Shown here: piece after piece, positions 1 through 64,000 of the stretch
Layout of the letters: the number at the start of each line of letters is the position of its first letter
Numbering within the stretch: position 1 is the stretch's first letter
Assembly (NCBI GenBank): GCA_964499275.1
Contig: CAZCKO010000004.1
Location: 13,418 to 77,417, forward strand
Length of the DNA stretch: 64,000 nucleotides
DNA from: an uncultured Rhodospirillaceae bacterium
Lineage (GTDB): Bacteria; Pseudomonadota; Alphaproteobacteria; MPNO01; UBA2964
Reading direction: 5' to 3'
Made by a program: the position numbers and the translations under genes
Notes under the pieces: generated by a model
The model's input: only the letters and a program-made list of their open reading frames with translations
What the model was told of the DNA's origin: nothing
The model's database searches: none

Positions 1-930
1 AACGCGGAGATCGGCAACATAGTCCGCAAAAGCATCTTGCATTGAGAATTTAGGTTCCCATCCAAGCATATCTTTGGCTCTACTGATATCAAGTGGTGCC
101 GCCCTGTTCGCTGGTGGACTTCCCGGAACTATGTCAACTCGGAGATCAGGTAATTGACCCGAAATAATTTCTACAAGTTCATCGAAAGAGGTTGTGACGG
201 GATAGGCGATGTTGAAAACATTTTCGGTTGGTGCATCAATAGTTGCGCAGACATCAATTGCCTCTCCGCAATCCTTTGCGTAGAGGTAGACAAAATCCAT
301 TGTTTGTTCTTCTGGGATTTTAGCTGGTTCACCAGTTATGCCTGCCATCACCAAATCCTGAACCTTTTGTCCACCACCAGACCCCCCCCAAAAATGTCCG
401 ACGCCGAACACATTCCCGAGCCTTAGCATGAAAAGGTCAAAACCCGCTTCTATGGCATAAGCTTCAATAATCATTTCTTGTGCGACTTTTGAGTTACTGT
501 ATGCCGTTCCCGTACCAAGAAGATCATCCTCAGCGATGGGTCCTTTCCCGACCTTTCGCCAATCATATGCGCCAAACGTACTGATGTGGACTACCCTCTT
601 AATACCTGTTAGCCGCGCAGCATCGGCCACAGCCTGCGTGCCCCCAACATTGAGTGAATATCCAAAATGAATTGGGTCATTCACTTTTTTACCGATTACT
701 GAGGCTGTATTTAATATTGTATCAACTTCATATTTGTTAATCGTTGCAATTAACCCCGGAAGACTTCTTACATCCTCATTTAAATAGGTATATTCAGCAT
801 TTCCTAACTTGCTACGAATAAAACCTTCTCGAGGAATGGGGTCAACAAAGACGACTTTTTCTCCCCTGCGAACGGCGTGTTGTCCATACGATGTGCCGAC
901 GAGGCCGGCTCCTGTGATTAAAGTGGTCAT
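1..930 (-). CDS. NAD-dependent epimerase/dehydratase family protein (C-terminus cut by window start)
   Basis: Reverse-strand translation from ATG at 928-930 reads MTTLITGAGLVGTSYGQHAVRRGEKVVFVDPIPREGF..., a Rossmann GxxGxxG N-terminus. The frame stays open to position 1. It is absent from the ORF track because no stop lies in the window. Confidence 0.7.
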   Translation of the reverse strand, partial: MTTLITGAGLVGTSYGQHAVRRGEKVVFVDPIPREGFIRSKLGNAEYTYLNEDVRSLPGLIATINKYEVDTILNTASVIGKKVNDPIHFGYSLNVGGTQAVADAARLTGIKRVVHISTFGAYDWRKVGKGPIAEDDLLGTGTAYSNSKVAQEMIIEAYAIEAGFDLFMLRLGNVFGVGHFWGGSGGGQKVQDLVMAGITGEPAKIPEEQTMDFVYLYAKDCGEAIDVCATIDAPTENVFNIAYPVTTSFDELVEIISGQLPDLRVDIVPGSPPANRAAPLDISRAKDMLGWEPKFSMQDAFADYVADLRV

Positions 931-982
931 GGTTCACTCCCTGATATTTTTTAATCTATAAATTTTCAACATTACTTATATT

Positions 983-1918
983 CTAATTTTTCTGAGATTT
1001 TTTTGCATTTTCTGTTTTCAGGAGATAAAGGCTACTTCCAATTATAATAGCCGATCCACAATAACTCCACCAACCAGGCACCTCCGCAAACCAAATTATT
1101 CCTAACAAGAAGGCATATACTATCCTCATGTAATCAAATGGCATTACGAAGCTTGTATCACCAAGTCCAACGCCGTGAGTAAATAGCCCTTGTCCGACAA
1201 TCCCCAAAATTCCTGTTAAAGCCAAAAGTATGACTTCGGTCCAAGTCGGGGTTTGCCAAACAAAAATAGCAGGAATGAATGCCAATAGCGTTGTAAACAA
1301 AGCAAAGTAAAACATTATGGTGACGGTTTCTTCGGTTCGGCTTAGGAGCTTAATCGTTAGAACAACACCCGTCCCGAATATAGCTCCACCGAGGGCGACA
1401 AGGAACCAGGGGTCAAAACCCTCTCCAAAAGGCTTGGTTATTAGCAAAATTCCACAAAACCCAAAAAGAGTTACGAGCCCACGCCTAAACCCAATTACCT
1501 CGTTAAGGAACAGCGCCGCAATTATAATCATGATCAATGGGCGAGAGAACTGAATTGTCACGGTGTCGGCCAATGAAATATGGATTAAAGCGTAAAAGAA
1601 ACAAAGGTTCCCCATAAATCCGACAAAGCCGCGGGCTCCATGAAGATGAAGCTTAGACGTTTTTATGGTTTTTAGTCCTAATCGCCAGACCAAAGGGCAA
1701 ATGACAATTAATCCAGCAAGAAACCGAACGAACAAAACTTCGAAGGCTGGTAGAGTTTTTCCTAAATGTTTGACGAGGGCTGCCATCACAATCAAAAGAA
1801 AGGCCCCAACTACTACGAAACAGGCTCCTCTGATATTGGGTGAGACACGTACCCAACGAGTCAGAAAGGCATTTATTAGCGGTAACCCGGAATATTCAGT
1901 TGGAGGAGTGTCAGACAT
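983..1918 (-). CDS. EamA/DMT family transporter (10-TM permease)
   Basis: 311 aa, highly hydrophobic with about 10 predicted TM segments and two EamA-like halves. Paralogous to the tandem array downstream. Confidence 0.75.
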   Translation of the reverse strand: MSDTPPTEYSGLPLINAFLTRWVRVSPNIRGACFVVVGAFLLIVMAALVKHLGKTLPAFEVLFVRFLAGLIVICPLVWRLGLKTIKTSKLHLHGARGFVGFMGNLCFFYALIHISLADTVTIQFSRPLIMIIIAALFLNEVIGFRRGLVTLFGFCGILLITKPFGEGFDPWFLVALGGAIFGTGVVLTIKLLSRTEETVTIMFYFALFTTLLAFIPAIFVWQTPTWTEVILLALTGILGIVGQGLFTHGVGLGDTSFVMPFDYMRIVYAFLLGIIWFAEVPGWWSYCGSAIIIGSSLYLLKTENAKKSQKN

Positions 1919-2079
1919 TTTATTTTAATGTGCGCGTCACCTTTAAGGTTGTCAAATTAACCTGGAGATATTGCGAGCTTTAAGTTTAGTGCATACCGTA
2001 TAATCAAAAGATAGCTGATCTACAGTACTTGCTTTCTTTAGTGTGTCTTTTTCAGCTAAATTTAATTAAAAATGATTGA

Positions 2080-2883
2080 ATGGATGGAGCCATGGTTACC
2101 AAAGGAAAAATGGAAGATAAAACCGCATTAATCACAGGTGGTGGGGGCGCAATAGGTGGAGCATCAGCAAAATTATTGGCGGCCGAAGGTGCTCAAATTT
2201 TAGTTGCTGATGAACGTCTAGAAATGGCGGAAAATGTTGTCAGGGATATTAGGGATACCGGGGGAATTGCCAATGCAATTAAAATAGATGTATCCGACCC
2301 TGAGCAAGGAAAAGCCGCGGTTGATGCCGCTTTAACCACGTTTGGCGGGTTACATGTTCTCGTCAATGTCGCGGCGGCAGTGACACCCGATGCACCGGTG
2401 GATAAATTACCTCTTGAAGATTGGAATAAAGCATTTGCTGTAAACTTGACGGGCCCATTCCTAATGTCAAAATTTGCTATCCCGGAGATCAGGAAGGCTG
2501 GTGGGGGCACAATTATTAATATGGCTTCACAGCTTGGGACTATTGGCGTACCCGAACGTTCGGCATACTGCACAACTAAAGCGGCGCTCATCCATTTGAC
2601 TACTATTCTGGCGGCAGAGGTGGCAGAGGATAATATCCGGGTTAATTCTGTTTCTCCTGGAGTTATAGAAACTCCGCGGACACGAAGGCGCTTCGATACG
2701 TCCGAAGAGTTTCATCAATCGCGTGGAAAACTTCATATGTTAGGCCGTGTTGGTCAGCCCGAAGAAATAGCTAACGCTGTCTTGTTTTTAGCATCGGAAG
2801 AATCTTCTTTTATCACTGCAACAAACCTCCTTGTTGACGGCGGTTACATCTATTTGAAACGTCAACCAGGGGATAACGGTTGA
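2080..2883 (+). CDS. SDR family NAD(P)-dependent oxidoreductase
   Basis: TGGGGAIGGASA glycine-rich NAD(P)-binding motif. Catalytic-triad context ...S...YCTTKAA... (YxxxK). 267 aa, typical SDR length. Confidence 0.85.
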   Translation: MDGAMVTKGKMEDKTALITGGGGAIGGASAKLLAAEGAQILVADERLEMAENVVRDIRDTGGIANAIKIDVSDPEQGKAAVDAALTTFGGLHVLVNVAAAVTPDAPVDKLPLEDWNKAFAVNLTGPFLMSKFAIPEIRKAGGGTIINMASQLGTIGVPERSAYCTTKAALIHLTTILAAEVAEDNIRVNSVSPGVIETPRTRRRFDTSEEFHQSRGKLHMLGRVGQPEEIANAVLFLASEESSFITATNLLVDGGYIYLKRQPGDNG

Positions 2884-3042
2884 ATAAAAGGCTAAATTTG
2901 TAATTGACGCTGACAAAATGATCATCTTCTTATAACTTAATTGAGTAAGTTTTGTTGTCAGAATATAAACGTCGGTAAACTACAGTCAGTGAAAACCCTG
3001 TTGGGGACGAAGTGGCCCGATTTTTAAATTGGAAGAGTTGAT

Positions 3043-4065
3043 TTGACAGAAATAACGCGTGCGAATGGACATCGACTTGATGGAATTTTACCACTCGGTG
3101 AGCCGCCAATACCCGAACCACAACCCACTGATGATGATGTTTCGTTTGATCTGGAGGTTGGCCTTTCCTCGGTGCGTTCTCTAAAGTCTAAGGTGCCTCC
3201 CGATGCGCATAGTGCTCGAAACTTAGGTACAGAGAGAGAGGGGAACGCGGTCTTAATCGATGAAGACGGAACCCTTGTTACAATTGGTTACCTGATAACC
3301 GAAGCTACTGACGTTTTTATCGGTGGCCCTGATGGCAAGGAAGTGCCAGCACAGGTTGTGGGGTATGACCACCGGACTGGCTTTGGTCTGGTTCGTGTTG
3401 TGGAATCTCTTAATTTACAGCCTCTCAAAATTGCTACAAATGTTGATGATTTATTAACTGATAATAAAGTCATTATTGCAGCGGCTGGAGGCGTGCCGGC
3501 TTCAATTCTGGGAAAGGTGGAGGATCGTAGAGAATTTGCAGGATCATGGGAATACCTGCTGGACAAAGCAATATTTACATCGCCATTGCATCCAAGGTGG
3601 AGTGGGGGAGCGCTAATAGACCCTGTTAGAGGGCTTTTGGTGGGTGTTGGCTCGTTGTTTGTTCAAGACCCTGGCGGGACTAATAGTGAAAGCCAAGGAA
3701 ATATGTTTGTTCCAACAGACCTGCTGTCACCAATTTTTAAAGAGTTAGTCACCACGGGTCGCGCTAAATCGTTTTCAAAGCCATGGTTGGGAATGCAGAC
3801 TGCAGAGGCAATGGGCCATTTAGTTGTTTCTGGTGTTCACGGCGGGGGCCCCGCAGATAAGGCTGATATTCAGGTGGGGGATATTATTGAAGAGGTTGAA
3901 TCCCAGCTTGTTGATAGTTTATCAGATATGTACCGAAAATTTTGGGCAGTAGGGCCTGCAGGGGCAGATATAAGTTTACGGATAACTCGTGGATCGCACC
4001 AATTAGACATTGTCATTCGTTCTGGAGATCGTCACGATTATTTAAAAGTGCCGCGTCAGCATTGA
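3043..4065 (+). CDS. Trypsin-like (S1C/HtrA-like) serine peptidase with C-terminal PDZ domain; TTG start
   Basis: Protease-domain motifs (..WSGGALID.. serine box). A C-terminal PDZ-like segment GMQTAEAMGHLVVSGVHGGGPADKADIQVGDIIEEV. TTG start at 3043. Confidence 0.7.
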   Translation: MTEITRANGHRLDGILPLGEPPIPEPQPTDDDVSFDLEVGLSSVRSLKSKVPPDAHSARNLGTEREGNAVLIDEDGTLVTIGYLITEATDVFIGGPDGKEVPAQVVGYDHRTGFGLVRVVESLNLQPLKIATNVDDLLTDNKVIIAAAGGVPASILGKVEDRREFAGSWEYLLDKAIFTSPLHPRWSGGALIDPVRGLLVGVGSLFVQDPGGTNSESQGNMFVPTDLLSPIFKELVTTGRAKSFSKPWLGMQTAEAMGHLVVSGVHGGGPADKADIQVGDIIEEVESQLVDSLSDMYRKFWAVGPAGADISLRITRGSHQLDIVIRSGDRHDYLKVPRQH

Positions 4066-4077
4066 ACCGAAGATACC

Positions 4078-5217
4078 TTAGTTAGAAAAGGTTACTTTAT
4101 CTCCGTCGAGATTTATGTCCCACTCTGAAATAACATTACTATCTTCTTCGATTGACCGATATTTTTCACGAGTTTTACCAAATGCCTCGGGGGCCTCCAG
4201 TTGGGACAATGCCCAAATAGCCATCGCGCGCACTAACGGAGACTTATCATTTAATTTTAAATGTACGAGTGGTGTTAAGTTGCATAGCTTACTATTTCCG
4301 ATCGCAATTAAAACGTTTCGTATAAACCTGTCACGCCCTAAACGTTTTATGGGAGATCCGGAAAATAATGATCTAAAGGCAGCATCATTCAGCTGTACAA
4401 GGTCAGCAAGGTCCGGCCAGCGAAGCTCAATCCGAGATTCTAGGTCGAGTTCCTTAGTTTTAGAGGCAAATTTATTCCATGGACAAACAGCGAGGCAATC
4501 GTCACAGCCATATATACGATTGCCGATCGATTGTCGAAATTCTTTTGGTATGTGTCCTTTATGCTCGATTGTTAGGTAGGAAATACAGCGTCTTGCATCT
4601 AGCATATATTCGGAAGGAAAAGCGCTTGTTGGACAAACGGATAGGCAACGGGAGCAAGATCCACAATGGTCCTCGATTTGGTCTTCAGGTGACAGCGATA
4701 AATTTGTATAAATTTCCCCAAGAAACATCCAGGATCCAATGGTTTTAGATACTAGGTTCGTATGTTTACCCTGCCACCCTAATCCAGCTTTCGCTCCAAG
4801 AGGTTTTTCCATAACCGGTGCAGTATCAACAAATATCTTAACCTCACCATTATGTTGTTCAGTAATATAACGAGCTAGGACCCGAAGTTTCTTTTTAACA
4901 ACGTCATGATAATCGCGACCACGTGCGTAGACGGAAATTGAACCGCACTCGGGTTTTTCTAGAGTATCTAGTGGATTACCGTCTGGTCCATAATTCAGGC
5001 CAACTACGATAACACTTTTGGCTTCCGGCCAGAGGCCTGTTGGCTCCGAACGTTGCTCTACCCGCTGGCCTAACCAACCCATATCGCCATGATATCCCTT
5101 TAAAATAAAGTCCTTAAGGTCCTTTTGCGTGTTGGTGCTGAGTGAGGCAGGTGCAAAACCAATCGCGTCGAACCCGAGTGCGAGAGCATGCTTACGTATG
5201 GCATTAGTTAAAGTCAT
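4078..5217 (-). CDS. queG: tRNA epoxyqueuosine(34) reductase QueG
   Basis: Two 4Fe-4S ferredoxin motifs (CGSCSRCLSVCP, CDDCLAVCPWN). HEAT-like C-terminal region. About 380 aa, typical of QueG. Last gene of a que operon. Confidence 0.85.
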   Translation of the reverse strand: MTLTNAIRKHALALGFDAIGFAPASLSTNTQKDLKDFILKGYHGDMGWLGQRVEQRSEPTGLWPEAKSVIVVGLNYGPDGNPLDTLEKPECGSISVYARGRDYHDVVKKKLRVLARYITEQHNGEVKIFVDTAPVMEKPLGAKAGLGWQGKHTNLVSKTIGSWMFLGEIYTNLSLSPEDQIEDHCGSCSRCLSVCPTSAFPSEYMLDARRCISYLTIEHKGHIPKEFRQSIGNRIYGCDDCLAVCPWNKFASKTKELDLESRIELRWPDLADLVQLNDAAFRSLFSGSPIKRLGRDRFIRNVLIAIGNSKLCNLTPLVHLKLNDKSPLVRAMAIWALSQLEAPEAFGKTREKYRSIEEDSNVISEWDINLDGDKVTFSN

Positions 5218-5232
5218 TAGTCGTCGGGCGGA

Positions 5233-5697
5233 TTACCCGCGACCACGATAAGATGGTACATCTTGATCAGGTATCCAGAGTCCTGATGGTGGGGTGCCAC
5301 TTTGATAAAATACATCGATTGGTATTCCACCGCGCGGGTACCAATATCCACCAATACGTAGCCACTTTGGCGAAAGTAATTCCTCCAACTTTTTTCCTAT
5401 CCCGACGGTACAATCCTCGTGAAAGGCGCCGTGGTTCCGATATGAGCCAAGGTAGAGTTTCAAGGACTTGCTTTCGATGATCCAATCAGTAGGTGCATAA
5501 TCTATGATCAAGTGAGCAAAATCGGGTTGTCCGGTAATGGGACAAAGACTCGTGAATTCTGGGCAGGTGAAACGAATGAGATAGGTCTGACCAATTTGAG
5601 GGTTACCAACTCGTTCAAGCGTGGCTTGTTCAGGAGAAGCAGGCAGTGGAGTAGCATTTCCCAGTTGGGTTAGTATTTCGTCTTTGGTCTTTGTCAT
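5233..5697 (-). CDS. queF: NADPH-dependent 7-cyano-7-deazaguanine reductase QueF (type I)
   Basis: 154 aa. Carries the QueF motif [15 protein letters not shown] and the conserved Cys in [12 protein letters not shown]. Confidence 0.85.
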
Positions 5698-5713
5698 GAA
5701 AACTATCCATCCC

Positions 5714-6853
5714 TTAGTTTATTTCCGATATTATAGGCCCGGATTTCTGTTGTTCCTGGAATATTTCCACAAAGCTATCAAATGATTTTTTCTCAATTGC
5801 ATTTCTAATCTCAGCCATCAAGGTTTGATAGTAGTGCAGGTTATGAATCGTTAAAAGCATACCCGCCAGCATTTCACCTGCCTTAACAAGGTGGTTAAGG
5901 TATGCTCTGCTATACTTTTTGCAAACTCTACAACTACACTTAGCATCTAGAGGTCTGTCATCATCCGCATGCCTCGCATTTTTAAGATTTAATGAGCCCC
6001 CGTGAACATAGGCCTGACCAGTTCTTCCTGATCTTGTTGGAATTACGCAATCAAACATATCAATCCCCCGCTCTACGGCTCCTACAATATCCCCAGGTTT
6101 TCCGACCCCCATAAGATAATGAGGACGCAATTTGGGGAGTGCCGGTACCGTGTGGTTCAAAACATCAAACATCACATCCTGTGGCTCTCCAATTGCCAGA
6201 CCGCCAATGGCATAACCGTCAAATCCTGTTTCCACTAACTGAGCCACTGATTGCCGACGAAGTTCAGGGAAAATACTACCTTGGACAATACCAAACAAAC
6301 CGTACCCTGACCTTTCTTCGTATCTGTCCTTACTCCGTGCAGCCCAGCGCATTGAAAGTTCCATGGAATCGCGTGCTTTATCTTCAGTGACCGGCCATTC
6401 GGTACACTCGTCCAGAACCATCGTAATATCTGAGCCCAAAAGATTTTGAATTTCAATAGATCTCTCCGGTGTCAGCTCTATCCTCGCTCCGTCAATATGG
6501 GATTGGAACGTTACTCCCTTTTCTTCGATTGTTTTGCGATTTCGAAGTGAGAAAATCTGATATCCACCAGAATCTGTTAAAATAGGTTGATGCCAGTTCA
6601 TGAATTTATGCAAGCCACCGAGGCTTTCAATTCTCTCAGCAGTCGGACGTAGCATAAGGTGGTAGGTATTTCCGAGAATAATCTCTGCGCCGGTAGCCGC
6701 TACGTCTTCTGGCATTATGGCTTTTACCGTTCCAGCTGTACCGACAGGCATAAACGCTGGGGTATTTACCGAGCCGTGCGCAGTTCTCAAAAGTCCCCTG
6801 CGTGCTGAGCCATCGGTATTAAAGATTTCAAATTTGATACCATTCTCTGTCAT
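5714..6853 (-). CDS. tgt: Queuine tRNA-ribosyltransferase Tgt
   Basis: The N-terminus [23 protein letters not shown], the catalytic LGGLH..., the DCV motif and the Zn site CSCRVC...H are all typical of bacterial Tgt. 379 aa. Confidence 0.9.
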
Positions 6854-7881
6854 TGAAATTCACCGCGTTCTAGAAGGCAGGCATCGCCATAGGAATAAAA
6901 TCGATATTCATTTTCAATTGCGTGATTATATGCCGACTTGATTTTCTCTAGGCCGGAAAATGCGGAAACCAGCATAAAAAGTGTAGAACGAGGTAAATGA
7001 AAATTGGTAATTAGACGGTCAACAACCTGAAATTTATAGCCGGGTGTAATAAAAATATTTGTATCGCCTTCAAAAGATGCGAGTTCGCCATTTACCTTAG
7101 AGGCCGATTCAAGAAGTCGCAAAACCGTTGTGCCACAGGCTGTGATTCTACCACCTGCTCTGCGCGCTTCAATAATTCGTTCTACTGAAGTTTCATCGAG
7201 CTTTCCCCATTCGGAATGCATTTTGTGGTCATAGATATTTTGGACTTTCACAGGTAAAAATGTACCTGCCCCAACATGGAGAGTGACCTCTATTACTTCG
7301 ATACCTGCCAATTTAATCCTTTGAAGAAGTTCTTCTGTGAAATGAAGGCCGGCTGTCGGCGCTGCGACAGCTCCAGGATTTTTGGCATAAACCGTTTGAT
7401 AATTTTGATTATCAAACTTTCTTGTACCTTTCTTTCGATCAATATAGGGAGGCAAAGGCATTAAACCGTTTTTGGTTAATCCTTCAAAAAACGTTTGACC
7501 TGAAAAGTTAACCACAATTTCTCCTGCTTCCCTTTTTTCTATCACGGTTGCCAAAAAATTTGATGAGAATTTAATTATATCTCCTTCATGAAGTTTCCGC
7601 GCGGGTTTGGCAAAGGCACACCAGCTTTCATCGTTATTTATCTTATGCAATGTAATTTCTATGGACGTGTTATTACGAAGGCCGCGCAGGCGAGCGGGAA
7701 TGACTTTGGTGTTATTTAATACAAGGACGTCACCCGGGGACAATAATTTTGGCAAGTCACGGATTATCAAATCATCAAAATCTCTCGCTATGTGGAGTAG
7801 TCGGGCAGCGTCTCTCGGCGAGGAAGGTTCTTGGGCGATTAGCTCCCTGGGCAATTTAAAATCAAAGCAATCAGTTTTCAT
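6850..7881 (-). CDS. queA: S-adenosylmethionine:tRNA ribosyltransferase-isomerase QueA
   Basis: N-terminus [14 protein letters not shown] typical of QueA. 343 aa. 4-bp overlap with tgt start. Confidence 0.9.
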
Positions 7882-7989
7882 GTTTGAAACAATACATTTA
7901 AAGACCAGACTTTTTTAGCAGGATTATGTGTAGGTGTGCTATCCACCATAAAAAGTGATATACAAAGTTTTTTCAAATACAATTGATGA

Positions 7990-8889
7990 ATGCCTAAAAT
8001 TAAATCTAGATTGGCGGTATTATTTGCGCCGCTACCTGATAGTGCCAAGGGCATTGGCCTTATGCTTGGCTCTGCTGCCTCAATTTCCGGGGCAAATGGG
8101 ACCGTACAATATCTTTCACAGGGTATCCATGTTTTTGAAATAGCGTTTTTTCGGCAACTTCTTGGCCTAATTCTAATGTCTGCGCTTTTCTTGCGGGGTG
8201 GATTACGGCCATTGTTTACGAAGAAAATTTGGTTACACATTTTACGCTCGATTTTGAATGTCGTGGCGATGCTAGCTTTTTTTTATGGTTTAAGCCTTGA
8301 ACCCTTGGCGAAGGTTGTGTCTTTAGGGCTTACCGCGCCGCTATTTGCGACATTAGGTGCTGTCATTTTTCTGCGTGAGAAAATGACAGCACATCGTTGG
8401 GTTGCACTAATTATCGGAGCCATTGGCGCTTTAATAATTCTTAGACCGGGTTTGCAGGTTGTCTCCCTTGGAGCTCTTATGGTCCTAATGTCAAATATGC
8501 TGTGGGCGATAGCTTTAGTGGTAATAAAAATTCTGACCCGTACTGATACATCGGTTACTGTGGCACTCTATGCCAGCCTGCTTCAGGCCCCAATTGCATT
8601 TATATTTGCTATATTTGTTTGGCAATGGCCGTCCATCGAACAGATTGGCTGGATGGTAATGGTGGCAATTTTAGGAACAATTTCACAATTAGCTCTAACT
8701 GAGTCCTTTCGCCATGCAGACGCCACACTGGTTCTGCCCGCAGATTTTACTAAGGTAATTTGGGCAAGTTTAATTGGATATTTTTTCTTTAACCAAGTTC
8801 CGGAAATCTGGGTAGGGCTGGGTGCTATCGTAATTTGCTCAGCCGTTTTTTATAATACCTATTCTGGTCCCCATAGTTCTTCTCCATAA
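7990..8889 (+). CDS. EamA/DMT family transporter
   Basis: Hydrophobic 10-TM protein with EamA repeat signatures (..IILRPG.., C-terminal ..PEIWVGLGAIVI..). Divergent from queA. The true start may be an internal Met. Confidence 0.7.
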   Translation: MPKIKSRLAVLFAPLPDSAKGIGLMLGSAASISGANGTVQYLSQGIHVFEIAFFRQLLGLILMSALFLRGGLRPLFTKKIWLHILRSILNVVAMLAFFYGLSLEPLAKVVSLGLTAPLFATLGAVIFLREKMTAHRWVALIIGAIGALIILRPGLQVVSLGALMVLMSNMLWAIALVVIKILTRTDTSVTVALYASLLQAPIAFIFAIFVWQWPSIEQIGWMVMVAILGTISQLALTESFRHADATLVLPADFTKVIWASLIGYFFFNQVPEIWVGLGAIVICSAVFYNTYSGPHSSSP

Positions 8890-9593
8890 CGATGTAGATT
8901 GTGGCCATTTTGGCGCAGCCATGATTTACCTTCATCGACCGTCGATGAAAGTGTTCGAACAATCTGCCAAAACTTTTTTGAATGGTTCATCTCTGCTAGG
9001 TGGGTCACTTCATGGCTAACAATGTAATCTAGAACATACTCAGGTGCCATGATTAGGCGCCAAGAAAAATTTAGAGCTCCTGAAGCAGAACAGCTACCCC
9101 AACGGCTCTTCGTATCTCGAATTGTAAGTCGACTATATGTTTTATCTAGTAGAGCGGATTTTTTTTTGGCCAACATCGTTATTTCACACCCGGCTTCGCG
9201 TTTATACCAGGTCGTTATAACCCGACTTAAAACATTTTTTGGAGCCCTCACTAGCAGGTTTTCGTCTTGGCGGTGCACGTCAGCTCCTTTTTCGCTGACA
9301 TGAATTATTTTGAGAGGCTTGTCAAATAGTGGTACCATTGCACCGTCCCTAAATGGAATTGGCTCGGAAAATTTACGGAGATGTTTTGCAACCCAGGTTG
9401 TTTTTTGTCTAAGAAACGAAATCCCTTTTTGTTCCTCTATGAACCTTGGCAAAACTAGTTCCGCCTGCCCTGTTTCGGGTAATATTCTAATTTTTAGCCG
9501 CCGAGCTCTGTTGCTACGCCTTATGCTAATTTTTGCGGTCTTTCCGTTTGGAAGGTCTAATGTTGTGCTATTTAGAATTAAAATTTTTACCAT
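8859..9593 (-). CDS. YgjP-like (DUF45/M48-like) zinc metallohydrolase
   Basis: HExxH-containing motif VSHEVTHLAEMNHSKKFW characteristic of the YgjP/DUF45 family. 244 aa. Confidence 0.7.
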   Translation of the reverse strand: MVKILILNSTTLDLPNGKTAKISIRRSNRARRLKIRILPETGQAELVLPRFIEEQKGISFLRQKTTWVAKHLRKFSEPIPFRDGAMVPLFDKPLKIIHVSEKGADVHRQDENLLVRAPKNVLSRVITTWYKREAGCEITMLAKKKSALLDKTYSRLTIRDTKSRWGSCSASGALNFSWRLIMAPEYVLDYIVSHEVTHLAEMNHSKKFWQIVRTLSSTVDEGKSWLRQNGHNLHRYGEELWGPE

Positions 9594-9620
9594 TTAAGAA
9601 TAAGTCCTGACCGGTGACGT

Positions 9621-10109
9621 ATGATGCAAGTTGATGATGTATTTGAAATGCCCGGCGCCTATGTCCTTTTGATAGAATTAGATGCAATATATTCAGACGA
9701 TATCGGTGCTCTCGGCAATGTCAAATTATCTGCTGGCTATTATCTTTATTTTGGTAGTGCTCGAGGTAAGGGTGGCATGGCCGGGAGAGTTAGACGGCAT
9801 CTCAAAATTAATAAGAAGCGATATTGGCACGTTGACTGGCTAACATTCGTTGGTTCCGTAAAAAAAGTAATGCTGGTTCCTGGAGGTGTGGAATGCCAGC
9901 TGCGGAAAAAGGCGGCGGCTTTGTCAGGGCTGACCGTCCCTATATTAGGTTTTGGCAGTAGTGATTGTAACCAGTGTCCGGCGCATCTTTTAGGTGTAAA
10001 GGGAAATGGATTAACCACTCTGGAGGAGCTAAGACTAACTGTGTCTGGTCATAGTTATTCGGCCACCTCTTTTTCCTCTACTACATCAGCGCAGCCCTCC
10101 ACCGTTTGA
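9621..10109 (+). CDS. DUF123 (GIY-YIG nuclease superfamily-like) domain protein
   Basis: PGAYVLLIEL...AGYYLYFGSARGKGGMAGRVRRHLKINKKRYWHVDWL matches the conserved DUF123 core. The 3' end overlaps the convergent gene by 55 nt. Confidence 0.55.
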   Translation: MMQVDDVFEMPGAYVLLIELDAIYSDDIGALGNVKLSAGYYLYFGSARGKGGMAGRVRRHLKINKKRYWHVDWLTFVGSVKKVMLVPGGVECQLRKKAAALSGLTVPILGFGSSDCNQCPAHLLGVKGNGLTTLEELRLTVSGHSYSATSFSSTTSAQPSTV

Positions 10110-10951
10110 CGCATGGTTCTATTTTTATCCACTGTTTCACGAATTTCTGATGCAAAAGGTGACTTTGTCATCAACTTATACAATTCGGCTGATGCTTGAT
10201 GAAAACCGGTCGGCATTAAGACGGATCCCAAGGTTTTAGCGATTTCTTCCATCTCACCAATGTAACGATTGGAAACTGCGGGAAGGGCGGATGTCATTGC
10301 TTCCATGCGCTTATAAATAGCGCCTTGGCTAAAAATTAGCTCTTTATGTAATTCATCGGATACATCTAACTTCTCGGCTGCCATCAAAATTGCGGCATGG
10401 AGTGCGCTAGTACCCTTTGTTATACCCGCGTAACACATTTTGATCGCAGAAGCGGTGCCAGCTTCACTCCCGCATTGTTTGATTTCGACTCCCTTGCCGT
10501 CGAAAATATTCATACTCTCCGCTCCACTACCACTAACAAAGAAACGGGTTGGTACTGAAGCCCCTGGCGGGTTTCCTACAATTCCACCGTCGATATATGC
10601 GGCACCAGCGTTATCTATAACGGCACCAATTTTTGCAGCTGTCTCGGGTGATACCGCATTACAATCAAAATAAGGCGGCGTGTAGCCAGTTTCGGACATT
10701 TCAGAAGCAACCCGCTCAGCCTGAACCAGCGCATCACCCGGGGGTAAAATTGAAAATATAATATCTGCTTCAGCTAAAACCAATTTAACCGATCCACAAT
10801 CTCGGAAGCCTGCCGCATTCGCCCGCTCGAAAGTATTCTCGCTACGTCCTTCAAGTGCCGTGATTATATTAAAACCGTTCTCTTTAAAGGCTTTCCCCGT
10901 TGCAGCACCCATTTCCCCAGGGCTTAAAATAGCAATAGTTTTGATGGTCAT
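10055..10951 (-). CDS. NAD(P)-dependent oxidoreductase (6-phosphogluconate/3-hydroxyisobutyrate dehydrogenase-like NAD-binding fold)
   Basis: N-terminal Rossmann motif IAILSPGEMGAATGKAF. About 300 aa. Confidence 0.6.
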   Translation of the reverse strand: MTIKTIAILSPGEMGAATGKAFKENGFNIITALEGRSENTFERANAAGFRDCGSVKLVLAEADIIFSILPPGDALVQAERVASEMSETGYTPPYFDCNAVSPETAAKIGAVIDNAGAAYIDGGIVGNPPGASVPTRFFVSGSGAESMNIFDGKGVEIKQCGSEAGTASAIKMCYAGITKGTSALHAAILMAAEKLDVSDELHKELIFSQGAIYKRMEAMTSALPAVSNRYIGEMEEIAKTLGSVLMPTGFHQASAELYKLMTKSPFASEIRETVDKNRTMRQTVEGCADVVEEKEVAE

Positions 10952-11008
10952 GTTCAGGTCCTTAGAAAAAACTGATTTTACTATCTTAAAGGTGGAGGGC
11001 CAGTTCTG

Positions 11009-12457
11009 CTAGCGATCTGTTCGGAAACGCCAACCCCAAGTTACAGCGCGTAAGCAGCAAAGCGCAGAAAGCATGGGAATGATAGCTGAGAAACCCAAAA
11101 CCCAGGCCGCAACTTGGTAAATTGTTTGTTTTGAAGTTCCCTGATCTAGCCCAGCGCTATTAGCAACAAGACCAGCTGCTGCGGCGCCGAAAGCTACACC
11201 CAGGGATCGAATTGTTGGCATCGATGCTGCAGTAATCGCCTCTTCGCCCTTACGTGCAACACTCATCCCATAATTAGTCATTAGGACATTTGTTGCTCCT
11301 ATTCCAAGCCCTATTAATGCACTCCAAACTGTAACCATTACGATGGTTCCAGAGAGAATTGAGAAGGTAAAGGCAATGGTCGTAACGGCTGCAAATAACA
11401 TTCCGATAAATGACCCGCTGCGTTCCCAAAAACCGGACCATCCAGATGCAACGACCGACCCTATAGTCCAGCCTATCGAAAATGTTAAAGACAAGTACCC
11501 TAATAGTAATGGAGTAATATTGTGTAGGACTTGCAAAAATAGGGGTGTAAAGATCAGCAAGGTTGTATGGGTAACAGATATTAGAAAATATGACCAATAG
11601 GCCAAACCAACAGGTGACAAAAAGGATAACGCGAAACTGGGGAAGAGTTTTGTTTGGGAGATACCGTCTCTACGAAATGTTAGCCATACTAGCAAGATCG
11701 CTAGCAAGATAAGCCCTGTACTGATCAATGGCATTTGATATTGATTGGTGAGCCCAGCAGCCAATACTCCAGCCGCTAACATTAATAACCGACGCCAGGG
11801 AAAACGCTTTTCATCTTGTTTTCCTCCCTGGTTTGGTACTAATTTCCAGGCCATAACAATAAAAGCAATAACAACGGGGGCCTGTGCCCAAAAGGCGCCA
11901 CGCCAGGACTCAAGTTCCGCAAAAACTCCCCCTATCCCCGGACCAAATAGGGCAGCAACACTCCAAGTCGTAGAAATGGCGGCCAGAATACGTGTTCGAA
12001 TTTTGGGTGAGTAAAAATCACGGACCAGTGCCATAGATTGTGAAATTACGAGGCCACCACCGATCCCTTTAATTGCTCGACCGGCTAATAAGGTCATCAT
12101 GTCAGGTGGAATAGCACATGCAATTGTGCCTAAAAGTAGGGTCATGCCTCCCCAAACATAGCCTCGCCGAGTACCTAACCTGTCACGAAGGTAACCACCT
12201 GCAGAGGCTCCAACGATTGTTCCGACCATGTAGAGCATCGAGGTCCAGGCATAATAGGTGATACCACCTATATCGTTTACGACCGTTGGCATGATTGTCG
12301 TAATAATAAAAATATCTATTGCATGGAGAGCGATCCCGAGATTGAGCAAAATCGTGTAAAGTCCTCGGCCTTCGCGAAATAGGTCAAGCCAATTGGCTTT
12401 ACTCTCTAACATTTCTGGTTTGTTAAACTTTTTTTTACTAGACGGATCGTCAATCAT
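11009..12457 (-). CDS. MFS transporter (14-TM, DHA2-like)
   Basis: 482 aa polytopic protein with MFS signature-like loops (..GYLRDRLGTRRG.., ..LVRDFY..). Confidence 0.7.
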   Translation of the reverse strand: MIDDPSSKKKFNKPEMLESKANWLDLFREGRGLYTILLNLGIALHAIDIFIITTIMPTVVNDIGGITYYAWTSMLYMVGTIVGASAGGYLRDRLGTRRGYVWGGMTLLLGTIACAIPPDMMTLLAGRAIKGIGGGLVISQSMALVRDFYSPKIRTRILAAISTTWSVAALFGPGIGGVFAELESWRGAFWAQAPVVIAFIVMAWKLVPNQGGKQDEKRFPWRRLLMLAAGVLAAGLTNQYQMPLISTGLILLAILLVWLTFRRDGISQTKLFPSFALSFLSPVGLAYWSYFLISVTHTTLLIFTPLFLQVLHNITPLLLGYLSLTFSIGWTIGSVVASGWSGFWERSGSFIGMLFAAVTTIAFTFSILSGTIVMVTVWSALIGLGIGATNVLMTNYGMSVARKGEEAITAASMPTIRSLGVAFGAAAAGLVANSAGLDQGTSKQTIYQVAAWVLGFSAIIPMLSALCCLRAVTWGWRFRTDR

Positions 12458-12534
12458 TGAAGCAGTCTATGCTTGGTATTCAGTTTGGCCAAGTGCACAG
12501 TGCATTCGGTAAAAATGCTGTTTAAAATATATTT

Positions 12535-13569
12535 ATGATAAAATTAAGTGTTTTAGATCAGTCTCCCATTAGAACAGACGCTACTCCGGCGGACGCTGTA
12601 GCAGATACTTTATATCTTGCAGAGAAGGTGGACCAGTTGGGCTACAATCGTTATTGGCTGGCGGAACATCATAGTAGCAAGGGTTTGGCTGGCGCCGCTC
12701 CAGAAATTTTAATTCCGCAAGTGGCAGGTAGGACACAGGGCATTCGCGTTGGCTCAGGCGGAATAATGCTGAGTCACTATAGCCCACTAAAGGTCGCTGA
12801 AGCTTTTAGGACAATAGAAACCCTTTACCCTGGGCGTATAGATTTAGGAATTGGGCGCGCTCCCGGAAGTGACCAAATAACTGATCAGGCGTTACAAACT
12901 GGACCGGGAGCCCTCGGAGCGGAACACTACCCTGTTCAGGTTAGAGACTTGATGGGTTATTTGGCAGGTGAGCTTCCCAAAGACCATCCATTCGTCGGTG
13001 TAAAGGCAATGCCGGCGGGGCCAACGGTTCCGGATATTTGGATGTTAGGTTCAAGTGACCAAAGCGCTTCACTTGCCTCTTACTTTGGTGTGCCTTTCTC
13101 TTTTGCTCATTTTATTGTTGCAGAGGGCGGGCCACAGGCTGTGACATCATATCGAAAGAATTTTAGATCGTCGGGGACTTGGGCAAAGCCTATCGTTAAT
13201 ATAGGAGTGTTTGCTATAGCGGCAGACACCGAAGAAGAGGCAGAGCGCTTGATGAAATGCCGAGATCTTTCCTCAGTCCGCCAACGCACTGGTCGTGCTG
13301 GTCCGGTGCCATCATTTCTAGAAGCAGAAGCTTATGAATACTCATCCCAAGAAGAAGCATTAAGGCGATACAATCGCCAAAGGTGTGTATGGGGTACAAA
13401 AGAACAGGTGAGGGATGGACTTCTGGCCTTGGGGAAAACCTATGATGTGGATGAGTTTGTAATACTCACAATTTGTCCTACTCTAGAAACACGTTGTCGT
13501 TCCTACGAGTTGCTCGCCGAGGCTTTTGAACTTACTCCACGCCATGTTAGGGCTACAGCCGCCGAATAA
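12535..13569 (+). CDS. LLM-class (luciferase-like) flavin-dependent oxidoreductase
   Basis: MIKLSVLDQSPI...YNRYWLAEHH N-terminus typical of MsnO8/LLM family monooxygenases. 344 aa. Confidence 0.8.
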   Translation: MIKLSVLDQSPIRTDATPADAVADTLYLAEKVDQLGYNRYWLAEHHSSKGLAGAAPEILIPQVAGRTQGIRVGSGGIMLSHYSPLKVAEAFRTIETLYPGRIDLGIGRAPGSDQITDQALQTGPGALGAEHYPVQVRDLMGYLAGELPKDHPFVGVKAMPAGPTVPDIWMLGSSDQSASLASYFGVPFSFAHFIVAEGGPQAVTSYRKNFRSSGTWAKPIVNIGVFAIAADTEEEAERLMKCRDLSSVRQRTGRAGPVPSFLEAEAYEYSSQEEALRRYNRQRCVWGTKEQVRDGLLALGKTYDVDEFVILTICPTLETRCRSYELLAEAFELTPRHVRATAAE

Positions 13570-13759
13570 GATTATTTCAAATTAGTATCCTTAAATAGGT
13601 GGCGATTTAAAAAATATATCGGCAAGATTACCGAGCAAACCCGTAATAATAGGAGGGTTAGATTAGTAGATTCAGATGTTATTAGTCCCTATAAATGATT
13701 GTTTATTTTTATTACAAACCTCGATCATAAAATCAGCTAGAACTAATTGAGGAATAAGT

Positions 13760-14653
13760 TTGAAACCAAACCGTCCTATCGCCGGCATTCTATGGATGTG
13801 TTTGGCAATGTTACTCAGTGCGGCGGCCGGTGCCTGTGTACGACAGCTAAACGCAGCCATACCAACATTGGAGTTAGTATTTTTTCGAAATGTTGTTGGT
13901 TTGTTGATTTTTGTGCCATGGCTCTTGCGCCAAGGGCTCGGCGTTATGCATACAAATCGCTTGCCTTTATATTCTTTGCGGGTGTTTTTTGCATACACTG
14001 CCATGGTTTTGCTCTTTTTCGCATGGGGTGAAATGCCAATTGCCGATGTATTCGCGTTACAGTTTACAATCCCATTATTCACCATTGTGCTTGCTGTTCT
14101 AATCTTAAAACAACAGACGGATCGGCAAGCCTGGGTAGCTTGTTTTATTGGTTTTGCAGGTGCTTTGATCGTAATGCGGCCTGGCGTAATTGAGCTCACA
14201 TTGGCTTCTGCAGCTGCCATTGCGTCTGCGATGATGTCTGGAGGGTCTAACACAACATTAAAACTACTTACCAAAACAGAGAGTGTTGGAACAATCACAG
14301 TTTATTCCAACTTATTAATGTTACCCTTGGCGTTGATCCCTACATTTTTTGTATGGGTTAGCCCAACATTTGTACAACTCCAGTGGGTAATTGCTGCCGC
14401 TTTTTTTAGTGCTGTTGGTGGTTTATGTTTTACATTGGCTGTTGGTTCGGCAGATGCACGTGTAGTGCAACCATTTCAATTTACAAGAATGATTTTCGCA
14501 GCAGCAATTGGTTACTGGATGTTTTTTGAATTACCTGATACGTGGACCTGGATTGGTGCTGCAGTGATTTTTGCCGCTTCCTATTACATAGTGTTACGAG
14601 AAGCAAATAATAAAAACACTAATACTATATCGAATGGATCCCCCAACCAATGA
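13760..14653 (+). CDS. EamA/DMT transporter, array member 1 (TTG start)
   Basis: 10-TM protein. Carries the array-wide motifs ..RPG.., ADARVVQPFQFTRM and FFELPDTWTWIGAAVIF. GAGGAA RBS before TTG. Confidence 0.8.
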   Translation: MKPNRPIAGILWMCLAMLLSAAAGACVRQLNAAIPTLELVFFRNVVGLLIFVPWLLRQGLGVMHTNRLPLYSLRVFFAYTAMVLLFFAWGEMPIADVFALQFTIPLFTIVLAVLILKQQTDRQAWVACFIGFAGALIVMRPGVIELTLASAAAIASAMMSGGSNTTLKLLTKTESVGTITVYSNLLMLPLALIPTFFVWVSPTFVQLQWVIAAAFFSAVGGLCFTLAVGSADARVVQPFQFTRMIFAAAIGYWMFFELPDTWTWIGAAVIFAASYYIVLREANNKNTNTISNGSPNQ

Positions 14654-15534
14654 CATCAATCATATTTTCAAATTCGGTTGTCCGCGGAGCTTTATGGATG
14701 GTGTTCGCCACAGGGTTCCAGGCAACGGCGAGTGGTTTTGTCCGGAGACTTTCCAACGACTTTAGTGTCTTCGAGCTTGTATTTTTTTTCAGCAGTATTA
14801 GTGCGGTTTTACTTATTCCTTTTGCTATGACATTACCAAAGGGATCCTTGAGAGGGATAAAGAAGCGGTCAGGGCTTTATCTTATTCGGGGATTATTATC
14901 ATTTTGCGGCATGCTTGCATCTTTTTATGCGTATTCGGTGATGGATATTGCTAACGTGCAGGCACTATTATTTACGGTACCGCTATTCACTATCCTTCTT
15001 GCTGGAATTTTATTGGGAGAATTTGTTGGTCTACGAGGCTGGTTATCATGCGCTATTGGATTTTTGGGAGCCATAATAATAGTACGCCCCGGCGTTATTC
15101 CTGTTAACCCTGGTGCACTTGCGGCACTCGTATCCGCTTTTGCATTTGCAGCAGCTAATATAGCTATTAAGAAGCTAGGTACAACCGAGAGTCCGATCGT
15201 CATTACCATGGTATCTAACATGATAGTGGTACCCTTGTCCGCTATACCAGCCGCTTTAAATTGGGTTACCCCTACCTGGGGTCAGGTACCATGGATACTT
15301 ACGATGGGTGTTCTATTCATGGGAGCGATGGTTTGCTTGTCTTTTTCAATTAGAGAGGCGGATGCCCGAATTGTACAAACGATCAACTTTCTTCGGATGC
15401 CATGGTCGGTCTTGGTAGGGTATTTGATGTTCACTGAATTACCAGACATTTGGACCTGGTTAGGAGCAATTATTATCTTTATCGGTGCATATGACGTTCT
15501 GCGCCGTGAAGCCAATACAAAAAGCGAAGAATGA
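14650..15534 (+). CDS. EamA/DMT transporter, array member 2
   Basis: ATGA overlap with member 1. Motifs ADARIVQTINFLRMP and FTELPDIWTWLGAIIIF. Confidence 0.85.
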   Translation: MTSIIFSNSVVRGALWMVFATGFQATASGFVRRLSNDFSVFELVFFFSSISAVLLIPFAMTLPKGSLRGIKKRSGLYLIRGLLSFCGMLASFYAYSVMDIANVQALLFTVPLFTILLAGILLGEFVGLRGWLSCAIGFLGAIIIVRPGVIPVNPGALAALVSAFAFAAANIAIKKLGTTESPIVITMVSNMIVVPLSAIPAALNWVTPTWGQVPWILTMGVLFMGAMVCLSFSIREADARIVQTINFLRMPWSVLVGYLMFTELPDIWTWLGAIIIFIGAYDVLRREANTKSEE

Positions 15535-16421
15535 CTGATACCTCTGAGAACAATTCAGCTCGTCGTAAGGCAGCCATCTGGGGGATTACCTGGATGATTA
15601 TTGCTGCTGTCGGATATTCGTTAAATGCAGGTATCGTCAAACAGCTTTCATCAGACCTAAATACCCTAGAAATTGTCTTTTGGCGCTCACTTGTAGCAGT
15701 TGTCATCTTACTTCCTTTCTTTTATCGACATGTTTCTTCGGCTGGCCGAGAATCATTAAAAAATTGGCACTTGTTTTTATTGAGAGGTCTTTTTACCTAC
15801 CTCGGCATGGCGGCTACGTACTACGCCCTTGCGAATATTCCCATTGCAGAGGTTTATGCCCTGCAGTTTACCTTGCCCCTATTCATGATAATCGTCGCGG
15901 CAATATTTCTAGGCGAAAAAGCCGGTATCGGCAGTTTTTTTGCTTGTCTCGTTGGTTTAATTGGAACATTGATCATTCTCAGGCCCGGGTTTGAAACTGT
16001 TGGGTTGGCGACACTGGTCGCACTATCTTCTGCAGTATTTTACAGTATCACCAATGTATTTATTAAGATCCTGACGCGCACAGAAACCACCACGACAATT
16101 ACTATTTATGGTAATATTATCATGTTAGTTTTAGCCCTGCTTCCGTTGCTTTTTTCCTGGCGATGGCCACCTGTTCAGACAATTGTTTGGATAATAGTGT
16201 TAGGTGTATTCACCACTGGGGGTCAATGGGCTTTAACAAAGGCAATCGCAACCGCAGATGCCCGGGTCGTTTGGCCGTTCGATTTTCTACGTATGCCTTT
16301 CACTGCAGCTATTGGTTACGTGATGTTTGGGCAACTTCCCGGAATTTGGACCTGGGTTGGTGCGGTGGTCATCTTTGCTGCTGCTTATTACGTTATTCAT
16401 AAGGAGGCGACCTCTAAGTGA
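15531..16421 (+). CDS. EamA/DMT transporter, array member 3
   Basis: ATGA overlap with member 2. Motifs ADARVVWPFDFLRMP and FGQLPGIWTWVGAVVIF. Confidence 0.85.
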   Translation: MTDTSENNSARRKAAIWGITWMIIAAVGYSLNAGIVKQLSSDLNTLEIVFWRSLVAVVILLPFFYRHVSSAGRESLKNWHLFLLRGLFTYLGMAATYYALANIPIAEVYALQFTLPLFMIIVAAIFLGEKAGIGSFFACLVGLIGTLIILRPGFETVGLATLVALSSAVFYSITNVFIKILTRTETTTTITIYGNIIMLVLALLPLLFSWRWPPVQTIVWIIVLGVFTTGGQWALTKAIATADARVVWPFDFLRMPFTAAIGYVMFGQLPGIWTWVGAVVIFAAAYYVIHKEATSK

Positions 16422-17281
16422 CAGATGCCGTATACACTAATTCAATAAGGGGAGCCATCTGGATGTTGGCGGCGTCTCTTTGTTATGTTTCATCAGCGAC
16501 GCTTACGCGTTATTTGGCTGGCAGCTATCCGACATTCGAGTTGACCTTTTTGCGTTGTGTTTTTGGTGTGATGGTTCTTACGCCCTTAATTCTTCGGGGT
16601 GGAATAAATCAACTTAAGACCAAGGCATTTCCGCTCCATTGTTTAAGGACTTTAATTACCTATGTTGCGATCCTTCTGTGGTTTTACGCCACAGAGCATG
16701 TGCCTGTCGGTGATTTTTTTGCTATACAGTTTGTTTCTCCGCTTTTTACTATTGCTGTAGCGGCCCTCTTATTGCGTGAAAAAGTAGGAATCAAAAGCTG
16801 GTTAGCTGCCTTGGTCGGTTTCTTAGGGGTGATGGTTATAATTCGTCCGGGTTATATACCGGTGTCTCTAGGTATCACCGCGGCATTAGGAACGGCGGGA
16901 GCATACGCATTTGTGAATACTTGTATTAAAATTTTGTCGCGATACGACTCCCCTACCGTGATGACTTTTTATGTCAACGTCCTCATTTTGCCTTTGTCGG
17001 CTATTCCCGCTTATCTGACTTGGAAAACGCCGGAGGGAGAGGACTGGCCTATTCTGATTGGAGTGGCGCTTTTTGCTACCATGGCACAGTTTTGCGTGGC
17101 GTCGAGTATTTCACTCGCTGATGCACGTGTGGTCCAACCAATGAATTTTCTAAGAATGCCGATCGCAGCTGCAATGGGATTCATGGTGTTTGGTGAATTT
17201 CCAGATCTTTGGACTTGGTTTGGCGCTCTGATAATTTTTGGCGCAGCATGGTATGCGGTGCAGCAGGCGAAGAAAGTATGA
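16418..17281 (+). CDS. EamA/DMT transporter, array member 4 (GTG start)
   Basis: GTGA overlap with member 3. Motifs ADARVVQPMNFLRMP and FGEFPDLWTWFGALIIF. Confidence 0.85.
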   Translation: MTDAVYTNSIRGAIWMLAASLCYVSSATLTRYLAGSYPTFELTFLRCVFGVMVLTPLILRGGINQLKTKAFPLHCLRTLITYVAILLWFYATEHVPVGDFFAIQFVSPLFTIAVAALLLREKVGIKSWLAALVGFLGVMVIIRPGYIPVSLGITAALGTAGAYAFVNTCIKILSRYDSPTVMTFYVNVLILPLSAIPAYLTWKTPEGEDWPILIGVALFATMAQFCVASSISLADARVVQPMNFLRMPIAAAMGFMVFGEFPDLWTWFGALIIFGAAWYAVQQAKKV

Positions 17282-18156
17282 AGCCGATTTCAAGCCCTAT
17301 CCTTGGTTCCTTGTGGATGTTATCGAGTTGTATTTTTTACGCATGTTCTGCCTCTTTAGTACGAGAAGTGGGAGATACATATACACCATATCAAATGACC
17401 ATGATCCGTTCTTTCGTGGCCGTGGCGGTATTAGCGCCGGTTTATCTCAGGGAAGGCGGCAATCTCGTATTTATCCCGCAACGATTTTTCATGCACTTTT
17501 TGACGGGCGTCTTTACCTATCTAGGTATTGTATTTTGGTTTTTCGCGACTGCATCGATGCCCATAGCCGATTTCTTTGCCCTACAGTTTGTCACACCTCT
17601 TTTGACTATGGCTTTCGCAATCATCTTTTTACGCGAGCAATCCGATTTGAGAAGTTGGATAGCAGCTTTAATCGGTTTTTGTGGCGTACTGATAATACTT
17701 CGGCCCGGTATCATAGAAGTATCGTTTGCGGCAATAGCTGCACTCATCAGTGCATTATTTTATGCCAGTGACAATACAGTTATTAAATCTTTATCGCGTA
17801 ATGTCTCAGCAACGATGATTGTATATTATGCGCATCTTCTGATGATCCCCATTTCTTTGCCAATGGCAGCTCTTACATGGAAACAGCCCACTTTATATGA
17901 TTTTGGTGTTATCGTAGCAATTTGTTTATGTCTAACTATGGCATATCTCTCTGTTACAAAAGCGATCGCTTTGACTGTCGCACGAGTTGTTCAACCGGTA
18001 AATTTTATGAGGATGCCCATCGCTGCAGTATTTGGGTGGGTGTTGTTCAGTGAGTTTCCAGATCTCTGGACCTGGATCGGCGCCGTGGTGATATTTTGCG
18101 CAACGACATACGCAGTAAGGCGTGGTACTAGCTCGGAACGAACAGGAGACACATGA
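17278..18156 (+). CDS. EamA/DMT transporter, array member 5
   Basis: ATGA overlap with member 4; this start (MKPISS...) is preferred over the upstream in-frame M at 17209. Motifs ARVVQPVNFMRMP and FSEFPDLWTWIGAVVIF. Closest paralog of member 6. Confidence 0.85.
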   Translation: MKPISSPILGSLWMLSSCIFYACSASLVREVGDTYTPYQMTMIRSFVAVAVLAPVYLREGGNLVFIPQRFFMHFLTGVFTYLGIVFWFFATASMPIADFFALQFVTPLLTMAFAIIFLREQSDLRSWIAALIGFCGVLIILRPGIIEVSFAAIAALISALFYASDNTVIKSLSRNVSATMIVYYAHLLMIPISLPMAALTWKQPTLYDFGVIVAICLCLTMAYLSVTKAIALTVARVVQPVNFMRMPIAAVFGWVLFSEFPDLWTWIGAVVIFCATTYAVRRGTSSERTGDT

Positions 18157-19025
18157 AAAATCTTCCAATAGCAGTCCAGGGGGCGTTTTGGATGTCTGTC
18201 AGTGCGGTGTGCTATGTTGGCTCGGCCGTTTTAATCCGATTTATCGGGGAAACCTATTCTCCTTTTCTCCTGACATTTTTTCGATCTGTCATAGCAGTGA
18301 TCATACTCGCCCCAATGATCTTTAAGATTCGAGCGTCAACCCTTTGGCCCGAAAGGCCAGTCTCAGTTTTGATGACCGGTATTTTTTCTTATATTGGTAT
18401 ATTTTTATGGTTTTATGCAGCGGGACGGATGCCTGTTGCCGAGTTTTTTGCCCTTCAGTTTGCCACACCACTATTTACAATTGCCTTTGCGATCATATTT
18501 TTGCGAGAAAGGTCGGACCTTCCGAGTTGGCTCGCTACTCTTGTTGGATTTACTGGTGTTCTGATTGTCCTTCGACCAGGAATTATAGAAGTTTCCGTTG
18601 CAGCCGTTGCAGCGGTCTCCTGTGCGGCTAGTTACGCTAGTGTTAATACCTTGATTAAATCTCTTTCAAAGGCGGTTCCAACTACGGTCATTGTATTTTA
18701 TGCCAATTTCTTACTAGTACCCATTTCTCTTCCAATGGCGATTAAAGATTGGCAACTACCACATATGGTTGACTGGCCGACTATTATTGGTGCTGCAGTT
18801 TTATCGACGATTGGGTATGTAACGGTGTCAAAAGGAATAGCAATGGCGGCAGCCCGAGTGGTCCAACCTGTCAATTTTTTACGAATGCCTGTTGGTGCCG
18901 CGTTTGGCTGGGTTTTGTTTAATGAGTTTCCAGATATCTGGACGTGGATTGGTGCAATTGTCATATTTTGTGCAACGACGTACACCGTACACCGCGGTAC
19001 GGGAAACAATAAGGGAAGAAGATGA
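18153..19025 (+). CDS. EamA/DMT transporter, array member 6
   Basis: ATGA overlap with member 5. Motifs ARVVQPVNFLRMP and FNEFPDIWTWIGAIVIF. Confidence 0.85.
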   Translation: MKNLPIAVQGAFWMSVSAVCYVGSAVLIRFIGETYSPFLLTFFRSVIAVIILAPMIFKIRASTLWPERPVSVLMTGIFSYIGIFLWFYAAGRMPVAEFFALQFATPLFTIAFAIIFLRERSDLPSWLATLVGFTGVLIVLRPGIIEVSVAAVAAVSCAASYASVNTLIKSLSKAVPTTVIVFYANFLLVPISLPMAIKDWQLPHMVDWPTIIGAAVLSTIGYVTVSKGIAMAAARVVQPVNFLRMPVGAAFGWVLFNEFPDIWTWIGAIVIFCATTYTVHRGTGNNKGRR

Positions 19026-19723
19026 TCACCCTTCATTCTTGGCCGACGCCTAATGCCCACAAAGTTTCCATTATGCTGGAAGAATGTGGTTTGAATTACG
19101 AGGTTAAAGAAGTTGATATCACCGCTGGGGACCAGTTCGATTCGGAATTCCTGGAGCTTAGCCCAAATAATCGAATACCTGCCTTGGTTGACCAAGACGG
19201 ACCGGGTGGCAAATCTATTTCAGTTTTCGAATCGGGGGCAATCTTACTTTACCTGGCCGAAAAAACTGGGAAGTTTTTACCGGTCTCGGGTAAGTCCCGC
19301 TATGAAGTGATCCAGTGGCTGATGTTTCAAATGGCTAACGTCGGGCCTATTTGTGGTCAAGCCCATCATTTTCGAGATGCCGCTCTAGAACGCGTCCCAT
19401 ACGCTATAACTCGTTTTACTCTGGAAACGGCTCGCCTTTATAATGTCATGGATAGACAACTTTTCAGAACCCGTTTCCTTGCGGGTAAGGACTACACAAT
19501 AGCGGATATGGCCTGCTGGCCGTGGGTGCGGGTTCATCGCTTCCATGGCCAGTCATGGAATGACTTTCCTCATGTTAAACGTTGGTTTGATGAAATTACT
19601 TTGCGTCCCGCAGTGCAGCTAGGTATGGAACTTCTTGCTGACAAGCGGCGGAAACCCGAGGAGGTTTTGAATGAAAGGTCCCGTGATATTCTTTTCGGCC
19701 GCAGGCAAATGGAACGGCGCTAG
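19022..19723 (+). CDS. Glutathione S-transferase, Nu-class (YfcG/YghU-like)
   Basis: The N-terminal thioredoxin-like GST domain LHSWPTPNAHKV...IPALVD...VFESGAILLYLAEK and its C-terminal helical domain are typical of this class. The ATGA overlap with the last EamA gene indicates co-translation. Confidence 0.8.
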   Translation: MITLHSWPTPNAHKVSIMLEECGLNYEVKEVDITAGDQFDSEFLELSPNNRIPALVDQDGPGGKSISVFESGAILLYLAEKTGKFLPVSGKSRYEVIQWLMFQMANVGPICGQAHHFRDAALERVPYAITRFTLETARLYNVMDRQLFRTRFLAGKDYTIADMACWPWVRVHRFHGQSWNDFPHVKRWFDEITLRPAVQLGMELLADKRRKPEEVLNERSRDILFGRRQMERR

Positions 19724-19857
19724 CCTTTTGTCGATACCTAAATTAATTTCAATAAAAACTTTGTGGAGAGCTAGAGTTAAAATTCCCCTAAACCTTTTGT
19801 CCAAGATTAATGTTAAATGAAAAATAATCCGGATTTTAAAATTAAATGTTTTAACAA

Positions 19858-20358
19858 GTGATTTGTATGTTTCAGAAATTACCATTGGCGCTGCTGCCCA
19901 TTTTGATACTTTTGCTATTTATTAATCCAACACTCGCTGTAGAGGAAATTACAGCCGAAGAGGCATCTGCCAAATATAACGAGGCAGTCAGTCTTATAAA
20001 AAAGCATAAATATTCCGACGCAATAGAGTTGCTTAATGAAATAGTTGAAGCTGGTATCGATGACAAGGCTCAGCTGGCTGATGTCCTCAATATGCTTGGC
20101 TTTAGCTATCGTAAGAGTAATAAATTGAATCTTGCGATCGATAATTATAGTGAGGCTTTAAGACTAGACTCAAGTCATAAGGGTGCTAATGAGTATGTTG
20201 GTGAGGCCTATTTAGAAATGAATCAACCTCTTCTAGCCGTAAAACATTTAAAAATTTTACAAAAATTATGTGGTAAAAAATGTGTTGAATACCAGAATTT
20301 AAAAAAATCTTTCGATTTATTTTTACAAAATTCAGGGAAGAATACTGCTCAGTATTAA
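19858..20358 (+). CDS. Secreted tetratricopeptide (TPR) repeat protein
   Basis: N-terminal signal peptide (LPLALLPILILLLFINPTLA) followed by TPR-like helical repeats (..NYSEALRLDSSHKGANEYVGEAYLEM..). Confidence 0.6.
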   Translation: MICMFQKLPLALLPILILLLFINPTLAVEEITAEEASAKYNEAVSLIKKHKYSDAIELLNEIVEAGIDDKAQLADVLNMLGFSYRKSNKLNLAIDNYSEALRLDSSHKGANEYVGEAYLEMNQPLLAVKHLKILQKLCGKKCVEYQNLKKSFDLFLQNSGKNTAQY

Positions 20359-20408
20359 CAAGCTTTTAGTGCTTATTTATATAATGTTTGAATAAGTTTC
20401 CCGTCTCA

Positions 20409-21305
20409 TTATTCATCCGTGGCTTCTTTGGCTTCCTTTCGAACTGAAAAATAAGTGCTGGCGAAGATAACCAATGCACCTAGAAGGACCCATGGTGAGA
20501 ATGTTTCGCCCCAGAGAATATAGGCAATCAAAGCGATAAAGGGGAGACGAAGAAAATCGATAGGAAAACAGACAGATGTATCAATTAAGACTAACGCCTT
20601 GCTGAGACAAAAATGGGTTATAATCCCAGACGTCCCAAGGAGTAGAAGCCACGGTACATGATGCCATTGTGGCATTACCCAGAAATATACTGCGGGTCCC
20701 AAAAGAATGAGGCACTGAATCAAGTTCATGGTAAAGACCATTGTTCCAGCACTTTCAGTTTGGGACAGGACCTTGACCATTACATTTTGTGCCGAAAACA
20801 ATATTGCCCCCAAGATAACCATAAGGGTTGGTATGCTGATAGGTACAAAACCGGGACGAACAATTATTAATACACCTAAAAAACTTACCGTCATTCCAAT
20901 CCAGCGATAGAATTTAACCCGCTCGCCTATAGTCATTGCGGCGAAAGCAGCGGTTAGGGCAGGAATGGTATATTCGATTGAGGTAACGACAGCGAGTGGC
21001 ACAGATATGACGGCAAAAAAAACGCAGTATTGTGCACTCACATGGGTAACATTCCTGAGGATCTGAAAGGGTAACCGCTTAGTTAAAAGATTACTCAAAC
21101 CATACTTGGGAACCATGATTACAGAAATGGCAATTAAACCGATGATCGCTCTTAGAAAGAGTATTTCGGGGATGGTTATATCTGGCTTGAGAGCCCGGAC
21201 AGCAATGACAATTCCGGCAAGGCCGGTAACAGCGATTGACATCCAGGCCACACCACGAAGTGTTTCCGTGCGGGTTGCATTACCAGTAGTGTTTTGCTCC
21301 ATCAC
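20409..21305 (-). CDS. EamA/DMT family transporter
   Basis: 298 aa 10-TM protein with EamA repeat (..IIVRPG.., ..DFLRLPFIALIAYILWGE..). Confidence 0.75.
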   Translation of the reverse strand: MMEQNTTGNATRTETLRGVAWMSIAVTGLAGIVIAVRALKPDITIPEILFLRAIIGLIAISVIMVPKYGLSNLLTKRLPFQILRNVTHVSAQYCVFFAVISVPLAVVTSIEYTIPALTAAFAAMTIGERVKFYRWIGMTVSFLGVLIIVRPGFVPISIPTLMVILGAILFSAQNVMVKVLSQTESAGTMVFTMNLIQCLILLGPAVYFWVMPQWHHVPWLLLLGTSGIITHFCLSKALVLIDTSVCFPIDFLRLPFIALIAYILWGETFSPWVLLGALVIFASTYFSVRKEAKEATDE

Positions 21306-21401
21306 GAAAAGTACTCGCCAATCAATTAATGAAACTCGGATTTACAGAATATACTACGGAGCTTAACTTAGTGCGATAAACATAATTGGGGAGTTTCTTT
21401 A

Positions 21402-22895
21402 ATGGATGGCTCGCAGGCTGCAGGTCTTATTCACAAGGTCACATTCGGTGACCTTAGGGAATATATTGAGGAAGTTGAAAAGCTTGGAGAGTTGAGACGT
21501 GTTGAAGGCGCTACCTGGGAAGAGGATATCGGCCTTGCTGCGGAACTGCTTCTTCACAGTGAAACAGCACCCTGTGCACTCTTTGATGAAATACCGGGTT
21601 ATCCCAAGGGCCATCGGGTCTTCACTAATTTTTTTGGCGGACGCCGCCAAAATATTACCCTTGGTTTTCCTCCAAACCTTTCAAAATTTGAATTAAGCGT
21701 AGCCTTCAATAAGGCTTATCAATCGATTGTGCAAAATCCAATCCCTTATGAGACCGTAGAAACTGGGCCGGTAATGGAAAACATAATGGAAGGGGACGAT
21801 GTAGACGTGTTATCTTTCCCGACTCCCCTTTGGCATGAAGGGGACGGTGGCAGATATATTGGCACTGGATCCTTTAATGTTACCCGTGACCCTGAAGAAG
21901 ATTGGGTGAATGTTGGGACCTATCGCGTAATGGTTCATGATAAAAAAACCGTAGGATTCTATATTTCGCCTGGCAAGCATGGTCGGATTCACCGTCAAAA
22001 ATACATGTCAAAAAACCAACCCATGCCAGTTTGTGTTGTTGTTGGAATAGATCCGCTGAGTTTTCTTATGTCCTCTTCAGAAATTCCCTACGGAGTATGT
22101 GAATTTGACATAATGGGGGCGTATCGAGGCCGCCCTATTGAATGTGTAATTGGCAAGCACACTGGCCTGCCCTTCCCTGCAAATGCTGAGATTGTTCTCG
22201 AGGGGTTTTGCTATCCTGACAATCTTCACTCCGAGGGGCCTTTTGGAGAATGGACGGGTTACTATGGAAACCCCGAACATAATGGTCCGACTTTAGATAT
22301 TAAGGCAATTTATCATCGCAATAATCCAATAATGCTCGGTTGTCCGCCTCAGCGACCACCAGAAGAACAGTCCCGCTATCGTGCTGTAGTGAGGTCTGCT
22401 TTGTTGAAGGAACAAATTGAAGCAGTCGGCGTTCCAGATGTGCAGGTGGCGTGGTGCCATGAATGTGGTGGTGGGCGTATGTTTACAGCGGTATCTATTA
22501 AGCAACGGTATCCTGGCCATGCAACGCAGGCAGGTCAGATTGCCTCACAGTGCAGATTGGGGGCGTACGCTGGGAAGTTTGTAGTTGTGGTTGATGAAGA
22601 CATCGATGCATCCAATTTAGAGGATGTGATGTGGGCGCTTTGCTTCAGAGCAGATCCGGCCACTGATATTGATATAATACAAAGGGGTTGGTCGACCGGG
22701 CTGGATCCTTCTATTCACCCTGATCGTAAGGCGATTGGCGACACCACTAATAGCCGCGCTGTAATAAATGCTTGCAAACCCTTTCATTGGAAAGATAGAT
22801 ATCCGAAGGTCAATATGCCTGACCCCGAGACCTACGAGCGTGCCCAGCAAAGGTGGGGCTGGCTTCTAAACAGTAATGCACCCCCAGAAAAATAG
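21402..22895 (+). CDS. UbiD-family (prFMN-dependent) decarboxylase, paralog 1
   Basis: 497 aa with the UbiD-fold N-terminus ...WEEDIGLAAELL... and central ..GPFGEWTGYY... Clear paralog of 30673..32151. Confidence 0.8.
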   Translation: MDGSQAAGLIHKVTFGDLREYIEEVEKLGELRRVEGATWEEDIGLAAELLLHSETAPCALFDEIPGYPKGHRVFTNFFGGRRQNITLGFPPNLSKFELSVAFNKAYQSIVQNPIPYETVETGPVMENIMEGDDVDVLSFPTPLWHEGDGGRYIGTGSFNVTRDPEEDWVNVGTYRVMVHDKKTVGFYISPGKHGRIHRQKYMSKNQPMPVCVVVGIDPLSFLMSSSEIPYGVCEFDIMGAYRGRPIECVIGKHTGLPFPANAEIVLEGFCYPDNLHSEGPFGEWTGYYGNPEHNGPTLDIKAIYHRNNPIMLGCPPQRPPEEQSRYRAVVRSALLKEQIEAVGVPDVQVAWCHECGGGRMFTAVSIKQRYPGHATQAGQIASQCRLGAYAGKFVVVVDEDIDASNLEDVMWALCFRADPATDIDIIQRGWSTGLDPSIHPDRKAIGDTTNSRAVINACKPFHWKDRYPKVNMPDPETYERAQQRWGWLLNSNAPPEK

Positions 22896-22916
22896 ATACG
22901 ATGGGGAGTTAGGCTT

Positions 22917-23936
22917 TTATTCATTACCAGCGTGCTTGGCTTCGTGCCTCGTCATAACGTAGGTTGAGCCAGCGATGATAGCTGCGCCAACCCATACCCA
23001 GAAATCGGTTGTTTGATTAAATACGAGGTATGCTAAGCCAGCCGTGATGGGTAAACGTAGGTACTCGATTGGCTCAATGATTGTTGCTTCGGTATGTACA
23101 AAAGCCCTTACAAGACAATAGGGTGCTGCGGTTCCCGAGACGGCTAGGAGCAGTAGTGCAGGGATATCGGTGATTTGGGGTGTTACCCACCTGAACCAGG
23201 TAAGTGGCAACCCGAAGTCCGGGTAAGAATTAGCCAAAAACCATCCCAAATACATCGAAATAGCAGCAAAAACTGTCAATGTGAATTGGTAATAGAAAGT
23301 TGTTGTGGTTGGATGGTCTGTTTTTCCAAGAGACCGCGTATATATTGCAACCCCTGCATATGATAGGGCCGAACCAAGCACAAGAAACGCTGCTGGGCTC
23401 ATCGGCACCGCACCTGGGCGAAGAATAACGACGACGCCCGCAAAGCCGACCAGTGTACACCCTAAGCGTATAATACCAGGTCGTTCCCGCAAAAAGATAA
23501 CCGCCAAGACGACCACCATAAGTGGCACGGTGAAATGCAATGCGACGGCCTTTGCTATTGGAAGAAAGGCAAGGCCGGCAAACCATAACCACATGCCCGC
23601 AAAATTTGCCAAGTTACGTTGTATATGAAAGCCAAGACGGTTGGTTTGCCAAAATTGATTTCCCTGCCAGGAAATTATGCAGAGTAGTATCATAAGGCCA
23701 ATCAGGTTCCTAAAAAACACCAACTCAATAGCGGGAATATGATCTAATAAACGAACTGCAATGGGAACAAAGGAATGCGCTATTGCGGCAGCCAGTCCCC
23801 ATCCAGCGCCAATCAGGACTTGATTACCGGTTCTTCCGTGAGAGTTAACAGGGCCCATTAATAAAAACCATTGAAGTCTATTATCAAAAAAATGACCATC
23901 GCTATAATTATGAGACCACAGAGGCGAATGAGACAC
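22917..23936 (-). CDS. EamA/DMT family transporter
   Basis: 339 aa polytopic protein with EamA repeat (..VILRPG..). 8-nt gap to the upstream membrane-protein gene. Confidence 0.7.
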   Translation of the reverse strand: MSHSPLWSHNYSDGHFFDNRLQWFLLMGPVNSHGRTGNQVLIGAGWGLAAAIAHSFVPIAVRLLDHIPAIELVFFRNLIGLMILLCIISWQGNQFWQTNRLGFHIQRNLANFAGMWLWFAGLAFLPIAKAVALHFTVPLMVVVLAVIFLRERPGIIRLGCTLVGFAGVVVILRPGAVPMSPAAFLVLGSALSYAGVAIYTRSLGKTDHPTTTTFYYQFTLTVFAAISMYLGWFLANSYPDFGLPLTWFRWVTPQITDIPALLLLAVSGTAAPYCLVRAFVHTEATIIEPIEYLRLPITAGLAYLVFNQTTDFWVWVGAAIIAGSTYVMTRHEAKHAGNE

Positions 23937-23943
23937 CTCATGA

Positions 23944-25263
23944 TTAAGACATCATAAGGGGATTGATAATAGATAAAATTACAGCGCAAAAAGTGCCGCC
24001 TACGAATACATAAATGAAATTACTCCAACTGATCAGTCGCGTCATGGGAATTTCAAACATCGATGCTCCCGTTACAATAGAAAGACTACTAATTGATACA
24101 GCGGTACATAAACCCCAACCAGTTAATATTGCCTGCATAATGATAAGATCAGATACCCCGGTGGGAATACTTGTAAAGAGCACCAACAAGATGGTTCCCG
24201 AAACAATGGAGTGAATGGCCATGACGCCAGCAATATTCATGGCCATAATCAATATAAAGATAATCGCAGTGGCTGAAAGCTGGAGGCTCTGTAACCAATT
24301 TAATAGACCCATGTCTGGAAGAGCCTTTTCGAACACGCTACCGAGAACGGTGGCAAAAACTAAAATCGCGGTTTCCGGACCTATCCGTGGCAAACGTTGA
24401 ATAGTGGTTTTAAGAGCTGTGGGAATTGATCCGCCTGGCGAGAAAAAGACCGCTATCAGACATGGTATGGGTAAAGCCATAATTAGTGATTGCATTGTGG
24501 AAAATCCTGAAGCAATCGATGTGCCGATGACTAGCAGAGCAGCAATAGCTATAGGTGGGGCAATCGGGGCTAATGTCATGAGAGATTGCCATAAAGACTT
24601 AAGCCCTCCTTTGCGATCAAAACAGATAATAGATAGAACGATACAAAAAGAGGAAAGTGCCAGCCCCATTGATACGATCTGCCAGAGAGGCACCTTGGGC
24701 AAATATTGGCTGGCGATAGCCATTCCGACGACAAATGGAGACCACAAGGGTACCAGGGCCATACCCCGCATCGCTGCAATAAATACTTCGCGACGTTCAC
24801 TTTCCTTGGCGTTACGACCAAGTATTGGGGCCATAATTGCGAATACACTTACTTGCAGGATCGAGCCGATAAGAAAGCCACCAACGACTAATCCACTATC
24901 CCGTCTCTCTGGTTCAAGGGCGGTAAAGAGACTTCTGGCAGCAATAATTTCGGGCCGTTGCTCGGCTGTTGCTCTTAGGAGTAAAATGGTTGCTAGGAAG
25001 GTCGGAAAAATTATTGCGCGCCTTAAACCATCTTCGATTGCTCCCCACTGGTCATAAATTTGTGCCAATACCGCTGTTATTGTCACAAGAACAGAACACA
25101 GAATTTTCACGCTGCGGTTAGCTTGCGGTAAAGCACAAATGGTTGTGCACGCAAGGAGGCCGATTAATAAATCAAAGACATATGGTGTTGGAACGAGTAT
25201 TTGAATTAAGCCCAAGACCCAAAGGAGACCGAGTGTTATAAGGAGAATTCGGGTTAAAATCAA
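23944..25263 (-). CDS. Polytopic integral membrane protein of unknown function (putative permease)
   Basis: 439 aa with about 12 hydrophobic segments and no recognisable family motif. Co-oriented with and 8 nt upstream of an EamA gene. Confidence 0.5.
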   Translation of the reverse strand: MILTRILLITLGLLWVLGLIQILVPTPYVFDLLIGLLACTTICALPQANRSVKILCSVLVTITAVLAQIYDQWGAIEDGLRRAIIFPTFLATILLLRATAEQRPEIIAARSLFTALEPERRDSGLVVGGFLIGSILQVSVFAIMAPILGRNAKESERREVFIAAMRGMALVPLWSPFVVGMAIASQYLPKVPLWQIVSMGLALSSFCIVLSIICFDRKGGLKSLWQSLMTLAPIAPPIAIAALLVIGTSIASGFSTMQSLIMALPIPCLIAVFFSPGGSIPTALKTTIQRLPRIGPETAILVFATVLGSVFEKALPDMGLLNWLQSLQLSATAIIFILIMAMNIAGVMAIHSIVSGTILLVLFTSIPTGVSDLIIMQAILTGWGLCTAVSISSLSIVTGASMFEIPMTRLISWSNFIYVFVGGTFCAVILSIINPLMMS

Positions 25264-25358
25264 AATAGGCGCCTTTGTTTTACAAAAAAGCTAATTTTCA
25301 ACTGAAACATTAGGCCCAAGGACAACTTCCTATAAGTCTGCTCTATAATTACAATATT

Positions 25359-26552
25359 TTATAGTTCAGTTTTCTTTATCGAGAACAATCTGACTAATGG
25401 CAATAACAAGATACCCATAAAAGCCAACCCCGTCATTGCAATGAAAGAAAATCCGCCAAAGTTTTCGTAAAGCCAGCCTGACCCAAGCATCGCAAAGGCC
25501 ATAGTAGTTCCTACGGCGAAACTGGAATACAGGCTTTGCGCGGTTGCAGCAAATTCCGCTGGGACAGATTTTGCGATATAATAAAGAGCGGCTAAATGGG
25601 TGGCACCGAATGTAAAAGCGTGAAGCCATTGAATGCAAATCAGGTAAGTAATGTCTGTTGTTATACCAAGGATCGACCAGCGTAGAACGCCAGAAAGTCC
25701 TCCAATTGTCAAAAATATTATAGGCCCTATGCGGTCGATATATTTACCGGCTATTGCAAACAAGATAATCTCCGCGACAACCCCTTCAGCCCAAAGACCA
25801 CCAATCGTCACCTTATCAAGACCATTGGCACGCCAATGCAATGTAGAAAATCCATAATATACAGCGTGGCTAGCCTGTATCAGGCTTGCAGACATCATAA
25901 AGATGATAAGCCGCCCATTTCCTATTATGTTTAAAAAGGGTGCCAAAAACTTGTCAGTGCCCGGTGTTTTGGTTCTCGGAATTAAATGACAGATGGCAAC
26001 TGTCAACACCAAAAGTCCTATAACAAGCCACAAAATATAATCTGCCTTTTTACCCTGTAGAAAATACCCTCCTCCGATAGCGGCAACGATGAAGGTTAGC
26101 GATCCCCAGAGTCTCACTCTTCCGTAATCAATAGTCCCCGCACGAACCTTCAGCATGGTTACAGCATCTGCCATTGGCATCATGGCAAAGAGTAGAATCG
26201 AGGAACACACGCTAATTATAAAAAGGCTCCAAAATCCATCTGAAATAAAGAATAAAATATGTGTAATTAGGGCCCCCCAACCAAGTAGAATAATCATTAA
26301 GTCCGGGCGCCCATGCCGATCGGCACTTTGGGCGAGGAGAGGATTTAGAATAGCTCGGCTCCACGTTCCCACCGCAAGGATAAGACCAATTTCTATTGGG
26401 GTTATGCCTTTAGACTCTAGCCAAATGGGCCAAAATGGCATCACTATACCGATTACCGCAAAAATTGCGCCATAAATTAAGGAAATTCTAATTGCCATTA
26501 TCTTCAAGTGCCTATGAGATTGTCGCTGTGCAATGACGCCAACGTGGGACAT
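25359..26552 (-). CDS. MFS transporter, HcaT-like (3-phenylpropionate permease family)
   Basis: FWPIWLESKGITPIEIGLILAVGTWSRAILNPLLAQSADRHGRP closely parallels the HcaT/PPP-family signature. The true start may be the internal Met at about 26498. Confidence 0.6.
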   Translation of the reverse strand: MSHVGVIAQRQSHRHLKIMAIRISLIYGAIFAVIGIVMPFWPIWLESKGITPIEIGLILAVGTWSRAILNPLLAQSADRHGRPDLMIILLGWGALITHILFFISDGFWSLFIISVCSSILLFAMMPMADAVTMLKVRAGTIDYGRVRLWGSLTFIVAAIGGGYFLQGKKADYILWLVIGLLVLTVAICHLIPRTKTPGTDKFLAPFLNIIGNGRLIIFMMSASLIQASHAVYYGFSTLHWRANGLDKVTIGGLWAEGVVAEIILFAIAGKYIDRIGPIIFLTIGGLSGVLRWSILGITTDITYLICIQWLHAFTFGATHLAALYYIAKSVPAEFAATAQSLYSSFAVGTTMAFAMLGSGWLYENFGGFSFIAMTGLAFMGILLLPLVRLFSIKKTEL

Positions 26553-26591
26553 AATTGTCTTAATGTAAAACTAGATTCGGGGAGACCTAAA

Positions 26592-28328
26592 TTGGCAAAA
26601 CAAAAGATTAAAGCTGATACTACAGCAGAGGCCTATCTTACGCTTTTAGCAGACCGGGGCGTAGATTATTTGTTTGGTAATGCGGGGACAGACTTTGCTT
26701 CTGTAATTGAAGCATTGTCCAAAGCCCAGTTAGGTGAAGCGAAAGCGCCTATTCCTGTCACGGTTCCGCATGAAAATGTAGCCGTAGCAATGGCACACGG
26801 ATATTTTCTGGCGACTGGCCGGCCACAAGCTGTAATGCTTCACGTGACTGTAGGAACTGCAAACGGTGTTTGCGGGATTATGAATGCGGCGAGAGAACGG
26901 ATACCCATGTTGTTCACTGCTGGGCGTACACCCCTTACCGAAGAGGGTTTACCTGGAGCAAGAAGTATCTTCATCCATTGGGCACAGGAATTATTCGATC
27001 AAGCAGGTATGGTTCGGGAATTGGTCAAATGGGATTACGAGCTGCGGAATTTGGAACAACTTGAAACAGTAGTTGATCGAGCCCTAACGATAGCGATGTC
27101 CGAACCCAGGGGACCCGTATATTTAACGCTCCCCCGGGAAATTCTGGCCGAGGTGCCCGGTGATTTTACTTATGACAGTCCGTCAAGTCGCAACCCTACG
27201 GTAGCAGGAATACCTAATCCCAATGCAATTGATCATGCAGCGGATATGCTTAGTAAGGCAAAAAATCCCCTTATAATTTCTTCATCGTTTGGACAGACTC
27301 CAGAAGACGTCGCCGCGCTTGAGGAATTAGCTGATCAGTTTGCTATCCCGGTAGTTTGTTATCGCCCACGCTATGTAAATTTGCCTACGAGCCATGCTAT
27401 GCATGCAGGATTTGAGCCAGGACCTAAGCTGGGAAGCGCGGATGTGATTCTTACATTGGAAGCCGATACTCCCTGGATTCCAAGCCTTCATAAAATAGGC
27501 CCAGATACCAAGGTTATTCAGGCTGGTGTTGATCCGCTATTTGCAAATTATCCTATTCGAGGGTTTCGAAGTGATTTAACCCTATCGGGTGATGCCGCAG
27601 CAATTGTTAAAGCACTATCAGATGCTATGTCTGCAGATCAAGATCGTATCGCTGTCACTCGTAAGGTTGTCGCTGAAGAAAAATTGGAATTACTAGACAC
27701 CCAGAAAGCACTGCTAGAACGCCAGTCCGTGGGTGGGCCAATGGAATACCCATGGGTTGCGCATTGTATTGGACAGGCCATGAACGCGGACGATGCTTTA
27801 GTAAGTGAATCACAGCTGCCTGTCGGATTTTTAGGATCGAGACCTCCTGGGACTGTATTCGGCACTAGCCCGGCTGGTGGATTGGGTTGGGGTAATGGGG
27901 CGGCACTTGGTCTGCAGCTAGCAGATCGTTCTCGAAGGATATTTAATGTAGCGGGGGATGGGTCCTACATGTTTGGTAATCCCACACCGGCACACTTTGT
28001 GGGTGCGGCGCTAGAACTGCCAATTTGTACTATAATTCTCAATAATCGCATGTGGGGCTCGGTACGAAAATCAACACTTGGATTGCATCCGGAAGGTGCA
28101 GCTTCTCGTATGAATCGTTCACCTTTGACCGCGCTTGAACCAAATCCGGAATTTGAAAAAATTGTTGAGGCTAATGGTGGCTATGGCGAACGAGTGGATA
28201 ATGCTGAGGATTTGCCGGGGGCATTAGAACGGGCACTCAAGGCTGTAGATGTTGAAAAACGCCAAGCAGTCTTAAATGTTCAAACGTCTTATGATGATGC
28301 GCAAGCATTGGCAGATGCGAGACGTTAA
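26592..28328 (+). CDS. Thiamine pyrophosphate-dependent enzyme (acetolactate synthase / benzoylformate decarboxylase / sulfoacetaldehyde acetyltransferase superfamily); probable TTG start
   Basis: N-terminal Pyr domain (..YLFGNAGTDFASVIEAL..), central domain and a C-terminal TPP-binding GDGS motif (..NVAGDGSYMFGNP..NN..). A GGAG RBS lies just upstream of the in-frame TTG at 26592. The ORF track start at 26508 would overlap the divergent gene. Confidence 0.75.
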   Translation: MAKQKIKADTTAEAYLTLLADRGVDYLFGNAGTDFASVIEALSKAQLGEAKAPIPVTVPHENVAVAMAHGYFLATGRPQAVMLHVTVGTANGVCGIMNAARERIPMLFTAGRTPLTEEGLPGARSIFIHWAQELFDQAGMVRELVKWDYELRNLEQLETVVDRALTIAMSEPRGPVYLTLPREILAEVPGDFTYDSPSSRNPTVAGIPNPNAIDHAADMLSKAKNPLIISSSFGQTPEDVAALEELADQFAIPVVCYRPRYVNLPTSHAMHAGFEPGPKLGSADVILTLEADTPWIPSLHKIGPDTKVIQAGVDPLFANYPIRGFRSDLTLSGDAAAIVKALSDAMSADQDRIAVTRKVVAEEKLELLDTQKALLERQSVGGPMEYPWVAHCIGQAMNADDALVSESQLPVGFLGSRPPGTVFGTSPAGGLGWGNGAALGLQLADRSRRIFNVAGDGSYMFGNPTPAHFVGAALELPICTIILNNRMWGSVRKSTLGLHPEGAASRMNRSPLTALEPNPEFEKIVEANGGYGERVDNAEDLPGALERALKAVDVEKRQAVLNVQTSYDDAQALADARR

Positions 28329-28331
28329 ATT

Positions 28332-29132
28332 TCAAGCATAGCCCTGAACCATTATGGCACGACTTTCAAATTGAATTGAGCCATCCTTCTTGAAGGGGAG
28401 GGTCTCTTTGAGTTTTTCATAAACGGCATTGCGATGCTCGTCAGACATTTTTTTATAAAAACGGCCCACATTTTGTGAATTTGTGGTAATGGGTTTCCAA
28501 TAATCGTCAAGGTCACGGAAGCATGTTGTGAAGGAAAGGGTTTTTTGCTGGACGTTATTCAGTCCGGACTCCTCGAAATAATTTTTTAAAGTGTTGGCTT
28601 CCGCGATCGGAGTGCCAGTCGTTGTGCTAGTGCTTTGGTCAACAGGCGTTGTATCTTCAACTGCAGACCAAAAATGACGGGTCGTATTCATATTTGAGGC
28701 CATATCCCAATCGTACAAGGCAACAATGCCGCCCACTCGCGTCACGCGTTTCATTTCACTGATAGCTTTTGCTTTATCTGTTACGAATTTGATCATGAGT
28801 CCTGATACCACCGCGTCAAAACTTAAATCTTCAAACGGTAGGTTTTGAGCATTACCCAGCTCGAATTGAATGTCGGTATGATGAGGGTGGTTTTTTGCAG
28901 CCTGGATCGAAGTTTCTAGGGGGTCTATTCCGATCATTGTCGATGGAGAATATTTTTCAGAAATTATTTGGGTCAATGTGCCTACCCCGCAACCTACATC
29001 TAGCCAGCTCAACCCTGTTTTAGTGTCAATATTTTTGAGAAATAGTGCTGCTACCTTTCGGCTCCAACGGCCCATAAAATAGTCATATTGAGAATAGGTG
29101 TCTGAATAGGTCATTTGTGGATATCTTCCCAT
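28332..29132 (-). CDS. Class I SAM-dependent methyltransferase
   Basis: Motif I LDVGCGVGTLT. 266 aa. Confidence 0.75.
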   Translation of the reverse strand: MGRYPQMTYSDTYSQYDYFMGRWSRKVAALFLKNIDTKTGLSWLDVGCGVGTLTQIISEKYSPSTMIGIDPLETSIQAAKNHPHHTDIQFELGNAQNLPFEDLSFDAVVSGLMIKFVTDKAKAISEMKRVTRVGGIVALYDWDMASNMNTTRHFWSAVEDTTPVDQSTSTTTGTPIAEANTLKNYFEESGLNNVQQKTLSFTTCFRDLDDYWKPITTNSQNVGRFYKKMSDEHRNAVYEKLKETLPFKKDGSIQFESRAIMVQGYA

Positions 29133-30664
29133 GCTTTCTTAGCCGCTTTGCGGTCAATTTTCCCTCGGTTGTTTTTGGGTATTTCTTTTACTAGTTCAAT
29201 ATATTTTGGGCGTTTTTTTTCAGGAAGGTTCTCGTTGCAGAAAAGCACCAACGCCGTCGCGGTTAGTTTTGAATTCGGTGAAATAACTACCCAACTGGCA
29301 AGATTTTCTCCATAGACAGGGTCATGAATCCCAAAGGTCACAACTTCAAGTACACCTGGTTGTTGCGAAATTAAGGAGTCTATTTCTAATGGTGAAATAT
29401 TTACTCCGCCGCGTATAATAACATCTTTTGCTCGCCCCGTAATTCGTATAAACCCCTCATCATCAAAAAACCCAAGATCACCGGTTTTAAGAGGTTTTCC
29501 TCTTAACGACTCCGTTTCTCCACCGGCATAGAGGTAAGCGTTAGCATGCTGAGCGCTGACAGACTCTATTTCGCCGACAATACCCGGTTCCAGCAAGTTG
29601 TTGTTGTCATCTCTTATCGAAATTTTCTGATACATTCCGGCGGTTCCAACACTCCCTATTTTCCGATTTCCGGGGGTGTTTGCAGCAATGATACCCCCTT
29701 CACTCATTCCGTAGAGTTGAACCAATTCCACACCATAGATTTTTTCAAACCGTCGATGGGCATCGGCCATCAATGGGGCGGTGCTACATGAAATAAAGCG
29801 AACATTTTTAAAGATTTCTTTGCCGTTTTTAATAGGCTGTTCCAGTAACATATTTACAACTGTTGGAACGGCAACAATTATGGTGGGGCTATATGTTTCA
29901 ATCCAGTTTACGAAACGCGAATATGAAAAATTTTTTGCAAATAGTAGCGTTGCGCCTGCCAAAATAGTCGGGTTTAACGAAATCATGTGGGCTGATGCCC
30001 AGGTTATGGAACGAAACTCTAAAATTCGATCGTTGTTATTAAGTGACCAACGCTCTATTTGGTGTTGGGCAATAGCTTGATAGTTACCAAAGCTATGGAT
30101 AACTCCTTTTGGTTGGGCCGATGTCCCCGATGTGAAACAGATAACACAGTGGTCATTTGGGGTATTTTTAAGATGATATAAGTTTTTGCTATGGAGCTTT
30201 GATAATCTGGTAAAAAGGTCGGTATCGCGTCTTCTATCTTCGAAGAAAAATTTTTGTCTATTTGTTTTGGGTTCAATAATCAGGCTCCCAAACCCTCGCT
30301 CAATAAAAATAAGCTTTGGTGATATACGGTCAACCATTTCGATTAAGTGATTATAATTTACGTCGGTATTGATGGTGCAGTAGGTGGATCCAAAAGATTG
30401 TATTGCGTAATACAGGATAAGATGCTCTGTGGTGCTCTCTCCAACTACTAGGATCCTGTCATTTTTCTGTATTCCAAGGTTCCGTAGAAATTGAGCGATA
30501 CGGACACTCCAGTCCCAGAGTTCTTGCCAGGTAATAGAGTCCCCATTTTCTATTGAAACCAGGGCATCGGATGCTGGACTATTAACGACATTGCGCTCTA
30601 ATTGTTCCGAAATGGATAAGTAATTATCAGGTAAAAGATCTGTTGGCGCGGTCAAAACAACCAT
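29111..30664 (-). CDS. AMP-dependent synthetase/ligase (acyl/aryl-CoA ligase family)
   Basis: AMP-binding motif (..FTSGTSAQPKGV..). Conserved YGMSEGG and GDLGFFDDEGFIRITGRAKD segments. 517 aa. Confidence 0.85.
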   Translation of the reverse strand: MVVLTAPTDLLPDNYLSISEQLERNVVNSPASDALVSIENGDSITWQELWDWSVRIAQFLRNLGIQKNDRILVVGESTTEHLILYYAIQSFGSTYCTINTDVNYNHLIEMVDRISPKLIFIERGFGSLIIEPKTNRQKFFFEDRRRDTDLFTRLSKLHSKNLYHLKNTPNDHCVICFTSGTSAQPKGVIHSFGNYQAIAQHQIERWSLNNNDRILEFRSITWASAHMISLNPTILAGATLLFAKNFSYSRFVNWIETYSPTIIVAVPTVVNMLLEQPIKNGKEIFKNVRFISCSTAPLMADAHRRFEKIYGVELVQLYGMSEGGIIAANTPGNRKIGSVGTAGMYQKISIRDDNNNLLEPGIVGEIESVSAQHANAYLYAGGETESLRGKPLKTGDLGFFDDEGFIRITGRAKDVIIRGGVNISPLEIDSLISQQPGVLEVVTFGIHDPVYGENLASWVVISPNSKLTATALVLFCNENLPEKKRPKYIELVKEIPKNNRGKIDRKAAKKAWEDIHK

Positions 30665-30672
30665 CCGGATTT

Positions 30673-32151
30673 TTACCGCCCCTTCATCAGGTGGCCAAAC
30701 CTTTCCTCTGCCATTCGAGCTACTTCTGGACTTGGCGCATTAGACATTGGAAATTGATCTTGCCAATCAAATGGCCGACATGCATCGATAATAGCGACAG
30801 AATGAGTCATGTCACCGACTGCACGCTGTTGCGGAGTTAACATTGGATCTGCAGGAGAGTCCCATGCTCCTGTGATAAAGTCGATAGACCGTTTGGGGTC
30901 TGTTCTCACCATCATCGCCCAAATTAACTGATCAAGACGTGAGACGTCTATGTCTTCATCTGTGACGATAACATACTTTGAAGCATAGGCGGCAGCCCTG
31001 CATTGTGCCGCAATTTGACCTGCCTGGCGTGAATGTCCAGGATAGCGCTGTTTTATTGATACCCCATGTAACATTCGCGAGCCACCCGTTTCATGACACC
31101 AAACCTGCTGAATGTCGGGGACACCCGCGTCGATGATATTTTGTTTTAGCATTGCCGATCTCATAACGGCTCGGTATCGGGCAAGCTCATCGGGCCCTTG
31201 ACCCATTGGAGGTACGCCTAAAAGAATGGGGTCATTCCGGTGATATATTGCCTCTATTCGAAGTACTGTTCTGGGTTCTTTACCCCCAGCATAATGTCCT
31301 GTCCATTCGCCGAATGGGCCCTCTATCATGGTCTCATTTGGATCTACATAACCCTCCAATACGATCTCGGCATTGGCAGGAAAAGGCAGCCCCGTGACCT
31401 TACCCTCGACGAGCTGCATGGCTTTCCCCCTTAGGCCGCCAACGTAGTCTAACTCGAAGTCACCGTAAGGTGTCTCTGTTCCGCCGAAGTAAAAGGAAAG
31501 CGGGTCCCCACCGAGAACCATGCATACCGGCATTTTTGTTCCAGCCACCTTATATTTTTCACGATGAATGTAACCATGGTGTCCACGGGCTGTCAGGAAA
31601 CCTACTTCCTTTGGCCCGTGGACCTGAGCGCGATAGGCGCCCGCATTCAACCAACCTTCTTCAGGGTCTCTTGTCACGCTGTAGGTGCCAGTGCCGATAT
31701 AGCGACCTCCATCATTTTCATGCCAAATCGGAGCAGGGAATTTGGTTACGTCGATGTCATCGCCGGTCAGGATATTTTCAAATACTGGCCCATCGTCAAT
31801 AATTTCATGTTTAATCACTTTTTGATCTTCTAAAAAGTTCTCGCGATAGGCATTGGATAATTCCCACTTTGTTAAATGGTCGGGAAAGCCAAGCGTCATG
31901 TTACGACGAGTGCCAGCAAACATATTCATGAGTAAGCGGAAGCCCTTCGGACAACCCTCTACGTCTTCGAATACAACGCAAGGACCATTTTCTTCTCGTA
32001 AAACAGCTTCTGCTGCGAGGCCAATATCTTCGTGCCAGTTTGCGCCCTTCACGTATTCGACCTCTCCGAGGCGGTCCGCTAGAACTAACCACTCTCGTAA
32101 ATCTTCGTAGGCAATTTGGCCCGCATAATTGCTGCCTGACACTGTACTCAT
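30673..32151 (-). CDS. UbiD-family decarboxylase, paralog 2
   Basis: Homologous along its length to paralog 1 (WHEDIGLAAEAVL, GPFGEWTGHY). A GGAGGAAA RBS precedes the ATG at 32151; the upstream extension to 32235 is unlikely. Confidence 0.8.
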   Translation of the reverse strand: MSTVSGSNYAGQIAYEDLREWLVLADRLGEVEYVKGANWHEDIGLAAEAVLREENGPCVVFEDVEGCPKGFRLLMNMFAGTRRNMTLGFPDHLTKWELSNAYRENFLEDQKVIKHEIIDDGPVFENILTGDDIDVTKFPAPIWHENDGGRYIGTGTYSVTRDPEEGWLNAGAYRAQVHGPKEVGFLTARGHHGYIHREKYKVAGTKMPVCMVLGGDPLSFYFGGTETPYGDFELDYVGGLRGKAMQLVEGKVTGLPFPANAEIVLEGYVDPNETMIEGPFGEWTGHYAGGKEPRTVLRIEAIYHRNDPILLGVPPMGQGPDELARYRAVMRSAMLKQNIIDAGVPDIQQVWCHETGGSRMLHGVSIKQRYPGHSRQAGQIAAQCRAAAYASKYVIVTDEDIDVSRLDQLIWAMMVRTDPKRSIDFITGAWDSPADPMLTPQQRAVGDMTHSVAIIDACRPFDWQDQFPMSNAPSPEVARMAEERFGHLMKGR

Positions 32152-32369
32152 TGATTTCCTCCGCATTTCTGTTGAAAGGACTTTTACACGGTCAGGGCAA
32201 CGGAGCAAGCGGGCGTCCCTTGGTTTTGTATTCATTTGGATTTGACAAATTTAGGTCCATTTATCACCCTAATAATATGAAGTGCCTGACAGCCTAGGTC
32301 TAAATTATTATTTGAATTAACCTATTCTAATGTAGTTAAAATTTAACTCCGCGATTGGGAGGACACGGA

Positions 32370-33335
32370 ATGATTATCTATTCAGAACCTATGACAACGA
32401 GTGACCTTCCTGTAATTGATATTGGGCCCAGCTTCGCTGAGGATAAGATAGCCAGTGAAATAATTTCTAAGGAGATTGGCAAAGCATGCCAAGATACTGG
32501 TTTTTTTTATATTACAAATCACGGGGTTGATCAGGCTTTAATTGATGGAGCATTCAAAGCGACGAGCCGATTTTTTGATCAACCAGAAATTTGGAAAAAA
32601 AGATGGAATAAGCGAGGTTATTCTAACGGGTATGAACCGCCGGAAACACAAAGGCTTGATAATGAATCCCCGGGAGACATAAAAGAATCCTTTAACTTTA
32701 CAATGGGAAATATTCCGGGGACTGTCGGTTACAAAGAAAATATTTGGCCGGATAATTTTCCGGGATTTCGAGATCAATTGGAATCTTATAAAAAAGCGGT
32801 ATGGAAGGTAGGGCTTCAGGTGTCTCGTCTTATTTCTTTGTCACTGGGAATGCCGTTTGATTATTTTGATCCAACATTTTCGCAGCAAAAGTCACCGCTT
32901 CGCATCCTACGGTATCCTCCTCATCCTGAAGATACCGAATACAATCAATTGGGTTGTGGTGCTCATACCGACTGGGGATGGATAACCCTTTTGTTGCAAG
33001 ATACCGCGGGGGGCCTTGAAGTTGAAACAGCTTCGGGTGAGTGGGTTCGCGTTGAGCCAATTCCCGGCACATTTGTTGTAAATTTGGGAGATATAATGTT
33101 GCGTTGGACAAATTCCAAATACCACTCGAGCTTACACCGAGTGATGAATAATAATTCTGGGAGAAATCGTCATTCCATCGTTTTGTTTTTTAACCACGCG
33201 CATGATACCCATGTTGAGTGTCTTCCTAGTTGTCTCTCCGTCGGCGAAACACCAATCTTTTTGCCATGCACTGCTGGTGAGCATTCAACTCAACGCTATA
33301 AAGAATCGAGATCTAATTTAGGAATGACGAGTTGA
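32370..33335 (+). CDS. 2-oxoglutarate/Fe(II)-dependent oxygenase (isopenicillin N synthase-like family)
   Basis: N-terminal DIOX_N-like region (LPVIDIG...). 2OG-FeII_Oxy core with HxD...H (..CGAHTDWGWITLL.., ..SSLHRV..). GGGAGGA RBS before the ATG at 32370. Confidence 0.75.
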   Translation: MIIYSEPMTTSDLPVIDIGPSFAEDKIASEIISKEIGKACQDTGFFYITNHGVDQALIDGAFKATSRFFDQPEIWKKRWNKRGYSNGYEPPETQRLDNESPGDIKESFNFTMGNIPGTVGYKENIWPDNFPGFRDQLESYKKAVWKVGLQVSRLISLSLGMPFDYFDPTFSQQKSPLRILRYPPHPEDTEYNQLGCGAHTDWGWITLLLQDTAGGLEVETASGEWVRVEPIPGTFVVNLGDIMLRWTNSKYHSSLHRVMNNNSGRNRHSIVLFFNHAHDTHVECLPSCLSVGETPIFLPCTAGEHSTQRYKESRSNLGMTS

Positions 33336-33432
33336 ATTAGATAAATGATGGTCTCGTTGACTTGCCGTATAGTTGCGCCATCGAAGGGGCTGAGGCAAAG
33401 TGCGACTTATAATTGTGATTGGGTGAATTACT

Positions 33433-34977
33433 ATGTTAGACGGTTCTGATAATTCTACGTCATTAAAATTTGATGCTGAATATGATGTAATAGTTGTTGG
33501 CTATGGATATTCCGGTGGGATAGCTGCAATTGAAGCCTTTGATGCTGGCGCAAAAGTTTTGTTGCTTGATAAGATGGCCAATCCCGGGGGTATTTCCGTC
33601 TGTTCGTATGGAGCGATGCGCTCTGCTCATGATGCAAATGAAGCCTTTAAATATCTCGAAGCCACTAACGGTGGTCGTACGCCTTCATCAGTGAACCGAG
33701 CATTGGCGGATGGCATGGCACAAATAGAACGGTATATGAGAAAGTTAGCGGAGGTTAATGGTGCTGTTGTTAACCCCCGAGAAAAAGTTGCCAACTATCC
33801 TTTTGAAGGTTACGACACATTCTATCAAACATTGATTGAAGAAATACCGAATTTTGATCCAGCAACTTACTATCCGCATGTTCGAGGTGCTCCCGGTGGA
33901 GCAAGGGTATTTAAGACGCTTGAAGACAATGTAGCCCAACGTGATATCGATATTTGGCTTGAATCACCCGTTCAAAGGTTAGTTTATAAAACCGATGGAA
34001 CGAAGGAAATACAAGGTGCGGTAGTAGAGACAAAAAATGGCGTTTGTAAGGTAAAAGCGGGTAAAGCGGTGATATTGGCATGCGGTGGTTTTGAAGCAAA
34101 TGAGGAAATGAAACGGCAATATTGGCAGATGAAGCCAGTCCTCGCTGCAACTACTAATTCGAATACCGGGGATGGTATTCGAATGTCGCAGGAGTTGGGC
34201 GCTAAACTTTGGCACATGTGGCACTATCATGGTTCCTATGGTTTTGATCACCCAGAATACCCCTATGCTATTAGGATGAAACGCTTACCCGATTGGATTC
34301 CTGGTCGTGAAGCGACGGCGGTCGTACAAATGACGTGGATTGTCGTAGATAAATTTGGCAAACGCTATATGAATGAAAATCCACCCTACACTCAGGATAC
34401 TTCGCACAGACCAATGGAATACTACGATACTGTGACACAGGATTTTCCCCGGATTCCTTCATATGTAATTTTTGATGAAGTAGGTCGGCGCCGTTATCGG
34501 GTAGGCGCTCCAACAAGAAATGATCCGGATGCCCATTACGATTGGAGCGATGACAATATTCAGGAAATCGAGTCCGGGTTAATCCGTAAAGCTGATTCAA
34601 TATCAGAACTGGCAGAATTGATAGATATGGTTCCTGCGGAGCTTGAATCTACTCTTGCGCGGTGGAACGAAGTTTGTGCAACTAAGGATGATGTTGATTT
34701 CGGCCGTCCATCAGGGACTATGATGAAAATTCAGCGACCGCCATTTTATGCAGGGCAGGTTTGGCCTGTTGTTTCAAATACCCAGGGTGGCCCGGAACAT
34801 GATGCACAACAGCGTATCATTGATGTAGAAGACAACCCAATACCCAGACTTTATGCGGCGGGTGAGTTGGGTAGTGGTTGGGGCCATTTATACATGTCTG
34901 GTGGCAATCTCGCCGAATGCCTTGTGACAGGCCAAATTGCTGGCAAACAGGCTGCTGCATTAGATGCTTGGAGTTAG
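33433..34977 (+). CDS. FAD-dependent oxidoreductase (fumarate reductase/succinate dehydrogenase flavoprotein-like, KstD-like)
   Basis: N-terminal FAD dinucleotide-binding motif DVIVVGYGYSGGIAAIEAFDAGAKVLLLDK. C-terminal FAD_binding_2-like region. 514 aa. Confidence 0.75.
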   Translation: MLDGSDNSTSLKFDAEYDVIVVGYGYSGGIAAIEAFDAGAKVLLLDKMANPGGISVCSYGAMRSAHDANEAFKYLEATNGGRTPSSVNRALADGMAQIERYMRKLAEVNGAVVNPREKVANYPFEGYDTFYQTLIEEIPNFDPATYYPHVRGAPGGARVFKTLEDNVAQRDIDIWLESPVQRLVYKTDGTKEIQGAVVETKNGVCKVKAGKAVILACGGFEANEEMKRQYWQMKPVLAATTNSNTGDGIRMSQELGAKLWHMWHYHGSYGFDHPEYPYAIRMKRLPDWIPGREATAVVQMTWIVVDKFGKRYMNENPPYTQDTSHRPMEYYDTVTQDFPRIPSYVIFDEVGRRRYRVGAPTRNDPDAHYDWSDDNIQEIESGLIRKADSISELAELIDMVPAELESTLARWNEVCATKDDVDFGRPSGTMMKIQRPPFYAGQVWPVVSNTQGGPEHDAQQRIIDVEDNPIPRLYAAGELGSGWGHLYMSGGNLAECLVTGQIAGKQAAALDAWS

Positions 34978-35008
34978 CGGATATCAAAGGTCAGCGGTTA
35001 ATATTTTA

Positions 35009-35512
35009 TTATCCGTACCAATATAAGAATATGCCTGGATATAACTCGTACTGTAGTACTAATTCGAACAGTATATAAACGAAAACTAACGTCCCGATAG
35101 CAAGATATCCGCTTTCGCGAATAGAGTATCCGCCCCGATATTTCATCCAGCAATAAACGAATATTGGGGTACAGGGTAAAAATCCTACCAAATAAATACT
35201 TAAAACGAGAGTACCCATCCATGCGAAGATCTTCAGTTCTTGCCCTACGGTGCGGACAGTCTTATCTGCATCTTCGTCCACCTCCTCTGGGGTTTTAGCA
35301 GAAAAGATAACGGAGATTTTTTCCCCCACTTTGCTGTCAGTAAGCGCTATCAAATCTAAAATCAGTAAGGGTAACGCAATGTAACCTACCAAAAGAGGAA
35401 ACATCCGATCAGTGATCTTGTATTGATAACTGGTTACGATAAATAAAACCACTACAGCCAAGGTTATTAAAATATAATAGGCAGAAGCACGTCGATGGCT
35501 TGGAATTCTCAT
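35009..35512 (-). CDS. tctB: Tripartite tricarboxylate transporter TctB-family small membrane subunit
   Basis: 167 aa, 4-TM protein immediately downstream of tctA with a 4-bp overlap. Confidence 0.55.
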   Translation of the reverse strand: MRIPSHRRASAYYILITLAVVVLFIVTSYQYKITDRMFPLLVGYIALPLLILDLIALTDSKVGEKISVIFSAKTPEEVDEDADKTVRTVGQELKIFAWMGTLVLSIYLVGFLPCTPIFVYCWMKYRGGYSIRESGYLAIGTLVFVYILFELVLQYELYPGIFLYWYG

Positions 35513-37020
35513 TGTGAGTTCTCCTCTTTTGCTATCCGTCGTTCCTTCATCTTGCGCTTTAAGGTTGGAAAGCCCAGGCTAAGAATGGTCAAAATCATTA
35601 AAAATACCGAGAGCCATCTGGTATAAAAAATCGACCATTGGTCATCAGAAATCAGCATTGATTGATGAAAACTCAATTCAGTAATACTTCCCAAAACTAT
35701 CGCTATGGTAAAAGTCACTCTTGGATAGTTAAAGCGGATCATAAAGTAACCAATAAAGGCAAATATAAAGGCTATAACGACGTCACCTATTTCTGTGTTC
35801 AATGCGAAGGCTCCGACAAAGGCGATAATCGTTACCGTTGGTATTAGCATATGCACACTGATTCGAGTTAATAACACCATGTATTTTGCTAGACAGAGGA
35901 CTACCAGAGTTGCAAATACAGCAGAAGCTGTTAGGGCAACTACTAACGTAAAGACCAGGTCTTGATGATCCTCAAGAAGTTTTTGTCCCGGTTCAATACC
36001 GTGCAAAATCAGGACACCTAGGAATACCGCTGTTTCAGCACTACCGGGAATTCCAAAGGCAAGGGTGGGTATCAGAGACCCTCCATCTTTAGCATTATTA
36101 GCTGACTCGGGTGCAATGACGCCCTTTATGTTGCCTTTACCATATTCAATGTCAGGAGTCGGGTCACGTTGTGCTTGAGTTGAATAGCTTAAGAAGGCGG
36201 CAACGGTGCCTCCAACCCCGGGAACTGCCCCGATAAAGGTTCCATAACCTGAGCCTATTAACGTAGTAGACCAATTCTTAAAGACTGATTTTATACCGTC
36301 AGAAATCCGGCTGATTTTAACATCAGAAGTATCCTCTGAAATCGATCCTCCCTTAACTGCAAGGTTGATCATTTCGGAAATCGCGAATAATCCAATAAGA
36401 GCGGGCACCAGTTTTATGCCGTCTTCCAGAAGCGGAATACCAAAATCATACCTTACGGTGCTCGTAACGTCGTAATAGCCAACGAACCCAACCATTAATC
36501 CGACAATTGCAGTTATAAGACCCTGAAGTAGTCGGTCACCTGAAGAAACCGCGATTGCACAAAGGCCAAAAATTGCAAGCATAAAAAATTCTGGAGGGGT
36601 GAAAAGAAGCACAATGGCTTTCATAATCGGGATGACAGCAACTAAAGAAATAACCCCAATTACGCCACCGAGTGCGGATGCTGTAGCGCCTGCTCCGATT
36701 GCCATACCGGCTTTTCCCTGTTGTGCCAGCGGGTAACCATCAAATGTGGTTGCAGCATTTGGGGCAATGCCCGGTGTATTGAGTAGTATTGCGCTTACGG
36801 AGCCCCCCGTTGAGGTCGCTGCCATGACACCACCCATTAAAATTATAGCCTGCCACGGCTCCATACCAAAAGTTAGAGGGATAAGAAGCGCAACGGCGGT
36901 TGTTCCCCCAAGACCTGGAATTGCACCAAATAGTAATCCGACAGCTGAGCCTGCTGCTAATAACAGTAGCGAATGTGGTGTACTAAGATTAACAATGCCT
37001 TCAATTAATGCTTCAAACAC
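35509..37020 (-). CDS. tctA: Tripartite tricarboxylate transporter TctA-family large permease (GTG start)
   Basis: N-terminus MFEALIEGIVNL...GAIPGLGGTTAVALLIPLTFGM is typical of TctA. 503 aa. Confidence 0.85.
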   Translation of the reverse strand: MFEALIEGIVNLSTPHSLLLLAAGSAVGLLFGAIPGLGGTTAVALLIPLTFGMEPWQAIILMGGVMAATSTGGSVSAILLNTPGIAPNAATTFDGYPLAQQGKAGMAIGAGATASALGGVIGVISLVAVIPIMKAIVLLFTPPEFFMLAIFGLCAIAVSSGDRLLQGLITAIVGLMVGFVGYYDVTSTVRYDFGIPLLEDGIKLVPALIGLFAISEMINLAVKGGSISEDTSDVKISRISDGIKSVFKNWSTTLIGSGYGTFIGAVPGVGGTVAAFLSYSTQAQRDPTPDIEYGKGNIKGVIAPESANNAKDGGSLIPTLAFGIPGSAETAVFLGVLILHGIEPGQKLLEDHQDLVFTLVVALTASAVFATLVVLCLAKYMVLLTRISVHMLIPTVTIIAFVGAFALNTEIGDVVIAFIFAFIGYFMIRFNYPRVTFTIAIVLGSITELSFHQSMLISDDQWSIFYTRWLSVFLMILTILSLGFPTLKRKMKERRIAKEENSQ

Positions 37021-37132
37021 GGACTTCCCTGCTCCCCGGTGATGTGTTTTAACTTTATCCTATTATTATAATTGTCTGGCGCCAGATATCACCCACGTTT
37101 CCAACGCGTTTTAAGTTGTTCAAAGGATGAAA

Positions 37133-37165
37133 GGAGGTGGCAGATACGTTAATACCCGCCACCTC
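37133..37165 (-). terminator. GC-rich stem-loop (8-bp stem GAGGUGGC/GCCACCUC, 16-nt loop) between tctC and tctA; possible intra-operon attenuator
   Basis: Inverted repeat ggaggtggc(37133-41)...gccacctc(37158-65) read directly from the sequence. On the - strand it lies just 3' of the tctC stop and is followed by CUUUCAUCCUUUG. Confidence 0.35.
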
Positions 37166-37172
37166 TAGAGGA

Positions 37173-38177
37173 TCAACGTGTTTTTTTGTTACTGGCAGCG
37201 AGAACGTCCTTATACTTAGAATAGTATGTGACCAACTCACCTACGAGTTTTGTTGCATCTGCAGAATTCAAAGGAGACACCGGACGTCCCACTTTTTTAC
37301 CCCAAGCAACAAATTCCGGATCAGTTACAGACTTGTATAGTGCGTTCGCTAACTTGTCTTTAATTGCCTTTGGTGTTCCGGGAGTAGTTCCTACGATGCG
37401 GTCGCCACCTAAAATTGCTAAGTCTTTGTGGCCCATTTCACCGGTCGTTGGGACACCATATTGTGACTTACCGTTCGTTATTTCTAGGATAGGCCTTAAG
37501 TCTTTAAATTTTTGACGCTTCTTCTTTTTACTGCTGATGTATTTTTGAAAAGTCCCCTTTGCAAGAATGGTCAGGTCACCATCTCCCCGGACCACTGCAA
37601 GAGCATATCGAGGAGCGGATTTGTATCCTGTTATGTATTTAGGCTTAAGTCCTAATGCATTCCATAAGATGGAGCTTGCAAGAAAACCCGTCGTACCAGG
37701 ACCTGTTATTGGAATTTTAATCTGGTTTTTGGATTTTAGTACATCCTGAATAGATTTATATTTACCTTTTTTACCACTGGTTACGATTAAGTAGCGGAAT
37801 TGTGCTACGCGGCCTAACCAGTCTATCTTGCGAACATCATAGCCTGCCTTTTCACCAATGATATTGGGCATGGCGTGTCCGGGCATGTTAAACATCAAAA
37901 TATGAGATCCGTCTGGCTTTCGCTTGGCAATGAAAGCTGCCGCTTTCTTACCTCGGCCTCCAGGCAGATTTTTTGCAATGATATTGACCTTACCACCGAG
38001 GTTCTTCTTTAGGTACGGTGCTAATTTTCTTGTAATGGTGTCAAAACCGCCACCCGGACCGTAGGCGATTAAAAATGTTATATTTTTTTTTGGAAAATCA
38101 ACCGCTTTTGAAGGTGTGCCTACTACCGTGGCCACAGCACTCAAGGCAACTACGCCCATAGCAAATTTACTAAACAT
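37173..38177 (-). CDS. tctC: Tripartite tricarboxylate transporter substrate-binding protein TctC (Bug family)
   Basis: Signal peptide MFSKFAMGVVALSAVATVVG followed by a Bug/TctC-type periplasmic binding fold. 334 aa. Confidence 0.8.
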   Translation of the reverse strand: MFSKFAMGVVALSAVATVVGTPSKAVDFPKKNITFLIAYGPGGGFDTITRKLAPYLKKNLGGKVNIIAKNLPGGRGKKAAAFIAKRKPDGSHILMFNMPGHAMPNIIGEKAGYDVRKIDWLGRVAQFRYLIVTSGKKGKYKSIQDVLKSKNQIKIPITGPGTTGFLASSILWNALGLKPKYITGYKSAPRYALAVVRGDGDLTILAKGTFQKYISSKKKKRQKFKDLRPILEITNGKSQYGVPTTGEMGHKDLAILGGDRIVGTTPGTPKAIKDKLANALYKSVTDPEFVAWGKKVGRPVSPLNSADATKLVGELVTYYSKYKDVLAASNKKTR

Positions 38178-38395
38178 AAAATACCTCCCTGATATTTCAT
38201 TTGCTCCTTTTATTATTTTTGGAGCATTTAATGTAACTAACGGTCTTTAGTCTAGACGAACTGAATTGTCCTGTTAACCCGGAAATGAATAAAATATATA
38301 GAATGTCAGAACACTTGGGCTCGTTTCACACTCCAAATGAGTGTTATCATTCAGTTAAAAGCTTTGTAAGCTACGTTGGTGTTAGTGAGATCATA

Positions 38396-39241
38396 ATGGC
38401 GAATGTAAAACCAAATCTGGATATTGTACCGACACACCCCGCAGTTGGGGCGAGGGTTACTGGTGTTGATTTGAGCAAACCCGTCAGCGAAGGCCTGGCT
38501 CAACAGATGCGTAATATTTTTATTCAATACTCCGTTCTATGTTTTCCAGATCAGGACATTACTAATGATCATCAGGCTGATTTTGCTAAAATTTTTGGTC
38601 ACGCTGATACAGCCGACCGGAGTACGGGAGATCCCGATAATAAGCAGTCCAAACGCGGGGTTATGTATGTAAGTAATATTCGGGAAGATGGTAAGTTAAT
38701 AGGCGTTCTTCCCGATGGAGAGATGCATTTCCATTCAGATGGTGCACACCGAGAGAAGCCTTACAGGGCCACCACGCTTTTTGCTTTGGAGGTACCCTCG
38801 ATTGGTGGTGAGACAAAGTTTTCTGCCATGGCGGCGGCATATGAGGCGTTAACAAAACCTCAGCGGTCTAGTCTGGAAAACCTGCAAGCGCGTCACGTTT
38901 TTAACTATAACAAAACTACTCGCGAAGAGATGCGTCGGGATAAAGATGTTTCATATGCCATCCACCCTCTGGTTAAAATTCATCCAGATTCAGGAAGGAA
39001 GTCACTTTATTTAAGCCGTTTAATGACAAGTGATATTATTGGTATGGCGACAGAAGAAAGTGAAAATTTATTAATCAAGCTATTTGCCCACTGTGAAAAA
39101 TCAGAATTTGTTTACGAGCACAAATGGGTTCCGGGCGATCTCGTGATTTGGGATAATCGCAGTGTCAACCATGCTAGAAATGATTTTCCTGGTGATCAGC
39201 GTCGATTACTTCGACGTTATACAATATCCGAACCGAACTAA
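38396..39241 (+). CDS. TauD/TfdA-family Fe(II)/2OG dioxygenase
   Basis: HxD motif (..MHFHSDGAH..) and C-terminal ..WDNRSVNHAR..RRL..RYTI.. typical of TauD/TfdA. The internal ATG at 38396 gives the family-typical length of about 281 aa. Confidence 0.75.
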   Translation: MANVKPNLDIVPTHPAVGARVTGVDLSKPVSEGLAQQMRNIFIQYSVLCFPDQDITNDHQADFAKIFGHADTADRSTGDPDNKQSKRGVMYVSNIREDGKLIGVLPDGEMHFHSDGAHREKPYRATTLFALEVPSIGGETKFSAMAAAYEALTKPQRSSLENLQARHVFNYNKTTREEMRRDKDVSYAIHPLVKIHPDSGRKSLYLSRLMTSDIIGMATEESENLLIKLFAHCEKSEFVYEHKWVPGDLVIWDNRSVNHARNDFPGDQRRLLRRYTISEPN

Positions 39242-39253
39242 TGAAATTTTTAG

Positions 39254-40096
39254 TTAGTCAAACCTATCGACCGTCATGTTTCCGAGTTCACGAACTTTAG
39301 CACGATATGCTTGGACGGCTTGCTTGTGGCGAACGGTATTACCTATATCATCTTCAGCAATAGGCGCTAATTCGTGATCAAAATTTCCAAATAGGTCTTT
39401 TCCGCGCACTAGCAAAGCGCTGGTCCGGGTTTCACCTAATTGTTTCAGATATGGCGGATGATAAATAAATGTGATGCCCATTCGTCGGTCTTTACCCTTG
39501 TTTGGAGAAGAACCATGAACCAGGAACGCGTGATGAATTGATGCCTCACCAGGCTGCAGTATCGCCGATACGGGGTCAGTGACGTCGTCGCTTATATCCA
39601 CATTTTGCCCACTCGACAGCATGTTTCCTTGCCTGGTGTCCGGCGTTTTTAGGTTCCGCAATCCACTTTTATGGGAGGTTGGCATAAAACGCATGCAACC
39701 ACTTTTCTCGTTAGCAGGAGAAAGAGCTATCCAGGCGGTTAAAACTTGGCACGGTTTATGCCCAAAGTAAGTATTGTCTTGGTGCCAACTAACGTAGGCA
39801 TCATCATTAGGCTCCTTTATCCACGCTGTGTTGTGATAAACCATTATGTCGGGTCCAATAAGGTCCTCAACTGTATCAAGTAATTTAGGGTGGGTTGCCA
39901 TTTCGAAAGCCCACGGAAATCGCAAATAAAATTTTGTTTGTCCAATACCGCGAAAAAAATCGCCCATTGTTGATTCGGTGTTTTCTACATGTGTACGGTA
40001 TTTGGTTACCTCATCACGATCTAAAATTTGGACCGGAGTGACGAACCCATTTTGTCTATATCCTGCTATCTGGCTTTCGTTCAAAACCTTAGGCAA
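39254..40096 (-). CDS. Phytanoyl-CoA dioxygenase (PhyH) family Fe(II)/2OG oxygenase
   Basis: N-terminus LNESQIAGYRQNGFVTPVQILDRDEV and ..WHQD..H.. are typical of the PhyH family. 280 aa. Confidence 0.75.
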   Translation of the reverse strand: MPKVLNESQIAGYRQNGFVTPVQILDRDEVTKYRTHVENTESTMGDFFRGIGQTKFYLRFPWAFEMATHPKLLDTVEDLIGPDIMVYHNTAWIKEPNDDAYVSWHQDNTYFGHKPCQVLTAWIALSPANEKSGCMRFMPTSHKSGLRNLKTPDTRQGNMLSSGQNVDISDDVTDPVSAILQPGEASIHHAFLVHGSSPNKGKDRRMGITFIYHPPYLKQLGETRTSALLVRGKDLFGNFDHELAPIAEDDIGNTVRHKQAVQAYRAKVRELGNMTVDRFD

Positions 40097-40123
40097 TGCG
40101 TCCTCCCCATTTAAGGGTTAGTT

Positions 40124-40897
40124 TTATTGAGACTGCAGAAACGTCCTAAGAACCTCAGTAAACTCTTCGGGACGATCGATTGTTGATAAGTGTCCAGCGC
40201 CATCAATAATTTTTATTTCTGAGCCAGAAATTCCGTCACGTATAAATTCTGATTCCGTAATTGGACTAGTTTCATCGGCCTGCCCGGCAATAATCAATGT
40301 CGGTTCCGTAACCAGTTTGAGGTCGCTGCTAGCATCATAAGTTAGCAACGCACGAATGGTACTGACATAAGATTTTGGCGGGCATTTAGATATCTCCTGT
40401 GCGAGTTCATCTAGCTTTTCGATAGGGGTAGTGGGCATTAACTGATCACCAGCATACTGGCTACCAAATTCAAGCATCGAAAGGTAGGCGACCGCTTCTT
40501 GAGTCGCATAAATACGATCTTCTGACCCTTCGCGTAGGCGGGCAAAGCTGTTTGCAAGGGTCATGGAAAGGGCTACGTCTGGATACAGTCTGTTAAAACA
40601 CAGCCCAATTGGACCTCCCATAGAGAGACCCACCAGATGGCAGCTGTCTACGTTGAGTTGATCCAGCACAGCTTTTAAGTCAGCGGCACATTCTTCTATC
40701 GAGAAACTCCCATTAAAAGAGGAGGCGCCATGACCGCGGCAATCGGGTACTATACAGCGGAAATTGGCTTTGAGGTCAGCAACCTGGTCAAGAAACAAGT
40801 AACTATTCGTACCCATCGAGTGGATAAATAGTATAGCAGGGCCATCACCCTCATCCACGAAGAATATTTTTTCACCGTTGGCTTCAATCGTTGGCAT
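40124..40897 (-). CDS. Alpha/beta-fold hydrolase
   Basis: Nucleophile elbow GLSMGG. Catalytic Asp/His context in 257 aa. Confidence 0.75.
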   Translation of the reverse strand: MPTIEANGEKIFFVDEGDGPAILFIHSMGTNSYLFLDQVADLKANFRCIVPDCRGHGASSFNGSFSIEECAADLKAVLDQLNVDSCHLVGLSMGGPIGLCFNRLYPDVALSMTLANSFARLREGSEDRIYATQEAVAYLSMLEFGSQYAGDQLMPTTPIEKLDELAQEISKCPPKSYVSTIRALLTYDASSDLKLVTEPTLIIAGQADETSPITESEFIRDGISGSEIKIIDGAGHLSTIDRPEEFTEVLRTFLQSQ

Positions 40898-40983
40898 AAG
40901 CTGACCTTCAAGGTGTAATGTCTAAATCAAATAATAGCTAAAACCTAACACTGGTGGGTTATCCGCGAAACCCTCACAGAATT

Positions 40984-41841
40984 TTATACAGCGTTAATCA
41001 TAGGCGACCCTTCAAGGGTGCAACGTCTCAAAAGCCGTTTTTCGTCAGCCGGAAAGTCAGTTCGAGCATGGGTTGAACAACGGTTGTCCCACATTGCCAA
41101 GTCACCTTTCTTCCAAACATGTTCATATACAACTCTTGGGTCTTCCGCGATTTCAATAAGTTTTCGCAGAATTTGATCGCTGTCTTCGTTCTCCAAATCT
41201 TCAATAATCGCAGAAATGAGTCGGCTGACGTAAAGTGCCGTTTTGCCAGTTTCAGGGTGTTTGACAAAAATAGGTTGCCACTGATGTTGAATGCCATCGA
41301 GACCATTTTTAAGGTCAACTTTTTCCAGCATGGTAAAGTTATATGCTTGTAAAACTTTTCGGCCTTGCAGTTTTTTTCTCAAGTCCTCCGGGATGTTTTC
41401 ATATGCTAGATATTGATTTGCAAATTTAGTATTTCCCCCGGTCGAGGGAAGTTCTATAGCATGTAATAGTGTCGCTTTGTGAGGTTCCGGCCTATAACTC
41501 ATATCGTGATGAAACCACATTTCCCCATCTTGTAATGAACCTATGTAGTTGCCATTCTCATCACGCTGATTGGTTACCAACATAATACTCCCATCATAAC
41601 CATTGGTAACTTCGTTCTGGTTCTCAAGCGGTGTTGCTCTAATACCAACATTACCAAACTGATTGGCGAATGCTACTTGTTCATCCTTTGTGAGTGATTG
41701 GTCCCGAAATATTAATACGATATGATCAAGCCAGGCTTGGTAAATTTCCTCGATGTTGTTTTTGCCGAGCGGTTTACGGAGATCAATTTCTGTTATTTCA
41801 GCACCTATTGGGCTGTTAAATGGCGTGATTTTATATGTCAC
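40984..41841 (-). CDS. TauD/TfdA-family Fe(II)/2OG dioxygenase
   Basis: ..MWFHHDMSY..(HxD), ..WDNRCSTHART..RRLLRRCTL... Paralog of 41870..42748. Confidence 0.8.
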   Translation of the reverse strand: MTYKITPFNSPIGAEITEIDLRKPLGKNNIEEIYQAWLDHIVLIFRDQSLTKDEQVAFANQFGNVGIRATPLENQNEVTNGYDGSIMLVTNQRDENGNYIGSLQDGEMWFHHDMSYRPEPHKATLLHAIELPSTGGNTKFANQYLAYENIPEDLRKKLQGRKVLQAYNFTMLEKVDLKNGLDGIQHQWQPIFVKHPETGKTALYVSRLISAIIEDLENEDSDQILRKLIEIAEDPRVVYEHVWKKGDLAMWDNRCSTHARTDFPADEKRLLRRCTLEGSPMINAV

Positions 41842-41869
41842 AATTAACTCCCTTTAACCGGTATAAATA

Positions 41870-42748
41870 TTAAGAAGCTGCGATCATTTCCTGACCGAGC
41901 AAGGTGCAACGACGTAAAAGCCTACGTTCATTTGCTGGAAAGTCGGTGCGTGCATGGCAAGAGCAGTAATTATCCCACATCGCCAATTCTCCTTCCGTCC
42001 ATGCATGTTCATAAAAATTACTGCCAGCTTCGCTTATCGTGTAAAGCTCTTCGAGGATGGCGTCGCTTTCATCGCGGGGTATTCCATCGATCCTGGCGGT
42101 CATAAGCCTGTTGACATACAGTGCTGTGCGCCCCGTTTCTGGATGACGAACGAAGATTGGCTGCGATCTGTTATGAATTCCAGTCATATCGCCGTCAATA
42201 TCAACCGTTTGTGTCATATGGTAATCATATACCTGCAACGCCGTTCGGTCTTTGAGTTCATTTTTTAATTTTTCTGGTATCAGGTCGTAGGCACGGTACA
42301 TATTTGAAAAACGTGTGTTGCCGCCGGTTGAAGGGATATCAATGGCATAAAGCATTGTGCCTTTATGCGGCTTTGGCATGTAACACATGTCATGATGAAA
42401 ATACATTTCTCCGTCGGGTAGGGACCCCACGTAGCGTCCTTTTTCATCTTTTACATTGGTCACCAACATTATTGCATCGTTATAATTTGCGCCTTCGGGT
42501 CGTTGTTCTGGGCGGCGCGACCGTGTTCCGGTATCGCCAAACTTTTTGGCAAAGTTAAGCTGCTGGTTCTGCGTTAGTTCTTGTTCCGGGAAGATTAAAA
42601 CGATGTAATCATGCCAAGCTTGAGTAATTTCTTTAACTGCCTGAGCATTAAGTGGTTTGCCAATATCGACCCCAGTTACTTTTGCCCCGAGTGCATCAGA
42701 GAGCGGGGTAACGGTTAGTTTTGATTTAAGAACACTAGCCATAGTCAC
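41870..42748 (-). CDS. TauD/TfdA-family Fe(II)/2OG dioxygenase
   Basis: ..MYFHHDMCY.., ..WDNYCSCHART..RRLLRRCTL... 292 aa. Confidence 0.8.
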   Translation of the reverse strand: MTMASVLKSKLTVTPLSDALGAKVTGVDIGKPLNAQAVKEITQAWHDYIVLIFPEQELTQNQQLNFAKKFGDTGTRSRRPEQRPEGANYNDAIMLVTNVKDEKGRYVGSLPDGEMYFHHDMCYMPKPHKGTMLYAIDIPSTGGNTRFSNMYRAYDLIPEKLKNELKDRTALQVYDYHMTQTVDIDGDMTGIHNRSQPIFVRHPETGRTALYVNRLMTARIDGIPRDESDAILEELYTISEAGSNFYEHAWTEGELAMWDNYCSCHARTDFPANERRLLRRCTLLGQEMIAAS

Positions 42749-42862
42749 AAATCCTATATATCTCTATTCCAAACATTATAGCTGCATGGCAGAAGGGATT
42801 CCAGCCAGTGTAAAGTAATTAATAAAATTAGAACTAAGTGAAAGCGTCTAGATACCCCTGTA

Positions 42863-43582
42863 ATGAGAGAGAAAAATTCTGAAATAAACCGTTCTCTGTT
42901 AGATATTTTTGATCAACAAGCGTCAAAGGCCGAGCGCGGAGAGTTGATTGGAGAGATTTATGACTTCCTCGCTTTGCTAAACGGCATCAAGCCTGTCTTT
43001 CTGCATGGACGTGGCCATACTCCTGTGGAATGGGTCGAACCAATCAAAAAGTTGGCTTGTGGTTTAAATTTTTTTGTCATTGAAGGTTTTTATTGGGATG
43101 CCACGCCTTATGACGAGTTCCCCAATTGGTATCAAGAGCATTGTCGCAATCAATTGTTGCCATTTCGAGCTTGGTATATTTGTAAAGAGGCGGAGTTAGC
43201 AGCTGCCATAAAAAATATTAACAATACAGGTGGGCGCCTAACGATGGCTGAAGAGGCCTCTTTGTTAGGCTATCCGGAGTGTTGTGTGCGTGCTCATTAT
43301 GAGCGCGCCTGTAGATACCATAGGGGCACTTTGTCTATCCTCAAACGTTTGGGAAAGGGTGATCAAAACCAAATGCAGGCCCTCGCGATTGGGAATGCGC
43401 ACCTTATTCCTGTAACGGCGCAAGAAATCGAAGACTTTGATTTTGCCTTTAAAATTCATGCACCAAGAGTAGGGAGTTGGAATATGTGTGACTCCTGTTC
43501 GAGAGGAGCCAAGCCCTTCTCGGATAATTTGGTAAAAAAATATTTAAGCGTAATTGAAAAAACCGGTTTGGCGATTTACTAA
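42863..43582 (+). CDS. Hypothetical Cys-rich protein
   Basis: 239 aa with no recognised family. Cys clusters YPECCVRAHYERACRYH and CDSCSRG. Confidence 0.4.
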   Translation: MREKNSEINRSLLDIFDQQASKAERGELIGEIYDFLALLNGIKPVFLHGRGHTPVEWVEPIKKLACGLNFFVIEGFYWDATPYDEFPNWYQEHCRNQLLPFRAWYICKEAELAAAIKNINNTGGRLTMAEEASLLGYPECCVRAHYERACRYHRGTLSILKRLGKGDQNQMQALAIGNAHLIPVTAQEIEDFDFAFKIHAPRVGSWNMCDSCSRGAKPFSDNLVKKYLSVIEKTGLAIY

Positions 43583-44403
43583 GCTGTCGCGAGAGCCACA
43601 TTAGCTGCAGTAATTACACGCAAGCCCTTGTCAGGATCTACAAACCCTGAAAGGGCCTCGGCAACTTGGGCTTTTAGATTTTCCAGACCCACTTTATCTA
43701 ATTGTTCTAGAGCGTGCCTCGAAGAAGGCCCACCAGCCGCAAGAGATTCTATAAAATGTTCTGAAGAGGCGAAATAACTATCCATTTGTTTTCGCACGAC
43801 AGCGATATCGCGAAAGCCTGCCTCCTGAAAAAGGTCGCCCAGAATAACCGGGTCACCAAATGAAAATGGATGTGTAACCCCCTTCGCGTCGACGCCGTTT
43901 TCTTCTAATGCTGCTGCAATTGCCGCGTGAGCGGGGTTCCTGTCGGGGGGGCAATAGGCTGTTAATGCTAGCCGTCCCCCCACTGCTAAAACACGTTTCA
44001 TTTCCGCTAGAGCTTTACCTTTTTCAGAAAGAAATTGCAGAAGTTGATTGCCGACGACGATGTCAAAGGAGTTATCTTGATATGGCATATTTATCACGTC
44101 ACCCCGGTGCCATTCTATTTCTTTTTTTTTATCAAGTGTCTTGGCATAGGCGATCATTCCGGCGTTAAAATCTATTGCAGATACAGAACCCTCGTTCCCA
44201 ATAATCTGCTTTGCGTATCGTGCTGCTGCGCCACTTCCGCAGCCTACATCAAGTAATCGGTCCCCCTTCTTTGTTCCCGCAAGATCTATCATCGACTCTG
44301 ACCAGGGTCCAAAGATGGTTGGCACTAAAAACTTTTCAAATGCTTCCGCAGCAGACGTGTCCACTTCATTGCTATTAGAATTGGTAACCATATGAAATCT
44401 CAA
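43579..44403 (-). CDS. Class I SAM-dependent methyltransferase
   Basis: Motif I LLDVGCGSGAAARYA. 274 aa. Confidence 0.75.
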   Translation of the reverse strand: MRFHMVTNSNSNEVDTSAAEAFEKFLVPTIFGPWSESMIDLAGTKKGDRLLDVGCGSGAAARYAKQIIGNEGSVSAIDFNAGMIAYAKTLDKKKEIEWHRGDVINMPYQDNSFDIVVGNQLLQFLSEKGKALAEMKRVLAVGGRLALTAYCPPDRNPAHAAIAAALEENGVDAKGVTHPFSFGDPVILGDLFQEAGFRDIAVVRKQMDSYFASSEHFIESLAAGGPSSRHALEQLDKVGLENLKAQVAEALSGFVDPDKGLRVITAANVALATA

Positions 44404-44482
44404 CCGATTTAAGCTATTATGCGTAAGAAATACGAACGACCCCTAATGATATTATTAGTGTGAGTCATTATTGCCCAAATCT

Positions 44483-45409
44483 CTAGGCCGCTTTCTTTGT
44501 GGTTTTTTTATCGAGTAACCCAGCCCGCTTCAAAACTCCATCTAGGCGTTTTTCAAGCTCCTTAGATGCTGGCATCATGGGAAGACGGTGTTCATTTTTC
44601 GGCATGATACCCAATTTTTTCATCATGTATTTCATGGGTGTTGGGTTCGTGTCAAAAAATACTGCCTGGTTAATCTCGAAAAGGTCATAGTGAATTTTTT
44701 GTGCGGCCTTCATATTTCCTTTCCATACCTGTTCGCACATGCGGGCGAGTTCCCCCGGCATTAAGTTTCCGACCGCATTCATAAGGCCGCAGGCACCAAC
44801 CGTCATCATTGGGTAAGATAGATCCTCAAGGCCCACAAAGATACGAAAATCCTTTCCAAAGTGATCAATACATTTCGACACGAAACCAAGGTCATCAACG
44901 GCGTGTTTCATACCGACAAAGTTGGGACAGTTTTTACTGATTTGATCAAGTGTACTTAGCGTAACGGAAACAGCAGCGCGCCCTGGGATATGGTAGATCA
45001 TCCAAGGGAGTTTTGTTCTTTTACCGAGGTCACTGTAGTAAGCAATGAGCCCACTTTGAGGAGGGCGGATGTAATAGGGGGTCACGATCAATAATGCGTC
45101 AGCGCCTGCCTTGTCAGCGTGCTCCGTCAGTGCCGCGGTTTCAGCTAGGCTCTGCGAGCCTGTTGCCGCGACAATAGGAACTTTTCCACCGGCGGCTTCT
45201 ATGGCAACATCGACTGTGCGGTTGCGCTCTTCAGTTGTTAGTGTGGATGGTTCAGAGGTGGTGCCATTTACGAGAATTCCGTGGGAGCCATTTTTGACTT
45301 GGAACTCTACTAAACCGGCATAAGCATCGTAATCTATCGATCCATTTCTAAAAGGTGTGATAAGTGGGGGTATAGACCCTTTCAAAAATGTTTTTGGTAA
45401 ACGCATCAT
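44483..45409 (-). CDS. Dihydrodipicolinate synthase/N-acetylneuraminate lyase (DapA) family lyase
   Basis: ITPF...G..DY.A...LVEFQ...G..GILVNGTTSE motif with the Schiff-base Lys region typical of the DapA family. Start taken at the Met that avoids overlap with the upstream cupin gene. Confidence 0.7.
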   Translation of the reverse strand: MMRLPKTFLKGSIPPLITPFRNGSIDYDAYAGLVEFQVKNGSHGILVNGTTSEPSTLTTEERNRTVDVAIEAAGGKVPIVAATGSQSLAETAALTEHADKAGADALLIVTPYYIRPPQSGLIAYYSDLGKRTKLPWMIYHIPGRAAVSVTLSTLDQISKNCPNFVGMKHAVDDLGFVSKCIDHFGKDFRIFVGLEDLSYPMMTVGACGLMNAVGNLMPGELARMCEQVWKGNMKAAQKIHYDLFEINQAVFFDTNPTPMKYMMKKLGIMPKNEHRLPMMPASKELEKRLDGVLKRAGLLDKKTTKKAA

Positions 45410-45413
45410 TGGT

Positions 45414-46532
45414 TCAGCTCGCAATTTTTTCACGATTAGTATCAAAACCCATTTCCGCCCCAAGGACACTCCAAGGTTTCTTTAGGTCTTCTTGCCACAA
45501 TAAAGATTCCATTACGATGTTCAGTGGCTGGTCCTGGATTGTTAATTCGTAGATTGGATCCGTACCGGTACTGGCATGATTGTGTACACCCCAGCCCGGC
45601 GCGGTGAGCAGTAAATCACCGGACTGCCACTCATAAACTTTACCTTCGACGGTTGAACGTCCTTCTCCTTGAAAAATATAGTTCATAGCTGCAGATACGT
45701 GGCGGTGTGGTTTATCTACAATGCCGGGGGGACGAATGGTAATTGTCGCAAAAAAGTTTGGTGTGGTGCCGTTGGTCCGGCCAGTCATCGGATTCCATAA
45801 AAGGTAAAGACGGCGACCCACGTAGTCAGAACCAAGTGCCGAAAGTTTATCGAGCTCGGCTTTGACTTTTTTCCATGGCCAATGAAGCGCACGCGACTCA
45901 ACGGATTCGGGCGCTATTAAAATTTCATAAGGCATAAGCCATGCACCATCGTCTGTAAGCTCGAATGTACCGTAGGGACTTTTTCGTCGGGGATCGTCTT
46001 CAGCAATCTCTCCTTCTTTTTTTTCTTCCACTACTTGAACATCAGCCGGGGGGTCTTCTTCAACAATGTGGACGTTCATCTTTTCAAGGAGCGGAGCGTT
46101 AGTATACGTCAAGCGGACCTGGACTTCATCTGTATCATTGACATGGATATAGGTTTGCATTGATGGAAAGTTGAACACGTCAAATTGCTCAAAATCTATT
46201 CGTTTCCCACCAACGACGGAGTGTCCTCCTCCCCGAATACAGAAATTAACCTGTGTTGAGTTGTGGCGGATGGGGCGTGTCTGCTCCCCCGGGTTAAGGA
46301 CTTCAAGAATTGGGCGAATACCCGGTGCCAAGCCCAAGCCAACGCCGAGTTTGTGTGAATCCGGGTGAACAATCCAGCTTTGTCGACGGCCATTATTGGG
46401 TGTTGCCATATTAGACAATCTTTCAATTTCGTCATCGAAGTCGGATTTTTTTATGATGGCGGGCTCCCATAATTCGGGAGAGGGTTCTGTCGTACCTGAT
46501 TTGTCTATGAAAATTCCTTTTTGCTCGGCCAT
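45414..46532 (-). CDS. Cupin-domain protein (bicupin, gentisate 1,2-dioxygenase-like?)
   Basis: 372 aa with two cupin-like beta-barrel regions, including a His-rich segment ..GWGVHNHASTG... The family assignment is tentative. Confidence 0.45.
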   Translation of the reverse strand: MAEQKGIFIDKSGTTEPSPELWEPAIIKKSDFDDEIERLSNMATPNNGRRQSWIVHPDSHKLGVGLGLAPGIRPILEVLNPGEQTRPIRHNSTQVNFCIRGGGHSVVGGKRIDFEQFDVFNFPSMQTYIHVNDTDEVQVRLTYTNAPLLEKMNVHIVEEDPPADVQVVEEKKEGEIAEDDPRRKSPYGTFELTDDGAWLMPYEILIAPESVESRALHWPWKKVKAELDKLSALGSDYVGRRLYLLWNPMTGRTNGTTPNFFATITIRPPGIVDKPHRHVSAAMNYIFQGEGRSTVEGKVYEWQSGDLLLTAPGWGVHNHASTGTDPIYELTIQDQPLNIVMESLLWQEDLKKPWSVLGAEMGFDTNREKIAS

Positions 46533-46552
46533 GACTCTTCTCCATTAAATTC

Positions 46553-46585
46553 AATTCATATCTCAATAGGTTTGAGATATGAATT
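46553..46585. promoter_or_regulatory. Perfect 14-bp inverted repeat AATTCATATCTCAA-N5-TTGAGATATGAATT, 20 bp upstream of the cupin gene start; candidate operator or 5'-UTR stem-loop
   Basis: Read directly from the sequence. It sits in the 255-bp intergenic region between UbiD paralog 3 and the cupin-DapA-like genes. Confidence 0.4.
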
Positions 46586-46787
46586 TAAGTTCGTTGACCT
46601 TCTGATTAGGCCAGAGATCTAAAATATTAATTACTTGGATACTTTATTTTCTCTCTGCATTAAAGGTCCTTCTATTGTCTTTTATTGGTCGCGGTCGAAA
46701 TTCTTTCCAAGTAAGACGAGGGTTCTAGCGGTCCAGGGTTGGTTCGTACCCAATCGATTGCCTTAATCACATCCCTATAAAAATTGT

Positions 46788-48191
46788 TCAAGGCAAAAAG
46801 TCCTCAATATTTACGGAGCTATAGTTGGTTGGCATTGCACGGTCAAACCGTGTTTTATCTTCGATTCGTGTGCTCCACGGTTTAGTAGCGTCGATTGCAA
46901 CCTTAGTGCCGATCCTGTACATCGGGCTCATACCCGGGACAATGTCTGATACGTTGTCGAGAGACCAAATTCGTGTATTATCAATTTTGAAAACATCACT
47001 ATCAGCATGCACTCGGGTCGTTAAAGACCAGAATACCTGATTGAGGTTAGCGGCATCCATATCCTCATCAATTGCTATGGCGAGTTTTGGATGAAGATAG
47101 GGGCTTGATAATGCGGCCATTAGGGCGGTTTTAGCCTGACCGGCGCTGCGTGGCCTAATCTTTATGACAACAGCCATCAGACCAGATACACCAAGGCATC
47201 TTACATCCAAGAGGTCCATCCCTCCTTCAACCTTTGACAAGTGTTCAAAAAGGGCGGCTTCAATGCATGTACCCGTGATAGATTGAGGATCCGTCATGGG
47301 TGCTCCGGAATGCATTCCATAGAATATTGGATCTTTACGATGTGTAATTGCTTTGAGGACGAAAATTTCTGTTGACCCTTCTTCAGCATATCCCCCAGTA
47401 ACTTCACCAAAGGGCCCTTCCTCCGTCATCGCATCAGGTAGGATTTCTCCTTCTATAATTATTTCGGCATCTGCTGGAACCTCAAGATCACTGGTTTCGC
47501 ATTTTACTATTCGCACTGGGTCCTCTAGCAAGCCTCCAGCTAATGATAATTCATCGATTCCGTAGCGTGTTGTAAAGCCACCTGCGTACAAAATGGCCGG
47601 ATGCACACCGACTACCATCGCGACAGGCATTGGTTGATTAAGGGTTTGATATTTTTGATAAGTTCTCAAAGCGTGACGCGGACAAATCAAAAATCCACTT
47701 CGATCTGGCCCCAATATTTGCTGACGATGATATGACATATTTCGTATGCCAGTTTCTGGGTCTTTGATCACGGCCATGCCGGCAGCGATGTAAGGACCTG
47801 GGTCTTTCTCGGATGTCCACATTGCTGGAAGTTTAGTTAAATCTGCATCATTTCCCGTGAGAATTACTTCTTTCACCGGTGCATCTTTAGCTTCAACTAT
47901 AATAGGGTCTAAGGGTTTTTTAATGCGTTGAACGACCGTTGGAATTACCTCCTCTTCTGATACCCCAAAACCAATAGCCCATTTACGACGGTCGGTGATA
48001 ACTTGGCTCGCCAGTCGCCAGCCAGGAAATCCTTCAAGGTTGGTAAATAGGGTTGATTTTCCAAACCGATCATAGGTTTTCCAACCAATAGCCGAAACAT
48101 CCTCAGACGGATTGGTTGGCTTTTCTATGCGGATGAGTTCTCCTTGCTGTTCAAGGTTTTGAACATGGCCACGGAATGATTGGTCGCGCAT
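46788..48191 (-). CDS. UbiD-family decarboxylase, paralog 3 (divergent)
   Basis: 467 aa. UbiD-like segments (..EEGPFGEVTGGY.., ..MAVVIKI..). More distant from paralogs 1 and 2. Confidence 0.7.
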   Translation of the reverse strand: MRDQSFRGHVQNLEQQGELIRIEKPTNPSEDVSAIGWKTYDRFGKSTLFTNLEGFPGWRLASQVITDRRKWAIGFGVSEEEVIPTVVQRIKKPLDPIIVEAKDAPVKEVILTGNDADLTKLPAMWTSEKDPGPYIAAGMAVIKDPETGIRNMSYHRQQILGPDRSGFLICPRHALRTYQKYQTLNQPMPVAMVVGVHPAILYAGGFTTRYGIDELSLAGGLLEDPVRIVKCETSDLEVPADAEIIIEGEILPDAMTEEGPFGEVTGGYAEEGSTEIFVLKAITHRKDPIFYGMHSGAPMTDPQSITGTCIEAALFEHLSKVEGGMDLLDVRCLGVSGLMAVVIKIRPRSAGQAKTALMAALSSPYLHPKLAIAIDEDMDAANLNQVFWSLTTRVHADSDVFKIDNTRIWSLDNVSDIVPGMSPMYRIGTKVAIDATKPWSTRIEDKTRFDRAMPTNYSSVNIEDFLP

Positions 48192-48419
48192 TGAGGTATT
48201 ACCCTACTTTAGAAGTTATAGAACTATGTATATTTTGCGCGGCAGGGCATGCGAGTGCAACAGTAACAGTCTGTTATCTTGGTTATATATCAAAATAGAA
48301 GGGATTTCAGCTTATTTGGATTTTTAAACAGGCATTTATGACGTAATTTAAATATTTAGAGTGCCGACCATTTTCTATAACAGTTTTATACTCTAAGTTA
48401 ATGTTTTTAATATTTTTTT

Positions 48420-49619
48420 ATGAACGAGAAAGATCCTTCCATGACATCCTCTTTTAATCCTCCTGTTAGAAAACTTATGGGACCGGGGCCCTCTGATGTT
48501 CATCCTCGTGTACTTGGAGCGATGGCGCGTCCTACGATCGGTCATCTCGACCCCGAGTTTTCTCGTATGATGGAAGAGATTAAAGATTTGCTTCGGTATG
48601 CTTTTAAAACAACAAATTCCCTCACCATACCGGTGTCTGGTCCTGGTTCGGTTGGAATGGAAACCTGTTTTGTTAATCTTATTGAGCCGGGTGATAAGGT
48701 TATAGTGTGCCAAAACGGGGCATTTGGTGGACGAATGAAGGAAAATGTCGAGCGATGTGGCGCTGCACCTGTGATGATCTTGGATGATTGGGGCAAACCG
48801 GTAGATATTAACAAAGTAGAAGATACTTTAAGAAATAATTCTGATGTTAAGGCATTAGCCTTCGTGCATGCAGAGACATCAACAGGAGTACAATCTGACG
48901 CCGCTGGCATTTGTAGGTTGGCAAATGAGTATGGAGTATTGTCGATCGTTGACGCTGTCACTTCATTGGGAGGCACTCCGGTTCTTACTGATGAATGGAA
49001 GGCTGATGCTGTGTACTCTGGGTCGCAAAAATGTCTTTCATGCATGCCGGGTATTTCACCAGTAACTATAAGTCAAAGAGCTGCTGATGTTGTGAGAAGT
49101 CGTAACCAAAAGGTACAAAGTTGGTTCATGGATTTAAATTTGGTAATGGGCTACTGGAGCGGGGAGGGGTCCCGTGTTTACCATCACACTGCACCTATCA
49201 ATCCGCTTTATGCGATCCATGAAGCTTTGGTGATGTTATCAGAGGAGGGTCTCGAACAGGCATGGGAACGCCACGCGAAAATGCATGATGCCCTTCGGGA
49301 GGGGCTAGAGGCCATGGGTTTGTCTTTGATTGTTGAGAAAAAATACCGTCTTCCACAATTAAATACCGTGTCTGTTCCTGAGGGCGTAGATGAGGCAAAG
49401 GTAAGGGCTACTTTATTGTCGCGTTACAATTTGGAAATCGGTGCGGGCCTTGGTGATCTCGCAGGAAAGGTCTGGCGTGTCGGTCTTATGGGTCAGAGTG
49501 CTACCGGGGAACATGTGACCCTGTTCTTGAGTGCTATGGAAGATGCTCTTTTGCAGCAAGGTGCTGCTGGTATAAAAGCTGGTGCAGCTTTGCCGGCGGC
49601 ACGCGCTGTGATTGAATAA
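48420..49619 (+). CDS. Class V aminotransferase (serine--glyoxylate/alanine--glyoxylate aminotransferase-like, PLP-dependent)
   Basis: ..LMGPGPS.. N-terminus. PLP-Lys context ..VYSGSQKCLS... 399 aa, typical of AGT/SGAT family. Confidence 0.8.
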   Translation: MNEKDPSMTSSFNPPVRKLMGPGPSDVHPRVLGAMARPTIGHLDPEFSRMMEEIKDLLRYAFKTTNSLTIPVSGPGSVGMETCFVNLIEPGDKVIVCQNGAFGGRMKENVERCGAAPVMILDDWGKPVDINKVEDTLRNNSDVKALAFVHAETSTGVQSDAAGICRLANEYGVLSIVDAVTSLGGTPVLTDEWKADAVYSGSQKCLSCMPGISPVTISQRAADVVRSRNQKVQSWFMDLNLVMGYWSGEGSRVYHHTAPINPLYAIHEALVMLSEEGLEQAWERHAKMHDALREGLEAMGLSLIVEKKYRLPQLNTVSVPEGVDEAKVRATLLSRYNLEIGAGLGDLAGKVWRVGLMGQSATGEHVTLFLSAMEDALLQQGAAGIKAGAALPAARAVIE

Positions 49620-49631
49620 CATTGGTCATCC

Positions 49632-50378
49632 ATGGAAATTGAAACATTTAATAGAGGCGGTTATCGCTATATTCGCGGGCCATTTCAATATTCGGGTGGT
49701 GTTGCAGCTGAGCCGGGGTTTTGTATTGAACGAGCTAGGTTCAAAAAGCCATTGCCGATTAACAAGGGCTTCGAACGGATAGAGGAGTATTTGACCGGGA
49801 TAGGGCGTCCTTTAATAGCACTCTGCGCATGCGAGTTGCGCTCGCCAGCTCCGTTTACTGAACAAGGGTTTGTAGATTTCAACAGAATTTATGTCGGTAC
49901 ACTTGAGCGCTGGGGAATCTTCATCAACGAGGAAAATCCGATCGCGCGTTCCAACGTTTGTCCGGAGAATAATCCGCCTTTGGAACCCTGTTTCGAGGCT
50001 TTCTCGTACACTGTCCCTGTATTAGAAAAAAATACCAGCTTCGTTATATCAGGCTCGGCGGAAGCGCCAGAGGGATTGGGGAGTTATGGTGACCGCATAA
50101 TACGGTTGGGTAACCAATCATCAGAAGCGATGCGTCAGAAAGCTAGGTATGTTCTTGGTGTCATGGAATCCCGTATGGCAGCACTTGGAAAAAAATGGAG
50201 CGATGCAACCGTAACGCAGAGTTATACGGTTTACGATTTGCATCCATTTTTAGCAGACGAAATAATTGCATGTGGAGCTGCTAGAAGTGGGCTCACCTGG
50301 TATTACGCTCGTCCACCTGTAGAGGGGTTAGATTTTGAGATGGATGTCAGAGGTGTTCCCACCGAAAGAGTAATTTGA
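49632..50378 (+). CDS. Hypothetical protein
   Basis: 248 aa, family not recognised. Good coding periodicity and no overlap. Confidence 0.4.
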   Translation: MEIETFNRGGYRYIRGPFQYSGGVAAEPGFCIERARFKKPLPINKGFERIEEYLTGIGRPLIALCACELRSPAPFTEQGFVDFNRIYVGTLERWGIFINEENPIARSNVCPENNPPLEPCFEAFSYTVPVLEKNTSFVISGSAEAPEGLGSYGDRIIRLGNQSSEAMRQKARYVLGVMESRMAALGKKWSDATVTQSYTVYDLHPFLADEIIACGAARSGLTWYYARPPVEGLDFEMDVRGVPTERVI

Positions 50379-50388
50379 CATCTTGATA

Positions 50389-51336
50389 TCAGGAATCTGA
50401 CGCTCCGTAATAAAGCATCACGGTATGTTTGGCTTCTGCAAAGAACAACCAACGCTCTATCATTGTTCCCACCATAACCAGAATTACCGCAAGTATGGCT
50501 CCGGGAATCTTAATCCATGGATCAGATTCAACAGTAATTAATGCAAGGCTCCAAGGAATAAGGAAATAGGTAAAGAAGGCCCACCGACGAAGTTTTTCCG
50601 CATGTTTTCGAGCAATATTAAACCCCATTTCCTGTTGTACATAATTTTCTTGAGTATTAGGGGCATCAAGTAATTTTACGGATCCAAGATCGCCAAGACC
50701 AGTTGCATGTTCTGGGGGTACCCAAGTGGGTGAAGTATCTAAAAACATCCAGTATTTTCGTTTGAGCCATAACGCTAGAATTCCCGTAATGACAACAATC
50801 ATACCAATTCCGGGTGTATGTAAATCAAATAGGTGTGCAAGAAGATTAAACCAAATACTTCCCGTCCATAGAGAGAATGCGAGATATACTCGAACCGTGT
50901 GACGATTAAACCATGCACGGACGGTTCGAAGCGTAGCATAAATCATTGACGTGGCGTATACCGTCAATACCGCGAAAAGTATTGTTAACACTGCCATAAG
51001 TCGCCAGGCGCCACCATGATCTTCGAAAATCACCCAGCCCATTGCAAAAAAACTAAAAGGAAAAAACCCCGAAACCGCTAAAATACCCTCGCGCGAGAGC
51101 CAAGAAGATCGCCACTGAGATAATGCCCGCCAGGCTCGTTCTGGATGCCCGAGATGGTATGTGGATGCAATGAGGCCACTAACTATCATGGAAAATGCGA
51201 AAAAAAATCCGGTAAAACCAAACCATCGAACGGGATCTATCCATTGTGCAGCGGCGAACAGACCCATCAAAAAAAGCAGACCGTATCCGGCGCCAGAAAA
51301 TGTTGTGAAAAATATTACGGAGTAAGCTGGGTGCAT
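50389..51336 (-). CDS. DmsC/NrfD-like membrane anchor subunit of a molybdoenzyme complex
   Basis: 315 aa, about 8 TM segments. Immediately downstream of the 4Fe-4S and Mo subunits. Confidence 0.6.
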   Translation of the reverse strand: MHPAYSVIFFTTFSGAGYGLLFLMGLFAAAQWIDPVRWFGFTGFFFAFSMIVSGLIASTYHLGHPERAWRALSQWRSSWLSREGILAVSGFFPFSFFAMGWVIFEDHGGAWRLMAVLTILFAVLTVYATSMIYATLRTVRAWFNRHTVRVYLAFSLWTGSIWFNLLAHLFDLHTPGIGMIVVITGILALWLKRKYWMFLDTSPTWVPPEHATGLGDLGSVKLLDAPNTQENYVQQEMGFNIARKHAEKLRRWAFFTYFLIPWSLALITVESDPWIKIPGAILAVILVMVGTMIERWLFFAEAKHTVMLYYGASDS

Positions 51337-51355
51337 GAAAGATTCTTAACCTTGA

Positions 51356-52111
51356 CTATCGTGTGAGTACTCGATCAATCCAGCGAAATAGACCGCCAGC
51401 TTCTTCACTCTCTTGATGCGCTACAATAGGCGTAAGTCGTTTTGGCTGTTCGCTCTGATAGGCAGCGCTTTTCGGTCGAGGGGGTAAATATTTATTTACT
51501 GGTTGGTAATGTAATTCCGGCATGAGATCGTAGCCTTGGCGTTCTTCAACAATCCGAGAGACATCAGAATTAGGATCGCCGAGATCACCGAAATGTCGCG
51601 CGTTTGCCGGGCAGGTTGAGACACATACCGGTAGTCGGTCGGTTTCTTCGAGGTTTTCGTTATAAATGCGATCTATGCATAGTGTGCATTTTTTCATTAC
51701 ACCAGAATCGCCGTCATATTCACGAGCGCCGTAGGGACAGGCCCAGCTGCACAGCTTGCAGCCAATACAAATATCTTCGTTAACGAGTACGATTCCATCT
51801 TCGGCTCGTTTATATGAAGCACCGGTCGGACAGACTTCTACGCAGGCAGGCTGTTCACAATGCAGGCATGACCGTGGAAAGTGCACGGTTCGGCCGTCAG
51901 CTCCTTGCCCGCACTCAAATGTATGGACGCGATTGAACCAAACACCCTCCGCATTCTGGCCAAATGGATCGTTGTCCGGAAGAGGGGCCGAATGCCCACT
52001 GGTATTCCATTCTTTGCAGTTTACAGCGCAGGCATGGCAGCCAACACAAATATCCAGGTCGATAACTAGACCTAGTTTCTTACCGGAAGTGTTTTGTGGA
52101 ATTTCGGTCAT
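51356..52111 (-). CDS. 4Fe-4S dicluster (DmsB-like) electron-transfer subunit
   Basis: Four Cys clusters (CVGCHACAVNC, CLHCEQPACVEVCP, CIGCKLCSWACP, CTLC...CVSTCP). 251 aa. Confidence 0.85.
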   Translation of the reverse strand: MTEIPQNTSGKKLGLVIDLDICVGCHACAVNCKEWNTSGHSAPLPDNDPFGQNAEGVWFNRVHTFECGQGADGRTVHFPRSCLHCEQPACVEVCPTGASYKRAEDGIVLVNEDICIGCKLCSWACPYGAREYDGDSGVMKKCTLCIDRIYNENLEETDRLPVCVSTCPANARHFGDLGDPNSDVSRIVEERQGYDLMPELHYQPVNKYLPPRPKSAAYQSEQPKRLTPIVAHQESEEAGGLFRWIDRVLTR

Positions 52112-55005
52112 TTTGGTTCTTCAAGCTTATGAGTGCGGGAATACATTCGTCCATATCGTAAAATTTTTGGTCTCTTCGGTAGGGCCTCGGGGGGGTGTAG
52201 AGTATCAAACTGAGGCTCACTCGTCTCATTTTCTTGGCCATCGGCCTTCTCAATGCGGACCCGTAAGTCGTACCACGCGGCTTGACCGGTTATGGGGTCG
52301 GAATTGGCATATCGGAACCCGTCTCCCTTTTCTGGTAGTAACTCGGAAATGACGTGATTGAGCAAAAATCCTTTTTTAGATTCTGGTGAGTCTGGATCTA
52401 AATTCCACGCTCCCGATTGCTTACCTATGGCGTTCCAAGTCCAGACTGTGAGTTCGTTTACGCCCTCCATAAGTCGAGCCTGTGTTTTAACCCTGCTGTG
52501 ATGACTTATTACCCAAACCCAGTCTCCATCTTCGATGTCAAAAGATTCTGCTGTTTTACGATTGATATAAAGTGGGTTTTTTCCATGAATTTGACGCAGC
52601 CAAGCATTTTGGGATCCCCAGCTTTGATACATAGCCATGGGCCGCTGGGTTAAAGCATGCATTGGATACAACTCGGTATTAATGGCTTCCCCCTCGAGTG
52701 GCGGATACCAAATTGGCATTGGATCAAAATATTTTTCAATTCGTTCTCGATACTTATCTGGTGGTTGTATTTGCCCATGACCTTGGGCTGCCAGTCTGAA
52801 TTTCTGCATTGGTTCTGAGTATACTTGTAGGATTATTTGATTAGATGCTCCTATAAAACCCACCGAGGCGGCATATTCTAGATAGTCACGATTGGCATGT
52901 TTAAAGTAGTGTTGTTCGGGTGGCAGCTTGTATTCCCAAAAGCAACCATTCTCTATATATTTATCCAGCTGATTCTTATTAGGGGCTCCTGTGCCGTGAT
53001 TTTTTCCGTCTTCACCGCGCCAGCCAGCAAGAGACCCAATGCCTGGGGCCCTTTCATGATTAACTATGTAATCCGGATATCCTCCTGGATATTTGGGGCT
53101 TCCGTCTTCATTTGTGAGTCCAGGTAATTTAATTCGGGCACCGAGGTCAATCAAAACACTTTGAAAAGGTCGGACATCTCGATCAGGCTCCACAACCGGT
53201 TGGCGAATGGAATCAGCAGCAGCTTCAGCGCTGCAGATCGGTCTATCTAAAAGTGATATACAATCCCAGCGTTCGAGATATGTTGTGTCGGGTAATACCA
53301 AATCAGCATAGGCTACCATTTCTGAAAAATAGGTATCTGAATACAAAATTTTTGGTATTTTGTAATCGCCGGTTTCTTCATCCCTGGCCGTGAGCATTTC
53401 TTTCGTTCCTGCTGTATTCATCGAGGAATTCCAGCTCATATTGGCCATATACATGAACAAAAGATCGATTGGGTATGGGTCCTGATTGTGGGCATTGGTA
53501 ATAACCATATGCATCATGCCATGTGCCGCAATTGGCGCTTCCCATGAAAATGCATGGTCAATTCGTCTTGGTGTTCCATCCTCGTTGACCAATAAATCCT
53601 CCGGGCCAGCTGGAAATCCCAGGGGTGGTCCTGCCATAGGGGCACCCGGTACAATCTGATCGTCTTTACCGGTCGGTTTTAAAGGTGGAGGTGCTGCCTT
53701 TGGGAAAGGCGGCTTATAACGGAAGCCCCCAGGACAATCGATGCTACCCAAAAGAATTTGAAGCAGGTGAAGTGCGCGGCAGGTGTGAAAACCATTTGAA
53801 TGGGCGGAAATTCCTCGCATTGCATGCATAGAAACTGGCCGTCCGATCATTTTATCATGTCGACGGCCGGCCCAATCTGTCCACGGTTGTTCAATATTTA
53901 TCTCTTGTTCGAAAGCCGTCTCTGTAATTTCAGAGGCAATTCGGCGAATTGTTGAAGCTGATACCCCGGTTTCTTGTTCTGCGGCCTCTGGAGAGTATTG
54001 TTGGTTAAGATACCTTGTCGCCATTAAAGCGAAAGCTGGAACCGCTTCTCGGCTATCATCTAGACGAAATGAACCTGTTAAAGCGGGCGTGACACCAGCA
54101 AGGCGCGCGTCGGCAGCTTGATTTGTGCCGGTATCCCAACAAACCGGCTCGCCGTCGATACCTCGTGCGAACAAGCCGTCATCAGCGCCTCCGGGGTTTT
54201 GTATAACAAGCCAAGGTAAATTTGTGTACCGGACTATATAATCAAGATCAATTTTATCCGCTTTTAGGAGTTCGTGGACTAATGCCAGAATGAATTTACC
54301 GTCCGTACCTGGGCGAATACCTATCCATTCGTCTGCAATTGCCGAGTATCCAGTTCGGATCGGGTTTAATGAAACAAACTTGGCACCATTTTTCTTGAGT
54401 TTGGATAGGCCCGCTTTGATTGGATTGCTATCGTGATCTTCGGCCACTCCAAACATTAGCATGTATTTTGTTAATTCCCAGTCAGGTTCGCCAAATTCCC
54501 AAAATGAACCTCCGATGGTGTAAATTCCCCCCGCAGCCATATTAACCGAACAAAGACCACCGTGAGCAGCATGATTTGGTGTTCCAAATTGACTTGCCCA
54601 CCAACCAGTCAATGCTTGGCTTTGATCTCGCCCAGTAAAAAAAGCAAGTTTGCGAGGGTCTGATTTTCGAATATCGTTAAGCCATTTACTGGCGAGTTCT
54701 AAAGCTTCATCCCATTCGACCTCCTTAAACTCGGCTTTTCCACGTTCACCAACCCTTTTTAAGGGTTTTGTAAGGCGAGCTGGAGAATAATGGTTCATAA
54801 TTCCTGCAGAACCTTTGGCACACAACACCCCTTTGTTTACGGGGTGATCGCTATTACCCTCAATATAACGAATGCCGCCATCTTTCATGTGCACTTTGAT
54901 GCCACATCGGCAGTCGCACATGTAGCAGGTGGTATATTTTATTTCGTCGGAGACCGTAGGAGAGGTGTTGATCTCTTCAATCGGTTCAAAGTACCCACGT
55001 GTCAT
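52108..55005 (-). CDS. Molybdopterin (bis-MGD) oxidoreductase catalytic subunit, DMSO-reductase family, no Tat signal
   Basis: N-terminal [4Fe-4S] motif CYMCDCRCG...C. 965 aa molybdopterin oxidoreductase fold. 4-bp overlap with the FeS subunit. The N-terminus MTRGYFEPIEEINTSPT lacks a twin-arginine signal. Confidence 0.8.
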   Translation of the reverse strand: MTRGYFEPIEEINTSPTVSDEIKYTTCYMCDCRCGIKVHMKDGGIRYIEGNSDHPVNKGVLCAKGSAGIMNHYSPARLTKPLKRVGERGKAEFKEVEWDEALELASKWLNDIRKSDPRKLAFFTGRDQSQALTGWWASQFGTPNHAAHGGLCSVNMAAGGIYTIGGSFWEFGEPDWELTKYMLMFGVAEDHDSNPIKAGLSKLKKNGAKFVSLNPIRTGYSAIADEWIGIRPGTDGKFILALVHELLKADKIDLDYIVRYTNLPWLVIQNPGGADDGLFARGIDGEPVCWDTGTNQAADARLAGVTPALTGSFRLDDSREAVPAFALMATRYLNQQYSPEAAEQETGVSASTIRRIASEITETAFEQEINIEQPWTDWAGRRHDKMIGRPVSMHAMRGISAHSNGFHTCRALHLLQILLGSIDCPGGFRYKPPFPKAAPPPLKPTGKDDQIVPGAPMAGPPLGFPAGPEDLLVNEDGTPRRIDHAFSWEAPIAAHGMMHMVITNAHNQDPYPIDLLFMYMANMSWNSSMNTAGTKEMLTARDEETGDYKIPKILYSDTYFSEMVAYADLVLPDTTYLERWDCISLLDRPICSAEAAADSIRQPVVEPDRDVRPFQSVLIDLGARIKLPGLTNEDGSPKYPGGYPDYIVNHERAPGIGSLAGWRGEDGKNHGTGAPNKNQLDKYIENGCFWEYKLPPEQHYFKHANRDYLEYAASVGFIGASNQIILQVYSEPMQKFRLAAQGHGQIQPPDKYRERIEKYFDPMPIWYPPLEGEAINTELYPMHALTQRPMAMYQSWGSQNAWLRQIHGKNPLYINRKTAESFDIEDGDWVWVISHHSRVKTQARLMEGVNELTVWTWNAIGKQSGAWNLDPDSPESKKGFLLNHVISELLPEKGDGFRYANSDPITGQAAWYDLRVRIEKADGQENETSEPQFDTLHPPEALPKRPKILRYGRMYSRTHKLEEPK

Positions 55006-55155
55006 AAGGTAAACCTTTTTTGCTGGCTGGTTTGTTAAAAGAGAATAATGCTGTCGTCAAACCTTTGAGAATAGTTATTTCCAAACTATCATTCTTTTGC
55101 ATTATACCAACTCGAAAGTTGAGATTACTCTATTAGTAGGATTAAAATTTGATAT

Positions 55156-56019
55156 ATGAATTTTGCAGTAAAAACCTTTTTCGATAGTGAAACTAACAAC
55201 GCAACATATGTGGTGTGGGATAACCAATTTAAGAATTGTATAATTATCGACTCTCTCCTTAATTTTGATGTAGCTGCTGGAAAAATCTTTACTGAGGCAG
55301 CTGATAATCTGATCTCTTTCATCACGGAAAATGGATTAAAGGCCCGGTGGATTTTGGAAACCCATATTCATGCGGACCATTTAAGTGCCGCTTCGTATTT
55401 GAAACAAAAGCTGGGAGGCAGGACTGGGATTAGCGCAGGGGTTTGTGAAGTACAAAGATATTTTAAAACGCTCTATGGATTGGGGGATGAGTTTTCATGT
55501 GATGGGTCACAATTTGATCACCTTTTTACCGATGGTGAAAAGTTCTCCGTTGGGACTCTTGAGGTAAAGGTAATTCATACGCCGGGTCACACCCCTTCGT
55601 GTGCAACTTATATAATTGATGAGAACGCCTTTACTGGTGATACATTCTTTATGCCAGATTCAGGCACTGCGCGGTGCGACTTCCCAGGGGGTAGTTCAAA
55701 GGAACTTTATAAATCACTTCGAAAGATTTTGGCTCTCCCACCTGAAACACGCCAATTTATCAACCATGATTATGGTTGCGGCGGTTCACGAGCCTTTTGC
55801 TGCGAAACATCGGTTGCCGAACAGTGCCACTCTAATGTTCACATGAATGGAAAGACAACTGAAGATCAGTTTATTTCGATGCGAAGGGAGCGTGATGCTA
55901 CACTGGCGGTTCCACGCCTAATATTACCCGCGATCCAAGTAAATATAAGGGCGGGCAACCTGCCAATGGCGGACCAAAATGGAAAATTTTACCTAAAAAT
56001 TCCGATCAATTCGTTCTAG
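55156..56019 (+). CDS. MBL-fold metallo-hydrolase
   Basis: HxHxDH motif (ETHIHADHLSAA). 287 aa. Confidence 0.75.
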   Translation: MNFAVKTFFDSETNNATYVVWDNQFKNCIIIDSLLNFDVAAGKIFTEAADNLISFITENGLKARWILETHIHADHLSAASYLKQKLGGRTGISAGVCEVQRYFKTLYGLGDEFSCDGSQFDHLFTDGEKFSVGTLEVKVIHTPGHTPSCATYIIDENAFTGDTFFMPDSGTARCDFPGGSSKELYKSLRKILALPPETRQFINHDYGCGGSRAFCCETSVAEQCHSNVHMNGKTTEDQFISMRRERDATLAVPRLILPAIQVNIRAGNLPMADQNGKFYLKIPINSF

Positions 56020-56025
56020 AAAACT

Positions 56026-59000
56026 CTATAAATTCGCGGTCAAAGGTCTTTCATTTTCATTAGCCATAGTTCCCTGCTGACGTCTCAAAAGTGGTGTTAC
56101 AAAAGATAGTAGCGGGGGGATGATCAGTAGGGTCAGGACTGCAGAAAGTGCGAGGCCACCTAAAACTACTGAACCGAGACCACGATAAAGTTCCGACCCA
56201 GCACCTGGTATGACGACCAGCGGCATCATCCCAAATACACTTGTTAAGGTTGACATAAAAATAGGCCGAATCCTGTTCCGTGTTGCTTCAGCAATGGCGT
56301 CATATGCGTCCATTGATTCTACCCTTACATGATGAAGCGTCTGGTGAACTAAAAGGATGGCGTTATTGACAACGGTACCTACTAAAATCACGAAGCCTAG
56401 AAGTGTCAACATATCGAGGGCTTGGAACGTGTATATATTAAGTATTGAAAGACCTGCAACGCCACCGGCTGTAGCAAGTGGTACGGAAAACATGATCAAC
56501 AGTGGAAAGACAAAACTTTCAAACAAGATTGCCATTACTAAATAAACAATTGCCACCGCAATTAACAAGTTCCACAACATTGCATTCCAGGTCTTATTAA
56601 GCTCATCAGCGGTTCCAGACATTGTGAGCCTGACACCAGGCGGAAGTCCCTTTTTTACCATCGGATTGATGACGTTTTGTTGCACTTTTTGTATTGCTGT
56701 TTCTAAAGCTATGTTTTCCGGCGGTCTTATCTGTAAGGTTACGGTCCTTATTCTTTCCAAGTGTCGAATCTGGGTAGGACCTTCTGTCACATCTAGCTTT
56801 GCTAGTGAAGACGCTGAAAGAATTTGGCCGGTTCTTGTGACCACAGGTAAATTTCCAACACCTTGGGTTGACGTAATCTTATCCGTTAATCCCCTCAGTG
56901 TAAGATCGATGCGTTTACTACCTTTCGTAATTTCGGTTACACGTAAACCATCATTAAAAACATCTACAGATAAGCCGAGATCCCTGGCCGTAAGTCCAAC
57001 ATCGGCTAATCGTAAAAGGTCAGGAATGAGCCGGACCTCTGGTGCGCCGAGTTCGAGGCCCGGCTTTGGCCTTATTCTCGCAGAGGGTAATGCACGCCGT
57101 AAAGTTTGAACTCCTTCACGGGCTAATGCCAATAAGGTCTCTAGATCTGGCCCTGTGATATCCAAATCAATTATTTCTGACCCCCCAAAACCCCGGCCAA
57201 ATAGAGCTCTTTGCTTAGCGAATCCGAATGTACCGGGTTCACTAAAAACTGCACGACGCATGATAGGGATTAGCTCTTTGGCTCTTGTGGGGTCAGTAGC
57301 AGAGGCACCCATAAAAGTTGATGTTGACCGAGTTACAAACCAAAATCTTTCCATACGGACGTCACCCAGATCACATTTCTTAATTTTCGGTGGGAAAATT
57401 TCTAATCGTTTGTACCAAGCAGTGCATTTCTTGGGCTTTTCGCCGGGTTTCGCCCAATATCGACGTGTCATGTTCTCGGTCTTCGTTGCCATATCATTAA
57501 GCGTTTTCAAGTTATAACCGGGCGGTGGGTTAGCAATAGCCAGTATGAAATTTTGATTACCACTCGGGAGGTAGCTTAATTTAGGTAAAAATGCCCAAGT
57601 GCCTAATCCAGCAAGTCCGCACACGCAAATAATAACAATAGCTGCAAGCGCTCTGTTCTGGATAACTCTTCGGGTAAACCCGGCAATCAAAGCGGCAAAA
57701 CCACTTGCAAATCCATCAAGAATGGGAATGCGCCTGTTTTTAGCTAAGTTTTGGGTGTTATCCCCTAATAGTTTGTTGGCGAGGGCCGGTACGACTGTGA
57801 TAGAAACAATAAGGGATAAAAGAACTGCTACCGATAGAGCAACAGCAATATCACGAAAAAGCTGTCCAACAATTAAATTCATCACCAAAATGGGTGCAAA
57901 AACTACAACAGTCGTAATAGCTGAAGCCATAATAGCACCCCAAACCTCGCCAGCGCCCCGGACAGCTCCCTCTAATTTGGATTGTCCCATTTCCCGGTGT
58001 CTGTAAATATTTTCAAGTACCACGATCGCTGCATCCACAACCATCCCGACCGCAAAAGCAATACCTGCAAGTGAAATAACATTTATCGAACGGCCTAATG
58101 CGGCGAGTGCTACAAAAGATCCTATTACTGAAACAGGTATCGCCAATGTTACTACGGCAGTGGCTCCAAAGGAGCGTAAAAATAGAAAAAGAATTATGGC
58201 CGCAAGCGACCCACCCAACCATATATTCTGTGTGACAAGGTTAATGGCGTATTTGATGTAAACGGTATCATCACGGACTTGATTCATGATTAATCCGGCC
58301 CCAGGCATTACGTCACGATTAAGATCTTCTACGACCTTTCGTATCCCCTTCATGGTTTCAATGACGTTGGCGCCTGTATCCCGAATTGTGTTTACGACAA
58401 TAGCATTTTTCCCGCGGTTTCTGATGCGGGCACTTCTTTTCTTGTGGCCAAACTCGACATGAGCAACATCCCCGACCCGAACACGCAATACCCTACCGCT
58501 AACGGGGTCCTTTTGTGCCCGGAGGACTACTTCGCGAACCCTTTGTACGGTATTAAGTTCGCTCTGCGTTCGTACCGTATACTGTCGCTTGCCTTCATCG
58601 ACCTCGCCAGCTGACAGATTAATGTTTGTGCCCCGCAAAGCGTTATTTAACTCTGCAATTGTTAATCGGTAATGTGCGAGTCGTTGTGGGTCTACGATGA
58701 CCCGAATTTCAGATTCGTTCCCGCCATAGACATTTACAAGGGCAACACCGTCAATCCGTTCAAGACGATCACGTACAATGTCGTCCACAAAGTCCCCATA
58801 GGATCTGATAGGACGACTGTTGCTTGGCAAAGTTTCAACAGTAAACCAAGCTATTGGATTGTCATCTGTATCCCGCGTTCGTAGAATTGGCTCATCCGCC
58901 TCCTCCGGCAGACCGGTGACTTGTTGCAGTCGATTGTTGACCAGCAGGATAGATCGATTGCGATCGGTATTAACATTGAATTCCAGAATTATTTGTGAAC

Positions 59001-59262
59001 GGCCACGGCGTGAGCGTGATTCCATCCTTTCCAGCCCCTCGAGGCCTTTTAGACGCTCTTCTTGTGGAATGGTGACCTCTCTCTCCACCTCTGCAGGCGA
59101 AGCTCCAGGCCATTTTGTTTGAACAATGAGGAGTGGTTTACGGACATCGGGGGTCAGTTGTATCGGGATGACCTTTAGGGCAATTATGCCCATGAGTACG
59201 ACCATTAAAACAACTGAGAGGACTGCGACTGGCCTTTTAACAGCACGTTCAATTAGATTCAT
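56026..59262 (-). CDS. RND efflux transporter permease (AcrB/HAE family)
   Basis: 1078 aa with 12 TM segments, two large periplasmic loops and AcrB-like conserved segments. Confidence 0.9.
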   Translation of the reverse strand: MNLIERAVKRPVAVLSVVLMVVLMGIIALKVIPIQLTPDVRKPLLIVQTKWPGASPAEVEREVTIPQEERLKGLEGLERMESRSRRGRSQIILEFNVNTDRNRSILLVNNRLQQVTGLPEEADEPILRTRDTDDNPIAWFTVETLPSNSRPIRSYGDFVDDIVRDRLERIDGVALVNVYGGNESEIRVIVDPQRLAHYRLTIAELNNALRGTNINLSAGEVDEGKRQYTVRTQSELNTVQRVREVVLRAQKDPVSGRVLRVRVGDVAHVEFGHKKRSARIRNRGKNAIVVNTIRDTGANVIETMKGIRKVVEDLNRDVMPGAGLIMNQVRDDTVYIKYAINLVTQNIWLGGSLAAIILFLFLRSFGATAVVTLAIPVSVIGSFVALAALGRSINVISLAGIAFAVGMVVDAAIVVLENIYRHREMGQSKLEGAVRGAGEVWGAIMASAITTVVVFAPILVMNLIVGQLFRDIAVALSVAVLLSLIVSITVVPALANKLLGDNTQNLAKNRRIPILDGFASGFAALIAGFTRRVIQNRALAAIVIICVCGLAGLGTWAFLPKLSYLPSGNQNFILAIANPPPGYNLKTLNDMATKTENMTRRYWAKPGEKPKKCTAWYKRLEIFPPKIKKCDLGDVRMERFWFVTRSTSTFMGASATDPTRAKELIPIMRRAVFSEPGTFGFAKQRALFGRGFGGSEIIDLDITGPDLETLLALAREGVQTLRRALPSARIRPKPGLELGAPEVRLIPDLLRLADVGLTARDLGLSVDVFNDGLRVTEITKGSKRIDLTLRGLTDKITSTQGVGNLPVVTRTGQILSASSLAKLDVTEGPTQIRHLERIRTVTLQIRPPENIALETAIQKVQQNVINPMVKKGLPPGVRLTMSGTADELNKTWNAMLWNLLIAVAIVYLVMAILFESFVFPLLIMFSVPLATAGGVAGLSILNIYTFQALDMLTLLGFVILVGTVVNNAILLVHQTLHHVRVESMDAYDAIAEATRNRIRPIFMSTLTSVFGMMPLVVIPGAGSELYRGLGSVVLGGLALSAVLTLLIIPPLLSFVTPLLRRQQGTMANENERPLTANL

Positions 59263-59265
59263 ATT

Positions 59266-60690
59266 TTAACTCTTGTCGCCGAATTTTAATTTACCATTGC
59301 GGTTATTATTCCGCCTCTTTTTCTTCCCCCCAAAGGTATTACCGCTTCGGTTTCCCCAGCCGCGTTTGCCCTGCTGCCGAACTTTTTCTTGCCACTTACG
59401 ACGGATTCGTTTTTGTCCAGGTTCAGCGATTTTTATTTTTTGACGTGGGCGTAATCTTTCATTTCCACGAATGACAACCTTATCACCAGGCTTAAGGCCC
59501 CGTAAAACTTCAAACCGGAGGCCAAATGCGTCCCCCAGCTCGACCCGCCGCATATTTGCCCGCAACCCACTATCGGTTTCCTTGACAACAAAGACAACCC
59601 GCTTCCCTCGACGTTGTGTTATTGCATCTTTATGAACAGTTACGGCCTGCCTAGTCGCCCCAGATGGGATGTGTAAAACGACACTTTGATTGGAGGCAAT
59701 GGTTCCAGTCGGATTAAAAAATAATGGTGAAAACCTCACTATTCTTGTTCTAGAAAGCGCATTTTCTTGTGGCACGATGGCGCGGACTGATGCTTTAAAA
59801 GATCTCCCAAATTCTGGTTTTACATCTATCTCTATTCCGTTGGTCAGTCCTCCTAGGCGATTTGCCGGAACCTCCGCTTCAACTTCAAGGGATTTTTCAT
59901 TAAGGATCGTTACGACTGGCCCGCCCAGGCTCACATAATCACCAGTCTCAACGGCCCTATTGATGATAACTCCATCAAAAGGAGCAATGACCTTAGCATT
60001 AAAAAGGTTAATATTGGCCATACGTAGTTTGGCGCGCGCCTGTTCCCGCTTGGCCTTGGCTTCAATTAATGCACTTTGTATACGTTCGACATCACGAAGT
60101 TTGTCTTGGTAACGCGCGGACGAGAAAGCAGAAGATTTTCTAAGACGTTTCAGCCTTTCAAGCTCTTGGTTTGCTAGACTCAGTTGTACCCCTACGGTAC
60201 GGATCTTTGCAGAAGATTCCTTGAGTTCGGCCGCCTTTAGCTCTCTTTCTGCCTTAAGCATACTGGAAATCAATGTCGCGATTGTGTCGCCTTTTTTCAC
60301 TCGGTCGCCTACATGAACCCTGACGTCCTCTATTGCACCTTTAGTTCGAGCAGCTACAACACCAGTTTGCCGAGCAATTACTCGCCCGTAAACCTGTACA
60401 GTTTCAACAGCGGTACCTTTTGTAACTAAATCAACAAATACTTTTGCAGAACCGCGGCTACCACGTTTACCTCGGCGTCCTTTTCGATATTTCCGTTTTT
60501 GCTTTTTAGCCTTTTTCGTTCCATCCTTGGCAGTATATAGTTGGGAACCTACTTCTTTCGTTGTCCTTTGGGCATTTGCGCCGGAGCAAGGTATTTGCAT
60601 AATGAGAGTAATTCCGCAAATAATAAATGCGGTAAACAACACATTACGTGCCGAAAAATGACGGCGGGATCTTTTATTCCAGATTTTCAT
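59266..60690 (-). CDS. RND efflux periplasmic adaptor (HlyD/MFP family) with K/R/G-rich N-proximal and C-terminal low-complexity extensions
   Basis: N-terminal TM helix. Coiled-coil and beta-barrel MFP core. 4-nt gap to the RND pump gene. Confidence 0.8.
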   Translation of the reverse strand: MKIWNKRSRRHFSARNVLFTAFIICGITLIMQIPCSGANAQRTTKEVGSQLYTAKDGTKKAKKQKRKYRKGRRGKRGSRGSAKVFVDLVTKGTAVETVQVYGRVIARQTGVVAARTKGAIEDVRVHVGDRVKKGDTIATLISSMLKAERELKAAELKESSAKIRTVGVQLSLANQELERLKRLRKSSAFSSARYQDKLRDVERIQSALIEAKAKREQARAKLRMANINLFNAKVIAPFDGVIINRAVETGDYVSLGGPVVTILNEKSLEVEAEVPANRLGGLTNGIEIDVKPEFGRSFKASVRAIVPQENALSRTRIVRFSPLFFNPTGTIASNQSVVLHIPSGATRQAVTVHKDAITQRRGKRVVFVVKETDSGLRANMRRVELGDAFGLRFEVLRGLKPGDKVVIRGNERLRPRQKIKIAEPGQKRIRRKWQEKVRQQGKRGWGNRSGNTFGGKKKRRNNNRNGKLKFGDKS

Positions 60691-60884
60691 TTGGGCACAA
60701 AACCTAAGTTATATTTCCTAAAGTATAGGCCGTATAGGCGCTCCCAGAAAAGTAGAAAGTATTTCTAATAGCATTTACTCAATGCATACAATCTTCTTCA
60801 GTTGACATTAGTGACACGCTGTTTTTTTATTAAAATAAAAAATCTATTCTATAGTCATAATTCCTTACGTGATTGAGAAGCTAA

Positions 60885-61814
60885 ATGACCACTTTAATTT
60901 TTAGCCATGACAGTGCAGAATATCATGATATGGGACGAGGGCACCCAGAGTGCCCCGATCGTATAAAAGCGGTAAAACGAGCGCTGGAGGCTGATCGATT
61001 TAAAGGTCTTGATCATATAGAAGCTCCGCTCGCTACAATCGAACAAATTTCTAGAATTCATGAACAATCCTATGTGGAGAGGCTAATAGAATCAGTCCCT
61101 AAAGAAGGACTTAAAAATATAGACCCAGACACTGCACTTTGTCCTCACTCTGGAGAGGCGGCGCTAAGAGCGTCTGGCGCAGTTATTGCAGCTGTTGATT
61201 CGATCATGTGTGGAGATGCTAATTCGGCCTTTTGTGCCGTTCGCCCCCCCGGACATCATGCCGAGCCAAATCGGGGAATGGGGTTTTGTCTCTTTAACAA
61301 TATTGCAATTGGTGTTCAGCATGCTCGAGTTGCCCATAACATTGATCGCGTTGCAGTGGTGGATTTCGACGTTCATCATGGCAACGGGACACAAGCCGCA
61401 TTTTGGTCAGACCCAAATGTGCTTTTTGCTTCATCGCACCAATATCCGTTCTATCCGGGCACCGGCGCTGCGGAAGAGACTGGGGTAGGAAATATATTTA
61501 ATGTCCCATTAGCTGACGGAACAGGATCCGCGCATTTTCGAAGTGAGATTGAAACTGTAGTTTTGCCCGCTCTAGAAAACTTTGAGCCACAACTTATATT
61601 ACTTTCGGCGGGTTTTGATGCCCATAGTAGAGACCCACTAGCCAACTTACATTTAGAGGAAGAAGACTTTGGTTGGATTACCAATAAATTAGTGGATATT
61701 GCAGGAGAATTTTGTGATGGAAAGATTATTTCGTCGCTCGAAGGGGGTTATGATTTGACTGCTCTTTCTAACTGTGTGACAGCTCATTTGACCGAATTGG
61801 TGCGGGCTTCTTGA
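60885..61814 (+). CDS. Histone deacetylase-family (AcuC/AphA-like) amidohydrolase
   Basis: ..HPECPDR.., catalytic DFDVHHGNGTQ and GGYD motifs. 309 aa. Confidence 0.85.
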   Translation: MTTLIFSHDSAEYHDMGRGHPECPDRIKAVKRALEADRFKGLDHIEAPLATIEQISRIHEQSYVERLIESVPKEGLKNIDPDTALCPHSGEAALRASGAVIAAVDSIMCGDANSAFCAVRPPGHHAEPNRGMGFCLFNNIAIGVQHARVAHNIDRVAVVDFDVHHGNGTQAAFWSDPNVLFASSHQYPFYPGTGAAEETGVGNIFNVPLADGTGSAHFRSEIETVVLPALENFEPQLILLSAGFDAHSRDPLANLHLEEEDFGWITNKLVDIAGEFCDGKIISSLEGGYDLTALSNCVTAHLTELVRAS

Positions 61815-61939
61815 TCATTTTTCTATATATTATTTAGATTTTAACGTTTACTTAGGCATTAGTTTGGATTAGCACGCAGAGACTATCTTTTAGCTCCTAT
61901 TGAACGTTGTTTTGCATAAACAATTTTGGATTTAAAGAA

Positions 61940-62191
61940 ATGGAAACTGACGAAAAAAGAGTAAAAATCGCTTCACTTTCATTCGAAGGAGCCCTGGCTG
62001 AACTTGAAGAAATCGTTCGACAATTGGAACAAGGTAAAGGAGAACTTGAAGATGCGATTGGTGCTTACGAACGGGGAGCTGCGTTAAAAAAGCACTGTGA
62101 ACTAAAACTCAAGGAAGCCAAAGCCAGAGTAGAGAAAATTAAATTTGGGTCGGACGGCCCCGAAGGGTTGGAGCAAATAGACCTTGACTGA
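61940..62191 (+). CDS. xseB: Exodeoxyribonuclease VII small subunit
   Basis: LSFEGALAELEEIVRQLEQGKGELEDAIGAYERGAALKKHCE matches XseB. The internal Met gives the expected length of about 83 aa. Followed by ispA. Confidence 0.8.
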   Translation: METDEKRVKIASLSFEGALAELEEIVRQLEQGKGELEDAIGAYERGAALKKHCELKLKEAKARVEKIKFGSDGPEGLEQIDLD

Positions 62192-63086
62192 AGCGCACGC
62201 TTTGGGGCTACCTGAAGCTATGGCAGAATGGGCAGATGTCGTAGAGAGATTCTTATATGATATATTAAGTCCACAGGAGTGCCCCCAGGAACAACTGTTT
62301 GAGGCGATGCGCTATGCTTCGCTTGAGGGAGGAAAGCGGCTTAGACCTTTCCTCACTTTAAAAAGCGCTAGATTGTTTGAAGCACCAGAAAAATATGCGT
62401 TAAGGGTAGGTACAGCTATTGAACTTATACATTGTTATTCGTTGATCCATGACGACTTACCCGCAATGGATGATGATGACTTCAGGCGTGGAAGACCGTC
62501 TTGTCACTTGGCGTTTGATGAAGCCACAGCAATTCTGGCTGGTGATGCCCTGCAGGCTCTTGCATTTGAAATACTATGCGATTCAGAAACTCATCCCGAT
62601 GCAAATATAAGAGTGGAGTTGATAAAAGGGCTCGCAATGGCCTCTGGGGCACTAGGAATGGTTGGGGGCCAGATGATCGACTTAGTATCTGAAAATAGCG
62701 ATGTAGATTTAAAAACAATCACAAAAATGCAAAGACTGAAAACAGGGGCATTGATTAGTTTTTCATGTGAAGCAGGTGCTATTCTAGGGAAAGCCTCTAA
62801 CGAGGAAAATGAGGCCTTATTGAATTATGCCCAAGACATTGGTCTAGCATTTCAAATTACTGATGATCTATTGGATGTATTAGGTACGAAAGAAGTCACT
62901 GGAAAGAGTATCAATAAGGACGGAGCGGCGGGCAAAGCAACATTTGTATCTTTGCTTGGCGTTTCAGAAGCACAAAAACGAGCTCAATCTTTGGCTGATA
63001 AAGCGATCAGGCGACTTGACATGTTTGGTGATAAAGCTGCACACCTTAAGGCGATTGCAGATTTCGTCGTTGAAAGGCGCGCATAG
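62184..63086 (+). CDS. ispA: (2E,6E)-Farnesyl diphosphate synthase / polyprenyl synthetase
   Basis: First and second Asp-rich motifs (LIHDDLPAMDDDDFRRG; ..FQITDDLLD..). 300 aa. Sits in the classic xseB-ispA-dxs arrangement. Confidence 0.9.
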   Translation: MTEAHALGLPEAMAEWADVVERFLYDILSPQECPQEQLFEAMRYASLEGGKRLRPFLTLKSARLFEAPEKYALRVGTAIELIHCYSLIHDDLPAMDDDDFRRGRPSCHLAFDEATAILAGDALQALAFEILCDSETHPDANIRVELIKGLAMASGALGMVGGQMIDLVSENSDVDLKTITKMQRLKTGALISFSCEAGAILGKASNEENEALLNYAQDIGLAFQITDDLLDVLGTKEVTGKSINKDGAAGKATFVSLLGVSEAQKRAQSLADKAIRRLDMFGDKAAHLKAIADFVVERRA

Positions 63087-63095
63087 GAGGGTGTA

Positions 63096-64000
63096 TTGAG
63101 TAAAAGGCCAGAAACGCCATTGCTAGATGTGGTTAAGGTACCGGCTGACCTAAGAAAATTAAAAGAAAGCGAATTAAAAGTCTTTGCTGATGAACTTAGG
63201 TCTGAAACTATAGACGCGGTTTCGTCGACCGGTGGCCATTTGGGTGCGGGTTTAGGAGTCGTAGAGCTTACGGTCGCACTCCACTACGTTTTTAATACGC
63301 CAACTGATCGTTTGGTTTGGGATGTCGGGCATCAAGCTTATCCGCATAAAATTATTACTGGTCGGCGCGATAAAATTCGTACACTCCGTCAAGGTGGAGG
63401 GCTTTCAGGTTTTACGAAGCGGGCTGAGAGTGAATATGATCCATTTGGTGCAGCGCATGCTGCTACGTCAATCTCGGCGGCTTTAGGGTTTGCGGTTGCG
63501 CAGGAGCTTAAGGGCAAAAAAAATAACTCGATTGCAGTGATTGGTGATGGTTCCATGACGGCAGGTATGGCTTATGAAGCGATGAATAATGCCGGCTCCA
63601 TGGATACTCGTTTAATTGTAATTTTAAACGATAATGACATGTCAATAGCTCCTCCAGTTGGAGCAATGAGTGCGTATCTTTCTCGATTAATTTCATCACG
63701 ATATTATCGTTCGCTGCGGCATTTAATGCGAGATCTAGCAAAAAAATTTCCCAAACCCATAGAACAGGCTGCGACTAAATCCGAAGAATATGCGCGTGGT
63801 CTGGTTACAGGCGGTACAATGTTTGAAGAACTTGGTTTTTTTTACATTGGGCCAGTTGACGGTCATAATCTGGATCACCTTTTGCCTGTATTGAAGAACG
63901 TACGGGATTCAAAAGAGCCTGGTCCGGTCCTTGTTCACGTCGTTACTAAAAAAGGCGGGGGTTACCCGCCCGCAGAGGCGGCGGCTGATAAATACCACGG
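63096..64000 (+). CDS. dxs: 1-deoxy-D-xylulose-5-phosphate synthase (N-terminal part; TTG start; continues beyond window)
   Basis: ...[42 protein letters not shown]...[19 protein letters not shown] is the DXS TPP-binding N-terminus. AGGAGG RBS 5 nt before the TTG. Confidence 0.9.

Follow-up and report, generated by a model that had tools for sequence, protein, structure and literature searches.

Ten genes encoding EamA/DMT transporters (E1 to E10) are clustered between positions 983 and 23936 of the window, i.e., the entire stretch of 64,000 nucleotides analyzed here. The cluster is real, non-random and ordinary in kind. It belongs to the conserved core genome of a marine alphaproteobacterial group and thus documents a known process well, rather than representing a new kind of system; no new mechanism or class of system is revealed by it. 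The explanation that we regard as probable is a transporter block of the core chromosome, in which a duplicated array operon under purifying selection would supply diversified DMT carriers, most likely for efflux or facilitated release.

Ten EamA-type genes in 23 kb

All of the ten EamA-type genes listed in the initial annotation were recovered, each ORF matching PF00892 in two stretches (E = 7e-21 to 6e-35; 75-121 bits against a cut-off of 28.2). Their products are full-length double-EamA proteins of ~290 amino acids (aa) each and can be aligned end to end. Searched against every stop-to-stop ORF of the window with a length of 70 aa or more (211 in total), an HMM built from the ten recovered exactly E1-E10, with no further EamA gene at window positions 24-64 kb. 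EamA genes account for 39% of the bases in 983-23936. Their local density, 436 per Mb, is well above chance expectation, and the density was rightly described as unusual. The family is not uniformly this dense, a possibility raised beforehand, as the flanking ~50 kb contain no EamA gene.

Chance co-location in an extremely EamA-rich genome, which would limit the regional significance to the tandem array, is very unlikely in our judgment. Such a scenario would suit the listing of PF00892 as one of the features associated with bloom-forming marine bacteria (PMC12487129), as well as the 11-17 EamA genes per Mb reported for SAR11 in PMC11796062, where this is called considerable for so streamlined a microbe. 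At the SAR11 rate, a 23-kb stretch would be expected to contain 0.25-0.39 genes, and the probability of at least five independent loci in 23 kb is 7e-6 to 5e-5; even at 50 per Mb, the latter is still 0.006. Furthermore, EamA genes are absent from the 40 kb that follow the cluster on the right and, in the relatives, from the 6-10 kb to the left of E1 (beyond the window start), and all ten positions are conserved across the lineage, both of which argue against chance.

We saw no sign of an assembly artefact, which had been named beforehand as a potential objection. The ten paralogs share 23-54% amino-acid identity, long DNA repeats are absent, and the gene order recurs in assemblies made independently, namely TARA scaffolds, NCBI MAGs, JGI contigs, and one MAG at chromosome level; thus, the cluster is not artefactual. 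A recently acquired island is at odds with the synteny shared with relatives down to ~55% identity, with the flat GC content (0.42-0.475 throughout), and with the lack of tRNA genes and of any integrase or transposase among the Pfam-scanned ORFs. Neither an artefact nor an island retains any appreciable probability. No Rfam element was found at the locus.

The fold was examined with E6, to which the other nine EamA proteins align over the full length. The AF2 model of E6 (pLDDT 94.4, pTM 0.90) comprises ten long helices in the ten-helix DMT fold. All of the 38 PDB chains matched by this model in Foldseek at E<=1e-3 belong to the DMT superfamily, including YddG 5I20 (E = 6e-8), TPT 5Y78 (TMq 0.82), SLC35B1, Vrg4, CST, PfCRT, and LicB. 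With two PF00892 repeats, ~290 aa, and ten helices, the proteins resemble the 10-TM Drug/Metabolite Exporter (DME) family (YddG, EamA/YdeD, RhtA; TC 2.A.7.3), albeit the structural-alignment identity to YddG is ~19-21%. None of the ten reached the NCBIfam curated cut-off of a named DME subfamily; the best scores were 30-79 bits for TIGR00950 (2A78/RhtA-type; cut-off 230), 19-27 bits for the YddG model (300), 19 bits for RarD (130), and 30 bits for phn_DUF6 (288).

The E3-E8 array and the EamA genes outside it

Six genes form an array on the plus strand, namely E3 (13760-14653; conserved TTG start), E4 (14650-15534), E5 (15531-16421), E6 (16418-17281), E7 (17278-18156), and E8 (18153-19025), each with two PF00892 matches. 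They are followed on the same strand by the gene for a Nu-class (YfcG/YghU-like) glutathione transferase (GST; 19022-19723; GST_N/GST_C), which scored 216 bits against NF010579, under the cut-off of 332. In this seven-gene unit, all six junctions are start-stop overlaps, GTGA between E5 and E6 and ATGA at E3/E4, E4/E5, E6/E7, E7/E8, and E8/GST. The alignment and ortholog lengths indicate that E7 most likely starts at the ATG at 17278, which overlaps the E6 stop, rather than at the ORF limit at 17209. As the genes overlap and leave no intergenic space, E3-E8 and the GST gene are probably co-transcribed; promoter and terminator scans at the locus gave results at chance level. The six-gene operon contrasts with the DME genes of E. 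coli, which are scattered singletons.

The four remaining genes, also with two PF00892 matches each, lie outside the array. E1 (983-1918, minus strand; 311 aa; E = 2.4e-26) is divergent from an SDR gene at 2080-2883, and SDR-HtrA-queG adjoin the E1 orthologs (53-94% identity) in all cases. E2 (7990-8889, plus strand; 299 aa; E = 4e-28) is divergent from queA with a 108-bp intergenic region between them, and its position is kept by orthologs at 54-96%. Likewise, E9 (20409-21305, minus strand; E = 7e-21) is divergent from a UbiD-family gene, a position kept by orthologs at 56-97%. E10 (22917-23858, minus strand; 313 aa; E = 1e-28) is the last of three co-directional transporter genes, with orthologs at 62-91% that were called as 313-316 aa in relatives. 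Its most likely start, judging from the alignment and these lengths, is the ATG at 23858 instead of 23936 as given earlier.

The paralogs were analyzed in neighbor-joining (NJ) trees on Kimura distances, with outgroups taken from an E5-centred search. E3-E8 grouped together with a bootstrap value of 87% in a clade that includes E3-type singletons of other lineages, and the E6-E8 and E7-E8 groupings within the array received 100%. Being adjacent, co-directional, and clade-forming paralogs, E3-E8 constitute a tandem array. E1 clustered with homologs of Niveispirillum and Rhodocista (90%; 68% in a larger tree), while E2 grouped with tandemly arranged EamA genes on other, high-GC metagenome contigs (L099/L101; 97%), not with the array. 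By these tree positions, E1 and E2 are deep subfamilies separate from the array. E9 and E10 were sisters at 71% in one NJ tree, a pairing missing from the other, and the deep nodes were weakly supported (23-66%). The locus-specific amplification proposed in the initial annotation thus holds for the six-gene array, given its clade, co-directionality and overlaps, but not for the ten genes as a single burst, as E1 and E2 group elsewhere.

The closest paralogs, E7 and E8, are 54% identical and were the latest to diverge. The relatives with 3-gene arrays have one single E7/E8-like gene, and the E7/E8 split alone appears to fall inside the sampled lineage. A recent lineage-specific amplification was considered and rejected, the closest paralogs being 54% identical versus 55-98% for orthologs. 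No near-identical DNA was found between paralogs (63-72% identity, confined to the conserved C-terminal motif), and, under strict criteria, only 4 positions proved to be fixed differently in every array orthogroup, so that a divergence of the substrate pockets is putative.

Conservation, copy number and comparable clusters

In 19 species-representative marine alphaproteobacterial MAGs, synteny extends from E1 to the MFS gene, to about 55% identity. All of the ten EamA genes have same-position orthologs in relatives, down to 53-64% identity, and the array order is conserved. The cluster is therefore an old, conserved block and not a peculiarity of this genome. The dN/dS values of E2-E10 range from 0.035 to 0.157 (E2, 0.052; E3, 0.070; E9, 0.10; E10, 0.157), the same range as those of tgt (0.089) and UbiD (0.042).

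The number of array genes is 6, 5, 4, or 3 in the 19 genomes with the same flanks, pointing to birth-and-death tandem duplication. An E4 ortholog is present in all arrays, 3-gene arrays included, while E3 is missing from the arrays of L014, L015, L020, L021, and L023-L025. Genes of the E3 type also occur as singletons, at 56-61% identity and in a different gene context, in L026-L038. Each of the paralogs is much closer to its orthologs than to any other paralog. For E5, 57-98% identity to orthologs, in a series reaching down to ~50%, compares with a paralog level of 41%. Behind the array, the GST gene occurs in L019, L022, and L025 and in all twelve of the closest loci that are complete. No GST gene was detected there in L020, L021, and L024, which makes for a weak link to glutathione chemistry; the L023 contig ends too near the array to be informative.

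The related MAGs carry the labels Rhodospirillaceae, Rhodospirillales, or Alphaproteobacteria, and the complete chromosome of one of them is 4.15 Mb, for which reason the earlier comparison to a SAR11/SAR116-like oligotroph is a misfit. SAR11 shares with the present lineage an expansion of the same family among marine alphaproteobacteria, with ten EamA copies in the core genome of a SAR11 genomospecies; the available portion of PMC11796062 gives the copies as a genome-wide density and describes no cluster. In the present lineage, whose genome is about 4 Mb in size, ten copies are instead packed into 23 kb, and a single operon contains six of them.

A second marine alphaproteobacterial lineage (L087, L089, L093, L097; L124) possesses an EamA cluster of its own, in which ~6.4 kb accommodate six full-length EamA copies, four arranged in tandem on one strand and two on the opposite strand. 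As in the window, the EamA copy number varies between relatives (2-6), and a GST and efflux-type pumps are nearby. On the other hand, the context is different (RND-MFP, SDR, UDG), the identity to the window genes is 30-37% only, and the members are spread over several subfamilies instead of forming one clade as E3-E8 do. Such clusters, unrelated to one another, thus recur, and the one in the window is not unique. According to PMC6391409, the efflux-pump gene pecM in the Vibrio pecS-pecM system was also duplicated repeatedly, like the transporter gene here, but the Vibrio duplicates accompany a MarR-type regulator, while the locus in the window is without a regulator gene.

Neighboring genes and transport mode

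The initial annotation is confirmed in that the EamA genes are interleaved with a que operon, a UbiD gene, an MFS pump, and an unknown polytopic protein. The housekeeping genes queG-queF-tgt-queA for queuosine tRNA modification (4078-7881, minus strand; identified by Pfam matches) are syntenic in relatives. A DHA2/EmrB-like MFS efflux-type transporter is encoded at 11009-12457 (minus strand; PF07690; TIGR00711 E = 4e-29, below the cut-off). The UbiD-family decarboxylase gene between E9 and E10 (21402-22895, plus strand; PF01977/PF20696; TIGR00148, 264 bits versus 245) shows the highest conservation of all genes at the locus (80-98% identity). On its right side, the conserved transporter-rich block ends with the gene for an HcaT-like MFS transporter (25359-26552, minus strand; PF12832 E = 1e-62; NF008346, 253 bits versus 259), which is syntenic in relatives. 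Across the window, there are three genes of the UbiD family and three of the TauD family, together with PhyH, 2OG-Fe(II) oxygenases, and an uptake system of the TTT type.

We propose that one EamA gene was tandemly duplicated repeatedly, giving rise to the translationally coupled seven-gene operon of E3-E8 and GST, and that this operon would have been retained by purifying selection while birth and death let its copy number drift from species to species within the range of 3 to 6. E1, E2, E9, and E10 would be older, separately diverged paralogs that held their places through the traceable history of the lineage. Each EamA protein alone may be a functional 10-helix DMT carrier, and the six co-expressed paralogs may have diverged in substrate range, which would widen the set of small organic metabolites carried across the inner membrane. 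The most likely transport mode, by analogy, is efflux or facilitated release, as characterized bacterial DMT members (YddG, EamA, RhtA) work in efflux. The context is compatible with efflux: a DHA2-type MFS gene is adjacent, and an RND pump lies beside the analogous cluster of the other lineage. The coupled GST, being GSH-dependent, may hint at thiol, disulfide, or electrophile-related substrates.

A doubtful, though not far-fetched, alternative is that the EamA proteins are importers that broaden the uptake of dissolved organic compounds, perhaps aromatic or sulfonated acids that the UbiD, TauD, and dioxygenase paralogs encoded nearby would process. Importers are known among DMT members (Rickettsia Sam, RibN, and the choline importer LicB); LicB is among the structural and profile matches, an HcaT-like (3-phenylpropionate) MFS gene adjoins E10, and the UbiD, TauD, PhyH, and oxygenase genes and the TTT system in the window would fit such a role. 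Nevertheless, the EamA genes share no operon with a catabolic enzyme, the sole coupled enzyme being GST, the locus is without a substrate-binding protein or regulator, and most characterized bacterial 10-TM DME members are exporters.

It is highly improbable that the array encodes subunits of one multi-permease complex in fixed ratios. Six consecutive start-stop overlaps are typical of complexes of fixed stoichiometry, the array order is conserved, and solved structures show dimers for some DMT proteins (TPT, nucleotide-sugar transporters). However, an obligate complex could hardly tolerate copy numbers of 3-6 in syntenic relatives, E3-type genes stand alone in other lineages, and the single-chain model of pTM 0.90 is by itself a complete ten-helix carrier. 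We give similarly little credence to the idea that the six coupled EamA proteins and the Nu-class GST make up one hetero-oligomeric or relay multi-permease system for glutathione-linked or disulfide metabolites. If it were true, the repeated clustering of different EamA subfamilies in two marine lineages, with a GST near each, would reflect selection for co-localization in addition to duplication history.

The six related array proteins offer a practical panel for substrate screening. Few transporters of marine heterotrophs are as numerous and as poorly understood as the EamA/DMT carriers, and a conserved array that varies from 3 to 6 copies in otherwise syntenic species is a compact natural experiment on how a secondary-transporter repertoire grows and diversifies.

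Secondary transporters occupy 13 of the 26 genes of the transporter-rich block, i.e., ten EamA/DMT, two MFS, and one putatively IT-like. The last, an uncharacterized polytopic protein of 439 aa (23944-25263, minus strand) formerly listed as an unknown 12-TM protein, matched no Pfam or NCBIfam entry, and its 122 homologs are all unnamed. Foldseek with its AF2 model (pLDDT 90.5) retrieved TRAP SiaQM, VcINDY, Pho90, NaS1, and AbgT (YdaH/MtrF) at a probability of 1.00 and E values of 1e-7 to 1e-3, but in alignments with TMq of only 0.4-0.58 and rmsd of 7-12 A. The protein is tentatively predicted from the model to be a divergent carrier of the IT superfamily, whose elevator-type fold is shared by DASS, TRAP-DctM, and AbgT.

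Gene content and density of the EamA locus

The gene map of the initial annotation, namely ten EamA genes and the genes interleaved with them, was confirmed by the ORF list and Pfam scans. Each of the ten ORFs encodes a protein with two EamA domains (PF00892; E-values, 7e-21 to 6e-35). From left to right, they are E1 (983-1918, minus strand), E2 (7990-8889, plus strand), the tandem array of E3-E8 (13760-19025, plus strand), E9 (20409-21305, minus strand), and E10 (22917-23936 as first mapped, minus strand). The starts of E7 and E10 should be revised to the ATG at 17278 and that at 23858, respectively. The ten proteins align with one another over their full lengths. The high-confidence AlphaFold model of E6 (pLDDT 94.4, pTM 0.90) displays a ten-helix DMT fold and matches SLC35B1, YddG (5I20), the triose-phosphate translocator (TMq 0.82), Vrg4, CST, and LicB. 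A crude hydropathy count was discarded as unreliable, as it gave 6-9 transmembrane segments for the proteins modelled with ten helices.

Pfam and NCBIfam assigned the genes mapped among the EamA genes to an SDR, an HtrA-like protease, queG-queF-tgt-queA, YgjP, DUF123, an NAD-binding dehydrogenase, a DHA2-type MFS transporter, an MsnO8-family luciferase-like oxidoreductase, a GST, a TPR protein, a UbiD-family decarboxylase, and an HcaT-like MFS transporter, together with a polytopic protein bearing no family assignment. Secondary transporters account for 13 of the 26 genes at positions 1-26.5 kb, and the window is generally rich in paralogs. An exact database look-up of one window protein returned no record.

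The density of EamA genes was rightly regarded as unusual from the outset and is non-random: the locus contains 436 EamA genes per Mb, versus 11-17 per Mb in SAR11, which is noted as rich in this family (PMC11796062). An HMM built from the ten proteins and run against every ORF in the 64-kb window recovered these ten alone, leaving none at 24-64 kb, and no EamA gene was found in the next 6-10 kb past the left edge in the relatives' contigs reaching that far. Assuming the SAR11 rate, 0.25-0.39 EamA genes are expected per 23 kb. With the array counted as a single event, the probability of at least five independent loci is 7e-6 to 5e-5 at this rate, and 0.006 even if the rate were 50 per Mb.

An assembly artefact was rejected: the EamA paralogs share only 23-54% amino-acid identity, DNA repeats at the locus are restricted to 63-72% matches over a conserved C-terminal motif, and the gene order recurs in assemblies made independently, which comprise TARA scaffolds, NCBI MAGs, JGI contigs, and a chromosome-level MAG. 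Likewise, we rejected a genomic island, since GC is flat across the window, no tRNA gene was found in it, and no mobility gene was present among the window ORFs scanned against Pfam.

Evolution of the array and the dispersed genes

A scan covering one genome per species, with the E5 ortholog alignment as the query, detected E5 orthologs (57-98% identity) in 19 species-representative MAGs from marine samples (L007-L025), labelled as Rhodospirillaceae, Rhodospirillales, or Alphaproteobacteria bacterium. The nearest relative, L007 (XB_MAG160), is 91.8% identical to the window at the nucleotide level over 20.9 kb and is thus a sister species. One relative is represented by a complete chromosome of 4.15 Mb; therefore, the genome is not of the streamlined SAR11/SAR116 type. 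Synteny between the que genes and the MFS_1-like gene extends to L007-L025 wherever the contig is long enough, and the order of E1-SDR-HtrA-queG was found to be likewise conserved in a metagenome scan with E1. Between the window and L007, dN/dS was 0.035-0.157 for E2-E10 (E1 lies outside the compared locus), in the same range as those of neighbouring housekeeping genes (tgt, 0.089; UbiD, 0.042). Selection has therefore preserved all nine genes compared. In L018 (CALSLP010000002.1), E2, E8, and the gene for the polytopic protein each seem broken into several ORFs, for which indel errors in the assembly are more likely than true pseudogenes.

At each of the six junctions, from E3/E4 through E7/E8 to E8/GST, the stop codon of one gene overlaps the start codon of the next as ATGA or GTGA, implying a single translationally coupled unit of seven genes. 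The GST is nearest to the Nu-class YfcG/YghU disulfide-bond oxidoreductases, with scores below their cut-offs. It was not detected behind the array in L020, L021, or L024, and the contig of L023 ends too near the array to tell. The number of EamA genes in the array varies among otherwise syntenic genomes. Six genes are present in L007-L011, L013, L017, and L018; five in L014 and L015, which are devoid of E3, and in L022 (E3, E4, E5, E6, and one E8-like gene); four in L012 and L019, in which the contig end limits the count; and three in L020, L021, and L023-L025 (E4, E5, and one E7/E8-like gene). Another lineage (L026-L038) carries E3-type singletons in a different genomic context.

In the NJ analyses (200 bootstraps), the six array orthogroups formed one clade with a support of 87%, in which E6-E8 and E7-E8 were each united with 100%. 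Each orthogroup received 100% support, save E8 at 71-77%. E1 clustered with the tandem pairs of Niveispirillum and Rhodocista (90%; 68% in a larger tree), and E2 with tandem EamA genes on other high-GC contigs (97%). One tree joined E9 and E10 as sisters (71%), and this pairing was not recovered in the other. As E1 and E2 grouped apart from the array, the ten genes did not stem from a single local burst. The deep nodes need caution, because these are distance trees whose outgroups were mostly taken from an E5-centred search. Altogether, the amplification initially proposed for the locus holds for the six-gene operon, not for all ten genes, and the operon amplification itself is old: the array has experienced long-term birth-and-death evolution rather than a recent burst.

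EamA clusters in other lineages

The scan with E1 also recovered contigs (GC 51-64%) from another marine alphaproteobacterial lineage. On these, ~6.4 kb hold six full-length EamA genes, of which four form a tandem run on one strand and the remaining two lie on the opposite strand. This second cluster adjoins an SDR, an RND pump with a membrane-fusion protein, and UDG, with a GST further on. The same RND pump and membrane-fusion families that flank it in L087 and L124 occur in the window at 56026-60690 (minus strand; the AcrB-like efflux pump is 1078 aa). Orthology of the L087-type cluster to the window subfamilies was dropped, as the tree support was 23-62% and the BLAST best hits were inconsistent. 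Only two EamA genes stand at the homologous locus of chromosome OZ244893.1; hence, the second cluster, too, grows and shrinks. Its loci are L087/L089 (9138-15437), L093, L097, L088, and L124 (9148-10933). Furthermore, several marine contigs (L103, L104, L106, L107, and L110; e.g., L103 9923-14278) show the gene order EamA-GST-GST-EamA, a second case of EamA genes beside glutathione transferases. These cases together indicate that EamA clusters of variable size are recurrent in these bacteria. The system in the window belongs to a known kind, in which a transporter family with very many paralogs expands in tandem; our literature search found no description of tandem EamA arrays or EamA-GST operons, and no match to "UBA2964".

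Putative function, intergenic regions, and neighbouring genes

None of the ten proteins reached the threshold of a named EamA subfamily. A PDB sequence search with a single protein gave no match, and that with the ten-paralog profile gave only weak ones (LicB, 6e-4; YddG, 1e-3). Strict specificity-determining positions among the array orthogroups numbered only four and were uninformative. The EamA proteins are probably a co-expressed set of DMT carriers that would work independently of one another and differ in substrate range; their role is most likely the efflux of small metabolites or the facilitated release of these. It is possible that the set serves in uptake instead, or that the EamA proteins assemble into a hetero-oligomeric complex.

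Conserved blocks that are kept in distant relatives were found between E9 and UbiD (GGATTTACAGA; window 21306-21401), between E1 and SDR (AATGTGCGCG..TTGTCAAA..CCTACCGT; 1919-2079), and between queA and E2 (TTTAGCAGG..GTGATA; 7882-7989). The blocks are probably promoters or operators. No motif common to the intergenic regions of the separate EamA loci was evident by eye, and an operator shared among them was rejected, as each region has its own blocks. Upstream of E3, the spacer ranges in length between 79 and 193 nt, with little conservation beyond the RBS and the TTG start. A DUF2336 gene lies between LLM and E3 in L011, L013, L018, and L022 (partial in L010) and precedes E4 in L014 and L015; its loss left the AT-rich spacer of 79-193 nt in the window (13570-13759), L007, L009, L016, and L017. 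Rfam at gathering thresholds detected no riboswitch or structured leader in the whole window, promoter and terminator scans gave counts at the shuffle level, and no regulator gene was found at the locus.

The polytopic protein, called an unknown 12-TM protein in the initial annotation (439 aa; 23944-25263, minus strand), matched no Pfam or NCBIfam family. It belongs to a small, unannotated family of only 122 homologs, which are all unnamed and derive from marine alphaproteobacterial MAGs. The confident AF2 model (pLDDT 90.5) resembles elevator carriers of the IT superfamily, namely TRAP SiaQM (TRAP-DctM), VcINDY (DASS/INDY), Pho90, NaS1, and AbgT, and the protein may represent an undescribed transporter family. 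With the HcaT-like MFS gene upstream and E10 downstream, three different secondary transporters stand in a row on one strand.

Three UbiD-family decarboxylase paralogs occur in the 64 kb (21402-22895, plus strand; 30673-32235 and 46788-48191, minus strand), the first of which shows the highest conservation of the locus (80-98% identity in the relatives). Three TauD/TfdA-family dioxygenases, a PhyH, and a 2OG-Fe(II) oxygenase are encoded at 32355-33335, 38285-39241, 39254-40096, 40984-41841, and 41870-42748, beside a TTT transporter (TctA, 35509-37020; TctC, 37173-38177).

Follow-up and report, generated by a model that had tools for sequence, protein, structure and literature searches.

A six-gene array of overlapping EamA/DMT permease genes as a lineage-specific expansion in marine Alphaproteobacteria

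We found that positions 13760-19723 of the window (the whole 64,000-nucleotide stretch of DNA analysed here) carry six full-length EamA/DMT permease genes, E1 to E6, arranged head to tail and followed by a gene for a YfcG-like Nu-class glutathione S-transferase (GST). The array is a lineage-specific gene-family expansion rather than a new kind of machine. Its best explanation, which we consider likely, is a vertically inherited tandem expansion: a battery of permeases that act independently, have diverged in specificity and are expressed from one transcript with translational coupling, together with a co-expressed GST. The genes belong to known families, and the unusual point is the length of the coupled array. 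We found no paper in the literature describing such an array, in agreement with the first-pass annotation of this DNA, which had not recognized it as a described system.

Results

The seven-cistron coupled layout read in the first-pass annotation was reproduced to the nucleotide, with a stop/start overlap of 4 bp at all six junctions (Table 1). Both EamA repeats of PF00892 were detected in each of the six permeases with 85-121 bits (cutoff 28). The proteins (287-297 residues) share 34-55% pairwise identity; E5 and E6 are the most similar pair (54.9%), and E4 is 46-47% identical to these two. The reading frame of E5 stays open in the 5' direction as far as a TTG at 17209. ADARVVQP and a second motif, previously listed as array-specific, are present in the array, but the specificity did not hold, both being found in single-copy E1-type genes of L026-L030; with relaxed forms of the motifs, 304 relatives from other genomes were matched. 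Nor does the wording ADARVVQP apply to all paralogs, E5 and E6 reading xxARVVQP instead.

Table 1. Features of the array and its surroundings in the window
Feature	Position	Strand	Evidence and remarks
EamA gene outside the array	983-1918	-	
EamA gene outside the array	7990-8889	+	
MsnO8-family luciferase-like oxidoreductase	12535-13569	+	TIGR03558, 385 bits (cutoff 167); 190 bp 5' of array
Shine-Dalgarno-like GAGGA	13749-13753	+	6 nt 5' of E1 TTG start; direct sequence reading
E1, EamA/DMT permease, 297 aa	13760-14653	+	PF00892 x2, 84.6 bits; TTG start
E2, EamA/DMT permease, 294 aa	14650-15534	+	PF00892 x2, 98.3 bits; ATGA overlap with E1
E3, EamA/DMT permease, 296 aa	15531-16421	+	PF00892 x2, 117.4 bits; ATGA overlap with E2
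E4, EamA/DMT permease, 287 aa	16418-17281	+	PF00892 x2, 121 bits; GTG start, GTGA overlap with E3
E5, EamA/DMT permease, 292 aa	17278-18156	+	PF00892 x2, 107.2 bits; ATGA overlap with E4
E6, EamA/DMT permease, 290 aa	18153-19025	+	PF00892 x2, 110.1 bits; ATGA overlap with E5
Nu-class (YfcG-like) GST, 233 aa	19022-19723	+	GST_N + GST_C; ATGA overlap with E6
Small TPR protein, hydrophobic N-terminus	19858-20358	+	TPR_1, TPR_2; 134 bp 3' of GST
Convergent EamA paralog, other subfamily (EamA_c)	20409-21305	-	PF00892, 75 bits
EamA gene outside the array	22917-23936	-	

Of about 100 junctions between adjacent EamA genes in relatives, 83 overlap by 4 nt (-4) and 9 by 1 nt (-1), in differing flanking sequence. 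The GTGA junction between E3 and E4 is kept in all six-copy loci, the orthologs of E5 share its aligned start position, and AGGA together with the TTG start is the sole conserved block in the spacer upstream of E1 across six orthologous loci. The starts thus hold up against the earlier concern that they might be mis-called. Elsewhere in the window, only 4 of the 26 pairs of neighbouring genes on one strand are able to overlap by 4 bp, compared with 6 of 6 in the array, where one junction is not independent of the next, since each duplication carries the junction along. A Shine-Dalgarno site is missing at most internal starts of the array. Termination-reinitiation coupling has overlaps of -4 or -1 nt as its condition (PMC10666635); judged by this geometry, the six permeases and the GST would be encoded on one transcript and translated by such coupling.

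Across marine alphaproteobacterial metagenome-assembled genomes (MAGs), more than 20 at species level, the same syntenic site holds one, two, three, four, five or six copies, and the orthologs keep an identical gene order. Six copies are present in the window, L002, L004-6, L009, L020, L021 and L074 joined with L003; five in L007, L008 and L011; four in L012-14 and L079; three in L015, L016, L018, L019, L022, L023 and L080; two in L031; and one in L081 and L082. The first-pass annotation had asked whether the array is a common, already annotated feature; it is indeed common and generically annotated in relatives, but without a known function there.

In the phylogeny, all genes of the array group in a single clade with a bootstrap of 98, which branches as ((E1,(E2,E3)),(E4,(E5,E6))). 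Every orthogroup has a bootstrap of 100, that of E1 including single-copy genes; E3 is sister to E2, and E4 branches next to E5 plus E6 as their sister at a bootstrap of 100. The tree confirms the serial duplication suggested before, with E5/E6 as the youngest pair, and its shape points to tandem duplications made in register one after another, some copies being lost afterwards. E5 can be taken as the youngest duplicate because it is restricted to five- and six-copy genomes. Independent tandem duplications of the same EamA family were seen in L033, L040 and L069.

Decaying duplicates, an assembly artefact at repeated genes or mis-called starts could in principle produce such a picture: the source is a MAG, E1 carries a frameshift in L010, and L007 and L008 have no E1. 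This reading is extremely improbable and effectively refuted by conservation. All reading frames are intact, start positions are conserved, and comparison with L002 gave dN/dS values of 0.035-0.09 at dS 0.18-0.35 (E1 0.07, E2 0.083, E3 0.039, E4 0.035, E5 0.056, E6 0.09), with similar values for other genome pairs; E1 is 97% identical to its L002 ortholog. These values indicate strong purifying selection on all six copies, and the pseudogenization that had been named as a concern is not seen in any of them. The paralogs are also too diverged for an assembler to collapse or expand them: the DNA similarity left between them spans no more than 128-194 nt at 63-72%, which also shows that recent gene conversion is absent. 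Moreover, the array was assembled independently in more than ten MAGs and in a JGI contig identical to the window from E3 through the GST.

An AF2 model of E6 (pLDDT 88.4, pTM 0.86) has ten transmembrane (TM) helices and is predicted to be a complete 10-helix DMT fold; its best PDB fold matches are YddG 5I20, SLC35B1, LicB and a triose-phosphate translocator (TPT), and E1-E5 align colinearly with E6. We identified 33 positions, most of them in TM1, TM3 and TM8, that are fixed within every orthogroup while showing at least three different residues across orthogroups. Another 33 are invariant across the paralogs, mostly in TM4, TM9 and TM10, with TM5 also among the helices in which invariant residues cluster. 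In some DMT proteins TM5 and TM10 form the dimer interface, as known from published DMT structures, and several DMT structures among the fold matches were deposited with more than one chain. The invariant helices, including TM5 and TM10, may thus count against independent permeases, as does the strict -4 coupling held over saturated divergence.

These observations fit a stoichiometric hetero-oligomer, as put forward in the first-pass annotation, in which the coupled genes supply DMT protomers in fixed ratios and a heterodimer or larger complex, assembled co-translationally, is the functional unit. The strict conservation of gene order and the -4 overlaps at all junctions, kept in orthologous arrays, would suit such a complex, and overlaps of this kind are enriched among subunit genes of heteromeric complexes (PMC10666635). 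We nevertheless regard it as quite unlikely. Variation from one to six copies at one site, odd numbers included, disfavours a fixed hetero-oligomer, and members are dispensable: E1, E3 or E4 can be missing singly, E1 being absent from L007 and L008 and E3 from the four-copy arrays of L012, L013 and L079, the three-copy arrays are without E1 and E4, and single-copy E1-type and E4-type genes occur (L025-30, L081). Each protein would have a complete transport pathway because both EamA repeats and the full 10-helix fold are present, and inheritance by in-register duplication accounts for the overlaps.

An MsnO8-family gene lies 5' of the array, at variable distance, in nearly all loci of the clade (not in L079 and L080). 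Being limited to the closest relatives, L002, L020 and L021, the TPR gene does not count as a conserved member of the unit. Four extra EamA genes lie nearby (Table 1); among them, the EamA_c paralog is 26-30% identical to E1-E6, falls outside the array clade and is syntenic in relatives. None of E1-E6 reached the cutoff of an NCBIfam equivalog model. A tartrate dehydrogenase gene (TtuC equivalog, 560 bits, cutoff 470) lies by the array in relatives with fewer copies and was not found in the window or in any six-copy locus. Acyl-CoA ligase and amidohydrolase genes adjoin single-copy E1-type genes, and the window also holds two UbiD decarboxylases, an HcaT-like MFS transporter and a CoA ligase. 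This context may slightly favour import over export, with small or aromatic carboxylates taken up for breakdown in the cytoplasm, although the argument from neighbouring genes is weak because a region of ~25 kb is collinear among related genomes. The substrates of the permeases, whose specificity would have diverged, are probably small carboxylates. We found no evidence for an exporter of glutathione conjugates or thiols, another earlier suggestion.

The GST matched 4l8e (E 1.6e-65) and YfcG 3gx0 (E 1.4e-61) in the PDB, and its PTPN active-site motif (Thr9, Asn11) aligns with YfcG; with GST_N and GST_C present, the earlier Nu-class assignment was upheld. NCBIfam scores were 216 bits for the YfcG model (cutoff 332) and 192 bits for the YghU model. 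In the window, L001-L010, L016, L020 and L021, the start of the GST gene either overlaps the end of the final permease gene or lies directly next to it (-4, -1, -8 or +3 nt), direct E6/GST overlap being restricted to six-copy genomes and L016, and GST homologs of 68-71% identity on other contigs also sit 3' of EamA arrays. Nu-class GSTs have disulfide-reductase and glutathione-lyase activity in vitro (PMC5892560), and the Thr/Asn catalytic motif is present here. The permeases might move glutathione conjugates, disulfides or thiol-reactive metabolites that the GST processes after import or before export.

We consider such a thiol-linked pathway unlikely. In L011-14, L017, L023 and L079-82 the array and the GST are set apart by tartrate dehydrogenase, alone or together with either a small ORF or a gene for a DUF1194 protein, and no GST was found within 10 kb of the three-copy array retained in L015, L018, L019 and L022. 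A conserved Shine-Dalgarno site of its own serves the GST, and the GST family is huge, with over 7900 proteins at E <= 1e-40, most of which have no link to transporters. Adjacency to the array says little because of the regional collinearity, and we know of no DMT protein that carries glutathione conjugates. The proposal that the GST prepares or regenerates the cargo is thereby weakened, and its membership in the transport mechanism does not appear demonstrable.

Discussion

The array arose by in-register tandem duplication of one E1-type gene, which took it first to three copies, then to four to five and finally to six, and the ancestral 4-bp stop/start junction was copied each time. Copies were dropped afterwards in some lineages, and the locus has been inherited vertically, always at one place in the chromosome, within a clade of pelagic marine Alphaproteobacteria represented by Rhodospirillales-like MAGs. 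Each product would be a self-sufficient permease. The paralogs appear anciently diverged and individually conserved, differing at orthogroup-specific helix positions, and together the six most likely widen the range of small metabolites carried. The GST may be a neighbour that is conserved and co-expressed, its disulfide-reductase or glutathione-lyase chemistry being of a generic kind.

The array proteins share two EamA repeats, a length of ~290 aa and the 10-helix fold with YddG-type DMT/DME transporters (5I20; E. coli EamA/YdeD, RhtA, YijE). Among PDB folds, YddG 5I20 fits the E6 model best (E 1.5e-07, TM-score 0.64), but it is only ~19% identical to the array protein, the NCBIfam YddG model gave 20-28 bits against a cutoff of 300, and a profile search of PDB sequences with the array permeases found nothing. 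To our knowledge, characterized YddG-type members are single genes, unlike the six coupled paralogs. The choline importer LicB (7paf) has the same fold and ranks third among the matches to the E6 model; together with other DMT importers it shows that DMT import is possible in bacteria, as the catabolic context of the array suggests. LicB has no sequence-level relationship to the array, however, and no choline or lic genes lie near it.

Paired small multidrug resistance (SMR) proteins, for example EbrAB and YdgEF/MdtIJ, resemble the array in being adjacent, often overlapping and co-expressed paralogs of the DMT superfamily. They are 4-TM half-transporters that form obligate heterodimers, whereas the array proteins are predicted complete 10-TM units varying from one to six copies between relatives. 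SAR11, like the host of the array a marine alphaproteobacterial lineage rich in EamA paralogs, has ~11 per Mb, read as a broader transport repertoire; these are dispersed core and flexible copies, and no six-gene overlapping array or GST link is reported (PMC11796062). Finally, the array GST resembles E. coli YfcG and other Nu-class GSTs (3gx0, 5hfk, 4l8e; NaGSTNu 5uun); it aligns over residues 1-200 with YfcG and keeps PTPN, but it differs from YfcG in scoring below the equivalog cutoff, in a 30-residue C-terminal extension and in a start that overlaps a permease gene.

Six permease genes and a glutathione transferase gene form an overlapping, probably coupled array

The first-pass annotation described six EamA genes and a glutathione transferase gene joined by 4-bp overlaps. 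Read from the sequence, the coordinates are as claimed: E1 to E6, the six permease genes in order, and GST, the YfcG-like gene directly after E6, overlap by 4 nt at 6/6 junctions (ATGA, ATGA, GTGA, ATGA, ATGA and ATGA). Outside the array, a 4-bp overlap is possible at just 4/26 same-strand neighbour pairs in the window, indicating that the overlaps are a real local feature and not a genome-wide habit. The AT skew across the array (14001-18000) is strongly negative (-0.19 to -0.23), which we attribute to the coding strand's T-rich codons for hydrophobic amino acids; the GC content there is unremarkable (0.43-0.45).

Genes and discarded reading frames of the window (array coordinates from the ORF list)
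Feature	Position	Strand	Remark
E1	13760-14653	+	
E2	14650-15534	+	
E3	15531-16421	+	
E4	16418-17281	+	
E5	17278-18156	+	
E6	18153-19025	+	
GST	19022-19723	+	GST_N + GST_C
EamA gene outside array	983-1918	-	other subfamily
EamA gene outside array	7990-8889	+	other subfamily
EamA gene outside array	20409-21305	-	other subfamily
EamA gene outside array	22917-23936	-	other subfamily
QueG, QueF, Tgt, QueA	4078-7881	-	queuosine cluster; Tgt/QueA overlap 4-bp
Aromatic/organic acid-like gene set	21402-22895	+	
Same set	25359-26552	-	
Same set	26508-28328	+	
Same set	28332-29132	-	
Same set	29111-30664	-	
Same set	30673-32235	-	
439-aa polytopic membrane protein	23944-25263	-	
Antisense ORF	13672-14298	-	discarded; wholly within conserved permease or GST genes
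Antisense ORF	18698-19195	-	discarded; as above

Each array gene encodes a complete predicted transporter

EamA membership requires two 5-TM repeats in about 280-310 aa. The six array proteins are 287-297 aa long, and all have two EamA repeats (PF00892) scoring 85-121 bits against a Pfam cutoff of 28.2 bits. A profile of E4-E6 and their homologs found no match at E <= 0.01 among PDB sequences, so that a fold search was needed. The AlphaFold2 model of E6 (pLDDT 88.4, pTM 0.86) has a DMT fold with ten helices and matches 5I20, 7paf, 9i20 and 5y78 with probability 1.00 and TM-scores of 0.64-0.78; YddG (5I20), SLC35B1, LicB and the triose-phosphate translocator share this fold. We assigned the fold to E6 by this model and to the other five by colinear alignment with E6. 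The two repeats and the E6 model together indicate that each gene encodes a complete, predicted transporter unit. No paralog reached the cutoff of a characterised DMT equivalog in NCBIfam (YddG, RarD, TIGR00950 2A78 and phn_DUF6): the best match, TIGR00950, reached 52-79 of the 230 bits required, and the YddG model 20-28 of 300.

Copy number varies at a conserved chromosomal site

The GST sequence recurs, identical and in the same gene order, on a 12.9-kb JGI marine metagenome contig, and the E6 homologs carry the labels of Rhodospirillaceae or Alphaproteobacteria MAGs. A scan of species-representative genomes, with an alignment of E4-E6 and homologs as query, gave 77 loci, which we annotated with an HMM of the paralogs and with the proteins neighbouring the array in the window; four more loci (L079-L082) were reached via the contigs of GST homologs with 68-71% identity. 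The array region is collinear in about 20 of the 77. The shared order runs QueA, EamA_b, YgjP, DUF123, an NAD-binding protein, an MFS transporter, the luciferase-like oxidoreductase LLM, the array and GST, and continues with EamA_c(-), UbiD, EamA_d(-), an unassigned membrane protein, a second MFS transporter and a TPP enzyme (EamA_b, EamA_c and EamA_d being EamA genes outside the array).

Array copies in homologous loci of other genomes
Copies	Loci
Six	L002, L004-6, L009, L020, L021; L074 joined with L003
Five	L007, L008 (E2-E6); L011 (E1-E4 and one E5/6-type gene)
Four	L012-14, L079
Three	L015, L016, L018, L019, L022, L023, L080
Two	L031
One (E1-type)	L081, L082

The single gene in L081 and L082 looks to occupy the same site, with MFS and LLM upstream and EamA(-) and UbiD downstream. 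In the otherwise six-type arrays of L007 and L008 (~5000-6500), tblastn found no trace of E1. In L010, E1 (5608-6490) is frameshifted, for which decay and a long-read assembly error are both possible.

We rejected a mobile element or horizontally acquired island, as the GC content is flat (0.43-0.47) and the site lies amid housekeeping genes of conserved synteny. The queuosine cluster upstream of this transporter-rich region places the array in core chromosomal synteny. The first 24 kb of the window hold ten EamA-family genes, counting the array; the four outside it share 26-32% identity with E1-E6 and are syntenic in relatives. Richness in EamA paralogs is documented for marine SAR11 (PMC11796062). 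Literature searches on EamA in connection with tandem genes, paralogs, YfcG or GST turned up no report of an array like this one. The first-pass annotation had said that its reading would fall if the array proved common in related genomes and already annotated with a known function. This holds in part: in the clade the array is common and generically annotated, but it has no function attached.

The copies are old duplicates that have diverged

In a neighbour-joining tree (100 bootstraps, numpy implementation) the array genes form one clade with a bootstrap of 98, which excludes the four EamA genes lying elsewhere in the window, bearing out the serial duplication proposed earlier. The orthogroups E1, E2, E3, E4 and E5/6 each have a bootstrap of 100, and the tree has the shape ((E1,(E2,E3)),(E4,(E5,E6))). 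Identity is 79-87% within orthogroups versus 34-55% between paralogs; E5 and E6 are the closest pair (54.9%), as the first-pass annotation had judged by eye, and E4 shares 46-47% with each of them. The motifs it had described are likewise visible in the paralog alignment.

E5 is restricted to five- and six-copy genomes, and the three genes of L080 resemble E1, E2/E3 and E4/5/6, types that would fit a stepwise history of 1, 3, 4-5 and 6 copies with later losses of E1, E3 or E4. Related EamA genes were tandemly duplicated independently in three other loci (L033, L040 and L069), so duplication is recurrent in the family. A repeat search found DNA similarity between the paralogs only over 128-194 nt at 63-72%, around the C-terminal motif, which indicates that the duplicates are old and are not being homogenised.

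Comparison of E1-E6 with the six-copy locus L002 gave dN/dS values of 0.035-0.09 at a dS of 0.18-0.35, and other genome pairs gave 0.03-0.12. Thirty-three positions are fixed within every orthogroup with at least three residues among the groups, most of them in TM1, TM3 and TM8; another 33 are invariant across the array paralogs and lie mostly in TM4, TM9, TM10 and the RPG loop. By these sequence comparisons, the six copies appear to be functional and diverged.

The overlapping junctions are retained among relatives

The array has the geometry of a putative translationally coupled operon, in which neighbours on one strand overlap by 4 or 1 nt (PMC10666635). In the orthologous arrays, EamA-EamA junctions are -4 nt at 83 of about 100 and -1 nt at 9. 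The sequence around these junctions varies and most lack a Shine-Dalgarno-like sequence; an AGGA with a TTG start is conserved at E1, and GST has a conserved GGAG-like site of its own. According to published work (PMC10666635), co-directional genes are most often spaced by a -4 or -1 overlap; termination-reinitiation coupling depends on such overlaps, which are also over-represented among genes for the subunits of heteromeric complexes. In-register unequal recombination between paralogs copies a junction automatically, so the uniform junctions were inherited and did not evolve six times. Their retention across saturated synonymous divergence suggests selection for coupled expression.

A stoichiometric hetero-oligomer of the six permeases had been among the first-pass proposals. 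Such a complex of fixed stoichiometry is disfavoured by the variation in copy number between relatives at the site.

A promoter and terminator consensus scan of 12400-21500 gave counts no better than those of shuffles, with no convincing terminator 3' of GST and no internal promoter. In the spacer 5' of E1, aligned among relatives, only the Shine-Dalgarno sequence and the TTG start are conserved, with no operator-like element. Rfam models found no family at gathering score in the whole 64-kb window, and thus no rRNA, riboswitch or known sRNA; the sole match 5' of E1 was a sub-threshold chance match, so there is no riboswitch clue to the substrate.

The transferase belongs to the Nu class

The closest solved structures to GST are 4l8e, 5hfk and 3gx0 (YfcG), at E-values of 1e-61 to 1e-65, followed by NaGSTNu (5uun, 5e-45) and YghU (3c8e, 7e-44). 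In the alignment, residues 8-11 reproduce the PTPN motif of YfcG. Together with the GST_N and GST_C domains, this upholds the earlier assignment to a Nu-class, YfcG/YghU-like enzyme, although the protein scores below the NCBIfam equivalog cutoffs for YfcG (NF010579, 216.4 versus 332 bits) and YghU (NF008731, 192.5 versus 325). In this class Thr and Asn (Thr51/Asn53 in NaGSTNu) activate the GSH thiol, and the enzymes have disulfide-reductase and glutathione-lyase activity in vitro, their physiological roles being mostly unknown (PMC5892560).

GST adjoins the last permease gene directly in the six-copy genomes and in the three-copy locus L016. A tartrate dehydrogenase gene separates it from the array in ten others (L011-14, L017, L023 and L079-82), and no GST was found at the array locus in L015, L018, L019 and L022. 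GST is most likely co-transcribed with the permeases. A pathway in which it acts on their cargo is possible but unsupported.

Gene context offers a weak clue to the substrate

The intervening gene is a TtuC equivalog (TIGR02089, 560 bits versus a cutoff of 470; L011 7336-8394). Relatives that carry it have 1-5 array copies; tblastn found none in the window or the six-copy loci, and it is also missing from most three-copy loci. We rejected a ttu-like tartrate utilisation cluster in the window, where TtuC adjacent to a transporter was not found.

In L026-L030 (e.g. L028 9986-14126), single-copy E1-type genes carrying both 'array' motifs are immediately followed by genes for an acyl-CoA ligase and, with a 4-bp overlap, an amidohydrolase. 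L028 also has a UbiD decarboxylase and a TctC-like binding protein close by. The window itself holds a gene set resembling one for aromatic or organic acid metabolism. Its two UbiD-family decarboxylases score best, though below cutoff, with the models for phenylphosphate carboxylase beta and VdcC, and its HcaT-like MFS transporter reaches 253 of the 259 bits required; the other members are an acyl-CoA ligase, a methyltransferase and a PRK08327 TPP enzyme. Gene context, the one clue to function, weakly favours uptake of small or aromatic carboxylates; since synteny extends over the whole region, it carries little weight. The 439-aa membrane protein in the same region is syntenic in the clade (45-96% identity) and matched neither Pfam nor NCBIfam models, even at E <= 1; it may be an unclassified transporter.

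Discussion

The likeliest explanation of these sequence data is that the array would be a lineage-specific, co-expressed battery of independent DMT permeases with diversified substrates, with which the Nu-class GST would be co-transcribed. If so, it offers a clean natural series in which one syntenic site carries 1, 2, 3, 4, 5 or 6 copies that fall into clear orthogroups. Such a series would lend itself to studying the diversification of secondary-transporter specificity among tandem duplicates, the inheritance and maintenance of stop/start overlaps, and the widening of substrate range in pelagic marine heterotrophs. The array also supplies six related but distinct, uncharacterised DMT proteins, members of a superfamily in which few have been deorphanised, and 33 positions that are candidates for determining specificity.

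We think it improbable that either the paralogs associate or the array and GST form an uptake route for thiol cargo. In the former case, neighbouring products could co-translationally form promiscuous or ordered heterodimers via invariant TM5/TM10 surfaces; a variable protomer set could then give combinatorial specificities, which would account for the strict -4 coupling. In the latter, thiol-linked dissolved organic matter could be taken up and deglutathionylated, or its disulfides reduced. If true, either would mean that bacterial DMT transporters can operate in a new way.

On present evidence the array reveals no new transport mechanism or pathway, and we regard its genes as further members of known families, arranged in a coupled run of unusual length. 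Paired SMR transporters of the DMT superfamily consist of half-size 4-TM subunits, and both partners always occur together. The array proteins are instead full 10-TM units, relatives lack individual paralogs and some loci have a single copy, which argues against an obligate heteromer.

Follow-up and report, generated by a model that had tools for sequence, protein, structure and literature searches.

The analysed stretch of DNA (the window, 64,000 nucleotides) is probably chromosomal and comes from an uncultured marine alphaproteobacterium. It carries three genes of the UbiD decarboxylase family, here called U1, U2 and U3, which lie among transporter, oxygenase and other enzyme genes (Table 1). 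Two closer paralogs and a divergent one had been proposed in the initial annotation, and this holds: all three open reading frames are present, each encodes the three UbiD Pfam domains (E-values for the central domain are 7e-65, 6e-63 and 2e-64 for U1, U2 and U3, respectively), and U1 is 53% identical to U2 and 29% identical to U3. The longest frame of U2 reaches position 32235; the 492-aa form agrees with the gene calls in its relatives.

Table 1. The three UbiD-family genes and their neighbours, in window coordinates
Feature	Position	Strand	Length	Basis and remarks
Six tandem EamA/DMT transporter genes, upstream of the U1 region	13760..19025	+		Pfam EamA each
EamA/DMT transporter, divergent from U1	20409..21305	-		Pfam EamA; pairing with U1 kept in close MAGs
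U1, UbiD-family decarboxylase	21402..22895	+	497 aa	Pfam UbiD_N/UbiD/UbiD_C
EamA/DMT transporter, convergent with U1	22917..23936	-		Pfam EamA; synteny
Polytopic membrane protein	23944..25263	-	439 aa	Strongly hydrophobic; conserved in close MAGs
MFS_1_like (HcaT-type) permease	25359..26552	-		Pfam PF12832, 212 bits
ThDP-dependent enzyme (PRK08327 type), convergent with the U2 operon	26508..28328	+		NCBIfam NF006203; syntenic in close MAGs
Class-I SAM methyltransferase MT1	28332..29114	-		Pfam Methyltransf_11/25/31
AMP-binding acyl/aryl-CoA ligase, coupled to U2	29111..30664	-		Pfam AMP-binding and AMP-binding_C
U2, UbiD-family decarboxylase	30673..32151	-	492 aa	Pfam UbiD_N/UbiD/UbiD_C; first gene of a three-gene operon
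2OG-Fe(II) oxygenase and FAD_binding_2 oxidoreductase, divergent from U2	32355..34977	+		Pfam; NCBIfam
PhyH dioxygenase, PcaD-like alpha/beta hydrolase and two TauD/TfdA-family dioxygenases	39254..42748	-		Pfam; distal part of the U3 module
Class-I SAM methyltransferase MT2	43579..44403	-		Pfam; same position in L087, 56% identity
DHDPS-family class-I aldolase, HpaI-like	44483..45469	-		Pfam DHDPS; true start probably near 45410
Bicupin, putative ring-cleaving dioxygenase, downstream of U3	45414..46532	-		Two Cupin_2 stretches
U3, UbiD-family decarboxylase	46788..48191	-	467 aa	Pfam UbiD_N/UbiD/UbiD_C; heads a conserved catabolic module
Class-V aminotransferase and CnbZ-type 2-aminomuconate-class deaminase, divergent from U3	48420..50378	+		Pfam Aminotran_5; NCBIfam CnbZ

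All 29 near-invariant columns of the UbiD family are kept in each of the three proteins. These include the catalytic Arg/Glu/Glu network (R175/E278/E283 in U1, R174/E277/E282 in U2 and R156/E258/E263 in U3), which corresponds to R159 and E269 of the phenazine-1-carboxylate decarboxylase PhdA (PMC10850782). U1 and U2 are under purifying selection, with dN/dS of 0.042 (U1, against the related locus L009) and 0.041 (U2). MAGs of many different samples contain UbiD orthologs with 83-98% identity. The U1 and U3 families number thousands of homologs each; among the 120 best matches listed for each, all of those to U1 have at least 63% identity (one is partial, with 75% coverage), and all of those to U3 at least 57%, or at least 65% apart from one 812-aa outlier. 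The lineage has at least four UbiD paralogs.

In a neighbour-joining tree, U1, U2 and a homolog from Aromatoleum aromaticum EbN1 are joined at 100% bootstrap, followed outward by the fourth paralog (99%), PhdA (99%) and the beta subunit of phenylphosphate carboxylase, PpcB (100%). U3 belongs to a clade of its own, also with 100% support and apart from E. coli UbiD. Among solved structures, PhdA of Mycolicibacterium fortuitum (PDB 7PDA) is the top match for U1 (40.7% identity, 376 bits), for U2 (37.6%, 329 bits) and for the fourth paralog (323 bits); since identity is only about 40%, the PhdA substrate cannot be transferred to U1 or U2. The hosts also differ, being an actinobacterium for PhdA and a marine alphaproteobacterium for U1 and U2. 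The phdA operon presumably contains phdB, encoding a UbiX homolog, whereas the window carries neither UbiX nor an HpaC-like flavin reductase. PhdA acts together with the maturase PhdC (PMC13040415). The EbN1 protein (WP_011255029, uncharacterised, encoded on plasmid 2) is the nearest cultured, annotated homolog, with 61.7% identity to U1 and 58% to U2. Its gene, too, has transporters alongside, one of the DMT family; that neighbour gave no BLASTP match to any window protein at E <= 1e-5, and therefore is not detectably related to the EamA genes of the window. In contrast to U1 and U2, the EbN1 UbiD-family gene is located on a conjugative plasmid in an o-phthalate island, between two pairs of UbiX and phthaloyl-CoA decarboxylase genes, with ubiX within 5 kb and idi nearby. 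The nearest solved relative of U3 is the 2,5-furandicarboxylate decarboxylase HmfF (Pelotomaculum thermopropionicum, 6H6V, and Cupriavidus basilensis; 236 bits, 34% identity), and many U3 homologs carry the JGI label '2,5-furandicarboxylate decarboxylase 1'. However, no supported sister relationship of U3 and HmfF is seen in the tree, and near U3 there is neither hmfG (UbiX) nor any hmfABCDE-type gene; the genes conserved alongside it encode the bicupin, the HpaI-like aldolase, 2OG oxygenases and the PcaD-like hydrolase.

The region had been described as an island. Yet GC content stays at 0.42-0.475 across the window, no tRNA, integrase or transposase gene was found in it, and the region is syntenic in related MAGs, whose labels vary between Rhodospirillaceae, Rhodospirillales and Alphaproteobacteria; in composition, then, it does not stand out as an island. 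The neighbours named at the outset were recovered, namely the MFS_1_like permease, the AMP-binding CoA ligase, two class-I SAM methyltransferases, five oxygenases of the Fe(II)/2OG type and the bicupin, but the 'O-methyltransferase-like' label is not established, since MT1 and MT2 match generic families only.

U1 lies between two DMT transporter genes. The six-gene EamA array (34-55% pairwise identity) is retained in close MAGs, and the 439-aa membrane protein has no Pfam or NCBIfam match. Orthologs of U1 at 85-87% identity adjoin genes for a Rieske oxygenase of the LigXa-like type and for a LigB dioxygenase; relatives at 60-68% identity have housekeeping-gene surroundings, which counts against a role in aromatic catabolism. 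The U2 stop codon is separated by 8 nt from the ATG of the CoA ligase, the stop of which overlaps the MT1 start (ATGA at 29111-29114). The ligase reaches no NCBIfam equivalog cut-off, and the ThDP enzyme scores 653 bits with NF006203 (cut-off 456) and 157 bits with the benzoylformate-decarboxylase-like model. Elsewhere, U2 orthologs are accompanied by PhyH, Amidohydro_2, FAD_binding_3 and MFS genes; the pairing with the ligase and the methyltransferase is confined to this lineage, which weakens the case for a functional coupling of U2.

The U3 module is more widely kept. U3, the bicupin and the DHDPS-family aldolase are co-conserved in three related loci (L083, L087 and L088) at 66-83% identity, with the bicupin adjoining the U3 homolog (66-81%) and the aldolase at 80-83%. 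In L087 these are followed in matching order by methyltransferase, TauD, hydrolase and PhyH genes, and the distal genes have the same order in both L087 and L088 (54-69% identity). The bicupin only weakly matches gentisate and 5-aminosalicylate 1,2-dioxygenases (about 77 bits, far under cut-off), which counts against its assignment. The aldolase scores 310 bits with TIGR02313 (2,4-dihydroxyhept-2-ene-1,7-dioate aldolase; cut-off 397), the hydrolase is nearest to 3-oxoadipate enol-lactonase (144 bits, cut-off 256), and the deaminase exceeds the CnbZ cut-off (363 bits against 220). For TauD and PhyH enzymes, non-aromatic substrates are known as well, which counts against the aromatic reading. 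Nevertheless, the gene context supports aromatic-acid catabolism, and the aromatic or heteroaromatic setting suggested in the initial annotation is strengthened by the LigXa-like Rieske, LigB, Amidohydro_2 and FAD_binding_3 genes and the bicupin/HpaI-like module of related loci.

No ubiX gene or small partner subunit gene is present in the window, as had been reported. The presumed window genes (all ORFs of at least 90 aa and a few extra) contain no Flavoprotein/UbiX Pfam match; a six-frame tblastn search with E. coli UbiX, a probe that finds plasmid-borne alphaproteobacterial UbiX at 44-66% identity (E 1e-38 to 1e-72), gave a best E of 0.76 in the window, and two Aromatoleum UbiX probes gave nothing there. 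Near-identical contigs extend the view by about 10 kb on the downstream side and 2.7 kb on the upstream side, and ubiX is absent there too; a PhdC/LpdD-type helper or small VdcD-type subunit was found neither in the window nor in these flanks. A gene for a small subunit would not fit beside U1-U3, as the flanking gaps (96, 21, 8, 203, 255 and 228 bp) hold no ORF above 43 aa. Moreover, none is expected, since the nearest solved relatives PhdA and HmfF were reported as hexamers with no mention of one (PMC10850782, PMC7976604). The absence of a nearby ubiX had been considered remarkable, but it is normal for the UbiD family in these bacteria: ubiX is not found within 8-10 kb in any of 80 related loci (74 around U1/U2 relatives and six around U3 relatives), and in E. 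coli a distance of 1.6 Mb separates ubiD from ubiX, which are unlinked as here. Linkage was observed on the catabolic plasmids EbN1 plasmid 2 and Azoarcus KH32C pAZKH. At the same time, about 28% of ubiquinone-producing Pseudomonadota species, mostly Alphaproteobacteria, have no UbiX/UbiD (bioRxiv 10.64898/2026.03.05.709815; PMC5714133), and thus a ubiX elsewhere in this genome cannot be taken for granted.

The lack of ubiX in the window and flanks could be accounted for if U1-U3 were relics or prFMN-independent proteins, and many alphaproteobacteria are without UbiX/UbiD (bioRxiv 10.64898/2026.03.05.709815), but the intact frames, the complete set of invariant residues, the dN/dS of about 0.04 and the wide spread of close orthologs make this highly improbable. 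Equally little probability attaches to a role in quinone biosynthesis, either as ubiquinone UbiD or as the menaquinone enzyme of the futalosine pathway. In its favour, '4-hydroxy-3-polyprenylbenzoate decarboxylase' is the JGI name of many cluster members, and the window also includes ispA and the first part of dxs. E. coli UbiD shares the fold and the catalytic network (R180, E285, D290) with the three proteins; its substrates are of a different class (polyprenyl-hydroxybenzoate). However, identity to it is only 27-29%, the tree splits all three proteins off from it, and they score 146, 146 and 187 bits (U1, U2, U3) with the ubiquinone model NF008175 and 195, 191 and 188 bits with the menaquinone model TIGR03701, against cut-offs of 788 and 496; no NCBIfam equivalog cut-off is reached by any of them. 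In addition, three paralogs beside transporters and oxygenases ill match a single biosynthetic step. The family cut-offs and the tree refute a quinone-decarboxylase identity; as far as sequence comparison can tell, none of the three is a ubiquinone UbiD, and all are non-canonical members of the family, as originally supposed.

There are two further possibilities. U1 and U2 might be carboxylases of the phenylphosphate, benzene or naphthalene type, with the CoA ligase trapping the acid and pulling carboxylation forward. PpcB of Thauera/Azoarcus is their top NCBIfam model and branches as the sister of the PhdA/U1/U2 clade, and the ligase directly follows U2, an arrangement that resembles AbcA and benzoate-CoA ligase in benzene-carboxylase clusters. 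Yet U1 (312 bits, 38% identity) and U2 (277 bits, 35%) miss the PpcB cut-off of 469, the partners ppcA, ppcD and ppcG and the adjacent ubiX of the Azoarcus KH32C cluster are missing from the window, and U1 and U2 lie 8 kb apart on opposite strands, each being found alone in other genomes. The surrounding oxygenases are O2-dependent, the context is aerobic, and the ligase linkage is not kept outside this lineage; we therefore regard carboxylation as improbable. Slightly less doubtful, but still unlikely, is a biosynthetic cluster of U2 with the ligase, methyltransferase, 2OG oxygenase, FAD and ThDP enzymes, where UbiD would tailor a metabolite in the manner of TtnD, SmdK, TubF or BagN/FevL. A ligase, a methyltransferase, an IPNS-type 2OG oxygenase and a ThDP enzyme are a mix common in biosynthesis, many exporter-type DMT transporters are close by, and there is precedent in UbiD enzymes with biosynthetic functions (listed in PMC12391406). 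Against this, the window lacks core genes of the PKS, NRPS, terpene or RiPP kind, the BagN/FevL model gives only 158-162 bits (cut-off 1000), and relatives of U1-U3 sit beside catabolic LigB, LigXa-like, Amidohydro_2, FAD_binding_3, HpaI-like and PcaD-like genes.

The explanation we favour, with moderate confidence, is that U1, U2 and U3 are three independent, functional, prFMN-dependent (de)carboxylases of aromatic or heteroaromatic acid catabolism, supplied with prFMN in trans. Each would most likely decarboxylate a different aromatic or heteroaromatic carboxylic acid non-oxidatively and without a small subunit; neighbouring DMT, MFS and Tct transporters may import the substrates, and adjacent oxygenases, hydrolase and aldolase may process the products. 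U3 would be the entry to its module, followed by the bicupin as candidate ring-cleaving dioxygenase and then by the PcaD-like hydrolase and HpaI-like aldolase, with substituents possibly trimmed by the TauD/TfdA- and PhyH-type 2OG oxygenases and the methyltransferase. U2 appears translationally coupled to the CoA ligase and the methyltransferase, and a CoA thioester is therefore the probable activated form of its product or of a co-substrate acid, while the putative partners of U1 are its two flanking DMT transporters. A single ubiX elsewhere in the genome could provide prFMN for all paralogs of the lineage. Overall, U1-U3 are UbiD-type decarboxylase genes, intact but uncharacterised, in a setting of genes for transport and for the breakdown of aromatics, a finding that is real but fairly ordinary.

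The initial annotation had placed three UbiD-family decarboxylase genes in the window, here called U1, U2 and U3, and both the ORF listing and Pfam confirm them, at full length (see the table). All three proteins match the UbiD_N, UbiD (Rift-related) and UbiD_C domains, the UbiD_N match of U1 (23.4 bits) lying slightly below the gathering cut-off of 24.3 bits; with respect to the TIGR00148 subfamily cut-off of 245, U1 (264) and U3 (292) score above and U2 (230) slightly under. The longest ORF of U2 extends to 32235, and the 492-aa form is the one found in relatives. The division into two closer paralogs and a divergent one also holds, with 53% identity between U1 and U2 and 29% between U1 and U3.

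Features of the window discussed in the text
Feature	Position	Strand	Description
EamA/DMT transporter gene	983-1918
Queuosine gene set	4078-7881		queG, queF, tgt, queA
EamA/DMT transporter gene	7990-8889
EamA array	13760-19025		six head-to-tail genes
EamA/DMT transporter gene	20409-21305
U1	21402-22895	+	497 aa; UbiD family (ORF listing and Pfam)
EamA/DMT transporter gene	22917-23936
Polytopic membrane protein	23944-25263		439 aa; no Pfam/NCBIfam match
U2	30673-32151	-	492 aa; UbiD family (ORF listing and Pfam)
U3 module	48191 down to 39254		U3 to PhyH, minus MarR
Cys-rich protein	42863-43582		239 aa; no family match
U3-bicupin gap	46533-46787		255 bp
U3	46788-48191	-	467 aa; UbiD family (ORF listing and Pfam)
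Class-V aminotransferase	48420-49619		divergent from U3
CnbZ-type deaminase	49632-50378		248 aa; divergent from U3; NCBIfam 363 bits vs 220, no Pfam match
DmsABC-like operon	50389-55005		molybdopterin oxidoreductase

Judged by their sequences, U1-U3 are probably working enzymes, since active-site residues are kept, dN/dS of U1 and U2 is about 0.04 and homologs are many. In Fdc1 the metal and the cofactor phosphate are bound by the Asn of the N-x-G-x-Y-R motif, a His and the Glu of the YGxxE region; the comparison covered the Asn and Glu motifs, and both occur in all three proteins. Across 18 diverse family members, 29 alignment columns are near-invariant, and U1-U3 retain every one of them. 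Among these is the Arg/Glu/Glu network characteristic of the family (PMC5818171), which is intact in each protein (R175, E278, E283 in U1; R174, E277, E282 in U2; R156, E258, E263 in U3) and aligns with R180, E285 and D290 of E. coli UbiD, and its Arg and Glu align with R159 and E269 of PhdA, the residues treated as catalytic in that enzyme (PMC10850782). Comparison with the orthologs in locus L009, which are 97-98% identical, gives dN/dS values of 0.042 (U1) and 0.041 (U2), and more distant orthologs keep 86-94% amino-acid identity despite saturated synonymous sites. The U1/U2 and U3 families are very large, with thousands of homologs in public data: the best 120 matches listed for U1 are all at least 63% identical (one partial, with 75% coverage), and the best 120 listed for U3 are all at least 57% identical and, except for one 812-aa outlier, at least 65%.

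The position of the three proteins within the family was examined in a neighbour-joining tree (100 bootstraps) with PhdA, HmfF and VdcC (all three taken from printed alignments), E. coli UbiD, Azoarcus PpcA/PpcB and the Aromatoleum phthaloyl-CoA decarboxylase as references. U1, U2 and an Aromatoleum homolog form one clade with 100% bootstrap support, joined next by a fourth paralog of the same MAG lineage (99%), PhdA (99%) and PpcB (100%), whereas U3 groups with its homologs in a different clade (100%) that has no supported sister. None of the three reached any NCBIfam equivalog cut-off: U1, U2 and U3 score 146, 146 and 187 bits with the ubiquinone decarboxylase model NF008175 (cut-off 788), 195, 191 and 188 bits with the futalosine-pathway enzyme model (cut-off 496), and 260, 247 and 269 bits with the VdcC model NF041204 (cut-off 650), and U1 and U2 score 312 and 277 bits with the PpcB model (TIGR02724/TIGR02723; cut-off 469). 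The canonical ubiquinone UbiD assignment was thus rejected for all three, as they score far below NF008175, are only 27-29% identical to E. coli UbiD and fall into separate clades; the tree and the cut-offs together set them apart from E. coli UbiD, so the possibility that all three are canonical, which had been left for phylogeny to decide, fails.

Assignment to a characterised non-canonical subfamily was equally unsuccessful. The best solved relative of U1 (376 bits) and U2 (329 bits), far over every other family, is PhdA, which shares a clade with them, yet identity is 38-41% and several paralogous branches lie between. The PhdA gene set presumably also includes the UbiX homolog PhdB. PhdA itself (7PDA) is a phenazine-1-carboxylate decarboxylase (PMC10850782), and its prFMN maturase PhdC belongs to the HpaC-like flavin reductase family (PMC13040415); given the low identity and a window holding neither UbiX nor an HpaC-like flavin reductase, a PhdA-type assignment was rejected. 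Membership in PpcABCD was dismissed because the 469-bit cut-off is missed and no alpha, gamma or delta partner subunits adjoin, in contrast to Azoarcus KH32C, where ppcB-D-A-G are followed by UbiD and UbiX. A U1/U2 heteromer like PpcA/PpcB was likewise rejected, since 8 kb separate the two genes, which lie on opposite strands and in other genomes occur separately. VdcCD/BsdCD membership fails on the 650-bit cut-off and on the flanking gaps, which have no ORF longer than 43 aa for a D subunit. For phthaloyl- and isophthaloyl-CoA decarboxylases (PCD), scores are 48-105 bits and identities 24-27%, and UbiX is missing; in PCD systems a CoA transferase or ligase and UbiX adjoin, whereas U2 has the CoA ligase alone. 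Finally, HmfF (6H6V) is the best solved relative of U3 (236 bits), but this assignment was rejected at 34% identity, with no supported sister grouping and no hmfG (UbiX) or furoyl-CoA context.

The reported lack of a UbiX or small partner gene in the window was reproduced by each search applied. A Pfam scan of the ORFs taken as genes throughout the window (all those of 90 aa or more, with a few additional ones) revealed no UbiX/Flavoprotein-family protein and no HpaC-like flavin reductase of the PhdC family; six-frame tblastn of the window with E. coli UbiX gave a best E value of 0.76, and two Aromatoleum UbiX probes had no match. The negative result is meaningful, since the E. coli probe picks up UbiX encoded on alphaproteobacterial plasmids (44-66% identity; E values from 1e-38 to 1e-72). 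The gaps beside U1-U3 (8-255 bp) contain no ORF longer than 43 aa and hence no VdcD-type small subunit. Contigs that share exact window proteins extend the region downstream by some 10 kb, with dxs, ftsJ-like, TRAM methyltransferase, aroC, SDR, pdxH-like, Usp and fumarase genes, and upstream by some 2.7 kb, with ABC transporter and epimerase genes; no ubiX was found in these extensions, where its presence would have made the arrangement ordinary.

However, the absence of a local ubiX, originally regarded as remarkable, proves to be ordinary for these clades. No ubiX was found near U1/U2 relatives in any of 74 genome loci (up to 10 kb on each side) or near U3 relatives in any of six; these loci are mostly alphaproteobacterial, with a few from Chloroflexota, Binatia, Thermodesulfobacteriota and Halobacteriales. 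Many of them carry two side-by-side UbiD paralogs, the fourth, PhdA-like paralog found elsewhere in MAGs of the lineage also has no nearby ubiX, and in E. coli ubiD (4.025 Mb) and ubiX (2.428 Mb) are themselves unlinked; on these grounds the missing ubiX is not unusual. Linkage appears on catabolic plasmids, namely in Azoarcus KH32C pAZKH and on plasmid 2 of Aromatoleum aromaticum EbN1, where two UbiX-phthaloyl-CoA-decarboxylase pairs, with idi close by, flank the cultured homolog nearest to U1 (61.7%). The simplest reading is that many client decarboxylases are served by one shared, unlinked ubiX. We had assumed a housekeeping ubiX from ubiquinone synthesis, and this argument was dropped: 1,119 of 3,928 ubiquinone-capable species of Pseudomonadota (~28%), including 676 Alphaproteobacteria, are without UbiX/UbiD (bioRxiv 10.64898/2026.03.05.709815), so ubiX cannot be deduced from ubiquinone synthesis; several Rhodospirillales are among such species (PMC5714133), and alternative decarboxylation routes in ubiquinone synthesis exist (PMC10626278). 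The evidence on ubiX covers about 77 kb (the window and the flanks seen on contigs that share its proteins) and the 80 related loci. It is very unlikely that the lineage, with at least four conserved UbiD paralogs whose motifs are intact, has no genomic ubiX and obtains prFMN through a non-UbiX flavin prenyltransferase or by scavenging; if true, this would add it to the many alphaproteobacteria whose ubiquinone synthesis does without UbiD/UbiX. Only in that improbable case does the cofactor question matter, and interest would climb sharply only if a complete genome of the lineage proved to be without ubiX.

An AMP-binding CoA ligase gene starts 8 nt after U2 and its stop overlaps the start of a methyltransferase gene (ATGA), which argues for one operon; this pairing is confined to the present lineage. 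In other alphaproteobacteria, U2 orthologs (63-71% identical) are arranged differently, in the order PhyH, a very divergent UbiD, Amidohydro_2, the U2-like gene itself and two MFS genes, with FAD_binding_3 hydroxylases near. The divergent partner represents a fifth UbiD type, about 27% identical to U1-U3, and was seen paired with U2-type orthologs in loci L041-L044, L047, L049, L053, L055, L060, L066, L079 and L081; the PhyH dioxygenase gene precedes the pair and Amidohydro_2 often lies between its members. All close relatives have an EamA/DMT transporter gene on either side of U1, and after its orthologs of 85-87% identity come genes for a LigXa-like Rieske oxygenase and for a LigB extradiol dioxygenase. 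The recurring partners are aromatic-catabolic and support the general inference of an aromatic-acid context. The fourth paralog (L061-L065, in the same MAGs as close relatives) is 42-43% identical to U1, scores 323 bits to 7PDA and neighbours TctA, EamA, SDR and EutA-like genes. Among cultured organisms, the best entry point to the U1/U2 clade is WP_011255029, the uncharacterised third UbiD of the EbN1 o-phthalate island (plasmid 2 record 62097-87527, L089); the two UbiX-PCD pairs of this island enclose it along with genes for an ABC transporter, for a porin and for a DMT transporter.

U3 opens a module kept in L087 and L088 (U3 identity 73-79%) and partly in L083, with the order U3, MarR, bicupin, DHDPS-family aldolase, methyltransferase, small unknown protein, TauD, alpha/beta hydrolase and PhyH. 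The window carries the same order except for MarR, of which relatives L083, L087 and L088 have a copy: no remnant was found in the U3-bicupin gap, and among the genes between about 13.7 and 50.4 kb Pfam gave no match to transcription-factor or DNA-binding families. The bicupin and aldolase of the relatives are 66-83% identical to those of the window. The aldolase is nearest to the HpaI-type 2,4-dihydroxyhept-2-ene-1,7-dioate aldolase model (310 bits vs a cut-off of 397), the hydrolase to 3-oxoadipate enol-lactonase (144 bits vs 256), and the bicupin weakly matches gentisate and 5-aminosalicylate 1,2-dioxygenases. The module reads as a pathway in which decarboxylation by U3 would be followed by ring cleavage and then by hydrolysis and aldol cleavage, in an order deduced from these assignments, while the 2OG oxygenases may trim substituents. 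Divergently from U3 lie an aminotransferase gene and a deaminase gene, the product of the latter passing the equivalog cut-off of CnbZ, 2-amino-5-chloromuconate deaminase. In relatives this position is taken by a split nitrile-hydratase-like set (alpha, beta_N, beta_C), adjoining U3 homologs in L083-L085, L087 and L088 and presumably resembling the three-subunit toyocamycin nitrile hydratase; no such genes were found in the window. An amidase is also near the U3 homologs of L083 and L084, and these genes hint at a route from nitrile through amide and acid to decarboxylation in the relatives. Within the module of the window lies a Cys-rich protein with the motifs GYPECCVRAHY and CDSCSRG, with a 37% identical counterpart at the same position in L087, and directly downstream of the U3 region is the DmsABC-like operon (catalytic subunit, 4Fe-4S subunit and DmsC-like anchor).

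The whole region is a stable chromosomal segment. Window proteins recur on marine metagenome contigs in identical or nearly identical form. Among genome records, the nearest are uncultured MAGs that go by the names Pseudomonadota, Rhodospirillaceae, Rhodospirillales or Alphaproteobacteria bacterium; U1 has an ortholog of 98% identity in JAYZFG010000010 and one of 92% in the complete chromosome OX638326.1. About a dozen related MAGs share the order EamA array, GST, TPR, EamA, U1, EamA, membrane protein, MFS, ThDP enzyme, methyltransferase, CoA ligase, U2. GC content varies little (0.42-0.475), and no tRNA, integrase or transposase was seen in the window; therefore a mobile island was rejected. 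Promoter and terminator scans performed no better than on shuffled sequence. Ten EamA/DMT genes occur in the 64 kb, six of them in the array, which is kept in related MAGs and whose members share only 34-55% identity, so that the duplications are old. EamA genes also recur beside U3 homologs and the fourth paralog in other genomes, and neighbour the UbiD gene in 23 of the 74 loci, mostly close relatives, being frequent only within the lineage; a UbiD-DMT pair conserved across bacterial classes was rejected, since the EbN1 DMT neighbour had no BLASTP match to window proteins at E <= 1e-5. The near-identical metagenome contig L001 (scaffold_487, with an identical U1) has a 267-bp deletion in the second gene of the array (window 14650-15534 against L001 3519-4130) that leaves a 108-aa call, which suggests that one array member is decaying at the population level. 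The polytopic membrane protein between EamA and MFS is accompanied in several related MAGs by an extra 428-aa unannotated gene. The queuosine set, on the left side of the window, probably has nothing to do with the decarboxylases.

Other functions were weighed against an aromatic-catabolic one. That U2 and its cluster form a biosynthetic tailoring set is unlikely, as the window has no core biosynthetic gene. A carboxylase role like that of Ppc or Abc would fit the PpcB affinity of U1 and U2 and the adjoining CoA ligase, but it is rather less probable still, because the partner subunits are missing and the neighbours are O2-dependent enzymes. We give next to no credence to a role in quinone biosynthesis, ruled out by the model cut-offs and the tree, and the same holds for the view of U1-U3 as inactive relics, against which residue conservation and the low dN/dS speak.

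Overall, what stands of the initial annotation is a group of non-canonical UbiD enzymes in an aromatic context, and the missing ubiX and partner subunit lose their role as its point of interest. U1-U3 belong to a known enzyme family, are themselves uncharacterised and lie in a catabolic neighbourhood that is conserved. Both the U1/U2 and the U3 clade are common in metagenomes of marine and soil alphaproteobacteria, and to our knowledge none of their members has been characterised. Further substrates of UbiD enzymes continue to emerge, such as xanthine-8-carboxylate in 2025 (PMC12391406). The U3-bicupin-aldolase module provides a concrete, testable pathway candidate. Knowledge of the substrates could yield new reversible (de)carboxylases for biocatalysis and could reveal how oligotrophic marine bacteria use the carboxylated aromatics of dissolved organic matter.

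Follow-up and report, generated by a model that had tools for sequence, protein, structure and literature searches.

A tight operon of a UbiD-family decarboxylase, an acid-CoA ligase and a methyltransferase in a marine alphaproteobacterium, a putative aromatic-acid breakdown module

The locus and its gene boundaries

A tight operon encoding a flavin-dependent decarboxylase, an acid-CoA ligase and a methyltransferase is found in a marine alphaproteobacterium, within a 64,000-nucleotide stretch of DNA (the window). The original prediction of three co-oriented genes is borne out: all three open reading frames are present on the minus strand, and each carries its predicted Pfam domains above the cut-offs (Table 1).

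Table 1. Features of the operon and its surroundings, in positions of the window
Feature	Position	Strand	Basis and remarks
UbiD-family prFMN-dependent (de)carboxylase, PhdA-like ("UbiD paralog 2")	30673..32151	-	492 aa; Pfam, PDB match, motifs, RBS
AMP-forming acid-CoA ligase (ANL superfamily)	29111..30664	-	517 aa; Pfam, core motifs; UbiD-associated uncharacterised clade
Class I SAM-dependent methyltransferase	28332..29114	-	260 aa; alternative start 29132 gives 266 aa
5' intergenic region, presumed operon promoter region	32152..32354	.	Shared with the divergent 2OG-oxygenase/FAD-enzyme genes; ORF map
Convergent TPP enzyme (context)	26508..28328	+	NF006203/PRK08327; neighbour conserved in the family
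Divergent 2OG-Fe(II) oxygenase (context)	32355-33335	+	Pfam; beside UbiD in most family genomes
FAD_binding_2 oxidoreductase (context)	33433-34977	+	Pfam; beside UbiD in most family genomes
TctB-TctA-TctC tripartite tricarboxylate-type transporter (context)	35009..38177	-	Pfam; family-conserved synteny

The start of the UbiD gene at 32151 is supported by a GGAGGA located 7 nt upstream of the ATG and by orthologues of 490-493 aa; the longer open frame, reaching to 32235, is an unlikely start. The spacing of the genes needs some correction. The gap between the UbiD and ligase genes is 8 nt (30665-30672) rather than 9, and the 22-nt overlap described for the ligase and methyltransferase genes applies to the longest frame, not to the likelier start. 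Because the methyltransferase orthologues are 260 aa long, the start is best placed at the ATG at 29114, which leaves a 4-nt ATGA overlap with the ligase stop, and from this overlap the methyltransferase appears to be translationally coupled to the ligase. The convergence with the TPP enzyme stands as described, with 3 nt between the end of that gene and the methyltransferase stop.

The original prediction of an operon-like unit holds, in that sequence and synteny together reveal co-orientation, minimal spacing (the 8-nt gap and the ATGA overlap), a conserved gene order and no internal terminator. In a scan of the locus, promoter-like sites numbered 12 where 7.0 +/- 2.6 were expected, not a useful excess over background, and terminator-like sites did not rise above the background level. 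An inverted repeat was sought in the 5' intergenic region, and none was found there.

The three proteins

The UbiD protein has the full three-domain architecture, with PF20695, PF01977 and PF20696 (UbiD_N/UbiD/UbiD_C) all above the Pfam cut-off. The motifs NAGAYR at 169-174 (N169-R174) and EGPFGE at 277-282 (E277, E282) are present, as is E233, and these are residues that we take to correspond to those known under Fdc1 numbering. The Glu-Arg-Glu catalytic network and the metal and prFMN ligands are all in place, and the motifs align with those of PhdA. This network is the one described in PMC5818171.

Among UbiD enzymes of solved structure, the best relative is PhdA (7PDA; 329 bits, E 3.6e-97, residues 14-472 aligned), with the next at 164 bits and HmfF (6H6V) at 130 bits. 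The original prediction had raised the possibility that the protein belongs to the Pcd clade, and the answer is negative: its score against Pcd (8PMK/8OZ5) is 48 bits (E 8e-12), the lowest of all solved UbiDs, and a FastTree of the 30 UbiDs of this genome places it in a PhdA-like group, with three Pcd-type genes forming a separate clade. Many homologues of the operon UbiD at 70-73% identity are named Xanthobacteraceae or Stellaceae. The HmfF-like UbiD paralogue of the window is a separate gene (46788-48191).

The ligase matches Pfam AMP-binding and AMP-binding_C above cut-offs and belongs to the ANL superfamily, with intact core motifs TSGTSAQPKG, YGMSE, TGD, GRAKD and PKNNRGK (A3, A5, A7, A8 and the A10 lysine). 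In an NCBIfam search none of the three proteins passed an equivalog model, and the ligase did not reach the cut-off of any model. It falls outside the benzoate-CoA ligase family, with 154.7 bits against a cut-off of 375.25 for TIGR02262; the scores are likewise below the cut-offs for malonyl-CoA synthase (NF005702, PRK07514; 246 versus 558 bits) and for the "long-chain" ligases of PRK06187 (300 versus 476 bits). The best PDB matches are MatB and oxalyl-CoA synthetase (4FUQ, 6QJZ, 5IE0), at 143-174 bits, the top ones reaching 170-174 bits.

The methyltransferase is a class I enzyme by its matches to Pfam Methyltransf_11/25/31 above cut-offs and by its motif I, LDVGCGVG. Again no NCBIfam model was above its cut-off, the scores being 66.6 for BioC (cut-off 185), 64 or less for the UbiE models (cut-offs of at least 216) and 43 for UbiG (cut-off 103), and the ESM Atlas gave generic methyltransferase clusters only. 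A role in the O-methylation or demethylation bookkeeping of phenolics had been suggested for this gene, but nothing links it to O-methylation of phenolics, and it is confined to one genus.

Genome context

The 2.7-Mb genome carries 30 UbiD genes, one UbiX gene, 20 TctC, 22 ligase and 32 EamA genes, and across the order the number of UbiD genes per genome is 26-49; our literature searches found no report of a UbiD expansion in this marine group. The genomic UbiX is the one UbiX-sized Flavoprotein match (G000:C85:2013-2504, 133 bits), which lies on another contig, and a second Flavoprotein match, in a longer open frame of 413 aa, is taken to be CoaBC. Elsewhere in the same genome is a Pcd orthologue (810 bits), next to boxBC. 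Close to the operon, the convergent TPP enzyme scores 653 bits against NF006203/PRK08327 (cut-off 456) and has benzoylformate decarboxylase and benzaldehyde lyase as its best PDB matches, at ~100 bits. An MFS carrier near the operon is HcaT-like, and the oxygenases around the operon and in its genome context include 2OG, TauD, PhyH and BoxB types.

Conservation and evolution of the gene pair

The order UbiD, ligase, methyltransferase is found in all of the eight genomes of the genus that were examined, and the order UbiD, ligase in 15 of the 19 family genomes that have the orthologue. The latter pair is also found in 10 genomes from a second family within the order, at identities of 60% (UbiD) and 43-46% (ligase), where the context is otherwise unrelated and an HpaB hydroxylase gene lies upstream. 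The link between UbiD and ligase postulated at the outset is therefore evolutionarily conserved in two families, and the gene arrangement is more than chance. The UbiD-adjacent ligases form one clade in a quick tree (SH-aLRT 98), this and one FastTree being the ligase trees. A metagenome scan for the locus returned loci that were almost all from the same genus.

The two members of the pair have nevertheless fared differently. Four related genomes (86-99% complete) keep the UbiD at 79-83% identity and have the ligase orthologue nowhere in the genome, and on a soil contig a 67% UbiD homologue follows Mo-hydroxylase subunits, without a ligase. In one genome of the genus the ligase gene is split over three frames, between neighbours that are intact, and in genus g2 both the ligase and the methyltransferase are missing, and UbiD and the TPP gene converge directly. 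Identity within the genus is 90-97% for UbiD versus 55-86% for the ligase. All three genes are under purifying selection, with dN/dS values of 0.04 (UbiD), 0.16 (ligase) and 0.19 (methyltransferase) from one genome pair, dS being saturated beyond the closest genome; the ligase and methyltransferase evolve about 4x faster than UbiD.

Proposed function and competing pathways

The operon appears to be an uncharacterised aromatic-acid breakdown module of a familiar type, with a decarboxylase that is not a Pcd relative. The three genes would form one transcription unit in a catabolic island devoted to carboxylic acids, aromatic or heteroaromatic, that the cell imports. Uptake and catabolism of aromatic polycarboxylates are suggested by the neighbours, namely TctABC, the HcaT-like MFS carrier, the TPP enzyme resembling benzoylformate decarboxylase and the 2OG oxygenase.

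The order of reactions that we tentatively favour, at somewhat short of even odds, is one in which an aromatic or heteroaromatic polycarboxylate is decarboxylated as the free acid and the remaining carboxyl is then activated with CoA, following the logic of HmfF and HmfD in the catabolism of furan dicarboxylate. The PhdA-like UbiD, with prFMN from the single genomic UbiX, would take one carboxyl off the free acid, and the ligase would turn the remaining carboxyl into a CoA thioester for further breakdown, giving the putative net reaction aromatic polycarboxylate + ATP + CoA -> aryl-CoA + CO2 + AMP + PPi. The methyltransferase would be a recent, genus-specific addition that modifies the substrate or the product of the ligase, at a hydroxyl or a carboxyl. 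Several considerations argue for the free acid as the first substrate: PhdA, the nearest characterised relative, is an enzyme of free polycyclic heteroaromatic acids; the operon UbiD falls outside the Pcd clade; it has been kept where the ligase orthologue is absent (the four genomes and the soil contig) or broken (the one genus genome); and it is far more conserved than the ligase. As a counterpoint, a paralogous ligase could substitute where the orthologous one is missing.

The company kept by the ligase counts against this order of events. Its closest paralogues in the same genome, on contigs C6 and C48, flank the Pcd orthologue and a Pcd-like UbiD (277 bits), beside boxB and boxC, and ligase orthologues in a third family lie directly 3' of a Pcd-like UbiD. 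Since other members of the ligase's clade flank Pcd-type UbiDs and boxBC, the expectation of an aromatic-acid-type ligase is supported by association. The enzyme is no fatty-acid or acetyl-CoA synthetase. These neighbours would fit a ligase that supplies CoA-ester decarboxylases.

Such a supply is the basis of the Pcd-like order of the original prediction, in which the ligase would make a mono-CoA thioester of an aromatic dicarboxylate and the UbiD would decarboxylate that ester to aryl-CoA, making this a second, independent origin of acyl-CoA decarboxylation in the PhdA-like branch. The operon unit, the UbiD-ligase pair conserved across two families and the aromatic-type ligase all survive from that prediction, and a pairing of ATP-dependent ligase and UbiD is how strict anaerobes are known to handle phthalate and isophthalate (PMC13040137; PMC9516798). 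The decarboxylase itself is the difficulty, with its weakest match to Pcd, its place in a clade apart from the three Pcd-type paralogues, the free-acid habit of its best relative and its retention and high conservation in genomes that lack the ligase orthologue or have it broken; in addition, the isophthalate ligase that has been characterised belongs to another subfamily, the PaaK type (PMC9516798). On balance we consider the Pcd-like order less likely than the favoured one. A broader version of it is less likely still: acyl-CoA decarboxylation would have arisen independently in a UbiD of the PhdA branch, one ligase clade would feed Pcd-type and PhdA-type UbiDs alike, and all this would belong to a radiation of UbiD genes across the order that would let Alphaproteobacteria of the oxic ocean strip carboxyls from aromatic polycarboxylates in dissolved organic matter.

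Perhaps the genes belong to separate pathways, the UbiD standing alone and the ligase and methyltransferase forming a mobile two-gene cassette inserted between UbiD and the TPP gene. The arrangement in genus g2 and the faster evolution of the two genes speak for such an insertion, and the ligase orthogroup does occur beside other partners (a Pcd-like UbiD, or only EamA carriers). It is difficult, however, to reconcile an insertion with the same UbiD and ligase orthogroups lying side by side in one orientation in two families whose surroundings differ, with a ligase nearly always 3' of some UbiD-family gene, or with an 8-nt gap that leaves no room for a separate promoter, and we regard this explanation as improbable. 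Least probable is the reverse direction, in which the UbiD would carboxylate an aromatic compound and the ATP-dependent ligase would pull the unfavourable equilibrium by trapping the acid as its CoA ester, as proposed for the anaerobic activation of benzene, naphthalene and phenanthrene: UbiD enzymes are reversible, the gene order UbiD-then-ligase fits, and anaerobic arene degraders have UbiD-like carboxylase genes adjoining aryl-CoA ligase genes (reviewed in PMC12016498), but the host is an oxic-ocean heterotroph whose operon is surrounded by oxygenases, the partner subunits of arene carboxylases are absent nearby, and the importers of carboxylates, TctABC and the MFS carrier, point to acids as the substrates.

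Significance

Taken alone, the operon looks like an ordinary catabolic module that is uncharacterised. UbiD enzymes attract interest as catalysts of reversible (de)carboxylation, and substrates are known for only a few of them; the operon offers a defined and conserved couple of UbiD and ligase from marine bacteria that are abundant. The same pair is carried by relatives whose genomes are complete and which may be in culture, and so the choice between free acid and CoA ester as the first substrate can be answered at the bench. The wider setting of 30 UbiD genes with one UbiX, alongside the many TctC, ligase and EamA genes, may bear on the breakdown of carboxyl-rich aromatic dissolved organic matter in the ocean.

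Comparison with known systems

MatB and oxalyl-CoA synthetase, the best solved relatives of the ligase, are full-length ANL enzymes that act on dicarboxylates. The similarity is low, however, and the operon ligase is found in aromatic genomic company and not in that of C2/C3 metabolism.

PhdA, the phenazine-1-carboxylic acid decarboxylase of Mycobacterium fortuitum, shares the N-x-G-x-Y-R and E-G-P-F-G-E motifs with the operon UbiD and is likewise prFMN-dependent, although at 329 bits over an alignment of 459 residues the divergence between the two is clear. The described partners of PhdA are a UbiX-like PhdB and a maturase, PhdC, whereas those of the operon UbiD are a CoA ligase and a methyltransferase, with UbiX on another contig. 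We know of no reported ligase partner for PhdA.

Pcd, with its phthalate CoA ligase or CoA transferase (Thauera, Aromatoleum, Desulfosarcina), resembles the operon in the genetic coupling of a UbiD to a CoA-activating enzyme, and the operon ligase is sister to the ligases that flank the genome's own Pcd orthologue. The differences are that the operon UbiD belongs to another clade, that ubiX is not adjacent, and that the host is aerobic and marine.

The favoured logic is that of HmfF/HmfG and HmfD in the furfural/HMF pathway of Cupriavidus basilensis HMF14, where the UbiD takes a carboxyl off a (hetero)aromatic dicarboxylic acid in its free form and the ligase activates the resulting monoacid. 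The operon departs from that system in its limited UbiD similarity to HmfF, in having no hmfABC/E homologues beside it and in its non-adjacent ubiX. There too the ligase and UbiD genes can be neighbours, as in the hmfABCDFGE order of some Betaproteobacteria (PMC8091172).

Organization of the trio

The original prediction placed genes for a UbiD decarboxylase (paralog 2), an AMP-forming ligase and a SAM methyltransferase in one operon, and the trio is confirmed as three co-oriented minus-strand ORFs with the predicted Pfam domains, subject to two small coordinate corrections. The predicted UbiD start at 32151, rather than 32235, is right: GGAGGA lies 7 nt upstream of this ATG, and orthologues of 490-493 aa align from residue 1. 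From the end of UbiD to the ATG of the ligase there are 8 nt, not 9. The 22-nt overlap of ligase and methyltransferase holds when the latter is read from ATG 29132, while at ATG 29114, which corresponds to the 260-aa length of the orthologues, the start codon and the stop codon of the ligase share the sequence ATGA. Translational coupling is implied with both candidate starts. A scan of the operon found no terminator-like site between the trio genes.

Coordinates of the trio and of related features (window positions unless a locus or contig is named)
Feature	Position	Strand	Evidence or setting
UbiD ORF, longest frame	30673-32235	-	ORF listing; Pfam UbiD_N/UbiD/UbiD_C above cut-off
UbiD paralog 2, from start 32151	30673-32151	-
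AMP-forming ligase ORF	29111-30664	-	Pfam AMP-binding + AMP-binding_C above cut-off
Methyltransferase ORF, longest frame	28332-29132	-	Pfam class I methyltransferase domains above cut-off
Pcd-like UbiD, orthologue of the trio ligase, EamA	L089:4477-7500; L090:6004-8366		another family of the order
UbiD paralog 1	21402-22895		PhdA-like, 376 bits to 7PDA; ~52% identity to paralog 2
Third window UbiD	46788-48191	-	HmfF-like, 236 bits to 6H6V
UbiD ... methyltransferase string	43579-48191	-
Pcd orthologue, own genome	G000:C6:29760-31349		810 bits to 8PMK
Box and Pcd locus (L070), outside the window	G000:C6:21961-31349
Pcd-like UbiD, own genome	C48:8557-10122		277 bits to Pcd; locus G000:C48:6075-10122 (L069)
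UbiD-ligase pair (L071)	G000:C50:7-2497		UbiD cut by contig end
Split ligase, same genus	L033:8499-10031 (G445:C1)
UbiD behind molybdenum hydroxylase subunits	L083:1295-6473		soil metagenome

As predicted, a TPP enzyme (NF006203, 653 bits, above cut-off) is convergent on the operon, ending 3 nt from it; among solved proteins it comes closest to benzoylformate decarboxylase and benzaldehyde lyase (~100 bits). Besides this TPP enzyme, the neighbours conserved in the family are TctCBA, an HcaT-like MFS carrier, an FAD_binding_2 oxidoreductase and a 2OG-Fe(II) oxygenase; together they are consistent with the import and degradation of aromatic carboxylates but do not name the substrate. A 439-aa ORF (23944-25263) is conserved next to the MFS carrier across the family; it and a 239-aa ORF (42863-43582) have no Pfam match. 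Elsewhere in the window, a cluster beside TctABC (38285-42748) contains an alpha/beta hydrolase and four dioxygenases, three of the TauD/TfdA family and one PhyH, and a DmsABC-like molybdopterin oxidoreductase (50389-55005) combines a catalytic subunit of 965 aa with a 4Fe-4S subunit and an anchor resembling DmsC.

Conservation of the UbiD-ligase pairing

Conservation was assessed by tblastn of window proteins against fetched loci, together with order-wide searches. All eight own-genus genomes examined carry UbiD, ligase and methyltransferase in this order, and in each the TPP gene is convergent. In other genera of the family UbiD is followed by the ligase, but where the methyltransferase would stand there is a glyoxalase or YHYH gene; the methyltransferase is a late, genus-level addition. 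In one further genus (g2), UbiD is directly convergent with the TPP gene, without ligase or methyltransferase, in four of five genomes. Ten genomes of a second family have the ligase (43-46%) directly after UbiD (~60% identity) in unrelated surroundings, where an HpaB-type hydroxylase gene precedes the pair and a Band 7 gene follows it; no ligase adjoins the UbiD orthologue (64-66%) of a third family. A quick IQ-TREE analysis groups the UbiD-adjacent ligases of the two families in a single clade (SH-aLRT 98), to which none of the other 21 ligases in the window's own genome belongs; the pairing is therefore old and inherited.

Comparison with the closest genome gives UbiD a dN/dS of 0.04, as against 0.16 for the ligase and 0.19 for the methyltransferase. 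All three are functional genes, the latter two evolving about four times faster than UbiD. Within the genus, identity is 90-97% for UbiD and falls to 55-86% for the ligase.

The UbiD protein

The UbiD cofactor and catalytic residues (N169, R174, E233, E277, E282) are present, and no NCBIfam equivalog was passed. The top solved relative, 7PDA (329 bits, aligned over residues 14-472), is the Mycobacterium fortuitum enzyme PhdA, which decarboxylates phenazine-1-carboxylic acid; the next solved UbiDs reach at most 164 bits, and phthaloyl-CoA decarboxylase (Pcd) is the lowest, at 48 bits. In a tree of the genome's 30 paralogues the protein falls in a PhdA-like group of about eleven genes, far from the Pcd-type clade. 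The phylogenetic check proposed with the original prediction thus has a negative outcome: this UbiD is not a Pcd-clade enzyme. In a soil metagenome, the gene for a 67% identical homologue comes immediately after those for the FAD and 2Fe-2S subunits of a molybdenum hydroxylase, an arrangement that hints at N-heteroaromatic acid substrates for this orthogroup.

The assembly (2.74 Mb, 146 contigs, 96.6% complete) finds its closest public records among marine MAGs, which carry the label Rhodospirillaceae, Alphaproteobacteria or Pseudomonadota bacterium. It has 30 UbiD-domain genes against a single UbiX-sized flavoprotein gene, along with 22 AMP-ligases, 20 TPP enzymes, 20 TctC and 32 EamA genes. 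Three of the UbiD genes are in the window, and downstream of the third, on the same strand, are genes for a cupin, a DHDPS-family protein and another class I methyltransferase. The expansion is order-wide: in a first-look search, each genome of four of the five families gave 23-49 UbiD candidates, three very incomplete assemblies excepted, while genomes of the fifth gave 11-18. A literature search found no paper describing this expansion. A second, independent UbiD-ligase pair is present on contig C50, where UbiD is followed after 7 nt by an AMP-ligase that is short (465 aa) and belongs to a different clade.

The ligase and Pcd-type genes

The methyltransferase is a generic class I enzyme. The ligase has all ANL core motifs; the solved structures nearest to it are those of malonyl-CoA and oxalyl-CoA synthetases and of FadD13 (143-174 bits), its homologues bear only generic names, and it scores below every curated NCBIfam cut-off, including that of the benzoate-CoA ligase family (154.7 versus 375). 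In the quick tree its clade is sister, with support of 100, to ligases on contigs C6, C48 and C21, which are companions of Pcd-type UbiDs and box genes. The Pcd-type UbiDs of these three contigs form their own clade among the 30 paralogues. That on C6, a true Pcd orthologue and our positive control, adjoins two AMP-ligase genes and boxC-boxB (871 and 838 bits, both above cut-off); the genes run in the order boxB, boxC, the two ligases and Pcd, with a TctC gene adjoining; this looks like a hard-wired aerobic route from phthaloyl-CoA through benzoyl-CoA to Box in a marine alphaproteobacterium. The C48 UbiD lies near another ligase.

A larger FastTree analysis places third-family ligases inside the same orthologue clade as the trio's ligase. 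At two loci (L089, L090) these are immediately preceded by a Pcd-like UbiD gene and followed by four EamA genes, and the others have EamA genes as sole neighbours. The ligase orthogroup therefore pairs with two very different UbiD clades, which keeps alive the original reading that the ligase makes a CoA ester for UbiD to decarboxylate.

Order of the reactions

What survives of the original interpretation is a real, conserved UbiD-ligase coupling with the ligase in aromatic company; the specific Pcd analogy does not. We tentatively favour an order in which UbiD would decarboxylate the free acid and CoA activation would follow, while giving it somewhat less than an even chance. Four genomes of genus g2 (86-99% complete) keep a 79-83% identical UbiD, and their top ligase matches reach only 34-39%, the level of paralogues. 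In a complete single-contig genome of the window's own genus (G445), about ten neighbouring genes are intact but the ligase is broken across three frames; it is probably a pseudogene, the alternative being assembly indels. The soil homologue likewise has no ligase nearby. That UbiD outlives the ligase argues against its depending on this ligase for substrate, although a paralogous ligase could substitute.

The same retention, and the position of UbiD outside the Pcd clade, count against CoA activation preceding decarboxylation, which we consider unlikely in spite of the sister relationship to ligases of Pcd-type UbiDs and the third-family orthologues beside a Pcd-like UbiD. Mere adjacency of the genes, set beside their conserved coupling, is improbable, and a carboxylating direction very improbable.

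The trio is a new, uncharacterised module of a known type. Free-acid decarboxylation followed by CoA activation would resemble HmfF, which decarboxylates free furan-2,5-dicarboxylate before HmfD makes furoyl-CoA (PMC8091172), whereas the rival order would resemble the phthalate and isophthalate routes, in which CoA activation comes first (PMC13040137; PMC9516798). The net conversion would be the same under both, from an aromatic polycarboxylate to an aryl-CoA with loss of CO2.
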